Shown here in pieces: positions 1 through 64,000 of a stretch of 64,000 bases of DNA. The notes under the pieces are model-generated. The model searched no databases. It was not told the origin of the DNA and saw nothing but the letters and a program-made list of their open reading frames with translations. A program made the translations under genes and the position numbers. The stretch comes from Bispira polyomma. Lineage: Eukaryota. The stretch lies in the NCBI GenBank assembly GCA_965649765.1, contig OZ287756.1, positions 45,508,001-45,572,000 on the forward strand. The letters run 5' to 3'. Within the stretch, counting starts at the first letter, position 1. Every line of letters starts with the position of its first letter.

Positions 1-594
1 CCAGTGGTAAAAAAAGCTCTGTTTACAGCAACAATATTGATGTACTTTCGGTAGAACTTTCTCTTATAGATATCTGGAAGATCAGACATACAGAAAAGCT
101 AATTTTTACAAGAAGTGAAATGACAAAACTTGGGCGGGTTCAACTTGGACTTTTGGCTTGTTTTAATACAAATAGAATCATTAATTGTGGATACCAGTGT
201 AAAAGCTGGAACCAGGTCTGATCATAGCTTAATATATCTCGAAATTGAAATAACAGAAAGTAGAAAAAGGGGTAGAGGATTTTGGAAATTTAACCATGAC
301 CTTCTAACAGATCTAAGTTATGTTAATTTAATTAAAGATATTGTTAAAAATATTAAAAATAATATTATTATTACAGAAAACAAAAATTCTCTTAGGGACT
401 TTCTAAAATGTAAAATTAGAAGTCATACAATTATTTACTCAGCTGATAAAGCAAAAAAAAAGTGAGGAAACAGGAGAAGAATCTGGTAGAAAAAAAGGTC
501 ATAGTTAAAAAATGCTAATCATCTTTTATGTGAAGTTCCATTGACTATTGAAGAATGTACAAAAGCACTGAAACTTCTACATAATGATAAATCT
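1..594 (+). mobile_element. Tx1/L1-clade non-LTR retrotransposon fragment (APE endonuclease C-terminus and pre-RT linker), decayed
   Basis: ORF 130-465 has RSDHSLI...RGRGFWKFNHDLL (APE catalytic SDH motif plus the L1/Tx1 WKFN motif). 538-594 reads PLTIEECTKALKLLHNDKS, the typical pre-RT motif. Stops and deletions present. Confidence 0.8.
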
Positions 595-1430
595 TAGTCT
601 TAGGCTATTGTGCCATGGTATTAGGCGATATGGCCTGGTTTTAGGCCACACTAACATGGTCTTAGGCTGTTTAAGCATCATATTAGGCTACTGTGACATA
701 AACTTAGGCTACAGTCACATGGTTGTGGGTCACTCAGACATGGTCTTAGACTGCCATAATATGGTATTAGGCTATTTTCACAGGATCTTAGGTTACTGTG
801 ACATTACCTTTACGCTACATAAATACAATCTAAGGCTCCTGTCACACAGTCTTAGGACACAGTTCCGTGGTCTTTGGCTACTGTGACATGGTCTTAGGCT
901 CTTGTGCCATGATTTCAGACTACTGTGGTATGATCTTATGCTACCTAGATATTTTCGTAGGCTATGGAGACTTGTATAGGCTAGTGTTACATTGTCTTAG
1001 GCGGGATGTGCATATAAGGTTACATGTCATGGTCTTAGGTTAGTGTGATATGGTATTACGCTACTGTCATGGTCTTAGTTTGGTGTGACGTTATCTTAGG
1101 CTAATGTCACATGGTTTGAACATACTGACACATAGTATTAAGCTACTAAAACTTCTGAGGCTGCAGGGCATGGCCGTAGGCTACTGAAACATGATCATAG
1201 GCTAAAGATGCATGGTCTTAGGCTACTGTGGCCTTGTCTTGGTCTAGTCCCATATGGTCTAAAGCTGGTGTGACATGGACTCAGACTACCGAAACATAAT
1301 ATTAGGCTACTGCCACATTGTCTTCAGCTACTCAGGCATGGTCTTACGCTTCTGAAAGAAGATACTAGGCTTATGTGATATGGTCGTAAGCTACTGAAAC
1401 ATAATTTTTGGCTACAGATACATGGACCGG
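592..1430 (+). repeat. Degenerate 21-bp tandem array, consensus GGTCTTAGGCTACTGTGACAT
   Basis: Contiguous repeats of ~21-nt period (ttaggctactgtgacat, ggtcttaggctactgtgg, etc.). ORF 584-886 is only the translated repeat. Confidence 0.9.
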
Positions 1431-1449
1431 CTTGATAAGTAGTTAGCTG

Positions 1450-2090
1450 TTTTAATTCAGAAGTCAAGTGATCAACATGGTTCCACAAAGAATAACAAAT
1501 GGACTTAGGGCTGTAATTGCTTACATGCAAGCACAACTGATGGTTATGATGGACATCAAAGGCAGGATAAGACGATTAAGAAGGCAAAGGAAATCACTGA
1601 CTGTATAGCCTTAGCTTCAGTTTCAGGTGGCCAGAAGATAAAGGGCAAGGCCAAGCTATAAGATCTCCAGTCGTACCCAGCTTCCTTAGGATGCCCCCTG
1701 ATGTATTCCAGGAGATGGAGAGGAGGGTGTGGTACAGGATACAGAAATACACCACCTGTTACAGGAAGGCACTGGCCCCTGGACTCAAGATAACCATTAC
1801 GTTGAGGAATTTGGCTACTGGGGAGTCCTATGCATCGAGTACCAGAAAAAATTCCTCACATGCCCCACCAACTCTGACGACTGGAAGAAGGTCGAGTCCA
1901 GATTCCGGAATATGTGGAACGTTTCCAATATCCTGGGGGCCATAGACGGCAAACACATTGCTATGAGATGCCTGAGGAAAGTGGGAGTGAGTTCTTCAAC
2001 TACAAAGGGCACCATTCAATAATCATGCTTGCCCTGGTAGATGCGGTTTAAGCATCTCATGATCAGATGCCCAGATTTTTAAGAGATCCG
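1450..2090 (+). pseudogene. PIF/Harbinger DDE transposase (HARBI1/DDE_Tnp_4-like), internally deleted
   Basis: FLRMPPDVFQEM...ITLRNLATGESY and WNVSNILGAIDGKHIAMRC...SEFFNYKG.HSIIMLALVDA motifs across frameshifts. Confidence 0.85.
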
Positions 2091-2099
2091 AACTGAAGG

Positions 2100-2960
2100 A
2101 GAAAACATAGGACCGGTCAATCAATCCACCCCCTTGAAACCATTAGCCCTGTCAGAGCCCTGGTGAGGTCTGAAGAGGTTGTGGCACTCTTTTCTGGGGT
2201 TGCTGGTACATGTACTGCGGTGTTTGCTGTTTAGATACAAAGGTGGGTGGGTTCATCTGTTATTGTATCTGGGTTTGTAACTTGTACTGCTGATGCTGCT
2301 GAAACTGTAGCACTGGTTGTGGTCTGGCCACCTGGTCCTGGATAGTGCTCACAAGGTTGAATGCCTCCCTTCTGAAGTGGTTGAAATGTTCATCTGGCAA
2401 TTTCTCGGGCTCCAATGTCAACCAGTTGAGTAATGCCCCCCCTGGGCCCCTCAGTTTTGGGCTTGATGAAGTCCTTGAAGAAGACTGAGATGGTCTCCTG
2501 CATCGTGGCCAGCATGTCTCTCAGCTCAGTAGACAGTGCAGCCGCAGGGTAGATCTGGCACAGACTGAAAACTAGTCAGGGGATGCTATTAGCAAGGAAT
2601 TCTCCATCTCTGTTTCAGCGTCCTGGTCTGTGTCTTACTGGGACAAAAAGGTGGATGTGACGGGTCTGAAGCCAGATGTTCTTGACCCAGTGCTGCCTCT
2701 CTGTCAACTCGTTGTTGCCAGACCAGAATTCCTGATGCTTAGCTTGCAATAGATAGTCCTCTGTGATTGAAACCACTTCTTCACTTCTTCCATGTCTAAT
2801 CCCTTGCCTGAGCAGAACTCCAGCCACAACATATCTTTAGCCTGGGTGTCTTTGTATCTCTGGTCTCTTTTGTTGTATAGCCATTCATGGTCTCGTTTGT
2901 TTGGCCCAACCTATCTTTTCGATCGGGGCAAACAAAGGATCTATTTTTGGTAAATGTCAC
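2100..2960 (-). pseudogene. Harbinger second ORF (MADF/Myb-SANT DNA-binding protein) remnant, convergent with the transposase
   Basis: Mirror of 13986-14234, HEWLYNKRDQRYKDTQAKDMLW...EEVKKWFQSQKTIYCKL (MADF pattern), followed by a Q/T-rich low-complexity tail. Confidence 0.75.
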
Positions 2961-4619
2961 TTAGAGGGTGAAAAAAACTTGTAATAGCCCTTGATCTATA
3001 TTTGTGATAGAAAGATAAATCGGGATGAATTATCAAACGATTTAGGGGAAGATTGAGATAATAGGTGGATAGAAGATTAATTGGCCGTACCACCTATATT
3101 TACCCCTGCTCACAGAGGTTATCAAACATGTTTGAAAACCTCTGCGACCTCTCCGATTGGAAACAATTTGTCATTGGAACCCCCCCGACCTTCCGATAAT
3201 TGCCTCGATCTTATAATCGTAACAATCTGGGGCTATGATCAGCATAGTGATACAGGGATATTAATCATTAATAACTCAGCCGACAAGCTATAAATGGTTG
3301 CCGCAGATCTTCATGGATCTCTGTAGATCCTACAATCGTTTTGATCTTGGCCAAGTTTTCCTGTTTACAAGTGATATCAATCAATCACTGAAAAGGTCTT
3401 TAGAAATCTTTAATCAATCAATAATGGCTTCTTTAGGTTGTGCCACCACTCCAAAACTACTCTGAACCGGTCTCTGAAGCCATCCAGGAGCAATCTGACA
3501 TATGTCTACAACCAGTCTGACCTTTTGTTGACCTCAAACCCACACTTCAATGGTCCCAGCTAGGCGGCAAAAGATCTTTAATCAGTTCTTCAAACAATCC
3601 ACGATTAGTGTCAGCATCTGTCGCCACTTAATTAAACAATAATACAAAAGCTGCAACCAAAAAACTGAAATCTTGAAATTATTATTCAATATATCTATGA
3701 GCCATGTCACCACCTGTCGATCAATGAAATTATAGCAGATCATATCAAACCGCTCTTCTATTAAGTAATGAACACTTTTGCCGAATCGGGATAGTTGGCA
3801 GAAACTATAAATACCTAAAATTTCGGTGTTTTGTGATTACATTTGGTTCAGTCTTTGACATTACACATGTTCATGGATGAGCTGACAAGCATGGCCTCTT
3901 CAGAAGCCCATCAGAATGAGCAACAGTCCCCACACCACCAGGATCCAGTCAGACTAGATATAGTAGGTAGCCTCAGACTGGCAGACCATGTCCGGGGAAA
4001 CCCACCAATTCAACCTGTCACAAGCCAGCTTTGGGGGATAAACACTTCTATTCTCACTGGGCTCAACACATCTGGCATGGGCCTTAATACATCTGGCCTC
4101 CTCAACATGCTAGACACTATGCAAGTCTAGCACCAGCAGTGCACATCCTAAACCAACCCAGTGGCTGAGACCCCGACTGGAAAACCACTGGTGACCATGT
4201 ACACACTCAGAAGCAGCAGCAGTGACTGTGGGACTATTGTTTTGTGAGACTGTGGGACTTTTATATATTATTGGATTACATATTTATTTTTTCATTTGTA
4301 CATACTTTATTCACAATCGCAAAAAATACAATTATACAAAGTCTTCTTGCAATAAGATATTACAAAATGAAGACAATGGATGAAAAAACTGACAAGTTTG
4401 ATATAATGATAGAATGCTGGTGTGTGGTCAAAAACAGTATATTTAAAACTTTTGTGATTTGTATAAAAAGTGTGGAATGCTTAAAATGTTTGTAACATGA
4501 TTTAGGTTTTAGGACCTTGGACCTGAAAGAGAATCATTTTGACCTGAAAGACATTAATTTTGACCCAAAAGTGATTCACTTCTTAGTGAATCCGCATTAG
4601 ATCAATAGTCAAATAAGGT

Positions 4620-5715
4620 CAAGCTTATGGTCTCTCGTGATCCAGTGGTTATGATTTTGGTCTGGTTCTGCCTAGTGGTTCGGATGAACACCTGAGATGG
4701 TGGTCCTTTGTCCACAGATCCCATCCCCCAGTTGCAAGCTAAAGATCAACTTATGTGCATAGGCAATTCACTGTCATAACTATATTGCACAGAAATTGAA
4801 AATACTGGCGATAAGTCTACTAATAAGTCCAACCTTTCATTTAATATACAGCACAGTCACAATCATTTTAAAGCATGTCTCTCTGCCATGGTACAACATC
4901 AACGTTGTTGTAATATTGTTTTAAATAGATCCACTGTCTCTTAGCCCTAAATGGAGCCTTTGTGGGACCCCTGACATTCTGGCATCATCCCTCCAGGCCC
5001 CATTAATCACTTGGTGATTATTTCCCTCGCAGTCCAGCCCCACAATCTGCAAAGCTGTATACCTGTTGTGCATTAGATTATGCAAGCAAATACATACAGA
5101 CAAAATTTCCGTTTCTGTCTCTTCCTCAAGAGTGGTCAGCAAGGCACAAAACTTGTTTGAAAGGATACCAAATTCTACAATGTTGCGGGCTCGCGACAAC
5201 CTTTAGTTAAATGTTCTTTCTGCATCGGTCATCTGTTGTTGTGAAAATGGCTTCATCATCTACAGAGCCAACCCAAAGGCAATATCACCAACCAAGAAAT
5301 AAGGAATGCCCCTATCATTGGCAGGTGGCAGTCGAAGTGTGCCCTCTATCCTCAAGACTCATCTTCAGCTCTGAGTTTGAATTTGAATTTGAATTTGGAT
5401 ATTTAACGTCCACTCTAGTACCTTTTAGTAGATTATATTGGGACGGGTAGTTGGAAACGCTGGAGGAAACACTGCATATAGTTGGCCAAGGTTCTGCAGA
5501 GAAACCAGCTGCCCACAGTAAGGAACAACCACCTTTCCCACATAGGCATCAACGGGATTCGAACTGACGCCGCCCCAAAGTGAGAGACCAGTGATTGTGA
5601 AGCGCAAAGCTTGCTAACCACTGGGCCACCGCCTTTGAACACTGAACAGGCTGATGTGGAACCATTGGCACCAATGTCTACCCAGATGACTTGTAGTTAT
5701 GAAACACTGACCCAG
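4620..5715 (-). mobile_element. Harbinger transposase 3' half and 3' flank, interrupted by a SINE; same family as 59060-60700
   Basis: RARNIVE.FGILSNKF...ICLHNLM motif in ORF 4921-5199. 4680-4770 is the reverse complement of ~60590-60685. Confidence 0.8.
5376..5633 (-). mobile_element. Full-length tRNA-derived SINE (~260 bp)
   Basis: Minus strand starts GGCGGTGGCCCAGTGG (Pol III A box) with GTTCGAATCC (B box). It has a 3' GGACGTTAAA motif and an (AAATTC)n tail, and interrupts a Harbinger ORF that is contiguous in the paralogue at ~59930-59975. Confidence 0.88.
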
Positions 5716-5739
5716 AGCCTTGAGCCTTGCCATATACTA

Positions 5740-5830
5740 AGTCTAAGACTTAATTTTTTTTTTAAATTTCCTCCCCGTTGCACAGTGGACCCACACCTCG
5801 TCCCCTGTTCCACAGTGGACCCCAAGTGCA
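5740..5830. repeat. ~31-bp repeat (CCTCCCCTGTTGCACAGTGGACCCCCA) block, copy 1
   Basis: ctaagactta+polyT leader then gttgcacagtggaccc units; same arrangement at 6590-6720. Confidence 0.7.
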
Positions 5831-6229
5831 CTGATGTTTAACAATTCAAAGTTTGCTAACTGTGTGTTTATGTTGGGGGTCATGTTGATTGAGTTTGGGT
5901 GTAACTGGGTATCATGAGCCTTAATATTCTTGATTGGATATCGCACTAATTGGTAACTGTGTGTCATGGGGGAGATTCTTGATTGAGTTTTTACACTAAT
6001 TGCTAACTGTGTGTCATGGGAGTTAGCATTCTTGAGTGGGTCTGAATGTAATTGCATTTACAGTAGTGTACATAAGCTGGGGGCTACAGCTTGTAGGTCA
6101 GTTCAATTTTATACTGTAAATAGTGAAGACAGATATGTATTATACAAAGTGATTATTGATGAGAAGTTATTGTTATTATGTCTAGATTTAGTGTAGGAAA
6201 GTGTTTCTCCACATTTGAGTATTTACTGA

Positions 6230-6505
6230 GTGAGATAGCTCACTATGAAAAGGAAAATTTATTGAATGTTATTAAGAAGCATTCTGGCAAAATTAAAAAT
6301 GCTCTGAAAAGAGGCTCAAGTATGAGTTACAACACAGATCTGGTGTATGCTTAGGTCAACTTTGTGTGCAAACACAGTTGCTCCTTTAGACCACGCCAGA
6401 CCAAGGGTGTTGGACCTAACACCAAGACAGAAAAGAGGGACTGTCCTTTAGTGATGAAATTCCGGACCACAGCAGATGGACAGGCCTTGCTGATGACCCA
6501 GTTCA
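6230..6505 (+). mobile_element. Probable Mutator/MULE (ZSWIM3/FAR1-like) N-terminal DNA-binding domain fragment
   Basis: Translation LVYA*VNFVCKHSCSFRPRQTKGVGPNTKTEKRDCPLVMKFRTTADGQALL resembles the C-x-H...K-x-x-CP motif of MULE WRKY/FAR1-like domains. Confidence 0.5.
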
Positions 6506-6722
6506 CAGTGGACCCCCATTTCCTTATCCTTGCATAATAACCCCCCCCCCCCCCTCATCCTTGCACAGTGGGCCCCTACATCGCCATATCCTAAGACTTA
6601 TTTTTTTTAAAGTTCCTCCTTGTTGCACAGTTGACCCTACCTCCTCCCTGTTGCACAGTGGACCCCCAACTCCTCCCCTGTTGCACAGTGGACCCCCACC
6701 TCCTTCTCCTTGCACTGTGGGC
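6500..6722. repeat. ~31-bp repeat block, copy 2
   Basis: Several ttgcacagtggacccc units; ORFs 6524-6715 and 6637-6822 are repeat translations. Confidence 0.75.
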
Positions 6723-6894
6723 CAAAGATGTCTATGTTAGTCTTGATCAGGTAGCAATTGTTAATCAGGAAACCATCTGACACCTGTCTCCAACCAGTCT
6801 GAAGTTTTATTATCAATGTCATAACCAGACTTCACTGTTTTCAGCTGGATGGCGACAAATCTTTAATCATTTCTGCAAATAAGCCTAAAACAAG

Positions 6895-7160
6895 TCTTCA
6901 TAGCCTATGGACAATGCCTAGGAAGCATAAGACCATGTCTCATTAGCCTAATACCATATCACAGTGGCCTAAAACAATATCATATAGTGTAAGATTGAGA
7001 CAGTAGCCTTGACCATATCACAGTAGCTTAAGAACATGTTACAGTAGCCTAACATTGTGTTAAAAAATATTGGGTTTACGTAGCCTAAGATCAGATCTAT
7101 GCAGTATTTTAGGCTTATGTCATGGTGTGGGCGACTGTGGTATGGTCTTAGGCAACATAA
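6895..7160. repeat. 21-bp repeat family (same as 592-1430) switching orientation at ~7105
   Basis: cagtagcctaa/gaccatgtc units up to ~7100, then ttaggct/ggtcttaggc units. Confidence 0.75.
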
Positions 7161-7599
7161 CATGCATATAAATGTAAATTTTGGGTTGGTAGCGCAAGTG
7201 TGTTAGTTGGCTGCATTTTGAATTTTTTGATAATTCATCAATTAATCAATAACCTTGGTTTGTTTTGCCTTCATTGTCTGTATTTTTAGCGGTTTGGTTT
7301 TGTCTAAGTAGCTTATGCGTGTTACTTGGCTGGATTGTGAATTTTGTTAAGTAACGTTATTGCATCAGTGTGGTGTCTATCTATTTAGCACACTTTCTAT
7401 ACTTTCTTATTGTTATGTAGTCATTTCATTTAAAATGTTTTTGTTCAAAATCCCAGTCCTGGTGTGTGTTAGTGTAGCACTCGCTGCTAAATTCAAACAG
7501 AGGTGTGAAACGAAAATACAGTTCAGTTATCACCTGAGTGAAGAACATGCTTTTAGCACTGAATATTCATGGATCCTTGCTACAAAAAAAATTTAATCA

Positions 7600-9055
7600 T
7601 CTACTCCAAATCCCCCCTAGGTTTCCCAATTCAGCAGACATGTCCCAACTGGCTTGCTTACTGATTATGGCAGTTGAAGTTGCCTTGAACCCCGGACCTA
7701 TTAAGCTACGCCAAGTAAACTGTTGTTCATTGCGTAAGAAGGGTCTGTTGGTTGCGATTTATTGTTCAGCAACATCTTTGGGCTCACTGAAACACACCCC
7801 AGGACAGTCCTTCCTTCATCAGGGAATTAACGCCAGATAGTTTCAACTTGCTGCATGTTCCTCGTACACACACGGCAGGTGGCGGTGTGGGCTTATTCGT
7901 TCGGAACACCTTCCAAGTTTTAAAAATTACCTCCCCACCAGTTGTATCATTTGAGCATCTAATTCTGTTTGTTGGTTAAATCACCAAATGAGTAATGTGG
8001 TTATATACTGGCATCAACAGTATTGTAAAAACTAGCCGCTGAAGTAATCTTTTGTGTGTTAGATTTTAACCCACTTACAGTTGAAAAAACAAGAAAATCT
8101 GCTTTGGATAATGTCACAACATAAACATGGTTCAACTAAAAAATGACCTAAAATCGAACAACTTTGTTGTCTCTCCATCCGATGATGTCGCAGAGCTGTA
8201 TAATCAATAAGTTAACTCTCTCAGTACCCTCCTTTATAATCATGCGCTAAAAATTTCTAAATTTTTGAGAAAGCCTCTATCATCGTGGGTAACTGATGAA
8301 TACCTTCTTGCCAGGTGTTTGAGGCGCCAATATGAATGTTTGTGGCGGAAAAATAAAGACCTTGCTGCACTCTATAGATCACGTCTTAGAAGAATGAGAA
8401 ACAGATGTAACAGGCCAAAGGTGACTTCTATGTATATATTATCTCAACAGCAACACCAACTCAACAGACTCAAAAGCCTTATGGCGTGAACTAAACAATG
8501 TATTACACAGGAATTTTTTTACCTGAGGGTCAGCAAGATATCACTTAGTGGAATAAGTTTTGTCAGTTTTTAAGGAATAAAATTGAAAAGATCAGTGAAA
8601 GTTTTGCAAAATCAAATAAGTCTCACCTGTTGTGGCTCCAAGTGATTTCTGTAAATTTGGTTCAGTTACTGAAGATAATGTTAAGAAAGTCATGTTGGTA
8701 CCAAATCATGCATGCTCGACCCCCTGGCCCACTTTCCTTGTAATGGAAGGGGCCCAAAAAATGACAAAATTATCAACCTGTACCTAGACTATGCTATATC
8801 TCAAAATTAATAGAACGGGTTATAGCTCAACAGTCATCTTGAAGCATTCAGCCTTGGCAACACCTACTAATCAGCATAAAATATAACATTCAACTGAAAC
8901 AGCTCTGCTTTATATTAAAAACGATATTCATATGTCTTTATCAAAGGGTGTTCCCAATCCATTAGTATTATTAGACTTATCAGCTGCTTTATTGATCACA
9001 ATGTCCTCATTGAAAGATTAAAAACCTGGTTTGGCCTGAATGACTCTGTCTAGAA
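7600..9055 (+). mobile_element. Decayed L2/CR1-group LINE (2A-like leader, APE, RT N-half)
   Basis: LLIMAVEVALNPGP (7658-7699), HVPRTHTAGGGVGLFVR (APE), LWRELNNVLH, KSCMLDPWPT, HSTETALLYIKNDI...LVLLDLSAA. Confidence 0.8.
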
Positions 9056-9065
9056 AGGTTGATAG

Positions 9066-9212
9066 AAGTGAATCCTTTTTGGGTCAAAATTAATGTCTTT
9101 CAGGTCAAAATGAATAACTTTCAGGTCAAAATGAATTACTTTGAGGACTAAGGTGAAACTGAATCTCTTTCAGGTCCAACGTCCAAAGTCAATATCTTTC
9201 GGGTCCAAGGTC
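9066..9212 (-). repeat. Inner segment of the right inverted arm (~21-bp caggtcaaaa subrepeats), separated from the rest of the arm by the pogo-containing insert
   Basis: aagtgaatc...gggtcaaaattaatgtctttcaggtcaaaatga is the reverse complement of ~4512-4582. Confidence 0.75.
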
Positions 9213-9461
9213 ACAGTTCATGGTAATTTATTTGAAGTCACAAAATAGCCAATAATTAACAATATATCCTCGCAGCACCGGTTTTCAAGAAATTAGTGAA
9301 AAAACCTACCTTGTAACCGCTACACTCCAAAATACGTACAAAAAAAAGTCTTCTAAAGGTCTTTATATCTTCTGCTATATATCCATCAAAATATGTTCCA
9401 AATGTAGTGTTTATTTAAACAGAAAAAAGCAAATACTAAATCTGTTATCCGCGGTAAAAAC

Positions 9462-12400
9462 TTGCGACCTTGACACCCATTTTCGAGATTTGTTTACATC
9501 CCATTTGTGATACTTCCTGTGGTTATAAGGGGGGGGTTCTAACATGTACAAAAAAGTGCCTCTTATAAAATTTAAAGAATATATTATCAGAAATTGACAA
9601 ACCGATTGTCTCAATGTGAGAATCATTGAACAAAGGTATTTGAATACCAGCAAACATTCTGTACTGTAAAACAAAAAATGATAAATAAATACTCTGTATA
9701 CCATGTGTATTTATTGGGGTTTCAATCAATAGTTTAATACAAACGTGGCACTTCATATTTTCAAGATATTTGAAACTTAAATATTGCTATGGTGAACACA
9801 AAGTGGATACATATTTAAATTTCACACATAGATTAAAATTTAATTTTTATATTGTCTGTTACACAAAGTTTACATGTGATAGAAATTAACATTCACATTG
9901 TTTATTCTCACTAACATTTAGATTGTTTATTCTCAATGAATCATCAAAGTTTACTCTTCCTCTACAGCTGTGTCTGGAGCACAGTGAGGACACAAGAATG
10001 TTTGATTTCGACCACAACTAACAATTTTAGAACAAAATTTTAAATGTGTCCAGTGATTACACCTGTCACATTGCGCCCAATCAACTATAACAAAAGATGT
10101 TCTCTTGTGTAGATCTGCTGGAAAAATAGGTTACAAACACAGCAAAGTTCATCATCTTGCATTAGATCGTTGTTGGAATTGTTATCTTCAAAACTTGGTG
10201 AATCTATCACAAAATGAGAAGGGCCTGCTTGAGGGGAAGTATAAACATTTGAAACTGGTGAAATTGTACATTGACGTTTTTTGGGTGTTTTTGAAGTGGA
10301 GCTTGTGTTTTGTTTTGAGGTACAACCTAGGCTTTTTTTGATTTTGGATGGTGTTTTACTGCTTGTGCTTGATTTTGGGGTACTATCCAAATTGGTTTTG
10401 TATGGTGTTTTAAACATCTTTCATTTTTGACCTTCAATGTGATTGACAATGGCTCTTGAATTATTATCCTCAGTGATAGGTTTTCCAGATGACACCCTAC
10501 TCAAGGTATTCCTGGGTTTCTTACTTTGAACATTGGCAGAAACACCTGTCTCAATATCTGAAATAAAATTGTCCATTTGGGTGTCTGGAAAGTTAGTGGT
10601 CTCTATACTAGTGTTTTCAGTAGGGTAAATAGTTTGCTTGTCTGACTGAAATACAACATGAGGAATGATTTTGTTTTGATCAAAAGCTTTAGGGTTGAAA
10701 GGGTATATACCTGACTTTTTGAAAGAAGCACAAAGGTTGGAAGAATTCAGTGCAACCCTGTAGGCTTTACATACAAGGGAAGCTATGTCATACTTTGTCA
10801 CACTATTACCAATGTTTTCCTTCATGTACTTCTGTACTTCATATGAATATGCCTTTTCCAATGGGCCAAAACAGCCCACATCCAGCGGTTTTAAACCTGG
10901 CTAGTATGGGGAGGGAGTACAAACAAAACAATATTATTCTCTTTGGCCTATTCTATAATATCTGGGTGAACATGACTACGATGGCCATCATATAATATCA
11001 GTTTATGACCAGATCCATTTTGAGCATATTTGATAAAATGTTCTGACAGATAATGTTTAAACACTTCAGTGTTTGACCAGCCACTTTTGGAGACTGTGCC
11101 CGTTGCACCTGGAGTTACATCTTGCAGAAATTCAGACCTGTAATGTAAATATTTCGAACATTGCACTGTCTTTATTGAGGTAGCAAAAAATTTAAAACTG
11201 ATGGAAAAAGATTTATATGGTCAGTCTGAATACTCTTTTGAAATATATATGATACATACAAGCTATAGTGCAAAAAATATTATATATAACATGGTTAGGA
11301 AGATACCAATAACCGTACAGTTAGATATTTATCTTTTCTATAATGCAAAGATGTGATTAGGATATATATGTTATATTAACCTCATACGCTGTCCTGGAAC
11401 TACAAAGTATGGAGGTAAAGCTGTTTCAATGGCATTTCCACATCCAATAACAGTTACACTCAGGCATGCAGATGTAACTGCTTGGGGGGTTCCAAATTCA
11501 TAACCTGAGACGACATATGGCGGTGTATGTTCGGCAGATATACCCTTTTCATCTGTGTTATAGATGTTCTCTGGAGCATCATACAAATCATATTTGGTCA
11601 TAATTGCTTCTAAATCACTGAAATAGGCAGAGATAACCTCAGGACTAGCACTCTTTGCGCGAGCTATTCTAAAGCCACTTGGTTTAGAAACTTTAAGAGA
11701 AGGCCACCTACTCATCAAACCATAAAACCACTTTCTTGATAAGGTTTAGCAATTTCCTTAATGTTCATACCATACTCGCTTCCCTTAGATATCACTTGTG
11801 CCCTTGTGTATCATACCCTACTAATGCCATTTGTTTGATACTAATTTAGTTTCCTCATATGCAGTAAAAATGGGAGATGGGCCAGACTTTACAGTATCTA
11901 AACTAATACGACCATTTATTCTGTCTCTGAGTGTAGTATCAGGAATATTAAACTTTCTTGATGCCGGAGCAACAGTAAACTTCTTCTCCTTAACAAAAGC
12001 AAATGCCAGCTGCAACGGTGTTGGATTATAGTGGCGATAATTTAGCTTCAACTTCTATGAGGTACCCTAAAATTATAAGGGAGGCACTTTTTCACTATTA
12101 TTATGACCCATCCTAAACAAAATTTAGCCAGCTCCATTGGCGGTTTTATTTACGTACGAGAGATCAATAAAGCAGATGATAACAAAGATTAACAAAATTT
12201 AGCAGATATTAAGGGAAAATCAATACATAAATGCATGGAATTTTTAGTAGTTAGTCTTTAGCATTAATTACACCTATTATATTAAAATTTGAATGATTTA
12301 TACCTGTTTCTGTCGCATTTTCCACATAATTTTCCGATAAAATAACGTGTATGTGTTGATAAACAAATAGTAACCTTCCGAAGTCTCACGTCGGAAATCT

Positions 12401-12463
12401 CGGTTAAAACGATAGCAAAACGAGATCTCGAAAACGGGTGTCTCTCAAAAATAGGTGTCGCAA
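9462..12463 (-). mobile_element. pogo/Tigger-type (Tc1-mariner superfamily) DNA transposon: HTH-psq, CENP-B HTH, DDE_1, C-terminal PHD finger; frameshifted, with two introns
   Basis: Motifs ASRKFNIPDTTLRDRING, IYNTDEKG, SKSGWSN, LILYDGHRSH, PLDVGCFGPL, CCVC...WAQCDRCNHWTHLKFC...CPHC. GT-AG introns at 12067-12303 and 11138-11380. Imperfect inverted repeats at 9462-9489 and 12425-12463. Confidence 0.85.
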
Positions 12464-13985
12464 CGATATTAAGTTATTCATAACCAAGAACATATGAAGT
12501 GGAAAATGCATATTATAAATATAGTTAAAACACAATTAACTTTAGATTAAACCTAAATCATGTTACAAACATAAAAACATTTGAAGCATTCCACACTTTT
12601 TATACAAATCACAACAGTTTTAAATATACTGTTTTTGACCACACACCAGCATTCTATCATTTTAGCATTTTTGTCAGTTTTTTTCATCCATTGTCTTCAT
12701 TTTGTAATATCTCATTGCAAGAAGACTTTGTATAATTGTATTTTTGCGACAGTTGCCTTATTGTGAATAAAGTATGTTCAAATAAAAAAATAAATATATC
12801 ATCCAATAATATATAAAAGTCCCACAGTCTCACAAAACAATAGTCCCACAGCCACTGCTGCTGCTTCTGAGTGTGGTTCCGGCCCTGTATTATGTACGTG
12901 GTCACCAGTTGTTTTCCAGTCAGGATCTCAGCCACTGGGTTGGTTTAGGTTGTACACTGCTGGTGCTAGACTTGCATAGTGTCTAGCATGTTGAGGAGGC
13001 CAGATGTATTAAGGCCCATGCCAGATGTGTTGAACCCAATGAGGATAGAAGTGTTTATCCCCCAAAGCTGGCTTGTGACAGGTTGAACTGGTGGGTTTCG
13101 CCAGACATGGTCTGCCAGTCTGAGGCTACCTACTGTATCTAGTCTGACTGGATCCTGGTGGTGTAGGGACTGTTGCTCACTCTGATGAGCTTCTGAGGAG
13201 GCTATGTTTGTCAGCTCATCCATAAACATGTGTAATGTTAAAGACTGAACCAAATATAATCACCAAACACAGAAATTTTAGTTAGCAGTTTTTGTATTAT
13301 TGTTTGTTTAAATGGCGACAGGTGGTGACACTGTTCGTGGATTGTTTGAAGAACTGATTAAAGATCTGTCGCCGCTAGCTGGGACCATTGAAGTCTGGGT
13401 TTCAGGTCAATGAAAGGTCAGACTGGTTGTAGTCATATGTCAGATTGCTTCGGGATGGCTCCAGAAACCTGTTCAGAGTAGTTTTGGAGTGGTGGCACAA
13501 CCTAAAGAAGCCATTGTTGATTAATTAAAGATTTCTAAAGACCTTTATAGTCATAAAAAGGACTCACTTGTAAACAGGCAAACTTGGCCAAGGTCAAAAG
13601 GATTGTAGGATCTACAGAGATCCATGAAGATCTGCGGCAACCATTTATAACCTGTCGGCTGAGTTATTAAAGATTAATATCCCTGTATCAATATGCTGAT
13701 CATAGGCCCCGATTGTTCCGATTATAAGATTAGGGCAATTATCGGGAGGTCGGGGGTTCCAATGACTTATTGTTTCCAATCGGAGAGGTTGCAGAGGTTT
13801 TCATGTTTGATAACCTTTGTGAGCAGGGGTGAATATAGGTGGTACATCCGATTAATCTTCTATCCACCTATTTTCTCAATCTTCCCCTAAATTGTTTGAT
13901 AATTCATCCCGATTTATGTTTCCATCACAAAGATAGGTCAAGGGCTATTATGTGCTATTTTTTCACCCCTAAGTGATCGTGTCAT

Positions 13986-14780
13986 TTGACAAAAATGAAT
14001 CCTTTGTTTGCCCCGATCAAAAAGATAGGTTGGCCAAACAAACGAGACCATGAATGGCTATACAACAAAAGAGACCAGAGATACAAAGACACCCAGGCTA
14101 AAGACATGTTGTGGCTGGAGTTCTTCTCGGGCAAGGGATTAGACATGGAAGAAGTAAAGAAGTGGTTTCAATCACAGAAGACTATCTATTGCAAGCTGAG
14201 CATCAGGAATTCTGGTTTGGCAACACCGAGTTGACAGAGAGGCAGCACGGGGTCAAGAACATCTGGCTTCAGACCCGTCGCATCCGACTTTTTGTCCCAG
14301 TCAGACACAGACCAGGACGCTAAAATAGAGATGGAGAATTCCTTGCTAATAGCATTCCCTAGGAGTACTTCAAAGCAGTTTTCAGTCTGTGCCAGATCTA
14401 CCCTTAGGCTGCACTGTCTACTGAGCTGAGGGACATGCTGGCCACGATGCAGGAGACCATCTCAGGCTTCTTCAAAAACTTCATCAAGCCCAAAACTGAG
14501 GGACTGAGGAGGTATTTCTCAACTGATTGACATTGGAGGCCGAGAAATTGCCAGATGAACATTTCAACCACTTCAGAAGGGAGGCATTCAACCTTGTGAG
14601 CACTATCCAGGACCAGGTGGCCAGGCCACAACCAGTGCTACAGTTCCAGCAACATCAGCAGTACAAGTTACAAACCCAGATGCAATAATAGATGAACCCA
14701 CCCACCTTTGTACCTAAACAGCAACCACTGCAGTACATGCACCAGCAACCAGAGAAAAGAGTGCCACGATCTCTTCAGAT
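13986..14780 (+). pseudogene. Harbinger MADF-domain ORF remnant (right-arm copy)
   Basis: ORF 13986-14234, HEWLYNKRDQRYKDTQAKDMLWLEF...VKKWFQSQK. Confidence 0.75.
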
Positions 14781-14859
14781 CTCACTAGGGCATTGACAGG
14801 GCTAATGGTTTCAAGTAGGTGGATTGATTGACCGGTCCTATGTTTTCTCCTTCAGTTCG

Positions 14860-15500
14860 GATCTCTAAAAATCTGGGCATCCGATCATGATCCACTTGAA
14901 CCCCATCTACCAGGACAAGCATGATTATTGAATGGTACCCTTTGTAGTTGAAGAACTCACTCCCACTTTGCTCGGGCATCTCATAGTAATGTGTTTGCCG
15001 TCTATGGCCCCCAGGGTATTAGGAACGTTCCACGTATTCCAGAACACAGACTCAACCTTCTTTCAGTTGTCGAGGCTGGTGGGGCATGTGAGGAATTCTT
15101 CCTGGTACTCGATGCGTAGGACTCCCCAGGAGCCAAATGCCTCAAAGTGATGGCTATCTTGAGTCCAGGGGCCAGTGCCTTCCTGTAACAGGTGGTGTAT
15201 TTCTGTATCCTGTACCACACCCTCCTCTCCATCTCCTGAAATACATCAGGGGGCATCCTGAGGAAGTTGCGGTACGACTGAAGATCTTATAGCTTGGCCT
15301 TGCCCTTCATCTTCTGGCCACCTGAGCCTGAAGCTAAGGCTACATGGACAGTGATTCCCTTTGCCTTCCTAATCATCTTACTCTGTCTTTAATGTCCATC
15401 ATAACCATAAGTTGTGCTTGCATGTAAGAAATTACAGCCCTAAGTCCATTTGCAAGATTTGTTATTCTTTGTGGAATCATGTCGATCACTTGACTTCTGA
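14860..15500 (-). pseudogene. Harbinger transposase remnant (right-arm copy)
   Basis: ORFs 15002-15256 and 14785-14979 (GSEFFNYKGYHSIIMLVLVD). Confidence 0.85.
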
Positions 15501-15779
15501 ATTAAAACAGCCTGGATTCATGTTTAAACCCTCCTTTATATAGTGTTTGATGGAAGCGGTAACCGCCAAATGTTATTACCAAGATTTGGATCTGGATCAG
15601 CTGTTCCATTGGCCAACTTATCTTAGTGTTCATCGGCTAGTTCGTAACTCCATTGAGACCTATCTTTTGGATCATAAGTAGTTCCAACAACTTATCTTTA
15701 GCCATCAGGGAGGTCGGGAACAAAAAATATGGTCGTGAATACAAATTGGGCTGATTGATTGTAATGCTAACTACTTATC

Positions 15780-16596
15780 AGAGTGGTCCATGTATCTGTA
15801 GCCAAAAATCGTGTTTCAGTAGCTTACGATCATATCACCTAAGCCTAGGATCTTCTTTCAGCAGCATAAGACCATGTCTGAGTGGCTGAAGACCATGTGG
15901 CAGTAGCCTAATATTATGTTTCAGTAGCGTAATATTATGTTTCAGTAGTCTAAGACCATGTCGCACCAGCTTTAGACCATATGGGACTAGACCAAGACAA
16001 GGTCACAGTAGCCTAAGACTATGCATCTTTAGCCGATGATCATGTTTCAGTAGTCTACGGCCATGCCCTGCAGCGTCAGAAATTTAAGTAGCCTAATACT
16101 ATGTGTCAGTATTGTCAAACCATGTGACAGTAGCCTAAGATAATGTCACACCAACCTAAGACCATGACAGTAGCATAAGACCATATCACACTAATCTAAA
16201 ACCATGACATGTAGCCTCATATGCACATCCCGCCTAAGACAATGTAACACTAGCCTAAACAAGTCTCCATAGCCTATGACAATGTCTAGGTAGCATAAGA
16301 TCACACCACAGTAGTCTAATATCATGGCACAGGCACCTAAGACCATGTCACAGTAGCCAAAGACCACTTAACTGTGGCCTAATACTTGTGACAGGTGCCT
16401 TAGATGGTATTTATGTAGCCTAAAACCATATACCTCAGTAGCCTAAGGTAATGTCACAGTAGCCTAAGATCCTGTAAAAATAGCCTAAGACCATAATATG
16501 ATAATCCAAGACGATGTCTAAGTGATGCACAACCATGTGACTGTAGACTTGGATTGTTTATGTAGCCTAAGTTTATGTCACAGTAGCCTAATATGA
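15780..16596 (-). repeat. 21-bp tandem array, inverted relative to 592-1430
   Basis: atgtcacagtagcctaagacc units. Confidence 0.9.
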
Positions 16597-17175
16597 GGCG
16601 ATATTGGCGACAATGGATGAAATATCCCATATGAGATGTATTTGCCGGCATCTGCGCCAGATTGTGGCTTTTGATGTAATGTTGGCTATGTGTGTTAAGG
16701 GTTTATTTAGTAACAAAAATACATAAAAAATGGGTCCCCCGAAATGCCACAGTGCATGTACCATAAGCGGGCCCAGACACAAATGAGTAGTTTTTAATGA
16801 ACTGTAACTTTTACCCAAAACAGAAGGAAATTATAGTATTTGAGGTGGCTGCTTACAAGCGAGTTAGCCATGGTGATAGCAATATCTAGTGACCAGTGGT
16901 TTTTTATTTTTACAGGAGTGACAAATGTTGCCGATGTCGGTGTCAAATGCGAAACCTGAGTCAAAAGTAAGACCAAGGTTCTTGCTCTTATTAGAAGGTT
17001 GTATGAATTTGCCTAGTAGTGTATAGTAGGGAATTATTGATCTTAGTACTTACTCACTGTGTTTTTTCTACCAAATACAGAAAATCTTATCCCTCATGAC
17101 ACAGTCTTACCATCACCAACACCCTGTCTGGTATCCACCCATTTCAGTCCCTACCACTACCAAGTCAAGAATAAG
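16597..17175 (-). mobile_element. Highly decayed L2-type LINE RT C-terminal relic (3' flank of YR element 1)
   Basis: Minus strand gives KNLGLTFDSGFAFDTDIGNICHS and DIAITMANSLVSSHLKYYN, matching RNLGVVFDSEFSF...AITVANALVSSRLDYCN of the L2 at 21518-22231. Confidence 0.6.
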
Positions 17176-17685
17176 TAATCTATGAGGGTGTATATATTTT
17201 TATTATATAAAATATATGTCAAATTGTGTGAAATATATTTTCTAAACTATTGACTATATACATTTCATGTTAAAGTATACAATAATAAAGATGACAACAT
17301 GCAAATTAAGCTGAGGTCAGATGTCTGATATCCAGTTTAAGTTTATTCTCAGAGTCAATTACAATTTAAGTACATTCAGTTTAAGTTTATTCTTAGATTC
17401 AATTTCACTTTAAGTTTTGACTTAAATACATTTTGAATTTCAGTTTAAGGTGCTCTTAAACTAATGATGAGACACCTGAGTACAGAAGTTTGAGGTGACC
17501 CTAACTTGAATGGTCACCAGAGTTAAGTTAAAGTGTATCAATTTAAGGTTAAGTTAAGCCACAAGTGTGGATTCTGGATTTAAACCTTCTATCCTCAATT
17601 GACCTCAACTTTTACTTTTGACTTACTTTTTTATATATATCCTAGATACAGAAAGCCTCAAGCCCAAGATGTAGGGGTAGAAGCA

Positions 17686-18680
17686 CTAGATATTTAACAG
17701 TCTTTGGAAGGTGGTGGCCACCTCAGTATTATTAGTATTTGCTTGAATATACGTCCACACACAGTCCAGGTGCCATGCTCTTTGATTTGTTGTATAGGAA
17801 CCTTGGCCTGATAAGCCAGAGTGGCACCTGAACGTCGGAATACATGGACAGCCCAATTTTTCATTAAGTCGCGCTAAAATTTTCCTTACCCGCGAATCAG
17901 TGACCACCTGCCTGCCTATGACTGTATCACACTGAAATAAAGGGTCATTCTTACCAGGGCTATACAACTTAAACAGGGTTTTCAACGCCATGTAAGGGCA
18001 AAGCAGTGAAGATCTTAATTTAGGCAAAGTTATTATGTGGACTTTGGACGTTTGGACGTTTTGGACCATTTTAACAGAATTTTAACAAAGCCTTTTTCAA
18101 AAAAGACATCCCCACCTGTAAAATGACGTGAAGCGTCAAACTCCTTCACCGAATATGGAGCTAAGTTCGAAAGTCTGAAAAACCCAAAGAAACCTGTGAG
18201 GAAGATAGCCTTGTAGACCTGTGAATTTTTTATGTGGCCACAATGCCTTATCAACTGTTCCAACGTAGTTACATTCATTATGTTTCTTTTCACAATCACA
18301 TGTGTTCTGTTAATTTTAAGAGATTTGATAAAATATTTAATTTTTGGGTGATGAAACACTTCAAAAGACAGATCATATACTATACTCATGGCTTTTAACG
18401 CTGAAACATAGTTAGCCACCATGTGGACAGAAACTTTGTTTTTAACCAAGTACTCTAGAAATGACATGATATTTTTTACTTCTAAATCTTGTAACACCAA
18501 ACCAGTATACATACATAATGCAATAAATGTTCTGAAAAGACTTAAAGAACACTTTCTGGTCTTGGGCCTGAATGCCATGTGCAGCCTCTTACTAGCTCCA
18601 GACTGTAAGGACTGTAGGGCCTCAGATCCTACAACACAAAGCATAGTATCTATTTTTACTGATAATATAAGACAGAACAA
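17686..18680 (-). pseudogene. Tyrosine recombinase of YR element 1 (frameshifted)
   Basis: SAM-like N-domain then IFLTGFFGFFRLSN (catalytic R), LKWSKT, CPYMAL, TFR..G and DCVWTY (catalytic Y) over two ORFs. Confidence 0.85.
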
Positions 18681-18799
18681 TTTAACAACAATAAAAATTA
18701 CAATGTGTCATCTATTTGTGTCAACTCTATTGATGTGTCTAGCCATACTGGGCTGTCTACCAGTGTGTTTAACTCTACAATATTGCTCACAGAATTTGT

Positions 18800-20270
18800 T
18801 CATCTGGATAGTAAGTCAGCTGTCCTGTTATTCTTACCCAGCACATGTATGTATTGTAAGTCAATGTCTGCTGTTGCCGCCAAATACCACACATTTCTAG
18901 CACATGCTGATAAGTAAGGGTCTCTGGCCTTGCCTGAATTGAGAACATGAACTACTGCCTGATTGTCACATTTTATGAGAACTTTGGTGCCTTGGCAATG
19001 GATTCCAAATAATCTCATGGCCACCAAGATATTTATCATTTCCAGATGAACAATTTCTAAATTTTGGAAATTCAGAGGAATGGGTAAATGATAAACGAGA
19101 TTCTTCCATTTACCCCCTAACCCATGCAAACAAGCGTCTAACTCTAAAGTGTGATCTACTCTTTTATGGCCATACATTGATATACCGTTGTAATCAGAGA
19201 GAAATTTCTGAAACCATCTTAAGTCACATTTGAAGTCTTCCATTAAGTCAACTTTGTTTGGATTCACAATGCGCCTCAGTACCTCCAACATACGATTAAG
19301 AAAACACCTCGCTGGCTTAACACATTTGTGTATGTTGAGTAACTGGCCCAATAAAGACTGTCTTTTTGTACAACACTCTTTTGTCTGCCATTGCTTAACT
19401 GTTGACTTAATCTCAGTTAATTTTTCTTCTGGTGTTGCTACAGTTCCTTTGACTGTGTCTATTATGATATCTAAACACACTGCTTGCGTACATGGTTTTA
19501 CCAGTTTCTTTTGACTGATGGTCAGTCCTAATTTTTCCATTATGTCATATAAGCAGTCAAATGAGTGTTTTGCTACCGTGGGCATGCCGTACCCTAAAAA
19601 ATCATCGATGTAGTTAATGACACTAAAACCATGTTCACGCATGATATAACGCACAGCGTCACTGACGCGTTGGAAAAATTGACTTCCATGGCGACTCCCA
19701 AAGGGGAGACAAGTATCAATGTAGGTACCTTCCCACTGCAAACCTAGCAAGTCATAATCCATTGGGTCTATTTTTAAATGACGAAACACGCGACTAACGT
19801 CTAGCTTGTAGATATGCGCCCCTCTGCTTGGTAAGCTCCCTAGTCAAATCGTCAATGGTAAGAAAATTTAACTTAAAATCAGCACCTAAGTAACTGTCTC
19901 TATTGACTCTTGCATTGACTGAAACCTCTTTAGGCCAGCTCAGATCGATTATGACATGCCTATTGGCAGAATTAGGTTTATGTCTTGTCATAAATGGACA
20001 ATGGTGTCCATTCTTGATTGGATTTTTTGAAAAAGGACCAATTAAGGCTCCATAACTTTTTTCTTCTTTGATATATGCACTGACATTCTTTGCATGTTCC
20101 TGAGCCGACTTATGATTATCCATTTCACATCTGAGTTGGCAGTTTCTATTGAAGTCCAGAGGAAAGCCAAATTCTATGAATTGAATAAGTTTGCTATCCC
20201 AATAGCCATTAAGCATTTGACGCCATTGTTCTATGTTCAATTGTGAATCTACAGGTATACGAGCCCCCAT
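18800..20270 (-). pseudogene. Reverse transcriptase / RNase H of YR element 1
   Basis: FGFPLDF, RHVIIDLSWP, LPFGSRHGS..FQRVSD, NYIDDF, LELDAC..GLGG, HLEMINI, CDNQAVV, NRTADLLSR; one frameshift near 19790. Confidence 0.9.
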
Positions 20271-20839
20271 AAAGTTTGGCCTGCCCCCCCCCTTTCACCT
20301 CATTATGTCTTTTAATTGGACATTCAATACCACTATTGTTACTGTCCGTGCTGTCAGGTTGTGTAAGATCACTCAATGGAATGAAACCAAGGGGAGGGGT
20401 TTCCCTCACTTCCCCCTTCGGGTAGTCGTGCTTCTGTATTTGTTGGTCCTTTGTTAAACCATCAGTACATGTCTTTGGCTTGAGCTGACTTACTTTTTGT
20501 GGTACTATTTCAGTGCCAGTCGTGTGTCGTGTGTTTGTCTTAAGTCTATTTTTCACTACGCTAGCATATGATCTAGCTCTGACATCACAACTTACAGCCC
20601 TAAATGTACACATTACATCTTTAAGTGACCGTATAAGCAGACTGTCTACATCTTGTTTCCTGACTCTACTTCTGTAGAAGCACTTGTCACTATATTTGGT
20701 TTTATACTGAGACCATTTAGCATTTTTTACATTACCTTTCTTGAGACTAGTCAAATCTTTAATCTCATTACTACCATTTGCTGGTTTTTTCAGTTTACTA
20801 AAAACCTTAACTGTGTTACTACAACTGATTCCTGACTGA

Positions 20840-22383
20840 CCTTTCTTCAACTGTTTCTCCACAGTAACTGTTGATGAAGTCAGGAAAATTATACTGTCAC
20901 AGGCCTTTGCTATATCGCTAAGTTGGTAGAACGCGTGGCTGCCTTACAGATCAAACAACATGTTGACGTCAGCAATCTGTTCAATAAGTATCAGTCAGCG
21001 TACAAAAGTGGTCATTCTACTGCACTTCTCTGCATCAAAAATGATGTTCATACATCTTTAACCAAAGGTACGCCTACTGCCTTAATACTGCTGGATCTGT
21101 CAGCAGCCTTTGATACTATTGATCACAAAGTTCTTCTTGAGTGCCTATCATCTTGGTTCGGTATCAGCGGTATGGCGCTTAAGTGGTTCACGGCATATTT
21201 GTCTGATAGATTCCAATCAGTCAAAATTGGCAATATCTTATTTGACCCAACATGGTTAAAATTTGGTGTTCCCCAAGGTTCCGTCCTGGGTCCCATTTTG
21301 TTTTCCATGTACACCACTCCACTCAGCAAGATTATTGCTGCATACAAAAACATAAACTTTTACTTCTATGCTGATGATACCCAACTGTACATCCACCTTA
21401 CACCTGACTCTGCCCAGGCAGCTTTCACTTCCTTACAGAACTGCCTTGTTGATGTACAACACTGGATGGCAGCAAATAAACTCAAGCTGAACCCTGAGAA
21501 GACTGAGTTTATTTTGTTTGGCTCCAAGTCGAAAAGGGAAAAATTGTCCAGCTGTTTTCCACTTGACATTCTTGGCAGCAGGTTTTTTTCCAGCTGACAA
21601 AGTACGAAACCTCGGTGTGGTGTTCGACTCTGAATTCTCCTTCTCTAACCATGTTGCATCGGTGTGTAGATCATGTTTTGTTGGCCTCCGTGATTTCAGG
21701 CGCTATCTTTCCAAATCCACTGCAATCACTGTTGCCAATGCTTTGGTCAGCAGCAGGCTTGATTACTGCAACTCTCTGTTCCGTTCCTTATCTCGTAGTG
21801 ATCTCAGACGCCTTCAGAATATCCAACACTCATTGGCACATATTGTGACCAAAAGTTCTAAATTTTTCCACATTACTCCTGTACTCAAGTCACTGCACTG
21901 GCTCCCAATAAAATATCGTGTTGCTTTCAAAACAGCAACAATAATATATAAATTTCTAAATTCTGGATTACCCACTTATTTTAGCCCCCATCTATCCAAA
22001 CATACATGCTCAGTCAGGACAAGGCGCAGTAACCCTGATAAATTATACCTTAACATTCCCACTTTCGACCCTCGCATCCACAAATCCAAAGTTCAGTTCA
22101 ATCACTGCCTAGCTCATGATGGCTCCCTCATTTGGAACAGCCTACCTGATCATGTTCGCCTGGCTCAAAATTTCTCCTCTTTCAGGAGTAAGCTGATGGC
22201 CTATCTTTTTGAACAGGCTTTTCCACCTTAGTCGTCGCAACCATTTACGGTAGTCTCCTTGGTTATGACTTCCATCCGCCCACTATTTTTGATTTTTGAT
22301 TAACGTTTTGGATTTGTTGCGCCTTAGAATTTGTTGTACAAAGATTAAGCGCTATAAAAGTACGACTAGATTAGATTAGATTC
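20840..22383 (+). mobile_element. 5'-truncated L2-type LINE (RT and 3' end) inserted antisense into YR element 1
   Basis: QSAYKSGHST, LLDLSAAFDTIDH, GVPQGSVLGP, FYADDTQLY, LKSLHWLPI. Ends with agcgctataaa...(TAGAT)n tail; frameshift in the T-run at ~21585. Confidence 0.92.
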
Positions 22384-22432
22384 TTACCCAGTTTCCAGCT
22401 GCCTTCTGTACTAGGATTCTGAAGACAGCTGA

Positions 22433-23558
22433 TTACTCGTTTTTTGGCTGCTGACTATTTTTCTTTACAAAAAGACAATCTTTCTCTGGATGGGACAGAA
22501 CCCTACCTGTAGCCAGACAGTGAGCACAAATATGCTTATGTAACTTACCACCAATTTCATGGTCTTTTGTATGTGTGCACATACCTGTTTGATAAAACTT
22601 ACAAAACCAATGTTTTTTGCCACTCTGATCTTGCTTTTTATCCCAATTTTTACTGCCAAAGGTATTACTGGTATGTTTCTGAGCGGGAGCTCTACGAATC
22701 CTGTCGATTCGATTGCTGTCATCCCATGTGAGGGTGCCGCTTTCCATTTCACACAGCAGGACAACATGTGCTGCCTTGGCGCCCTGCCATGTAAAATCCG
22801 TGGCGTCCTCCATGATGTCTGACATGTACATAACCATTTTATCACGTTTGTCACTGTCTGACTGTTCCAAAATATTTTTGCATAACCCCTGAACCCATTG
22901 GGTCAAAGACAATTGGTCATAAGACATTCTATTTGTGGTAACCCCTCCTAAAATTGCCTCCTGGGGCCACGCTACCTTATTTTTCACTACTACATCAACC
23001 GCCCCCCCACCCCCTTTTTGACTTGATCTTACTTGAATTATCGTTACCTGAATTTTGACTTTCTTTCTCCAACTCCCTTAATCTAGTATCAACCCGACGC
23101 TGGAAGGTAGTGGAACTTCTCAAAGTGGTTAAATTTGGCAATACCTGCTCCTCATCTAAGGATTCAGAATCTGAGGTGTCTTCACTAGTACTACTTTTAC
23201 ATTTCTGACTTATAACAGTTCTACTTAACTTGCCACCAGTCCTCTTGTCCTTTGTGTGCCTCGTCCTGGATTCAGCTACTTGATCTTCCACTGCGTCCAG
23301 CCTTGAGTTCACTCTCTGCAGTTGTTGAAGGATCTGCTTCTGGATGTCCTGGTCTGTATCGCCCGCATCCTCAGCCGACTTCTTCCCACCGCGACTCTCC
23401 CGCACGTGTGTTTTAACAGGAGTGTCCTTCACTACACAAGCTTCTTCTAGCACAACTTCTGTGTCAGTCTCTATATGAATATTCCTAGTACATTTCTTTC
23501 CTGTGGGGGGCACATGTCTATTACCACACTTTCTAAACAGCCCTTTTGATTGTGGCAT
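22433..23558 (-). pseudogene. gag-like ORF of YR element 1 with C-terminal Cys/His zinc-finger region
   Basis: WPQE...YDQLSLTQWVQG...WQGAKAAH...FCKFYQTGMC...HICAHC...HPEKDC; frameshift in a G-run near 23000. Confidence 0.8.
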
Positions 23559-23972
23559 TTTTTAAGTCTTTTGACAGTTTTTACTTTGCAATTTATGCAT
23601 ATAGTCTCTGAAACGAGAATAAAACAGCCCACAGTCCTCCTGTCTGACCACTCCACAACTTGATTATATCTCGGCTAGTAATATAGTAAATTATGTTAAT
23701 TTAGAAGTGATATTCGTCCCTTTATAGCCAGCCCGAGGGCTAATCAAGCATGAGGTTGTACTGAGACAGAAATCAAAAATCAGAAAATTCCTGCCACACT
23801 GTCTGTGGCTAAATTCAAACTGAACTTATTTACCAGTAAGTTAACCGTCCTGCTGTGGGCCTTGCCCAATCAGATTCAATTACCTGTATTCTCTCTTAAC
23901 GACATGGGGGTTGTTTACTGACTTAAGTTTTTTATACATGTGTTAGTAACAGACTGGTACCCTCATAGATTA

Positions 23973-24500
23973 AGGTCGTGGAGGACTGACAAGGGCAATG
24001 CCTTAACACTGCCCCCGATTCTGTCCGATTTTCCCACTGGGCTGGTTTTTCTCAACCCTGACCTGGTGCTGTTCATGTGTACAGTATCTCTTCATTATAA
24101 TAGCCACCTCTGATGTTGACAGCCAGTTTTAAGCCTGTGTAATGTTTATAGGACTGATATGTAATTCAAGTTTTATAATTTTATTCCCTTCACACTTAGG
24201 TGTTTATCTAAGGTGTCATTTTATTCGACAGTGTAGGGCTAATAGAAGTTCGGCTAGATGTGTGAATGGGAAGTATTTTGCTAGGTGTGATGCAAGTCCC
24301 TAGCAACTTTTAGACATTACTTGTATAATCTTGGATGACTGTTAGGGTCTTGGTTAGTTCAGGCCAAAGACAGTGTAAAGCATGGGCCTGTTTCTTATAC
24401 TTCCACCGCATCTCTTTTTAAGAATGCCACGGTGGTTCAGAGCTCTGAGAGACAAGAATTCCCTCTACTAGGCGAGTTAGTGCCGTAGGTGCCATAAAAC
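23973..24500 (-). mobile_element. Possible upstream part of the same decayed L2 relic (5' flank of YR element 1)
   Basis: LWPELTKTL resembles LWRELNNVL at ~8480, and IALV..LHDL at the junction resembles ALILLDL. Very degenerate. Confidence 0.35.
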
Positions 24501-25429
24501 CCCTACTCATTATTAGAGTGAGTACAGATTAATGTGTATCTTTAAAACCAAACTTGATGTTATCTTTTCCCCGTTTTACCGGCTTCTTCACAAGTTTAAT
24601 ATTGAAATCTAGAGTTTGATAATAACCTTAACTGATTGAATAAGGCACATTATAACTTAGACTGCAAGTCATGCCTAAAGGCATATAAAATCATAACAGT
24701 ACAATGCTCTACACTTAGAAAAATGTTATGGTATCTTCTTATTATATTTGAACCCTTGTACTTATATGTACAATGTATTATATACTACAGTTATTGCATG
24801 ACATGTGTGTGGCAACCATAAATGTAACAAAAACTGCAAATGTAGCTGTAACTATAAATGTGACAATTCCAACCACATATGTAACTATTACCACAAATGT
24901 AGCAATGTCCGACCACATGTGTAGTAATCTCAAAAAAGTTATACCCACAAATGTAACAAATTGAGAAACCACAAACGTAATAACCACAAATGTAGTAAAT
25001 CCAAAAACTGTAAATGTAACAAATACTAAAATGTAGCTATAACCACAAATATGACAATTCCAACCACATACGTAGCTAAAATCACAAATGTTACAATATG
25101 CGACAAAAAATGTAGTAATCTTAAAAAATGTTATAACCCCAATTATTTTCTGATGTTCATATCCATTGATTTCCTACAAAAAAAATTTCAAACCTGTAGG
25201 ACAAATAATGACTAGATTCAAGTCCACTTTTGCCTACAGACAAGTTAGTAGATAATTTTTATGGTTTATTCACAAGAAATGCATCACACATAAACTTACT
25301 TTACATAACCTAGGCTTTATTTTAAAATAATCTAATCTAACTTTTATAGTGCTTATCTCTGTACTGGCGGATTATAAGGTGCATGAGACAGAAAAATCAT
25401 TATTAAAAATTCATATATCCATTGCACGT

Positions 25430-27420
25430 ACAGGGGTTATGACCGTAGAGATGCAGGAAATGGTAAGGAAGCTAAGGTAAAAAGCCTTACCAAGAAGGTA
25501 TATTTTAAGCATCCTTCTAAAGTGAGGAGGCAGTGCGAATATCATGAGGCAGATCATTCCACAGCTTAAGGAGCTGTTCCACTATATCGAACATAGCTCC
25601 CGACTGTTCCAATTATACAATCGGTATATAATTTGCACAATATTCGGGACAATCGGTGAGTTATTGTGACTCTTCTGTCAACAGATTTATCCCAGCTTTC
25701 AGAGGGGACACATCGATTGGCAATTTCTAAAGAAATATTATTACAGCATTTTCTATTTTAAGAATTAGAGAGACTAAGTTTATTACATATTGCAATTATG
25801 CCAGGAAAAAGGAGAGCTACCAAGAAGAGGAGAATACAGCCAGTACAGGAGGAGGAGAGAGAGTTTGAAGTGAAAGACAGAGATGATAAGGGGATTATTC
25901 TAGAAACGTAACAGTCCGCGATAGACAGTGACACGCCAGAACTTATTTCCCAGTTCAACCAGGATACCCAGGATACCCAGGATAAGCGTGAAGCACAGGA
26001 TACACTGGACAGTGAAGTGGCGGTGGCCTTCAGTCAAAAACAGAAGAAGGGAAAGATAAGGACTGTGTTGTTAACTGATGAACAGAAGGAGGCTCTGGTG
26101 GACTTCCTGAAGAACTGCCAGAACATTCCTTCCTGCAGTTTAGGAGAGAGTCCTTCAACCTAATAACCACACACCAGGAAAGGGCAGCAGCTTTTCAGCC
26201 ACAGCAACAGGCTTTCCCCCACTGCCAGATATCACCTCCAGCTTAGATTCCTCAACCACCACAGCAAGGACACTACATTTATCAACAGCCACCGCTACAA
26301 CCACCACAACCCAAACCACAGCTTCCCCTACAGGCACAGCCACAGCCCAGCCCAAACATTACCTATATTACCATCATTGCCCAGCACCAGTGGTCTTCAG
26401 AGCCAGCAAGTGATATCTAGGGGCAGCGCACTAGTGGGTCTAGTAGAGTGTACAACCATAACCCACTGTCAGTGAACCCACTGTCAGTGGACAGCAACAT
26501 CCTGAACACCTCAGGAGCTTCCTCATTTGCCAGAGGCTTAGATTTGAACATACTAGACATCAGCTACCAGAACATTCAGACTCCTGCAGGCTTCGGGGAT
26601 ATGGCTGACACACAGTGACCAACAGACCCCACAACCACCAGAATTTCATCAGCAGCCAGCACCACAGACAACTAGCTACTCCTCTCCTCCTCCATCAGTC
26701 ATGTGACAACCAATCGGCCCTTTTCAGGGCCACCCAAATCATCCAAGAACATGATTTGAGCTATTGTTGAAAATTTGTTGTCTTTTTCTTCAACCTTGAA
26801 AATCTGTAAGTGCAAGTAATTGTATCAGCATAAATGCTAATAAAGTCCGGCCATTTTTATTATCCTTTGTGGTATCATGTTGCTCAATCGACTTCTCAAT
26901 TAAAACTGGAAAAGTCAGGATTTGTGACCTGTGCCCCCTTATATATGTTTTTTGAGGCGCATCGCCAGATTGCAAAATTGCAAGATCCATCTTGCCAATA
27001 GGGATCAAGGTAGCAACCTATCGGGATCCAGGTAACAATCTATCTTTATGATCGTAAGTGGTTGTAACGACCTATCTTTGTCAATTGGGCAGATATATTT
27101 AGTTCGTACCAGTCAAATTCCAGATCTTACAGGATCTATTGGGCCTTGCTCACAAGCTATCGTTACAATCCTTAACCAATACGATTATAGTGGTGTGACG
27201 TAAATTTTCCCACCATTTTTCTAAGAATCGGGGAAAATACTAACGATTGCTCCCAACTGCACCTCCCGATAGATCTTTATAGTGCGACAGCCTCTTTTCG
27301 AGCATCATATGAGAAATTATTGTTGAAATGCCTTTTTGACTTATGAACTGATGGTACAAAAGGTAGAGACATATATAGGGAGACAACGACTGAAAAATCC
27401 TGAATCAAGGCTTTTGTAGA
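25430..27420 (-). mobile_element. L2 3' fragment split by a Harbinger insertion
   Basis: Minus strand SYDA.|KLWNDLPHDIRTASSL..RRMLKIYL is continuous across ~27296/25568. Confidence 0.65.
25569..27295 (+). mobile_element. Internally deleted Harbinger (MADF-ORF N-terminus and Q/P-rich tail)
   Basis: Imperfect TIRs aggagctgttccactata / tatagtgcgacagcctct; VLLTDEQKEALVDFLKN; tail similar to 3843-4130; 9-bp caggatacc triplet. Confidence 0.65.
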
Positions 27421-30115
27421 TTAGGGAGCAGTTTTGAATATTGTCCTTTATTATCCGCTTCAGTCTATTGTGACGTCACAATGCAAATTTTGAAACTAGA
27501 GTAGTACAGAAGTGTTACCATAAAGAATTAGCTTTAAAATCGAGTTTTATTTACCTGAATATTGTTCAGGGTTAGACATTTTATTTTAACCACTTTTGAA
27601 CAATTTGTGAGAGAATAAAGTGGAGGGAATTATGTATTAACACAACTTAGTATCACAGCATATCTTTGGATATTTATAAAGCATAAAACTGAATATTAGA
27701 TTGGTCTCCGCGCCCCCCCCCCCTCCTTAATATCAGTTCCTACCGAGCTGCACCTTCTAATCCCTGGTGGGTATAAAACAGTAGCATAGCGTACAATACT
27801 AGATAAATACAACCTTATGCACATATACACAAAAGCATCTTAAAAAATGATGGTATATGCGTATATATATTATTGATGGTATTACGGGGTGATTTTTAGG
27901 AACATGCATAGAAGACAGTAATGCACATTATTTAAAATTTAAAGTTATAGTTAAGGGTTTCACCAACAAAAGACCATAAAACATTCATTCTTTTGTCAAA
28001 AATGATTTTAATTTTAAAAATTGGAGAAAGTTTGTAATTTATGATCCAATGTTAACAAATTAATATGCATTTTACAATTTCTAAAGGCCAAACAACTATT
28101 TTAGTCTTGGTCAATCTATTTGTTACATTAGCAGTTTTTGGATTTACTACTTTTGTGGTTATTACGTCTGTGGTTTCTCAATTTGTTACATTTGTGGGTA
28201 TAACTTTTTGTGGCTGAACATTGCTACATTTGTGGTTATAGCTGCATATGTGGTTGGAAATTGTTACATTTGTGGTTATAGCTACATTTGCAGTTTTTGT
28301 TACATTTATGGTTGCCACACATGTGTTATATACAAGAAGAAAATATTAGCTTTCATAATAAAAGTATTTTATCTCGTTACGGTTTCTTATTTCTTTCTTG
28401 GTGTGAGGACTGTATAACAACCCATAATATGTACAGAAGAAAGAATACTACATCTTTTACTATGCTGTACATAATTCTTCAACTAGTCAATTATTTACTG
28501 ATGGATTAAAAAAACTATTTCCTGCTCCCTCAGACTCGATCATCAATATTAAGCTATTGCTTCTCACAACATAAGTTTTGATTATAATTAGAATAGTCAT
28601 TTTGCATACCGTACTTGTAGAAAAACTACAACTTTTTGTTAAATTTGAACATAAATCAAACTAGTCTCACTGCACATTGAAACACTGAACAATTTAACAA
28701 ATCCTTTATGCAACTGCATTTCTGCAGCTTTATCAACCTAGAGGGTCTGTTATAGGGTATATTTAGTAACTGTCATATGCATTTACACTGTCTTACATAA
28801 AATCTGCTTACATCATTACCAGAGAAGTCCAATAAACAACAGCCATACAATGACATACAGTATGCTTTTAACAATTTGTATTTTACCTCAGTATTTGACA
28901 TGTGCAAACAAGACATTACAACATTGATATTTGCTACAAATTCATTTATACTTTTCTGAATATTATCTTTTTCTGTGTTATTCCCAATGAGATTACCAAA
29001 GTGGCTTGCATTAGTATTTTATATTTTGCAATATATTTTTAACTTGGTGGACACTCTTCAACATCAGTTTTTCTGCTGTACTACTAGTACAACTTTTTGG
29101 AATAAGCAATTGGATCAAAGAATTATAGAAGATATAAAAATATCAAGATCTGTTTTACAGTTTGTGAAATCTTACTAGGCTTTAAGTGGCATGGTGAACC
29201 TACATATGAATATGTGAATTATCTAAATTTAAGTGGAGAATGGTTTCTAAATTTCAAAATAATCAAAATATCCTTTCATGGAGTATGTTATACTAATCAA
29301 AGATTCAATGAGTACACTGAAGGCTCTGTACAACCAAGAAACCATGTTCCTTATGGAACTGTACAGGACTCTTTATGATAATTTCTTTTATCATTATAGT
29401 TGTGCAAAATATATATTTTTCATGATTTTGGATAATTAATGATCCGTATTAGTGTTTGTTAGATGTGAAAACAAATTTTAAAAATGCATTCCTAACTAGA
29501 ATGCTTAACAATTTTTATGTATTTGGTGTGTGGGCGAGAGGCAATACAAATTAGGTTCTCGCCAGTAAGAGGTAAGAGGTCTACAAAAGGTCAAAGGTGA
29601 TGAACTAGTATCAATCAGAGGAAGTCAGCGAAACTAATGTTTGAGGTGTTTATTACTACACATGTTAGTTAATATTTTTACGTACAGCAAAAAGCAAATA
29701 TTGATAGTGCATAATAAATCAATTTTTACTGCAATCGGTGATACAAAATCAGTTAGATTTAGATGAAGAAATGACAGAAAACAATATTTAGCTATTTAGC
29801 TGCTGTATACACGATATATGTATACAGGAATTATTAGAGATGAAAATTATTGTATACGTTAAACAGTCTGAGTTTGTAAACTAAAAATGAATAAAATATG
29901 AACATAAGGCATGTTTTCCCCACAAAATATAGAATTCTTTTCATTTATTTTTTATTAGTAAAAATGTCCCATCAATAATCGCAGCATTGTTATAATTTCA
30001 AGTTCCTGCAAAATGGATTCTTAGTTTTGCTTGGAATTGTTTGTATTTTGCATTTGCTGTCAATTTGAAGAGTTCCTCTACAATTTCTGATGTATCACCA
30101 TTTAGTGAGCTTTGT

Positions 30116-30465
30116 CTACATATTTGTCTGTAAGGGGGTATATTTTTTGTTCTCTTCCAGTTCAACCCTACTAGTCTGTTCATACAGATAAGGCTGTTCA
30201 TACAGATAAGGCTCTTCTTTGTTCACCATCTTCATTACTTGGATATGACCTGGATCAATTATATCATACACATCCCTATTGGGTCCATCATTGACATCAT
30301 TTCTCTCTGTTGGTGGTGCTATCTCAGTGCTGTCATTAGTTGTTTGCTTTAGACTGGGCTTTGATCTCTTACACTTTATAATCAGAAATACTGTTAACAT
30401 GACACTTATTAACAACAGTGTCATGGAGATCACTACGGCAATCACAACTGTGTTGGAATTTTTCT
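30116..30465 (-). CDS. Terminal exon: transmembrane helix and cytoplasmic tail
   Basis: tttag|AG acceptor; [24 protein letters not shown] then KCKR stop-transfer; [25 protein letters not shown] on the minus strand at ~29944-29957. Confidence 0.85.
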
Positions 30466-33400
30466 CTAAAACATATAGGATAAATTGTGTATGTTGCTCA
30501 TTAATATGTATACGTAAGACTGTGTTTCTATGTAGCAGATGACAGACAATTGATATTTGACAGAATCATTTTGTTTAGTTTTATAAAAAGTGGTTCGCCT
30601 CCCACAAGTGACCAATGCTGTGGGCCTGTCCCAATATGACCCTGACTGGTAAACGGGACGTAAAACCCTAAACTTTGACTTTTATAAAAAGTGCCCATGT
30701 ACCAGATGATGACCTGTGAGCTTGGAATGAAGTAATCATGTTGACAATCTGGTACTCGGACACATAGGCTAAGTGGTATTGTGGTGATAGGATGTAATTG
30801 TAATTAGACTTTTATTGCACTTAATCTCCCCTTAACAAAGGGGACTCTAGGGCGCACCAGCACAAAAGACAGTTATCCAATTTACTAATTCAAGAGACAG
30901 AAAAGGGTCAGCACCATAGAGCGCGCCGGGGGATGATTGAGACTAAGGTGGATATGCTTTAGTGTACAAGTGTGTTTTAAGCTGCTTTCTAAAACAGGCT
31001 AGTGAAGGGGAAGCACGAATCACATCAGGAAGAGCATTCTAAACAATGGCAGCATCAAAAGCAAAGCTGTGACCAAACTGTTTAACCAACTTTTGAGTAG
31101 ATGGGTGGAACTTCAGAACAACAATGAAATTACCAACACTCTGACTACGTCTGGTATTGTAGGAACTACTGTAAGTGGAAAGATATGGGGCAAAATACTT
31201 TGGTAACCCAGTGTGGAGAAACTTATAAACAAGTGGTTCATCTCACCATGTATTGTGTCACATGTTTGCCCTGTCCAACCATCCAAACAGCCATGTTTAC
31301 AAAGACCAGTCACATGGTCACAGTTATCTTTGCAGTTTGGAAAACATTCAGAGATACATTTGTCTCCAAATCTTCCATCTGGACATTCTAAAAAATTTTA
31401 GTAGCAAGGAAAAAGTTAAAATAATAAAATAACTTTTAGTAATTTTGCAATTAACAATAAAACGTTATTTGTAGGCGACTTGGTATTGCAATGACACTCT
31501 TGCCTGACACTCTAGCCTGTAGATCCTGTATATTAAGTTTGAGTAAAGCATTCAATAGAAAACAAGAGACACAGCACAGCAACATGTGACCTTGAATGTT
31601 TATCCTTATTTTGAATTAAAACATGTTTATTGATGTACATAAACAGGCTTCCAATGTGAAATCTAATATTAAGGAACACATTAGATTTGTACCATCTACA
31701 GATGCACATTCTTCCCCTGTTATTTACCTTCTGTGCAGTTATATCCCAGAAATCCGGGAGAACATTGCCCATCTTTACAGTACCCTGTCACTTTATCACA
31801 TGGCAATATATGGCAGTTGAAAGAACATATCTGGCAACCATATCCAAATGTATTATAAGGACATTCTGTAATATAAATAATAAATTATTACCTCTGCTAG
31901 GAGGCTGGGGCAAAGAGGAATTCATAAAATTACAGTGTACATAGCGTTACATGGCAAAAAATTGAAAAACATTCCTGCAAGATTAAGCAAAAACTAGTGA
32001 ACCAATATCGATAAAACTGGGTAGAGAACTACCATGTGCCAAGGAAGGATCCAAATCAATTTGATAGAATACACATTATGGTGGTGCGAGGTTAAACAAT
32101 AAAAGCATTTGGAATACCATTCCTTTGGGTAGCGTGAAATTATCTTGAAGGTAAGTATGGAGAAGGTAGGAAAAAGATCTGTGTTTGCAGAATTTATTCT
32201 GTACACAGCTCTATGCACATATTGTTATAAAAGTTTAGTTTAAAATTATAACTTTTGTAAAATTTTAAAATATAACATGACTAGCATGTCTGATGAGTGT
32301 AAACGGAGTTAAATTTGAGTGAGTCCTAGAATTACATTTAGAATATTTAAGATAATGCCCAATCCCCTTAACAACACACAGTAAGTTACTCACAATACAT
32401 TTATAGGTCCAGTCTCTTAACAGGTTTAATTACTCGGCCAAAACTGGAAAGTTGTTCACCATTAGCACTTACATTGGTAGACTCACTTTTTCACAACTAC
32501 GATTTAAAATAGTTTGATTTTTAAGTTCTGATTCACCATTAACTCTAAAGTTTTGATTTTCTTGCCTAGAATTTGTAATTTTCTGCAAATACTTCCTGTT
32601 GTGGCGAAAAAGAGAATCACCTGTATCAACCACATATCAACCTTTCATTTTGTTTATCAACAACAGTGTATTTTTCACTTAAATGTTTATCACCTGGAAT
32701 TTTGACTCTTATATTGCCACCTGTTTGCAAACTTGGTAAACCTTTGACCCCATGACGCTTGTCATAGTCAAATTTTATCTTGGACTTCATCACATCACCT
32801 TTAGCTTTAACTAGCCTGGTGTCAACAGATTTAAGCACCAAATTTGCATCAAGTGTTGGTAATGTTGCTCTCAATTTCCTACCAAACCACAATTCTGAAG
32901 CACAAAATCCAGCGACAGAATGTGATGTAGATCTACAAGCAAGAAGCGCTAGATAAAGATCAGGAGTAGACAAAATTATCTTGGCTGTCTAAACAGCTAT
33001 TTCTGCCTCACAATTGCTAATAGCATGGTATGAACTGAACACACTTGTGAATTTGTATATGTTGGCAAATTGTGCATATTATTTACTATTGAATGGTGGA
33101 CCATTGTCAGAGACTAGCTCTGTACATAAACCAAATCTGGTCATGATTCCCTTCAATTTACCAATAACAACAGAAGAGGTTGCCCTGGACAATTCACAGA
33201 TTTCATTAAATCTAGAATAATAGTCTACCACAACCAAATACTTTTTGCTGTTAAAATCAAACAAATCAGTTCCTAATTTCTCTAATGGACCGTTGGGAAG
33301 ACAGGTTGGAATTATTGGTTCACAACGTTGATTTGGCCACAATTTACAATTTTCAATAACTGATTTGATGTCAGTAGTGATCCTAGGCCTCCACACAGTG

Positions 33401-36400
33401 TCATAGGCTCTCAGTGTCATAAACACTTTGAAATACCTTGACGCCCATCGTGTATTCTATCCAAAATTACACTATGCATGCCAACTGGTACAACAACTCT
33501 ACAACCATGGAATAACAAACTGTTACGGTATGACAAATAATTTTTGACATGAAAATAACATTTCACAGGATTTGAGCAATCTATCTCCTGTGTATGCCAA
33601 CCCATCATAACACAACCAATAACTTTTTGCATATCAGGATCGTCACTTGTACAGTCACTGAGACCACTAAATCTCTTGTCTGATGCTGGCTGGAAATACA
33701 TGCACTACACTATCCACATGAGCTTGAATATCTTCATCCAGATTATCACATGAATTGGTCACAGGAAGTGGTTTGTGAGATAGGGCATCTGCAACTGCTA
33801 GATACTTTCCTGGGATATACTCTGCAACAGCCTTTTACTTCATCATATGAATGAGTAATCGTTAAATGTGTAGTGGTGCACCCTCTTAACTTTTGTGATT
33901 TAGTAGAGGTGTCAAGGGTTTATGATCAGTCTGCAGTTTGAATCTTTCCAATCCAATGAGATATCTCGAGAATTTCTCACAAGCAAAAATGGCTGCATAA
34001 CACTTTTTCTCTATTTGAGCGTAATGGCTTTAACATTTTGGAACAAAAGGCTTCTGGACAGTTGTTCTGTAATAACACTGCACCTACGCCATAGCTTGAG
34101 GCATCTGCAGACACAACCGTCTCCTTTATAGGATCAAAATACCCTAATGTAGGAGTGCTGGAAATTAGTGTCTTGACATTTTCAAAAGCTTATTCCTGCC
34201 CGATATCCCAACACCAGATTTTGTTACCTTAAAGTAATTCTGTTATGGACTAAAAGATATGTTGTAGGTTTTCTTTGAAGCGTCCGAGATAACTCCCCAT
34301 TCCAATTAACTCACGAACCTCAGTGATGTTGTATGGTGGGGGCAATTCCTTGATTGCCTTGACCTTCTCTTCATTAACCGACATACCTTTGGCACTAAAC
34401 TTGTGACCCAAATAGGTAACCTTGGACTGCTTAAACTTGCATTTTGACTTGTTTAGCTTTAGTCCAACATCTTGTATCTTGTGAAGGACTGCCTTTAATG
34501 TATTGTCATGTTCACCTTTGTCTTTTCCATATACCAGTATGTCATCAATAGAGAGAAAAAGGTAGAGAGAAAAGGGAGAGAATACCTAAAGTGATTAAGG
34601 TAGGGCTAATACTTTTTATTATTCAAGTGTGAGAGATTTGTATAAATTATGAAATATATATTAGTTACAGTTAGTATTGACTGCTAGTTTTCTGGACAAG
34701 CTGCATTGGAAAATGGTTTCATATGTATATAATATATACAATAATATAATCTGCTCATTAATAAATAATATTTTAGTTAGTATTGACTGTTATTAGATAA
34801 GCCATGTTGTCATTACTTACCCTCTGTACACTTTTCACCGATATAGCTTCTACTACAGCTGTCACAGTTTCCCGTGATATGATGACATTCCCCATCTTTA
34901 CAGTTTACCGGACACAATTCACCACAGTCATAACCATAGAAACCATTTGGACAGACTGTGTGATCAAGTGATTTCATACATAGAATATGTCAGTCATAAA
35001 AAAATAATTTAATCAGATATACTTTTATTAGAAATTGAAATGAATACTACTGCTAGTTAAAAAGTACAGGAGCTAACTAACTACACAGCCTGAAGAGCAG
35101 GTTCCATACAGAGACACTTTAGCACATCAATCAATAAAATTGATAGAACAAGACTTTGCACAGTTATAACCATCAGTTTTATCTAGACATTCTGAGAAAA
35201 GAAAAATAATTTGGAAACCAGCAAATGAGTCAGAAACCATATGTAAAACCAATCAGTATGTGTAAATCAGAGTGTATTAACCTGTTGTACATATTTTTCC
35301 TTCATAGCCAAGGTCACACCCATCCTGACAAGTTCCTTCTACTGGGTCACATGTTGTATTATCCCTGCAGTTGCCACATTTGTTGTCACAATTGTCTCCC
35401 CATCTACTGTTACAAACTGAAAAGAGTACACTAGTACTGTTAGCAAAGTTAAAGCTTTGACTTATTTATTCTTCCATAACATTGCACCGATCCTTTATCA
35501 TATGATATTGTTGGCTCAATGTATAGATATCTTTCTAATTCTCACGAAAATAAAGCAACAACAATTATGATATCATCAACTTAAGGTAACATAAGGTTAC
35601 CCTGTGTGACGTAAGCTGATCAAGCAAAGATATCCCTAAATTTGTGTATTTGATGTATGAATCTATTGGATCACAGTTTAATGATTTGCTTACAATCTAG
35701 TAACTCAGATGGTAGTAACTCAGATAAGCAACATCATACTATGTGGTAAAAATTTACATTTTTACCTGGTTCTTGGTATTCTAAATAAACAAGGCCAATG
35801 AATTTACAAATAAACTTTTAGAGATATGTATTATAAATTAGACAGAAACACTTTACAGTGGTTTATATTTTTAATTTTTTTTTTACTTTCTAACTGAGCT
35901 ACAATATGGCTATTTCTTTATCTAAGACAGCCTTTAGGACCACAATACAGCATGAGTGTAAAGTTAATATTCTCCATATAGATAAGAACTGTGTGTCACC
36001 ACCACGTCTGGTGTAATAATCTATTTCTTTGACTTCAGCATTTTCTTGGAAAGACAGGGTTTTAAAGAGTTGAAAAGATAATCCTGCTTTTTGAGGCATG
36101 TCGGAAACTCCTGCTCGTGGATCCCCATCAACTGTCCCACAGTCTAATAATCAAATTGATGCATTGTTTAATTATATTAACTGTAATCTCAGTGTTCAAT
36201 TTTTTAGTAAAGAAAATAAGGACTATATAAATTACACAGCAAAAGTATTTTACTTAAGTGGACATTTAGATATTACAAAGTATTACAATAGTATCTAGTT
36301 ACCTTCATACACTATAAAATTATTTACATGAATTTAACTACCTTCCATGTCAAAGAAATTACAATATGGAACACTTTGGGAACCATCACAACATTTTCCT

Positions 36401-39400
36401 GTCATTATATGGCACATTTTCTTGCTGAGTGTGCTGCAGGTATAGGGACACATATGTTCACAGTTTATACCACAGGAACCTTGTGGACAGGCTAAAACAT
36501 GTAAAATGACAAAAAATGTAAGTTATAATCAGTGAAAGCCTTTTCTCATCTATTGTAATTATTATGTAATAAACTTGTTGTTTATGCATAATTTGTGTTC
36601 AGTGATGTTTTTGCATATTTTGTGTTCAGTGAGTGTTTTGATTTGCCTTCTGCCTTCAATTATTTCTCTCCATTAATTTTAAAATATTTGTCACTCGGGT
36701 AATTTTCCTAACGTATAACATACAGAATAATGTAGAAACTAAGACATGAAAATATTTCAATTATTTATTCAGACTACTAAAATCTGAATATATGAAATAG
36801 TATTCACAAATATAGTGCCTTACATGTTTACTTATATTATTGGCTTTGTTGTGAGAGTTTTATTCACATACGTTTTCTGGCGTATTTTTACAAAAAGTAA
36901 TGCTACATCAAGTAAATTTTGCCCACCTAAAGTGACTCTACTTTTTACAAGATAACCACTTATTTGTAAACATATTATGTTATCTGTCATTTCTGCTAAA
37001 CAGACATTATCTTGTATCTAAGAATGAGTTTGTCCAATTTTAATATGTTTACATTATTCCTGGTTAATCCTGTACAATATCCGTTATCTTGTAATATTTA
37101 TGTTTAAAATTTAATTAGTAAAACTAAATGAAAAACTAGTCCAAAATGAAGTATCAAGATATTACCAAAAAGTAACCAAAATATTCAACTTTGACCTATC
37201 TTACTTGAGTAAACACTAAGTGATCCATCTCCTCCACAGATGTCACCACTGTTGTCACTACACTGTGTGTTACATTGGTCTGAGATGCCGTGTTTGCTAA
37301 AGTCTTCTCCACAGTGACATTCTCTCCCAGCCTAGTGGTAAGATATTTAGATGATTAGTGATTATTTATGCACACCTGTTTCAAAAGTCGTTTTTAAGTA
37401 ATCAGTTGTTTCAAATATTTATTGTGGGTATTTAAAAAACTCATGGCACTAAATAAACTACATGTCTAATTCTATTCATTTCTGGGAACTTCACAATAAT
37501 ATAACTGAGTGTAAAGAATAAATGTTTTAAATTTAGAATATAACCAAACAATTATTTTTAAAAGTTTTTGGAAGCTGTATATGTACATCAATTGTTCAAT
37601 GTATATTTTATAAAACACTGGTTGTTAAATACTCTAGTCATACATAATAGAGGTATCTAATCTTATCTTCTATATTCTATTATTGTTCATATTATAGTCA
37701 TTGCTGTAAAGTGGCTGGTTGATGCAAAATAGTGATAAACTTTAAATTACAGGCATCTGCAGAACCTGTAAATCTGTTTTCCAAAATTAATTAATGATTA
37801 ATACTACCTTGAGACCAGAAAATGTATATTTGTTGCTTTTACAGAAATTCAAGCAATCACTAATTGAAGTTGTTAGAGATTGTTCACTTGTAATTATGGT
37901 CATTGCATAGGTAGATTCTTCATCTTTGTAACACCCTATGGACTGGGAATCTGAAACATAAACATAGATCTATACAGGCCTACTTATCGGTTAAATGATC
38001 ACAACATAGCTATTATCTTGGCATCATCTTGAGATATGGCATAACATATCATTAAGAACTAAAACTGTAGTCTATGATGTGCAATAGTATTTAGTAAAGG
38101 AAACCCAACCATATACAAGAGTTTATTCAATGTAGGTCATAAGCAAAGAAGCACACAATAGCCCTGAAAAAGTTTTTATGCTAAACATGTCGAATATTTA
38201 CGCATTTGTGTCACAGTTTGTGCCAATAATAGTTACTGGTTATATGATGTATTATGGTAAAAGTTGCACTGGCAAAAATCTCATTTTTGTTTCACCTTGA
38301 CGTAACAGACAGAAAATTTAATGTTGCAAAACTACCTAATACACTCTACAATTATAGTAGACATTAAGGCACTGACATTCTGAAAAATCATGTTTTTGTT
38401 ACCCCCAAAAGTCTTCAATTATGCCACCAGTTGTCCTTGAAAGGTGTAAAAGGTCAGAGGAATGTCAAAGTAATATGGAAAGTGGTATGTAGTTATGCAT
38501 AGGATGTAGTAAAACTATGATTTGCGATATTTATTAGTGTACACCGTTAATTCTGTATATGTATACACAAATAGTGTTAAAAATATATCAATTTTAAAAT
38601 ATATGAAAGAATTTTTAAAAGACCCAACACATATGTGATAGTCATTAACATAACATGAGGACATCAGAACCTTATAAGGACAAGCCATACATAAACAAGA
38701 CATCATATCGGTATATCCCAATGGCTGAGTTAGAAGAACATGCAATTTCCTCCGGTATCAACTTCTCCGTCTCAATGTAATGACAGCCTTACAGCCAACA
38801 TTGATAATAACCACATCAAGGTCCCTTTATAGTCAACCTTGTAACAAATTAGACAACACACCTTGTCATTCAGTTATTTTAAATGAGCCAACATAGTTAT
38901 ATCAAGAAATCATTTACTAAACAAAGCCAGCATAGTGTGTCGAGCACGACAACTTTAGCGGTAGAATACTGTCTGATATACTAATATCACTGCCAAATTG
39001 GCCCAAGTTATGTTCATGTAAAGTCACACTAAATGCAACAGACAACAAAAGTAAGATCCAAAGTATTACGCTGCATCCACAAAATATTCCTCTCTGTCTT
39101 AATTAACTACCTTTTTGGTGTGCATAAAACATACCTTCATTACATTTAAATCCTTGATATCCAGTTGCACATCCACTAGGACAAGTTCCATCCACAAAGT
39201 GACAGATGTCATTGCTTTTACAATTGTGACAGTCATTGCCACAGTCACTACCATACTTGCCAATTGGACAGCCTACCAGATATCATACAGAGAAAGATTA
39301 TAATTGGAATATTTAGATTTTCATTTACCGAATAACAAAAAATAAGATAGCAATCCAAAAACATAATCAACTTTTTTGTAATAGTATTTATAATTATGTT

Positions 39401-42400
39401 GTTACATATATAGTACTATTTAATATACATTTTTTATTTTATTACATATAATAAATGTACTGGTTCAAGTTATAGGTATTTGTGTCACTGACTCGTTGCT
39501 TAAGGAAAATATCAATCAGAATAGCTTTGTTTTGATCTGAAGGAATAAATTATTGTAGAACTTTCAACTACTACACTTGTTTTCATTGATGTTTTCACAT
39601 TGTATAATTTGTGGTATTAATGTTTTTTTTCCTGTATAACACAAATCTAACTACACGTAAGTCATGTGTCACACATTGTCAAATAACAATGATTGTGAAT
39701 TATTAAAACTGTTATGATTAGGTCACAGAAATATTACTGAATGGCCTAAATTATATGGAATATATATTCTATGCTGTAAATAATTACTATTATACTACAT
39801 ACCTTTTATATACAATTGAATTTCAATGCTACTGATGCAGTTTTCTTTTTCGCCGCAATTAAAGACACAGTACGAGTGTACCCAGGCTTCCAGTTATTCC
39901 CACTTGGACTAAAAAACCCGATTTCATGCAGTTCTGATTGTAAAATACCTGATGGTAGGTTGCTTGTTGTGGAGTAAGGAATCATGTTTGCTTCTAAATT
40001 TGATGAGGGATAGTGAAGAGCAATAGCATCTCCACTTTGTACATGCAGCCTTTCGTCTGTGGACAGGCTAAGGGTTTAAAATGAAATGGGAAATATTGAG
40101 CTACTCAGTCAAAGGAAACATCAGCGTATACATTTACCATATAGATGCAAAAAATGTGAAGCTCTGATATGTGCAATATAGCAATGAAGCAGAACAGTGT
40201 CCCTAAAGTTTTTACCATCACCACAGTAGGTATATGTATGTATTACACATACAGTAAGGGGCCAGTTAGTTGCAATCACTAAACTTTTACTTATGAGAAC
40301 AGTAATTATATACAGTGGTTGGTGGTTTCCTGTAACACATTCCTATTTGTACTAGTTTCCTCCTACCCCAAATATCTGCCTATTGATATATGATGTAGGA
40401 TGTTGGAAGTGATGTAAACCCCCAAAAAGCAAACTGAATGCTTAGAAAACAGCGAATTACAACCTGTATCCCTTCGTTAGTTGGTGATAGTTCCAGTTTT
40501 GCCACCATCATATACTTTTCATCTTGTAGTTTTCTCCATATAGATAAGAACTGTGTGTCACCACCACGTCTGGTGTAATAATCTATTTCTTTGACTTCAG
40601 CATTTTCTTGGAAAGACAGGGTTTTAAAGAGTTGAAAAGATAATCCTGCTTTTTGAGGCATGTCGGAAACTCCTGCTCGTGGATCCCCATCAACTGTCCC
40701 ACAGTCTAATAATCAAATTGATGCATTGTTTAATTATATTAACTGTAATCTCAGTGTTCAATTTTTTAGTAAAGAAAATAAGGACTATATAAATTACACA
40801 GCAAAAGTATTTTACTTAAGTGGACATTTAGATATTACAAAGTATTACAATAGTATCTAGTTACCTTCATACACTATAAAATTATTTACATGAATTTAAC
40901 TACCTTCCATGTCAAAGAAATTACAATATGGAACACTTTGGGAACCATCACAACATTTTCCTGTCATTATATGGCACATTTTCTTGCTGAGTGTGCTGCA
41001 GGTATAGGGACACATATGTTCACAGTTTATACCACAGGAACCTTGTGGACAGGCTAAAACATGTAAAATGACAAAAAATGTAAGTTATAATCAGTGAAAG
41101 CCTTTTCTCATCTATTGTAATTATTATGTAATAAACTTGTTGTTTATGCATAATTTGTGTTCAGTGATGTTTTTGCATATTTTGTGTTCAGTGAGTGTTT
41201 TGATTTGCCTTCTGCCTTCAATTATTTCTCTCCATTAATTTTAAAATATTTGTCACTCGGGTAATTTTCCTAACGTATAACATACAGAATAATGTAGAAA
41301 CTAAGACATGAAAATATTTCAATTATTTATTCAGACTACTAAAATCTGAATATATGAAATAGTATTCACAAATATAGTGCCTTACATGTTTACTTATATT
41401 ATTGGCTTTGTTGTGAGAGTTTTATTCACATACGTTTTCTGGCGTATTTTTACAAAAAGTAATGCTACATCAAGTAAATTTTGCCCACCTAAAGTGACTC
41501 TACTTTTTACAAGATAACCACTTATTTGTAAACATATTATGTTATCTGTCATTTCTGCTAAACAGACATTATCTTGTATCTAAGAATGAGTTTGTCCAAT
41601 TTTAATATGTTTACATTATTCCTGGTTAATCCTGTACAATATCCGTTATCTTGTAATATTTATGTTTAAAATTTAATTAGTAAAACTAAATGAAAAACTA
41701 GTCCAAAATGAAGTATCAAGATATTACCAAAAAGTAACCAAAATATTCAACTTTGACCTATCTTACTTGAGTAAACACTAAGTGATCCATCTCCTCCACA
41801 GATGTCACCACTGTTGTCACTACACTGTGTGTTACATTGGTCTGAGATGCCGTGTTTGCTAAAGTCTTCTCCACAGTGACATTCTCTCCCAGCCTAGTGG
41901 TAAGATATTTAGATGATTAGTGATTATTTATGCACACCTGTTTCAAAAGTCGTTTTTAAGTAATCAGTTGTTTCAAATATTTATTGTGGGTATTTAAAAA
42001 ACTCATGGCACTAAATAAACTACATGTCTAATTCTATTCATTTCTGGGAACTTCACAATAATATAACTGAGTGTAAAGAATAAATGTTTTAAATTTAGAA
42101 TATAACCAAACAATTATTTTTAAAAGTTTTTGGAAGCTGTATATGTACATCAATTGTTCAATGTATATTTTATAAAACACTGGTTGTTAAATACTCTAGT
42201 CATACATAATAGAGGTATCTAATCTTATCTTCTATATTCTATTATTGTTCATATTATAGTCATTGCTGTAAAGTGGCTGGTTGATGCAAAATAGTGATAA
42301 ACTTTAAATTACAGGCATCTGCAGAACCTGTAAATCTGTTTTCCAAAATTAATTAATGATTAATACTACCTTGAGACCAGAAAATGTATATTTGTTGCTT

Positions 42401-45400
42401 TTACAGAAATTCAAGCAATCACTAATTGAAGTTGTTAGAGATTGTTCACTTGTAATTATGGTCATTGCATAGGTAGATTCTTCATCTTTGTAACACCCTA
42501 TGGACTGGGAATCTGAAACATAAACATAGATCTATACAGGCCTACTTATCGGTTAAATGATCACAACATAGCTATTATCTTGGCATCATCTTGAGATATG
42601 GCATAACATATCATTAAGAACTAAAACTGTAGTCTATGATGTGCAATAGTATTTAGTAAAGGAAACCCAACCATATACAAGAGTTTATTCAATGTAGGTC
42701 ATAAGCAAAGAAGCACACAATAGCCCTGAAAAAGTTTTTATGCTAAACATGTCGAATATTTACGCATTTGTGTCACAGTTTGTGCCAATAATAGTTACTG
42801 GTTATATGATGTATTATGGTAAAAGTTGCACTGGCAAAAATCTCATTTTTGTTTCACCTTGACGTAACAGACAGAAAATTTAATGTTGCAAAACTACCTA
42901 ATACACTCTACAATTATAGTAGACATTAAGGCACTGACATTCTGAAAAATCATGTTTTTGTTACCCCCAAAAGTCTTCAATTATGCCACCAGTTGTCCTT
43001 GAAAGGTGTAAAAGGTCAGAGGAATGTCAAAGTAATATGGAAAGTGGTATGTAGTTATGCATAGGATGTAGTAAAACTATGATTTGCGATATTTATTAGT
43101 GTACACCGTTAATTCTGTATATGTATACACAAATAGTGTTAAAAATATATCAATTTTAAAATATATGAAAGAATTTTTAAAAGACCCAACACATATGTGA
43201 TAGTCATTAACATAACATGAGGACATCAGAACCTTATAAGGACAAGCCATACATAAACAAGACATCATATCGGTATATCCCAATGGCTGAGTTAGAAGAA
43301 CATGCAATTTCCTCCGGTATCAACTTCTCCGTCTCAATGTAATGACAGCCTTACAGCCAACATTGATAATAACCACATCAAGGTCCCTTTATAGTCAACC
43401 TTGTAACAAATTAGACAACACACCTTGTCATTCAGTTATTTTAAATGAGCCAACATAGTTATATCAAGAAATCATTTACTAAACAAAGCCAGCATAGTGT
43501 GTCGAGCACGACAACTTTAGCGGTAGAATACTGTCTGATATACTAATATCACTGCCAAATTGGGCCAAGTTATGTTCATGTAAAGTCACACTAAATGCAA
43601 CAGACAACAAAAGTAAGATCCAAAGTATTACGCTGCATCCACAAAATATTCCTCTCTGTCTTAATTAACTACCTTTTTGGTGTGCATAAAACATACCTTC
43701 ATTACATTTAAATCCTTGATATCCAGTTGCACATCCACTAGGACAAGTTCCATCCACAAAGTGACAGATGTCATTGCTTTTACAATTGTGACAGTCATTG
43801 CCACAGTCACTACCATACTTGCCAATTGGACAGCCTACCAGATATCATACAGAGAAAGATTATAATTGGAATATTTAGATTTTCATTTACCGAATAACAA
43901 AAAATAAGATAGCAATCCAAAAACATAATCAACTTTTTTGTAATAGTATTTATAATTATGTTGTTACATATATAGTACTATTTAATATACATTTTTTATT
44001 TTATTACATATAATAAATGTACTGGTTCAAGTTATAGGTATTTGTGTCACTGACTCGTTGCTTAAGGAAAATATCAATCAGAATAGCTTTGTTTTGATCT
44101 GAAGGAATAAATTATTGTAGAACTTTCAACTACTACACTTGTTTTCATTGATGTTTTCACATTGTATAATTTGTGGTATTAATGTTTTTTTTCCTGTATA
44201 ACACAAATCTAACTACACGTAAGTCATGTGTCACACATTGTCAAATAACAATGATTGTGAATTATTAAAACTGTTATGATTAGGTCACAGAAATATTACT
44301 GAATGGCCTAATTTATATGGAATATATATTCTATGCTGTAAATAATTACTATTATACTACATACCTTTTATATACAATTGAATTTCAATGCTACTGATGC
44401 AGTTTTCTTTTTCGCCGTAATTAAAGACACAGTACGAGTGTACCCAGGCTTCCAGTTATTCCCACTTGGACTAAAAAACCCGATTTCATGCAGTTCTGAT
44501 TGTAAAATACCTGATGGTAGGTTGCTTGTTGTGGAGTAAGGAATCATGTTTGCTTCTAAATTTGATGAGGGATAGTGAAGAGCAATAGCATCTCCACTTT
44601 GTACATGCAGCCTTTCGTCTGTGGACAGGCTAAGGGTCTAAAATGAAATGGGAAATATTGAGCTACTCAGTCAAAGGAAACATCAGCGTATACATTTACC
44701 ATATAGATGCAAAAAATGTGAAGCTCTGATATGTGCAATATAGCAATGAAGCAGAACAGTGTCCCTAAAGTTTTTACCATCACCACAGTAGGTATATGTA
44801 TGTATTACACATACAGTAAGGGGCCAGTTAGTTGCAATCACTAAACTTTTACTTATGAGAACAGTAATTATATACAGTGGTTGGTGGTTTCCTGTAACAC
44901 ATTCCTATTTGTACTAGTTTCCTCCTACCCCAAATATCTGCCTATTGATATATGATGTAGGATGTTGGAAGTGATGTAAACCCCCAAAAAGCAAACTGAA
45001 TGCTTAGAAAACAGCGAATTACAACCTGTATCCCTTCGTTAGTTGGTGATAGTTCCAGTTTTGCCACCATCATATACTTTTCATCTTGTAGTTTTCTCCA
45101 TATAGATAAGAACTGTGTGTCACCACCACGTCTGGTGTAATAATCTATTTCTTTGACTTCAGCATTTTCTTGGAAAGACAGGGTTTTAAAGAGTTGAAAA
45201 GATAATCCTGCTTTTTGAGGCATGTCGGAAACTCCTGCTCGTGGATCCCCATCAACTGTCCCACAGTCTAATAATCAAATTGATGCATTGTTTAATTATA
45301 TTAACTGTAATCTCAGTGTTCAATTTTTTAGTAAAGAAAATAAGGACTATATAAATTACACAGCAAAAGTATTTTACTTAAGTGGACATTTAGATATTAC

Positions 45401-48400
45401 AAAATATTACAATAGTATCTAGTTACCTTCATACACTATAAAATTATTTACATGAATTTAACTACTTTCCATGTCAAAGAAATTACAATATGGAACACTT
45501 TGGGAACCATCACAACATTTTCCTGTCATTATATGGCACATTTTCTTGCTGAGTGTGCTGCAGGTATAGGGACACATATGTTCACAGTTTATACCATAGG
45601 AACCTTGTGGACAGGCTAAAACATGTAAAATGACAAAAAATGTAAGTTATAATCAGTGAAAGCCTTTTCTCATCTGTTGTAATTATTATGTAATAAACTT
45701 GTTGTTTATGCATAATTTGTGTTCAGTGATGTTTTTGCATATTTTGTGTTCAGTGAGTGTTTTGATTTGCCTTCTGCCTTCAATTATTTCTCTCCATTAA
45801 TTTTAAAATATTTGTCACTCGGGTAATTTTCCTAATGTATAACATACAGAATAATGTAGAAACTAAGACATGAAAATATTTCAATTATTTATTCAGACTA
45901 CTAAAATCTGAATATATGAAATAGTATTCACAAATATAGTGCCTTACATGTTTACTTATATTATTGGCTTTGTTGTGAGAGTTTTATTCACATACGTTTT
46001 CTGGCGTATTTTTACAAAAAGTAATGCTACATCAAGTAAATTTTGCCCACCTAAAGTGACTCTACTTTTTACAAGATAACCACTTATTTGTAAACATATT
46101 ATGTTATCTGTCATTTCTGCTAAACAGACATTATCTTGTATCTAAGAATGAGTTTGTCCAATTTTAATATGTTTACATTATTCCTGGTTAATCCTGTACA
46201 ATATCCGTTATCTTGTAATATTTATGTTTAAAATTTAATTAGTAAAACTAAATGAAAAACTAGTCCAAAATGAAGTATCAAGATATTACCAAAAAGTAAC
46301 CAAAATATTCAACTTTGACCTATCTTACTTGAGTAAACACTAAGTGATCCATCTCCTCCACAGATGTCACCACTGTTGTCACTACACTGTGTGTTACATT
46401 GGTCTGAGATGCCGTGTTTGCTAAAGTCTTCTCCACAGTGACATTCTCTCCCAGCCTAGTGGTAAGATATTTAGATGATTAGTGATTATTTATGCACACC
46501 TGTTTCAAAAGTCGTTTTTAAGTAATCAGTTGTTTCAAATATTTATTGTGGGTATTTAAAAAACTCATGGCACTAAATAAACTACATGTCTAATTCTATT
46601 CATTTCTGGGAACTTCACAATAATATAACTGAGTGTAAAGAATAAATGTTTTAAATTTAGAATATAACCAAACAAGTATTTTTAAAAGTTTTTGGAAGCT
46701 GTATATGTACATCAATTGTTCAATGTATATTTTATAAAACACTGGTTGTTAAATACTCTAGTCATACATAATAGAGGTATCTAATCTTATCTTCTATATT
46801 CTATTATTGTTCATATTATAGTCATTGCTGTAAAGTGGCTGGTTGATGCAAAATAGTGATAAACTTTAAATTACAGGCATCTGCAGAACCTGTAAATCTG
46901 TTTTCCAAAATTAATTAATGATTAATACTACCTTGAGACCAGAAAATGTATATTTGTTGCTTTTACAGAAATTCAAGCAATCACTAATTGAAGTTGTTAG
47001 AGATTGTTCACTTGTAATTATGGTCATTGCATAGGTAGATTCTTCATCTTTGTAACACCCTATGGACTGGGAATCTGAAACATAAACATAGATCTATACA
47101 GGCCTACTTATCAGTTAAATGATCACAACATAGCTATTATCTTGGCATCATCTTGAGATATGGCATAACATATCATTAAGAACTAAAACTGTAGTCTATG
47201 ATGTGCAATAGTATTTAGTAAAGGAAACCCAACCATATACAAGAGTTTATTCAATGTAGGTCATAAGCAAAGAAGCACACAATAGCCCTGAAAAAGTTTT
47301 TATGCTAAACATGTCGAATATTTACGCATTTGTGTCACAGTTTGTGCCAATAATAGTTACTGGTTATATGATGTATTATGGTAAAAGTTGCACTGGCAAA
47401 AATCTCATTTTTGTTTCACCTTGACGTAACAGACAGAAAATTTAATGTTGCAAAACTACCTAATACACTCTACAATTATAGTAGACATTAAGGCACTGAC
47501 ATTCTGAAAAATCATGTTTTTGTTACCCCCAAAAGTCTTCAATTATGCCACCAGTTGTCCTTGAAAGGTGTAAAAGGTCAGAGGAATGTCAAAGTAATAT
47601 GGAAAGTGGTATGTAGTTATGCATAGGATGTAGTAAAACTATGATTTGCGATATTTATTAGTGTACACCGTTAATTCTGTATATGTATACACAAATAGTG
47701 TTAAAAATATATCAATTTTAAAATATATGAAAGAATTTTTAAAAGACCCAACACATATGTGATAGTCATTAACATAACATGAGGACATCAGAACCTTATA
47801 AGGACAAGCCATACATAAACAAGACATCATATCGGTATATCCCAATGGCTGAGTTAGAAGAACATGCAATTTCCTCCGGTATCAACTTCTCCGTCTCAAT
47901 GTAATGACAGCCTTACAGCCAACATTGATAATAACCACATCAAGGTCCCTTTATAGTCAACCTTGTAACAAATTAGACAACACACCTTGTCATTCAGTTA
48001 TTTTAAATGAGCCAACATAGTTATATCAAGAAATCATTTACTAAACAAAGCCAGCATAGTGTGTCGAGCACGACAACTTTAGCGGTAGAATACTGTCTGA
48101 TATACTAATATCACTGCCAAATTGGGCCAAGTTATGTTCATGTAAAGTCACACTAAATGCAACAGACAACAAAAGTAAGATCCAAAGTATTACGCTGCAT
48201 CCACAAAATATTCCTCTCTGTCTTAATTAACTACCTTTTTGGTGTGCATAAAACATACCTTCATTACATTTAAATCCTTGATATCCAGTTGCACATCCAC
48301 TAGGACAAGTTCCATCCACAAAGTGACAGATGTCATTGCTTTTACAATTGTGACAGTCATTGCCACAGTCACTACCATACTTGCCAATTGGACAGCCTAC

Positions 48401-51400
48401 CAGATATCATACAGAGAAAGATTATAATTGGAATATTTAGATTTTCATTTACCGAATAACAAAAAATAAGATAGCAATCCAAAAACATAATCAACTTTTT
48501 TGTAATAGTATTTATAATTATGTTGTTACATATATAGTACTATTTAATATACATTTTTTATTTTATTACATATAATAAATGTACTGGTTCAAGTTATAGG
48601 TATTTGTGTCACTGACTCGTTGCTTAAGGAAAATATCAATCAGAATAGCTTTGTTTTGATCTGAAGGAATAAATTATTGTAGAACTTTCAACTACTACAC
48701 TTGTTTTCATTGATGTTTTCACATTGTATAATTTGTGGTATTAATGTTTTTTTTCCTGTATAACACAAATCTAACTACACGTAAGTCATGTGTCACACAT
48801 TGTCAAATAACAATGATTGTGAATTATTAAAACTGTTATGATTAGGTCACAGAAATATTACTGAATGGCCTAATTTATATGGAATATATATTCTATGCTG
48901 TAAATAATTACTATTATACTACATACCTTTTGTATACAATTGAATTTCAATGCTACTGATGCAGTTTTCTTTTTCGCCGCAATTAAAGACACAGTACGAG
49001 TGTACCCAGGCTTCCAGTTATTCCCACTTGGACTAAAAAACCCGATTTCATGCAGTTCTGATTGTAAAATACCTGATGGTAGGTTGCTTGTTGTGGAGTA
49101 AGGAATCATGTTTGCTTCTAAATTTGATGAGGGATAGTGAAGAGCAATAGCATCTCCACTTTGTACATGCAGCCTTTCGTCTGTGGACAGGCTAAGGGTC
49201 TAAAATGAAATGGGAAATATTGAGCTACTCAGTCAAAGGAAACATCAGCGTATACATTTACCATATAGATGCAAAAAATGTGAAGCTCTGATATGTGCAA
49301 TATAGCAATGAAGCAGAACAGTGTCCCTAAAGTTTTTACCATCACCACAGTAGGTATATGTATGTATTACACATACAGTAAGGGGCCAGTTAGTTGCAAT
49401 CACTAAACTTTTACTTATGAGAACAGTAATTATATACAGTGGTTGGTGGTTTCCTGTAACACATTCCTATTTGTACTAGTTTCCTCCTACCCCAAATATC
49501 TGCCTATTGATATATGATGTAGGATGTTGGAAGTGATGTAAACCCCCAAAAAGCAAACTGAATGCTTAGAAAACAGCGAATTACAACCTGTATCCCTTCG
49601 TTAGTTGGTGATAGTTCCAGTTTTGCCACCATCATATACTTTTCATCTTGTAGTTTTCTCCATATAGATAAGAACTGTGTGTCACCACCACGTCTGGTGT
49701 AATAATCTATTTCTTTGACTTCAGCATTTTCTTGGAAAGACAGGGTTTTAAAGAGTTGAAAAGATAATCCTGCTTTTTGAGGCATGTCGGAAACTCCTGC
49801 TCGTGGATCCCCATCAACTGTCCCACAGTCTAATAATCAAATTGATGCATTGTTTAATTATATTAACTGTAATCTCAGTGTTCAATTTTTTAGTAAAGAA
49901 AATAAGGACTATATAAATTACACAGCAAAAGTATTTTACTTAAGTGGACATTTAGATATTACAAAGTATTACAATAGTATCTAGTTACCTTCATACACTA
50001 TAAAATTATTTACATGAATTTAACTACCTTCCATGTCAAAGAAATTACAATATGGAACACTTTGGGAACCATCACAACATTTTCCTGTCATTATATGGCA
50101 CATTTTCTTGCTGAGTGTGCTGCAGGTATAGGGACACATATGTTCACAGTTTATACCATAGGAACCTTGTGGACAGGCTAAAACATGTAAAATGACAAAA
50201 AATGTAAGTTATAATCAGTGAAAGCCTTTTCTCATCTATTGTAATTATTATGTAATAAACTTGTTGTTTATGCATAATTTGTGTTCAGTGATGTTTTTGC
50301 ATATTTTGTGTTCAGTGAGTGTTTTGATTTGCCTTCTGCCTTCAATTATTTCTCTCCATTAATTTTAAAATATTTGTCACTCGGGTAATTTTCCTAATGT
50401 ATAACATACAGAATAATGTAGAAACTAAGACATGAAAATATTTCAATTATTTATTCAGACTACTAAAATCTGAATATATGAAATAGCATTCAGAAATATA
50501 GTGCCTTACATGTTTACTTATATTATTGGCTTTGTTGTGAGAGTTTTATTCACATACGTTTTCTGGCGTATTTTTACAAAAAGTAATGCTACATCAAGTA
50601 AATTTTGCCCACCTAAAGTGACTCTACTTTTTACAAGATAACCACTTATTTGTAAACATATTATGTCATCTGTCATTTCTGCTAAACAGACATTATCTTG
50701 TATCTAAGAATGAGTTTGTCCAATTTTAATATGTTTACATTATTCCTGGTTAATCCTGTACAATATCCGTTATCTTGTAATATTTATGTTTAAAATTTAA
50801 TTAGTAAAACTAAATGAAAAACTAGTCCAAAATGAAGTATCAAGATATTACCAAAAAGTAACCAAAATATTCAACTTTGACCTATCTTACTTGAGTAAAC
50901 ACTAAGTGATCCATCTCCTCCACAGATGTCACCACTGTTGTCACTACACTGTGTGTTACATTGGTCTGAGATGCCGTGTTTGCTAAAGTCTTCTCCACAG
51001 TGACATTCTCTCCCAGCCTAGTGGTAAGATATTTAGATGATTAGTGATTATTTATGCACACCTGTTTCAAAAGTCGTTTTTAAGTAATCAGTTGTTTCAA
51101 ATATTTATTGTGGGTATTTAAAAAACTCATGGCACTAAATAAACTACATGTCTAATTCTATTCATTTCTGGGAACTTCACAATAATATAACTGAGTGTAA
51201 AGAATAAATGTTTTAAATTTAGAATATAACCAAACAAGTATTTTTAAAAGTTTTTGGAAGCTGTATATGTACATCAATTGTTCAATGTATATTTTATAAA
51301 ACACTGGTTGTTAAATACTCTAGTCATACATAATAGAGGTATCTAATCTTATCTTCTATATTCTATTATTGTTCATATTATAGTCATTGCTGTAAAGTGG

Positions 51401-51636
51401 CTGGTTGATGCAAAATAGTGATAAACTTTAAATTACAGGCATCTGCAGAACCTGTAAATCTGTTTTCCAAAATTAATTAATGATTAATACTACCTTGAGA
51501 CCAGAAAATGTATATTTGTTGCTTTTACAGAAATTCAAGCAATCACTAATTGAAGTTGTTAGAGATTGTTCACTTGTAATTATGGTCATTGCATAGGTAG
51601 ATTCTTCATCTTTGTAACACCCTATGGACTGGGAAT
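30116..51636 (-). CDS. Multi-exon type-I membrane receptor (WSC + MEGF10/Draper-like EGF repeats + unassigned domain, TM, Tyr-motif tail); signal-peptide exon not found in window
   Basis: GT-AG exons 5'->3': A 51494-51636, B 50891-51017 (WSC), C 50028-50177 (EGF), D 49588-49829, E 48927-49199, F 48259-48396 (EGF), repeated at -4562 steps. Then EGF exons 35282-35416, 34821-34955, 31728-31865, 31247-31387 and TM exon 30116-30465. A+B, C, F and the EGF exons are stop-free phase 1-1 modules. Confidence 0.8.
30593..30679 (+). mobile_element. 5'-truncated SINE 3' end with 14-bp TSD
   Basis: TTTTATAAAAAGTG at 30579-30592 and 30680-30693; ends GGGACGTAAAACCC...CTTTGAC. Confidence 0.75.
30800..31115 (-). 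mobile_element. L2 3'-end fragment (intronic)
   Basis: [45 protein letters not shown], homologous to the end of ORF 21518-22231. Confidence 0.8.
31247..31387 (-). CDS. EGF-like exon (8 Cys)
   Basis: [47 protein letters not shown]; AG/GT, 141 nt. Confidence 0.9.
31728..31865 (-). CDS. EGF-like exon
   Basis: [46 protein letters not shown]; 138 nt. Confidence 0.9.
32400..34550 (-). mobile_element. Decayed Ty3/Gypsy LTR-retrotransposon pol (RT-RNase H-integrase), intronic; LTRs not evident
   Basis: [10 protein letters not shown]...KLNKSKCKF...[57 protein letters not shown]; RT-RH-IN order. Confidence 0.9.
34821..34955 (-). CDS. EGF-like exon
   Basis: [44 protein letters not shown]; 135 nt. 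Confidence 0.9.
35282..35416 (-). CDS. EGF-like exon
   Basis: [44 protein letters not shown]; 135 nt. Confidence 0.88.
48259..48396 (-). CDS. Exon F, EGF-like (also 43697-43834, 39135-39272)
   Basis: [45 protein letters not shown]. Confidence 0.88.
48927..49829 (-). CDS. Exons D (49588-49829) and E (48927-49199): ~170-aa unassigned beta-rich extracellular domain; frame-incompatible with exon F
   Basis: DCGTVDGDP...[28 protein letters not shown]...EGIQ|[23 protein letters not shown]...IPY...KFNCIQK; 242+273=515 nt. Confidence 0.65.
50028..50177 (-). CDS. Exon C, EGF-like (also 45466-45615, 40904-41053, 36342-36491)
   Basis: [49 protein letters not shown]. Confidence 0.85.
50891..51636 (-). 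CDS. Exons A (51494-51636) and B (50891-51017): WSC carbohydrate-binding domain (also 46329-47074, 41767-42512, 37205-37950)
   Basis: SIGCYKDEE...[17 protein letters not shown]|AGRECHCG...[24 protein letters not shown] fits the WSC consensus (GCY.D...C..FC...GL...ECxCG...C...C.G....CGG....SVY). Confidence 0.9.
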
Positions 51637-52650
51637 CTGAAACATAAACATAGATCTATACAGGCCTACTTATCGGTTAAATGATCACAACATAGCTATT
51701 ATCTTGGCATCATCTTGAGATATGGCATAACATATCATTAAGAACTAAAACTGTAGTCTATGATGTGCAATAGTATTTAGTAAAGGAAACCCAACCATAT
51801 ACAAGAGTTTATTCAATGTAGGTCATAAGCAAAGAAGCACACAATAGCCCTGAAAAAGTTTTTATGCTAAACATGTCGAATATTTACGCATTTGTGTCAC
51901 AGTTTGTGCCAATAATAGTTACTGGTTATATGATGTATTATGGTAAAAGTTGCACTGGCAAAAATCTCATTTTTGTTTCACCTTGACGTAACAGACAGAA
52001 AATTTAATGTTGCAAAACTACCTAATACACTCTACAATTATAGTAGACATTAAGGCACTGACATTCTGAAAAATCATGTTTTTGTTACCCCCAAAAGTCT
52101 TCAATTATGCCACCAGTTGTCCTTGAAAGGTGTAAAAGGTCAGAGGAATGTCAAAGTAACATGGAAGGTGGTATGTAGTTATGCATAGGATGTAGTAAAA
52201 CTATGGTTTGCGGTATTTATTAGTGTACACCGTTAATTCTGTATATGTATATACAAATAGTCTTAAAAATATATTTAAAAAATTTTAAAATATATGAAAG
52301 AATTTTTAAAAGACCCAACACATATGTGATAGTCATTAACATAACATGAGGACATCAGAACCTTATAAGGACAAGCCATACATAAACAAGACATCATATC
52401 GGTATATCCCAATGGCTGAGTTAGAAGAACATGCAATTTCCTCCGGTATCAACTTCTCCGTCTCAATGTAATGACAGCCTTACAGCCAACATTGATAATA
52501 ACCACATCAAGGTCCCTTTATAGTCAACCTTGTAACAAATTAGACAACACACCTTGTCATTCAGTTATTTTAAATGAGCCAACACAGTTATATCAAGAAA
52601 TCTTTTAACTAGACGAAGCCAGCATAGTGTGTCGAGCACGACAACTTTAG

Positions 52651-55600
52651 GGGTCTGCTGAATCAGTTCACCATCCCAATAAATACCCCTTTTAAAAAGA
52701 CTATTCTTGTTCACACACATTTTCCTCACACATGTCCTAATGAACCAATGACCAATTAGGCCACCCTTAATTACAAATTGTATCCCCACTTTTGGGTGCC
52801 ATATTGGACCAAGCATTAGAAGGGTCAACAACAAATAAAAAAATTTTATAACTGTGATACATTTAACAGTTTATGTTCTTTTACAACAAGTGATTTTATT
52901 AGTGTTTTAACATTTACACAATATGAGGAAGACGAAAACACCAGGTAGTGTTCCGTTATCTAAGAAGAAAACAACCTCTAAATGCGGGACAACCAAAGGC
53001 ACAGATCCAGTAGTTAGGAAACTTAGGATCACAAAGAAGACAGAAGCACAGACAGCGACAGGTGAGAATGGTATTTCAGACGTAATGACTATTTTAAAAA
53101 GGCTGGAATCAGCAAATTCTGAAATTAATAGACGGCTTGATAAGGTGGAATTGAAAGGTGCGTGTAACTCGACCCCATTAACCTCTCCTACACAGCAGGG
53201 CGCCAACAATACCATGATAGAACTACGGCCACCCATTGTAGACAAACTTCCCCTGATTCCGCCGGGTAACCACTATGTCCCTCACATGCACACAGACGTC
53301 CACGAGGCTCAGGCCATTCAGTACAGGGCCCCAGTGGCTCCTCTTCACCAAGACTACCAGCGGGATGGCATTAGCCCTCGACCGGATGTTTTGAAGACCC
53401 TACCTGAGGTTAACGCTGCAGTAAATCAACGACTGGCGGCTTATGACGTGCAGCTTAGGACGGACCTGTCGCAAGGTAAGACCTCCCTCAGACACAAATC
53501 CGGTCGATTTAACACCACGGACGTTATTACTGCTCGGAAATGACCTAGCTTTGATGACCTCTTACTGTCGCAGTGGGCTGCCGGGAAGTTATTTAACATT
53601 GTACAAGTCCCAGATGCCACTACCATGCGGCACATGATGTACCAAATGATTTATACTCTGAGGGATTCGGCTTCTCTTCCCTGGCCAGCTGTTAGAGCAG
53701 GTTGGGCATTGAACATGCAGGAGGTGGAAGAGGGTAGACTGGATTGGTCGAACTCTACACAGTGGGCTCTAAATCACATGAATACATCGCAGCTGGCTCT
53801 GATTAACGGCCACGTCGGGCAGGCCCCACAGGCATCACAGGCATTACAAAAACCCAAGAATGTTTGTAAATTTTACAATAACGGCACTTGCAACCGCGAA
53901 TCTGACCACGGACAATATCGCCACATATGTAACCATTGTTTTTGTTCAGCAAATAGGGAGAACACACATCCAGAATTTAAATGTGTTAAGGCGAATGTCG
54001 CCAAAAGATCCTCGGACAAGCAAACACCCAGTTAGGAAGTAGGTCGACAACCAAGTAAGCGAACTATCAGAGAGTGTAGTTTATTTAAGAGTACTAGAGA
54101 TATAGTCAGTAATTATAATAATGTTGGAAATGACGACAGCCGTAAGGTAAAAAGTAAATGTTTAGTTGGTTCAAAAGAATCACAGAGGACCCCACAGGGG
54201 CCCCATATAGTTAAAAATAGCAGTATAAAAAATACAAATGTAAAAATAATTGGAAATGGTGAAACCACTATTTCTAGTGTCTCTGAACAGGGCAATGACA
54301 GGTTTAAGGAGAAAACAGACATGATTAAACACTGTAAGGGAAATTTGCAGGGTAGCAAAGGAGATTTCCCAAGAAAGGAAAATCACATTGTGGAAATACC
54401 ACAAAAATTTGTATTTACCCAATTAGGCTACCATAGCAATGGTAATAATAACTTTCTGTTTGATGTAGACGGGTTTAATTATAGACATAGCTATTGTCAT
54501 GTTCAGAGACCAGATGATAAACAATATGACAAACAGTGTGTGCTGTGGTAAGGAGGCACTTTTGAGACTAAATGTATAGTTTCTGTAATGAATTATGATT
54601 ACTATGATTACTATTCCAGCAATGGCATGGTTAAAGCTTTGGTATACTTGCAGTTTCCAAATTATCATGACATGTCAGGGAGTGGGATCAGGCAGGTAAT
54701 ACTTTCAATTATACACGCTTGAATGCCATGCCAGGCTTTCGGTTAGATGTTGTAAAAAGGCAGGAAATCATCATGACCAGTCACAGCTGGAACAGGGCAT
54801 ATAAGTTTAATGGCAAGGAAATGATGGATGCAGCAGACGCTCATGACAACTATAGTAAGGACCTGGCATGTCATATGACTTTTGATCATGATTATTCTCA
54901 GTTCATGTGTAACATCATAGATGAGATCATTGAAAAAGATACCATGTATGTTAAATGTAATAAAGTTCAAAAAGCCAGAGATAATTGGGAAAAAATGCAT
55001 AAGGTGAGTTGTACTTCCGCTCTGCTCATTAATAACCTTGATGGGCTGGTGTTATCCAATAAGCCCATTGACAACCCTGATAAAAACACGGAAGTGCCAT
55101 CTTCCAGCGATGTTCAGACATTATTGCAGATCACATGGCTAAGCAAGGGTATGACCTTTCATGCTATATCGATGATTATATTTGCGTCTGTTAGAAATTG
55201 GAGGCGCAACGAGGTTTTGATATCCTCTGCACATTGTTAGGAGATCTTGGCCTCCCAATGAACCCGGATAAAATTTCACCCCCTTCTACATGTGTCACAT
55301 TCTTAGGCATTGACATTAACATCGACGAAAGGCACTATTAGCATAGGAAATTTACGACGCATGTGTGGAAGCATGCACAAAATCATGGTTATCACGTTCA
55401 AAATTCCAGTCCATACAAATTGTTGTATATTCACAAGTGTGTAAACCAGCTAGGTGCTTTATCAATAGGTTACTTTCTGTATTCAGGGCTTCGCCCGGTG
55501 CCAAGCGATTCAAACTTACAGATAATATAAAGAAAGATTTAGATTGGTTTGTTGTCTTCCTGTTTAAATACAATGGAATTACTTTCATTGTCTCTTTTAC

Positions 55601-57432
55601 TATTAGTGAATATACTGAACTCCATTTGGATGCTTGCTTAACAGGACTAGGTGGCATATGGGGCTCACAGATTTATTATACACCTGTACACAATATTTAC
55701 CAACAGAAATTACACATAATCCAATTAGAGATGATCAATATTGTAATTGCACTAAGGATCTGGGGTGAGGACTGGACTCGCCAGAAAGTTACTTTACACT
55801 GTGATAACATGGCCGTAGTCTTGGTTGTCCAGACCGGCAAAACTAAGGGCCCCTTCTTAGCAGCATGCATTCGGAACATTTGGTTGATATCTTCCATACT
55901 GGACATTACCCTGAACATACAGCATATAAAAGGTACGGAGAATATATGGACAGACGCACTTTCGCGCATATATTCAGATAATCCCCCTAAACAAGAAGTG
56001 CTGGAGAAATTAAGCCATTGCACACGTAAGGAGGTTCCTATAACACATTTTAACCTGGATTATAATATCTAATTGTAGGTGCCACAACTGTAACAGATTC
56101 ACTCACCACTGCTGCGATCAACAGGATCAACACAGCACTGAGACCTGCGACTACATCAGCCTACATTAATCAATTTAGGACATTTCTGGCTTTCCTGCAA
56201 TATGCACACATTCAGGACATTACTGTACATTCAGTACTGGCATTTTTGGAATATCTTACGCAGAATAATTTATCTCCAAAAGTAGTGAATAACTATCTTG
56301 CGGCATTGAAATTCATGTCTGCAAAATATCAAATCAATACAGCAGTGTTTAAACACAATGCCATTTCCCAGTTTACACGTAGTTTGGTTCATAACTCTCC
56401 TTTTAGACCAGCTTCAAAAGGGGTGTTTGACATTAAACAACTGTTAAAAATCTCAAAGGCATGTGAAATTCTTCCAGACCCACAGTTATTCAGGGCTATA
56501 TTTTTGGTGGCATATTATGGGTTTTTGCGCATGTCCAACATCACCCCACATTCAAGAAGCAAATTCGACCCCACTAGAAATTTACTGATTCATGATGTAG
56601 TATTTGGCCCTCCTGGGGTACACCTCATAATAAAGTGAGCCAAAAACAGGCAGGACAGATCCAACTCACATGTCCAGTTACCTTCAATTAAAGTTCCATT
56701 ACTATGTCCAGTTACAGCACTTCATGGTTTGATAAACAACAGAGGGCTGGCGCCTTCCGCCCCCTTGTTCACCTCAGCACAACCCCCTCATTATCCTGTA
56801 GTGGACTCACACATTAGGGCAGCATTAAAAATGATACTTCAACATTTTGGAATTGATCACTCTACACATGGTTTTCATACATTTCGTAGGTCCAGTGCAA
56901 CATTGGCATTTAATAGCAACAATTCTTTACAAAATATTATGGCACACAGACTTTGGCGCAGCTCAGCTGTATGGACTTATCTTCAATCTACATCACAAGC
57001 TGCCTCTGTGATTCCACACACTTTTGCAAACATTGTCCCCACTTCCCTCTGACTTGGGTTTGGGTTCATTTAAAATCTCAGTTACCTCTTGAAATTTTAA
57101 ATATTTTATATTAACTACTGCATATTGTACATAGCTATACTAACTTGTACAGGAAAATAAACTCCAAAACAGTATCTTTTTATTGTCTTGTATCACCAAC
57201 TGCAGACACTTTCACATCACTAATTTTCTGAGACTTACACATGGGGAACTGTTGTTTACATTTGGTGATTCTTGTTCAAAATGGTAGACACCAAGCTATC
57301 AGGGTTAACTTCTAGAAGACAAGTACAGTGATTGGCTGAGGTATACCAGATTAAACTAAAGTGTTAAATCTGCCACCAAGAATTAAGGTCAACATCAACA
57401 TTTGTGTGGTCCAACTGAACTATCAGACCCCT
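52651..57432 (+). mobile_element. Ngaro-like YR retrotransposon 2 (decayed; RT N-terminus replaced by unrelated sequence); right end provisional
   Basis: gag 52923-54035 (CKFYNNGTC...HICNHC...HPEFKC); RT QRCSD...CYIDDY (~55105-55190); RNase H 55365-56072 (HLDACLTGLGG, CDNMAVV, TDALSR); YR 56080-57052. Imperfect inverted repeat 52649-52668/57413-57432. Confidence 0.85.
56080..57052 (+). pseudogene. Tyrosine recombinase of YR element 2
   Basis: IFLVAYYGFLRMSN (R), HGFHTFRRSSAT (HxxR), LWRSSAVWTY (Y); one in-frame stop at ~56638. Confidence 0.88.
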
Positions 57433-57679
57433 GTGGGTCGTGATTTTCTGTCATAAAGACTAACATTTGGGACTTTTGGGGACATATTGAAACTTACTTA
57501 AAACAAATTCTCTTATTCACAGACCTACTTGATATGAACTAACACTGATAGTGACATGTCATAACCCTTGCTAACATATGCTCACATATCTCCATTCATC
57601 TCTGTCACAAGTCACAGTGAGCAAAAATTAATTTCAATACTTTACTGGTTTTTGTATATTTTTGAAAGTTATTGGAATT

Positions 57680-58770
57680 TCATATGATATCACGCCTTAA
57701 TTATTGGTTGACACAGAACTGGAAGAAGAGAAGGCTCTGGGTTCAATCGTAACTATTTCGACACCTCATATACAATCAGTACGACCACTTAATGGCTGAG
57801 TTTGAGAAGCATGACATCAATTAATTCTAAAACTTTATCAGGGTTGATCCAATATTATTCAGAGAGTTACTCAACAGCATTGGACGTACAATAACCACAA
57901 ATAAGTATACCTTTTTAGAGCTACCCGAATTAAAGTTGTAGACTGGCCATCACATTCAGACATTTAACCAGTGGCAACAGCTACAGATCTCTATCTTATG
58001 GCTTATGGGTTTCACACTATCCACAGCAATATCATGGAAGGCCAGCGTAGATGAGTACATGCACAAAATCCACAGCATTATCAAGGAAGGTCAGCGTGGA
58101 TGAGTACATGCACAGGGTTATCCATCTACCCAACACCCTGATGGAACTTTCACAACACCTTGGGTGCCCTTCTAATAGTGGTTCACTGTATTACAACCAC
58201 AAAGGCTTCTTCTCCATTATCATTCTGGCACTAATGGATGCAGACTATAAGTTTTTCTGGTTGGATGCTGACAGTAACATGCCCTATCCAGATGCACAGA
58301 TCTATAAATATTGTGCACACAAACACAAGATCAATAATGACACCATTACCCTGACAGAGTTATGCCATACTTTACCATAGCTGACGATGGGTTCTCCAAG
58401 TGTGGCTTACCTGTTGTGGAGAGGATGTTTTAATATAGACTCATGAGAGCCAGGAGAATCGTAGAGAATGCTTTCAGAATCCTGGCAAACTATTTCAGTT
58501 GCCTAACTATCAGCCCCTAGCAGGACTCTGATGTCCTTACAAACTTAGTATTGGCCTGTTGTCGATTTCACAACATAATAAGATTGAGATATGCACAGAT
58601 ACACAAGGAACTTTTGGACAGTGAGGATCCTAACAAAAGTGTCGTGTTTTAACAATGGAGGACCAGGGCAAATATTTCAAACAGTACTACAACAACCCAT
58701 TAGGACCAGTGCCCTGGCAAAGGAATATGATCTGAACTGTTATCAATTGATAAACTCTAATTTCTCGAAT
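57680..58770 (+). mobile_element. Decayed Harbinger transposase
   Basis: RRRLWVQ, YDHLMAEFEKHD..NFIRVDP..FRELL, GSLYYNHKGFFSIIILALMDADYKF, NYRLMRARRIVENAFRILAN. Confidence 0.85.
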
Positions 58771-59059
58771 TACCTCGAATTTAAGCTGTAAATTGATAAA
58801 AAAAATATCATATTAACTTGGGATAAATAAATAAAGGTTCAATTTTAAACTGACACTCACTTATCAGATTTAAAGTGGGTCACAAAGATTCAGACGATAT
58901 TATCTTTAGTTGAAATATTTTAAACTGACACTCAGTTATCAGCTGTAAATGTCAAACACTTGTTGACCATGAGTCACAAAGGTCAAATTGTAACCTCTCA
59001 TTTTAATCCAGACTTTTGTCTAAACAATTGAAAAAAGGCAATTAAATTTGAATTTTCAG

Positions 59060-60700
59060 GATAGCCGACTAGTGGTCGACCTGTCACGATGATCTGCATC
59101 GCATCTCTGTAGGTTGCACCAATCATGTGAAATGTATAGCTATGCAAATCTCTGCAACGAGTCAAAGATCATTGTGCGACTAGCTATGACTGGTCACCGA
59201 TGGTTGCAGACATTTACATGATGGTCCTTACTGGTAAAACGCCTGTTGAAGACTCTTTCTGGATCAAACTCTAAATAGCTGATCCGATGCACTAATTGAT
59301 TAGTATGCATCAAGTTTTAAAGCAGTAAACATACCATTTTATATCAATATCTACTATTTTAATATATCATTTCGGGGACCAGTCCACATGTTAATGATTA
59401 ATAGACATCTGCAACAGGTAGCTGGCATAGTCATGCTCCTACACCACAGGAGGAGAAGGAGGAGACCAGGGCAGTATTAAGTCAGGCCCTGGATGACAAG
59501 GCATCTGCAGTTTAGGGACTATGACAAACTCATGACCAAGGCAGTTTTAAGTCCGGCCCTGGATGACAAGGCATCTGCAGTTTAGGGACTATGACAAACT
59601 CATGACTGTGCTTGAAAGAGAATCCCAAGGCGATTTCCACAATTACCTTAGGATAGGGCCTGCTATGTTCAGAGAATTGTTGCTGAGGATGACTCCCACC
59701 TGACCAAGATCAAAACAAAGTGAAGGTCTGCCATAGAGCTTGGCATGACGTTGCTAATAACCTTCAGGTATGAAATGGTGGCTCCCCCACATTAGAATTA
59801 AGGACCCTAAGAACTCAGTGGGCCAGTGTTGTATAACTACAAGGGCTTCTTCTCCTTCATCCTTCTTTAACTTATAAATGCAGATTATTACTTCATCTAG
59901 AAGACATCGATGCCAATAGGTCCACATCAGACTGTTCAGTGTTCAATGGCTTAGAACTAAAGATGAGTCTTGAGGATTGCATACTTAAACTTTCACCACC
60001 CATGCCACTTCCCTTCATGCAATGATCAGGACATTCCTTATTTTTTGGTTGGTGATGATGCCTTCGGGTTGGCTCAGTATATGATGAAGCTGTTTTCACA
60101 TTGACCGATGACCAATGCAGAAAGAATATTTAACGACAGATTGTCGTGAGCTGTCAGAATTGTGAAAAGCGCCTTTGGTATCCTAGCTAATAGGTTCCGT
60201 GCCTCGATGACCACTCAGCCAAAAACATTTAGGTTAATTCTGTTGGCATATATTTGCTTGCACAATCTAATGCGCAACAGGTATCCAGCTTGGCAGAATG
60301 TGTGGCTGGACTGTGAGGGAAATAATCACCAAGTTATAAATGGGGGATGATGATGTCCTTTAGGGATGATGATGTCCTTATGTCAGGAGTCTCACGTATG
60401 CCACAGAGACAGAGGATCTACTTAACATTATCACAACTACATTGGTTCTGCACCATGTCAGAGAGAGATGATTTAAAGTTATGGTAACTGTTCTGTATAT
60501 TTATTTAATGTGTGGTTGGACTTGTTGGTGGAGTTCTTGTTGCTGGTATATGTTATTTCTGTGCATTAAAGTTAGTTATGACTATCAATTGTCTCTGCAC
60601 ATAAGTTGATCTTTAGCCTGTAACTGGGGGATAGGACACAGCGACAAAGGACCACCATCTAAGATGTTCATCTGTACCATTAGGCAGACACATATTTATA
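59060..60700 (+). mobile_element. Decayed Harbinger transposase with flanks; internal 70-bp tandem duplication 59464-59604
   Basis: FHNYLRIGPAMFRELL, YNYKGFFS, FLVGDDAF, SAFGILANRF...ICLHNLMR. Confidence 0.85.
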
Positions 60701-63700
60701 ACTTGCCCAAGGATGCCCGTCAATGGAACCAGTGGCCAGTATTAGTAGTCATCTCCGCCTTTTTCCCTTTTCCTTTGCCTTTTCATTTCTCAACAGTCAG
60801 TTTAGTGACACGCCTAATGCCACAGTTCAAGTCATAGTCAATATAAAACTACACAAAACTTTAAAACAGTATAAAAACTAAATTTTTTACACAATCCAAA
60901 TTTTATAATATATCCCTATATTTCCAGAAACAAGTGTAACAATTGAAGACTAAACCTTGTACTTATAGTGTCTACCACCTATCCACGACATGTCATCTTT
61001 ATTTTAGTGCTGTCGGGTCTCCAATAGGTTCCAGCAAAATAGTGGTGGGCCTCACGTATTTAAAGAGTGGTCTGATATAGTCTGCTATAATTTCATTGGA
61101 CAGCCACAGGTAGTGAGACGGCTCAGGGATAGGTCAAGGATAGTTTAAAGATTATTGTTTATTTGTTTTAGGTTTTTTATTCTTGTTTAATAAAGCAGAT
61201 TAAAGATCCGACCCTTAAACAACACCATGAAGTAACAAAAAAAATATTTTGATGCTTAAATCATAATAGAAAAATGGTAAAATACTTAGCAACAACTATA
61301 ATTATTCAAATATTAATATAAACAGATTCCATTTATTTGATGGTTAAAGGATCAACCTGTAAATAACCTATCTTTACAAGTAGCCTTGTGCATTGCAAAA
61401 TTAGAGTCAATCTTTGTTTCTGAATCAATGTAATTTCAGTCTACATGCCCAATTTAACATAACTTTTTGAAAATAGTGACAATATTGTAGAATTTAGTGA
61501 CTAATTTAAGTTTAAATGCAAGGGTTCTGAGTCTGTTAAAATTGTTATTACAAGTGGTATCGCCCTAAGATTAATGGTAATTATTTAAAGTTGGTGGTCC
61601 AGGGTTCACTTATTATAAAACATTTACACCCATGGAAGACAATGTTTAAGATCATTAAAAGTATTAATATTAACTTTTTTATTGAAAAGATCTGAAAGTT
61701 AACGGCAATATAGAATCTCATAAAATTTGTTTTGGCACAATATTTGTCTGTATATTTTATTTTACCTCTGGCTTTATCTGGTCTATTTATAACCATACAC
61801 CAATTAAAATATCTTAATAACAGACAATCACACTTATTGATGAGACATAACAGACAAACAAGCAGGTTAACACAGGTAGAAGTAGAATAATATCCAATTC
61901 TATTAATGCCATTTCCTTTTGTATTATATTTAACTGTAGATAGTATATGTCCTGAACATGTATTATAGATAGGTAACATTTCTATAAAAGGGGGAAGTAG
62001 ATTAAAGTGGGAGAAATACGCATCAAGAGATATAGTGACAAAAACATATATGATCAATATTTGAGGTAACTGAATTAACATCTAACTTTTCACAGAATAC
62101 TTTTTTGGTGCCCTTAAACGTTTATCTATGCGTTACAAAAGGCTATGTTTTTTTTATTATCTGATTCAAACATTACAAGTACCATACAGTGACATTCTCT
62201 GACTTTGTATGTTCATGAATATAGGAAGTTCTCAAAAACGAATACAAAATATGCAATATGTTTGTGTGGACTAGATATGTGTCAACACAAATTTATAGAT
62301 CTTCTTATGCTCAAACTACATCATTTAACGGTCTTTTTTACAATTTCGTAGTATTATTCTAAGACTCAAAAATATCGAAGTACTCTATTGTCCTTTAATT
62401 AAAATGGGTTTCCCAAAGTTTACATCCACACCACTTCTATTAGAAGAGGCTACCTTGATTTCCATAATATATAAGCTTTTATCAAGTTTTATGACAAACC
62501 TGTTTTTACATTGCAATGTAAAGTGAACATAATATTCTAGTCAAAATATGATTATAAAAAAGGAAGTTGTAGAATGTAAGTAGAATGTACATAGCTTTGT
62601 ATATATAGAACTTATTTTGTGTCCTCTTGTGCATCACTATCACCATGCTGTCTTCTCTTTGTCTTTGAGATGACAGGGAAAGATATTAAGAAGAGCCCAA
62701 GACGACAGAGACGACTTTGATCAGATTGAGAGGCCGGAATTTTGTTGGTGTGTCCTCGAGAAGTTGTCGGATATCATGTTTCAGCCTGGTGTGTCCTCAA
62801 GAAGCAGTCACATATCATGTTTTACCTTTCTTGTGACACAGAATGAGAACATTTTCAAATTAAGTGTCATAACAAATGGATAGAGGCGGCATTGTAAAGA
62901 CAATAAAATACCAGGTTTGGATAAGGAGACATGGGGCAACAATTCGGCATCTGTGTTACACAAATGTTGATCCAAAATGCAAATCTGTTATAGTGGTTGC
63001 TGGAGCTTCCCAATTTATTGTATGGTACATTTAATATATAATAACCATTTTGGGCATTATAATAAACAAGTTAAAATGCCTTCATTTACTAAGTTTCCAC
63101 ATACACTTGGGGGCATTTTAAGGTCAACTGTCAAGGTAAATTTGTACATCACAAACTTTTCCACCTTTATATTTCAACCAAATTGAGAACGAGTAACAGT
63201 TTGAAAGAGAACAACTTTAGATATTTGTTAGTAAAATATTGACGAAAATTTCAATTCATTCAATGCAGGACATCAAGTTTGTAGTTACAACTTGGGAAAA
63301 TAGAAAGTCATACTTATATATTGTAGTGAAACTCGATATCGACAATATTGGTACCAGAAGGGGGTAGATAGTTTACAACTATAACATGTTGCCCTCCCAG
63401 GTGTCACAAAAAGTGCTAAACTCTAAGTCTAAAAAGTTTGTGGGACTACCTTTACAGGTAATCAGAGTGGCTATTACTCTGATTAACCCCAACTAAGTAA
63501 AGAAAACAATGGTAAGGACAACTAAAGTAAACCTTGTTGTCATCCACCTAGCAAGGTTATTCCAGTTTGGTATAAAAATCAACTGACCCATGGATGTAGT
63601 TTGGTTGTACTGATTTGTGCATTTGTTCTGGTTTTAGTTCAGAAAATGAAGGCATCATCTCTCGTTTAAACCTAACCAAATATATTTGAGTTGGGTTTCG

Positions 63701-64000
63701 GAAAAAGCTGGTTGACAAAAATGTCAAAAACAAATGTATTAGGTTTCAAGAATAAACTGGAGATTAAATCCTTGAAAAACAGTCACCACTGCTATCTGTG
63801 GAGCTAACCCACCTGAGACTTAAATTCACTTCAATATATATTAATTTTATAGTTTTTCAGCATAACATGCACAGATTAGTATCTTCTGTATTACTTCAGT
63901 TTCAGCCAAATTTGTGGTAATTGATAAATACCAGTGAGAGCTGAATAATACTGGTTCATCAGCTGTCATCACAGTGTTAGATCAATTTTAAAACATACAC

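What the first reader, a model, noticed from the sequence alone, without database searches (positions are those of the whole stretch)
30116..51636. Candidate glycan-sensing phagocytic/immune receptor whose ectodomain is being multiplied by whole exon-block duplication
Seen: a six-exon block (WSC, EGF, unassigned domain, EGF) repeated at exactly 4,562 bp upstream of four more EGF exons, a TM helix and a Tyr-motif tail. The WSC pair and EGF exons are stop-free symmetric phase-1 modules. Skipping D/E gives an open frame of ~1,000 aa: (WSC-EGF-EGF)x3-WSC-EGF-EGFx4-TM. Established: WSC binds carbohydrates such as beta-glucan, and MEGF10/Draper/SCARF-type EGF receptors mediate engulfment. Inference: a very recent, possibly copy-number-polymorphic way to tune avidity of a pattern-recognition receptor. 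The ORF track misses nearly all of it.
Basis: partly seen in the sequence, partly recalled or inferred. Interest (0 to 1): 0.8.

Follow-up and report, generated by a model that had tools for sequence, protein, structure and literature searches.

The report
Tandem exon-block array in decaying receptor gene
A 4.6-kb block of exons for a sugar-binding WSC module and EGF stalk modules really is repeated 3.7 times inside a membrane-receptor-like gene of this invertebrate, but the gene is a patchwork made at the edge of large genome duplications, one exon is broken in every copy and its nearest relatives are dead genes, so it is more likely a young gene relic than a receptor being tuned.

Summary
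A 4,562-bp unit is repeated 3.66 times (35970-52654) at 99.2-99.9% identity. It lies on the minus strand, upstream of four more EGF exons and a TM/Tyr-tail exon that ends at 30116. The exon phases allow an open chain of about 996 codons if exons D and E are skipped.

The adaptive reading is weakly supported.
1. D+E is a constitutive lectin-like beta-jelly-roll domain of the family, not an optional block. Exon E carries a frame-breaking TA insertion in all three copies here.
2. The gene is a chimera. Window 3310-35972 is a 99.3% copy of another family member's 3' half. It is joined by a 3-bp-microhomology junction that cuts an exon D.
3. The three closest relatives carry frameshifts, stops or lost cysteines.
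4. No signal-peptide exon was found; a 4.6-kb transposon abuts the array.
5. No RNA run exists.

Contig k-mer depth in three runs argues against assembly over-expansion. A near-identical counterpart locus has two units, so copy number does vary.

The likeliest reading is a real, young tandem array in a probably non-functional member of a lineage-restricted WSC-EGF-jelly-roll-EGF-TM family. That family has at least 46 exon-D matches on one chromosome. The scan had already noted the disabled D/E exons and the transposon at the array's edge on this same DNA.

The parts
35970..52654 (.). Tandem array of a 4,562-bp unit, 3.66 copies: 35970-40531, 40532-45093, 45094-49655 and the partial copy 49656-52654. 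In + orientation it reads Y(XY)(XY)(XY), where Y is unit 1-2993 and X is unit 2994-4562.
   Evidence: 99.2-99.9% identity, spacing exactly 4562
37808..37950 (-). WSC-a exon, first half of the WSC domain, phase 1 to 0. Also at 42370-42512, 46932-47074 and 51494-51636. A second acceptor at 37942 would give phase 0.
   Evidence: Pfam WSC positions 2-45, 25.9 bits; splice sites; four identical copies in the genome search
37205..37331 (-). WSC-b exon, second half of the WSC domain, phase 0 to 1. Also at 41767-41893, 46329-46455 and 50891-51017.
   Evidence: Pfam WSC positions 47-82, 22.8 bits; donor CAA|GTAAGA
36342..36491 (-). EGF-B exon, phase 1 to 1. Also at 40904-41053, 45466-45615 and 50028-50177. 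Copies 1 and 2 have Tyr to Cys in the CPxGxYG motif. Copy 3 has G to A at the last exon base.
40464..40705 (-). Exon D, first half of the jelly-roll domain, phase 1 to 0, open in all copies. It straddles the unit boundary at 40531/40532. Also at 45026-45267 and 49588-49829.
   Evidence: aligns to Owenia P0011 418-480, E 3e-5
35970..36143 (-). Truncated fourth exon D, cut by the junction with the pasted-in 3' half.
   Evidence: the reading frame departs from the D sequence right after ...SIWR at 35970
39803..40075 (-). Exon E, second half of the jelly-roll domain. Also at 44365-44637 and 48927-49199. All three copies carry a TA insertion relative to the paralogs. It gives an in-frame TAA in copies 1 and 2 and a phase-0 end in copy 3. 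Copy 1 has also lost its acceptor (AG to AA at 40076).
   Evidence: alignment with four paralog copies that keep ...CIKG|gtatgt
39135..39272 (-). EGF-A exon, phase 1 to 1. Also at 43697-43834 and 48259-48396.
30116..35416 (-). 3' half of the gene: EGF-C 35282-35416, EGF-D 34821-34955, EGF-E 31728-31865, EGF-F 31247-31387, and the TM plus Tyr-tail exon 30119-30465 with its stop at 30116-30118.
   Evidence: The TM exon is 100% identical to C9:45912600-45913046.
35969..35972 (.). Breakpoint between the copy of the B-type paralog's 3' region (window 3310-35972) and the A-type array. The two sides share the 3-bp microhomology TTC.
38962..38963 (.). Duplication-specific junction Y(2993)|X(2994), blunt. 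Also at 43524|43525 and 48086|48087. The same junction is present at C9:23.27 Mb.
52655..57252 (.). A 4.6-kb dispersed transposon that abuts the 5' end of the array. It sits at the same place in the A-type paralogs.
   Evidence: copies on at least nine chromosomes at 83-96%; its ORFs gave no Pfam hit
32629..34585 (-). Fragment of an LTR-retrotransposon pol gene (RT, RNase H, integrase) in the intron between EGF-D and EGF-E.
   Evidence: RVT_1 3e-11, RT_RNaseH_2 6e-13, rve 2.5e-5

Best explanation
The array is real and young. It is a tandem multiplication of a six-exon block (jelly-roll exons D and E, EGF-A, WSC-a, WSC-b, EGF-B). The gene belongs to a lineage-restricted family of type-I membrane proteins whose normal architecture is WSC, EGF, lectin-like jelly-roll (D+E), five EGFs, a TM helix and a Tyr-motif tail.

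This copy is most likely a structurally rearranged, non-functional or decaying member rather than a receptor under selection.

Inferred history:
1. An A-type gene with a transposon just upstream of its WSC exon duplicated its X-Y block once through a blunt, non-homologous junction.
2. That two-unit state was copied into the inverted segmental duplication at 23.27 Mb.
3. In the window locus the internal unit was amplified further, probably by unequal crossing-over.
4. A TA insertion in exon E spread to all three copies.
5. The edge of a large direct segmental duplication (about 374.5 kb period) replaced the gene's own 3' end with a copy of a B-type paralog's 3' half, cutting an exon D.

Shown: the anatomy, the junctions, the lesions, the state of the relatives and the depth. 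Inferred: the order of events and the lack of function.
For: The array is real.
- Contig k-mer depth in three runs from two samples is about 95-125 in the unit against about 21-25 in the flank.
- Divided by the k-mer multiplicity in the assembly, that is 15-18.5 per copy in the unit against 13-14 in the flank. The reads therefore hold at least as many copies as the assembly.
- The Y|X junction occurs again at 23.27 Mb.
- Junctions are blunt or have 3-bp microhomology. They do not lie inside long repeats where an assembler would mis-join.

The gene is a chimera.
- Window 26000-35972 is 99.2% identical to C9:45908449-45918453, and window 3310-35972 is 99.3-99.9% identical.
- The array and its upstream flank are 97.6-99% identical to the A-type loci.

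The gene is decaying.
- Exon E has the TA insertion in all three copies. Copy 1 has lost its acceptor. One exon D is truncated.
- EGF-B has Tyr to Cys in two copies.
- A-type relatives are broken. The 45.36 Mb copy has a 2-bp deletion in EGF-A and a Cys to Phe change. The 46.02 Mb copy has an 8-bp deletion, a stop and a 16-bp deletion. The 23.27 Mb copy has a Cys to Tyr change, lacks its WSC exons and has stops in the TM exon.
- Exon divergence is 0.85-2.0% against 1.2-2.3% outside exons. pN/pS is 0.43-0.52 on 34 differences.

D/E is constitutive in the family.
- It is conserved and open in the B-type and other diverged paralogs and in another assembly.

No signal-peptide exon was found.
Against: - All WSC, EGF-B, EGF-A and D exons of the array are open, and their splice sites are canonical.
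- The 3' half is intact and identical in its exons to an apparently intact paralog.
- Skipping D/E restores one long frame.
- pN/pS below 1 leaves room for some constraint in the A-type lineage.
- Expression was not testable.
- A 5' exon could lie beyond the transposon, in the flank that all A-type loci share.
- Contig depth is a crude measure, and the runs come from the same study as, probably, the assembly.
Confidence: 0.6

Rival explanations
1. This is a working pattern-recognition or engulfment-type receptor whose ectodomain now carries four WSC modules on an EGF stalk. Exons D/E are skipped, and copy number tunes avidity.
For: - The phase-1 symmetry of the WSC pair, EGF-B and EGF-A gives an open chain of about 996 codons when D/E are skipped.
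- Copy 1's exon E has lost its acceptor, and the exon D donor (GTTGTA) is weak, which would favour skipping.
- The counterpart locus has two units, so copy number varies.
- WSC and the lectin-like fold of the family's D/E domain fit glycan sensing at the family level.
Against: - Copies 2 and 3 keep good D and E splice sites, so inclusion and a premature stop are the default outcome.
- The in-frame chain needs the 37950 acceptor rather than the tandem one at 37942.
- No signal-peptide exon was found, and a transposon abuts the array.
- All three closest relatives are pseudogenes.
- The gene is a chimera with a broken exon D at the joint.
- The tail has no NPxY motif and no ITAM spacing.
- There is no RNA evidence.
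Confidence: 0.15
2. The locus is transcribed with normal splicing and yields a short secreted or degraded product: WSC, EGF-B and a jelly-roll with a damaged C-terminus, ending in or just after the first exon E. The rest of the array would be untranslated. The product would be a decoy or a target of nonsense-mediated decay.
For: D and E of the 5'-most full unit keep canonical splice sites. In that unit (copy 3) TAA has changed to CAA, so the frame runs on and shifts into EGF-A.
Against: - It needs a promoter and a signal-peptide exon, which were not found.
- A stop that far upstream of many exon junctions would normally trigger nonsense-mediated decay (established knowledge).
- There are no RNA data.
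Confidence: 0.12
3. Assembly artefact. The array is over-expanded, or the L|Y junction at 35970 is a mis-join between two segmentally duplicated regions. The 23.15-23.29 Mb block may be a retained haplotig rather than a true duplication.
For: - The window sits where two families of large, 97-99.9% identical duplications meet. Such regions are hard to assemble.
- No listed contig bridges 35969|35970 or 38962|38963.
- The contigs carry the paralog form of exon E, without the TA, at full depth.
- In sample S2 the flank contig runs on into the B-type sequence.
Against: - Depth per assembled copy is not lower in the unit than in the flank.
- In sample S1 the flank contig stops exactly at 35972, as expected at a real branch.
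- The joint has only 3 bp of shared sequence, and there are no Ns.
- The copies carry their own substitutions in a pattern that fits stepwise growth.
- Contigs drop minority variants by construction.
Confidence: 0.08

Closest known systems
Scavenger receptor class F (SCARF1/SREC) and Tie-type EGF stalks
   Same: Both are type-I membrane proteins whose ectodomain is a string of 8-cysteine, laminin-like EGF repeats of about 45 residues. A profile of the window's EGF exons hits SCARF1 (8hna, 4e-6) and Tie2 (2gy5, 2e-5).
   Different: SCARF and Tie proteins have no WSC and no jelly-roll domain. The tail here is short (about 85 residues), has its own conserved YDII/PYLYE/YTPL motifs and has no kinase. 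Orthology was not tested.
CED-1 / Draper / MEGF10-11 / PEAR1 engulfment receptors
   Same: Many atypical EGF repeats, a single TM helix and tyrosine motifs in the tail. Each EGF repeat is a phase-1 exon.
   Different: No EMI domain was found. There is no NPxY motif. YDII and YTPL are about 41 residues apart, which is not an ITAM. A WSC and a jelly-roll head replace EMI.
Kremen1/2 and other animal WSC proteins
   Same: An extracellular WSC domain in a single-pass membrane protein. The jelly-roll domain of this family also occurs in Kringle-rich proteins of the annelid Owenia.
   Different: There is no Kringle or CUB domain in this gene. The WSC here is followed by EGF repeats.
Cwp84 'Lectin_like' (PF18560) / DUF4082 / CBM-type beta-jelly rolls
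   Same: The D+E-type domain, modelled on the Owenia homologue with the family's exons in the alignment (pLDDT 94.5), superposes on the 4ci7 lectin-like domain (Z 9.6), on phage decoration domains (Z 10-11) and on an esterase CBM-like domain (Z 8.8). Atlas clusters give TM 0.65-0.74.
   Different: There is no sequence similarity: Pfam and PDB sequence searches were blank. A shared fold does not show sugar binding. In the window gene the domain is broken.
Intragenic exon-block tandem duplications and chimeric genes at segmental-duplication breakpoints
   Same: Exact periodicity, near-identical units, edge copies more diverged than inner ones, blunt or microhomology junctions, and fusion of parts of two paralogs.
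   Different: Nothing unusual in kind. The special point is that both ends of the array coincide with other structural events: a transposon on one side and a segmental-duplication edge on the other.

Membership tests
WSC domain (Pfam PF01822) | Match to the WSC profile over its whole length, with the conserved cysteines | tested here: met
   Exon WSC-a matches profile positions 2-45 (25.9 bits, E 1.2e-5) and WSC-b matches 47-82 (22.8 bits, E 1.1e-4). The two matches are collinear and complementary. Each half alone is below the 27.8-bit cut-off. The joined domain was not scored.
SCARF/MEGF/Tie-type (laminin-like, 8-Cys) EGF repeats | CPxGxFGxxCxxxCxxxCxxxxxCxxxxGxC..C..G..G..C pattern and a significant profile match to solved members | tested here: met
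   Alignment A2 has nine invariant Cys/Gly columns. hmmsearch against PDB gives 6u11 at 3e-8, SCARF1 at 4e-6 and Tie2 at 2e-5. Single exons reach only E 0.003-0.7 against Pfam EGF_laminin and EGF_STAB1-2.
CED-1/Draper/MEGF10 engulfment receptors | N-terminal EMI domain | tested here: inconclusive
   None of the exons scanned gave an EMI hit. The 5' end of the gene was not found. In the family the N-terminal module seen is WSC.
CED-1/Draper/MEGF10 engulfment receptors | NPxY and YxxL (or ITAM) signalling motifs in the tail | tested here: not met
   The tail reads ...RDVYDIIDP...[14 protein letters not shown]...[10 protein letters not shown]. There is no NPxY, and the two YxxI/L motifs are about 41 residues apart.
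Type-I single-pass membrane protein | One hydrophobic helix followed by a basic stop-transfer stretch, plus an N-terminal signal peptide | tested here: inconclusive
   The helix [25 protein letters not shown] followed by KCKRSK is present. No signal-peptide exon was found within 1 kb upstream of WSC-a, and none was convincing up to 64000.
Young tandem (exon-block) duplication | Exact period, near-identical units, one recurrent novel junction, and read support for the copy number | tested here: met
   Period and identity. Identical Y|X junction three times in the window and once at 23.27 Mb. k-mer depth per assembled copy of 15-18.5 in the unit against 13-14 in the flank. The depth comes from contigs and is crude.
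Unprocessed pseudogene / gene relic | Frame-disrupting lesions in constitutive exons | tested here: met
   TA insertion in exon E in all three copies, a truncated exon D at the joint, and a lost acceptor in copy 1. D/E is constitutive in the paralogs.
Unprocessed pseudogene / gene relic | No functional transcript or protein | not testable with these tools
   No RNA run holds the stretch. Only three DNA-like contig sets from one study were available.
Kremen (Kringle-WSC-CUB-TM) | Kringle and CUB domains flanking the WSC | tested here: not met
   No Kringle or CUB hit in any exon scanned. The neighbours of WSC are EGF exons.

The most novel reading that the evidence does not exclude
A chimeric gene born at the meeting point of two segmental duplications is expressed. 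By skipping the disabled jelly-roll exons it displays four WSC lectin modules on a lengthened EGF stalk. The number of units differs between haplotypes or loci (two at the 23.27 Mb counterpart, 3.66 here). That would be a case of receptor avidity being changed in real time by exon-block copy number.
Probability: 0.12. Interest if true: 0.65.

Novelty: new variant of a known kind. Interest (0 to 1): 0.33.

Why it matters
If the array were expressed in frame, it would be a rare caught-in-the-act example of domain multiplication in an invertebrate recognition receptor.

As it stands, the value is different.
1. The locus documents how exon-block arrays and chimeric genes arise at the edges of segmental duplications and transposons in a fast-evolving receptor cluster.
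2. It brings to light a lineage-restricted family (WSC, EGF, lectin-like jelly-roll, five EGFs, TM) with dozens of copies on one chromosome. Its middle domain has no Pfam entry and gave only 13 hits among 1.84 billion representative proteins.
3. It warns that stop-free, symmetric exons in units that differ by less than 1% say nothing about selection.

Tried and rejected
- **RNA evidence.** Expression and splicing could not be tested.
- **Signal-peptide exon.** An ab initio scan of 52000-64000 and of the 1 kb upstream of WSC-a gave nothing convincing.
  - blastn between the A-type and B-type upstream regions found nothing.
  - The 450-bp block conserved upstream of WSC-a in B- and C-type paralogs is as similar as the exon itself, so it does not single out an exon. 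One candidate (MESYAAILISL...) ends in phase 0, is absent from the B-type copy and has a stop in one copy.
- **Pfam on single EGF, D and E exons.** Nothing significant.
- **PDB sequence search** with the exon-E profile and with the Owenia domain was blank.
- **ESM Atlas by features** returned only unnamed invertebrate clusters at 0.87.
- **Single-sequence AlphaFold** of the Owenia domain gave pLDDT 43 and was discarded.
- **Word search for more homologues** of that domain found only two Owenia proteins.
- **Foldseek against PDB** gave no match at E <= 0.001.
- **Literature searches** for WSC plus EGF receptors in molluscs found nothing specific.
- **Joined protein.** I did not build, fold or search the spliced protein. 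All searches were exon by exon, by reference.
- **Rejected idea: homologous recombination between transposon copies made the Y|X junction.** The junction is blunt, with no transposon sequence and no shared bases.
- **Rejected idea: the 'goes back 4562' joint in the contigs proves the duplication.** X(4562) to Y(1) is the ancestral continuity and is also present in single-unit paralogs.


Full report
A direct repeat with start-to-start spacing of exactly 4562 bp is present.
- Base-by-base identity at that lag jumps from about 0.27 to 1.0 at 35970.
- BLAST of the unit against the window gives 35970-40531, 40532-45093 (99.91%), 45094-49655 (99.76%) and a partial fourth copy at 49656-52654 (99.2%, with a 5-bp indel).
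- That is 3.66 copies over 16.7 kb, and there are no Ns in the window.

**2. The gene is on the minus strand.** Six-frame inspection, splice-site reading and comparison with paralogs give these exons per unit, 5' to 3':
- D: 242 nt, phase 1 to 0
- E
- EGF-A: 138 nt, phase 1 to 1
- WSC-a: 143 nt, phase 1 to 0
- WSC-b: 127 nt, phase 0 to 1
- EGF-B: 150 nt, phase 1 to 1

Downstream of the array lie four more phase-1 EGF exons and a last exon, 30465..30119, with its stop at 30116-30118. That exon encodes a 25-residue hydrophobic helix, then KCKRSK, then a tail of about 85 residues with [18 protein letters not shown] and YTPL.

- The two WSC exons match complementary halves of Pfam WSC: positions 2-45 at 25.9 bits and 47-82 at 22.8 bits.
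- The EGF exons are not significant one at a time in Pfam.
- A profile of ten of them hits the EGF repeats of 6u11 (3e-8), SCARF1 (4e-6) and Tie2 (2e-5) among solved structures.
- With D and E left out, the exon lengths add up to 2990 nt in matching phases, about 996 codons.
- I derived this from lengths and phases only.

**3. D+E is a proper domain of the family, and it is broken here.**
- Exon-E-like ORFs occur at 20 places on the same chromosome. Thirteen of them are diverged (28-41% identity) and share a conserved pattern...LYVQTGD.aAlHY....nMIPYq...W.PG...tF....RtpAlqI.YdCIqG|.
- Exon-D-like ORFs occur at 46 or more places, all on contig C9, in three clusters: 23.15-23.29, 45.31-46.12 and 59.9-60.3 Mb.
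- A paralog at 45.918-45.927 Mb, here called B-type, shows the family architecture with everything open: WSC, EGF-B, D, E, EGF-A, four EGFs and the TM exon.
- A contig of another public assembly carries E followed by matching EGF exons.
- A profile of exon E found only 13 proteins among 1.84 billion representatives. Most were short ORF fragments, plus a 1025-residue Kringle-rich protein of the annelid Owenia fusiformis.
- Exon D aligns to that protein just upstream of the exon-E match (E 3e-5), and a second Owenia protein holds four copies. D+E therefore encode one domain of about 160 residues.
- Folded with a 21-row alignment that includes the window's and the paralogs' D and E translations, the Owenia copy gives a confident all-beta model (pLDDT 94.5, pTM 0.89).
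  - It is a jelly roll. The best structural matches are phage capsid and tail-tip decoration domains (Z 10-11), the lectin-like domain of Cwp84 (Z 9.6) and the CBM-like domain of acetylxylan esterases (Z 8.8).
  - PHR domains, F-type lectins, CBM32 and discoidin follow at Z 5-7.
  - Atlas clusters carrying Pfam Lectin_like or DUF4082 give TM 0.62-0.65; the best rows, 0.67-0.74, are unnamed bacterial clusters.
  - Fold alone does not show sugar binding.
- All three exon E copies in the window carry a TA insertion just before the donor. The four A-type paralog copies lack it and end ...CIKG|gtatgt, like the rest of the family.
  - The insertion gives an in-frame TAA in copies 1 and 2.
  - In copy 3, where TAA has become CAA, the exon ends in phase 0 and throws EGF-A out of frame.
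  - Copy 1 has also lost its acceptor (AG to AA).
- D is open in all three full copies, and both exons keep canonical splice sites in copies 2 and 3. Ordinary splicing would therefore terminate the protein after the first unit.
- The in-frame chain also needs the WSC-a acceptor at 37950 rather than the tandem one at 37942.

**4. The gene is a patchwork.**
- Window 26000-35972 is 99.2% identical to C9:45908449-45918453, and the match stops exactly at the low edge of the array.
- The copy extends at least from window 3310, at 99.3-99.9%.
- Matched pairs of family exons about 374.5 kb apart suggest that this is the end of a direct segmental duplication of 140 kb or more.
  - That size is inferred from coordinates and equal scores. 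Only 32.7 kb was verified directly.
- The array and everything upstream of it instead resemble A-type loci:
  - 45.36 Mb (98%) and 46.02 Mb (97%), each with a single X-Y unit;
  - 23.27 Mb (99%), with X-Y-X-Y and a deletion.
- The 23.15-23.29 Mb block is collinear, inverted and about 99% identical to 45.54-45.68 Mb: coordinate sums are about 68.83 million.
  - The 23.27 Mb locus is therefore the counterpart of the window's array. It has two units and keeps the original A-type 3' end.
- The joint at 35969|35970 shares only TTC between the two parents and cuts an exon D after ...SIWR.
- The duplication junction Y(2993)|X(2994) is blunt. It is identical in the three window copies and at 23.27 Mb.
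- Y(2993) is also where a 4.6-kb dispersed transposon begins in the window (52655) and in all A-type loci.
- Substitutions near the end of Y are shared by the inner copies and the inner 23.27 Mb copy. The terminal copy groups with the single-unit paralogs.
  - This fits one founding duplication before the 23.27/45.54 split, followed by amplification of the inner unit.

**5. The nearest relatives are dead genes**.
- 45.36 Mb: a 2-bp deletion in EGF-A and a Cys to Phe change in EGF-B.
- 46.02 Mb: an 8-bp deletion in EGF-B, a stop in D and a 16-bp deletion in E.
- 23.27 Mb: a Cys to Tyr change in EGF-A, the 5' WSC exons deleted, and two stops in the TM/tail exon.
- Between A-type loci, exons differ by 0.85-2.0% and non-exonic sequence by 1.2-2.3%.
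- pN/pS is 0.43-0.52 on 34 differences. This indicates relaxed constraint at best.
- Within the array, exon differences are few. They include a Tyr to Cys change at the conserved aromatic position of EGF-B (copies 1 and 2) and a G to A change at the last base of EGF-B (copy 3).

**6. Is it an assembly artefact?** Only three runs hold the stretch. They come from one study and two samples and are kept as contigs; none is RNA.
- Contig k-mer depth is about 21-25 on the flank and about 95-125 on the unit in sample S1.
- I counted how often each 31-mer of those contigs occurs in the window plus the fetched paralog loci. Depth per assembled copy is then 15-18.5 in the unit and 13-14 in the flank.
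- The reads therefore hold at least as many unit copies as the assembly, which argues against over-expansion. The tool warns that contig depth is crude.
- In S1 the flank contig stops exactly at 35972, as at a real branch. In S2 a B-type contig runs on into the B-type sequence, while a second contig carries the window's letters.
- No listed contig bridges the two novel junctions.
- The contigs carry the exon E form without the TA at full depth. This is expected if the four paralog copies outvote the three window copies, but it leaves the insertion unconfirmed by reads.

**7. 5' end.**
- No ATG-led hydrophobic exon with a suitable donor lies in the 1 kb between WSC-a and the transposon.
- Candidates further upstream are unconvincing.
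- Comparison with other paralogs did not single out an exon.

**8. Verdict.** This particular copy, however, shows a broken constitutive exon in every unit, a truncated exon at a pasted-in 3' half, dead sister copies, no detectable first exon and a transposon at its head.
- Most likely a young tandem array in a decaying chimeric gene: about 0.6.
- In-frame, exon-skipping receptor: about 0.15.
- Truncated secreted product: about 0.12.
- Assembly artefact: about 0.08.

Earlier scan notes on this same DNA had already flagged the disabled D/E exons (s1-596274) and the transposon at the array's edge (s1-596255).
- I confirmed the first for E only; D is intact.
- I confirmed the boundary named in the second, but not the tyrosine-recombinase nature of the element. 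Its ORFs gave no Pfam hit.

Noticed in passing
window 52655-57252; also C9:46064245, 45603097, 45704128: The same 4.6-kb dispersed transposon family lies 0.6-1 kb upstream of the WSC-a exon in the A-type loci. It lies at the same relative place in distant (C-type) family members whose WSC exon is only 47-49% identical. Copies elsewhere in the genome are not next to WSC exons. This could reflect a target preference or an old shared insertion.
   Followed up: partly
window 30793-31235: A dispersed repeat of about 443 bp, 95-96% identical to more than 15 copies on many chromosomes (SINE- or MITE-like). It sits in the last intron and ends 12 bp from the donor of exon EGF-F.
   Followed up: no
window 32629-34585 (-): A fragment of an LTR-retrotransposon pol gene (RT, RNase H, integrase) in the intron between EGF-D and EGF-E. 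It is also present in the 45.91 Mb copy.
   Followed up: partly
C9:23.15-23.29 Mb vs 45.54-45.68 Mb; C9:45.40-45.544 vs 45.78-45.918 Mb: Two very large near-identical duplications of the receptor cluster. One is inverted and 22 Mb away at about 99% identity. The other is direct with a period of about 374.5 kb at about 99.3%. They are either true segmental duplications or retained haplotigs. The window's array sits where they meet.
   Followed up: partly
C9:59.9-60.3 Mb: A third, more distant cluster of exon-D-like ORFs (32-33% identity). The jelly-roll domain family is therefore larger than the WSC-EGF genes studied here.
   Followed up: no
L030 (ENA ERZ22147071, ctg30678l, 403714-424025): Another public assembly carries an exon E homologue followed by EGF exons close to the window's EGF-A, EGF-E and EGF-F. 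The family therefore exists outside this genome. No WSC or D exon was seen in the 10 kb upstream.
   Followed up: partly
P0011 / P0014 (Owenia fusiformis, NCBI CAH1786992.1 and a second unnamed product): Annelid proteins combine several copies of the same unassigned jelly-roll domain with Kringle domains. One of them also has AbfB and Methyltransf_FA domains. The domain has no Pfam model.
   Followed up: partly
window 38417-38934 (unit 2448-2965): The last 0.5 kb of segment Y is itself a dispersed repeat (81-89% to copies on other chromosomes). It is the part of the unit where the terminal copy differs most from the inner copies.
   Followed up: partly
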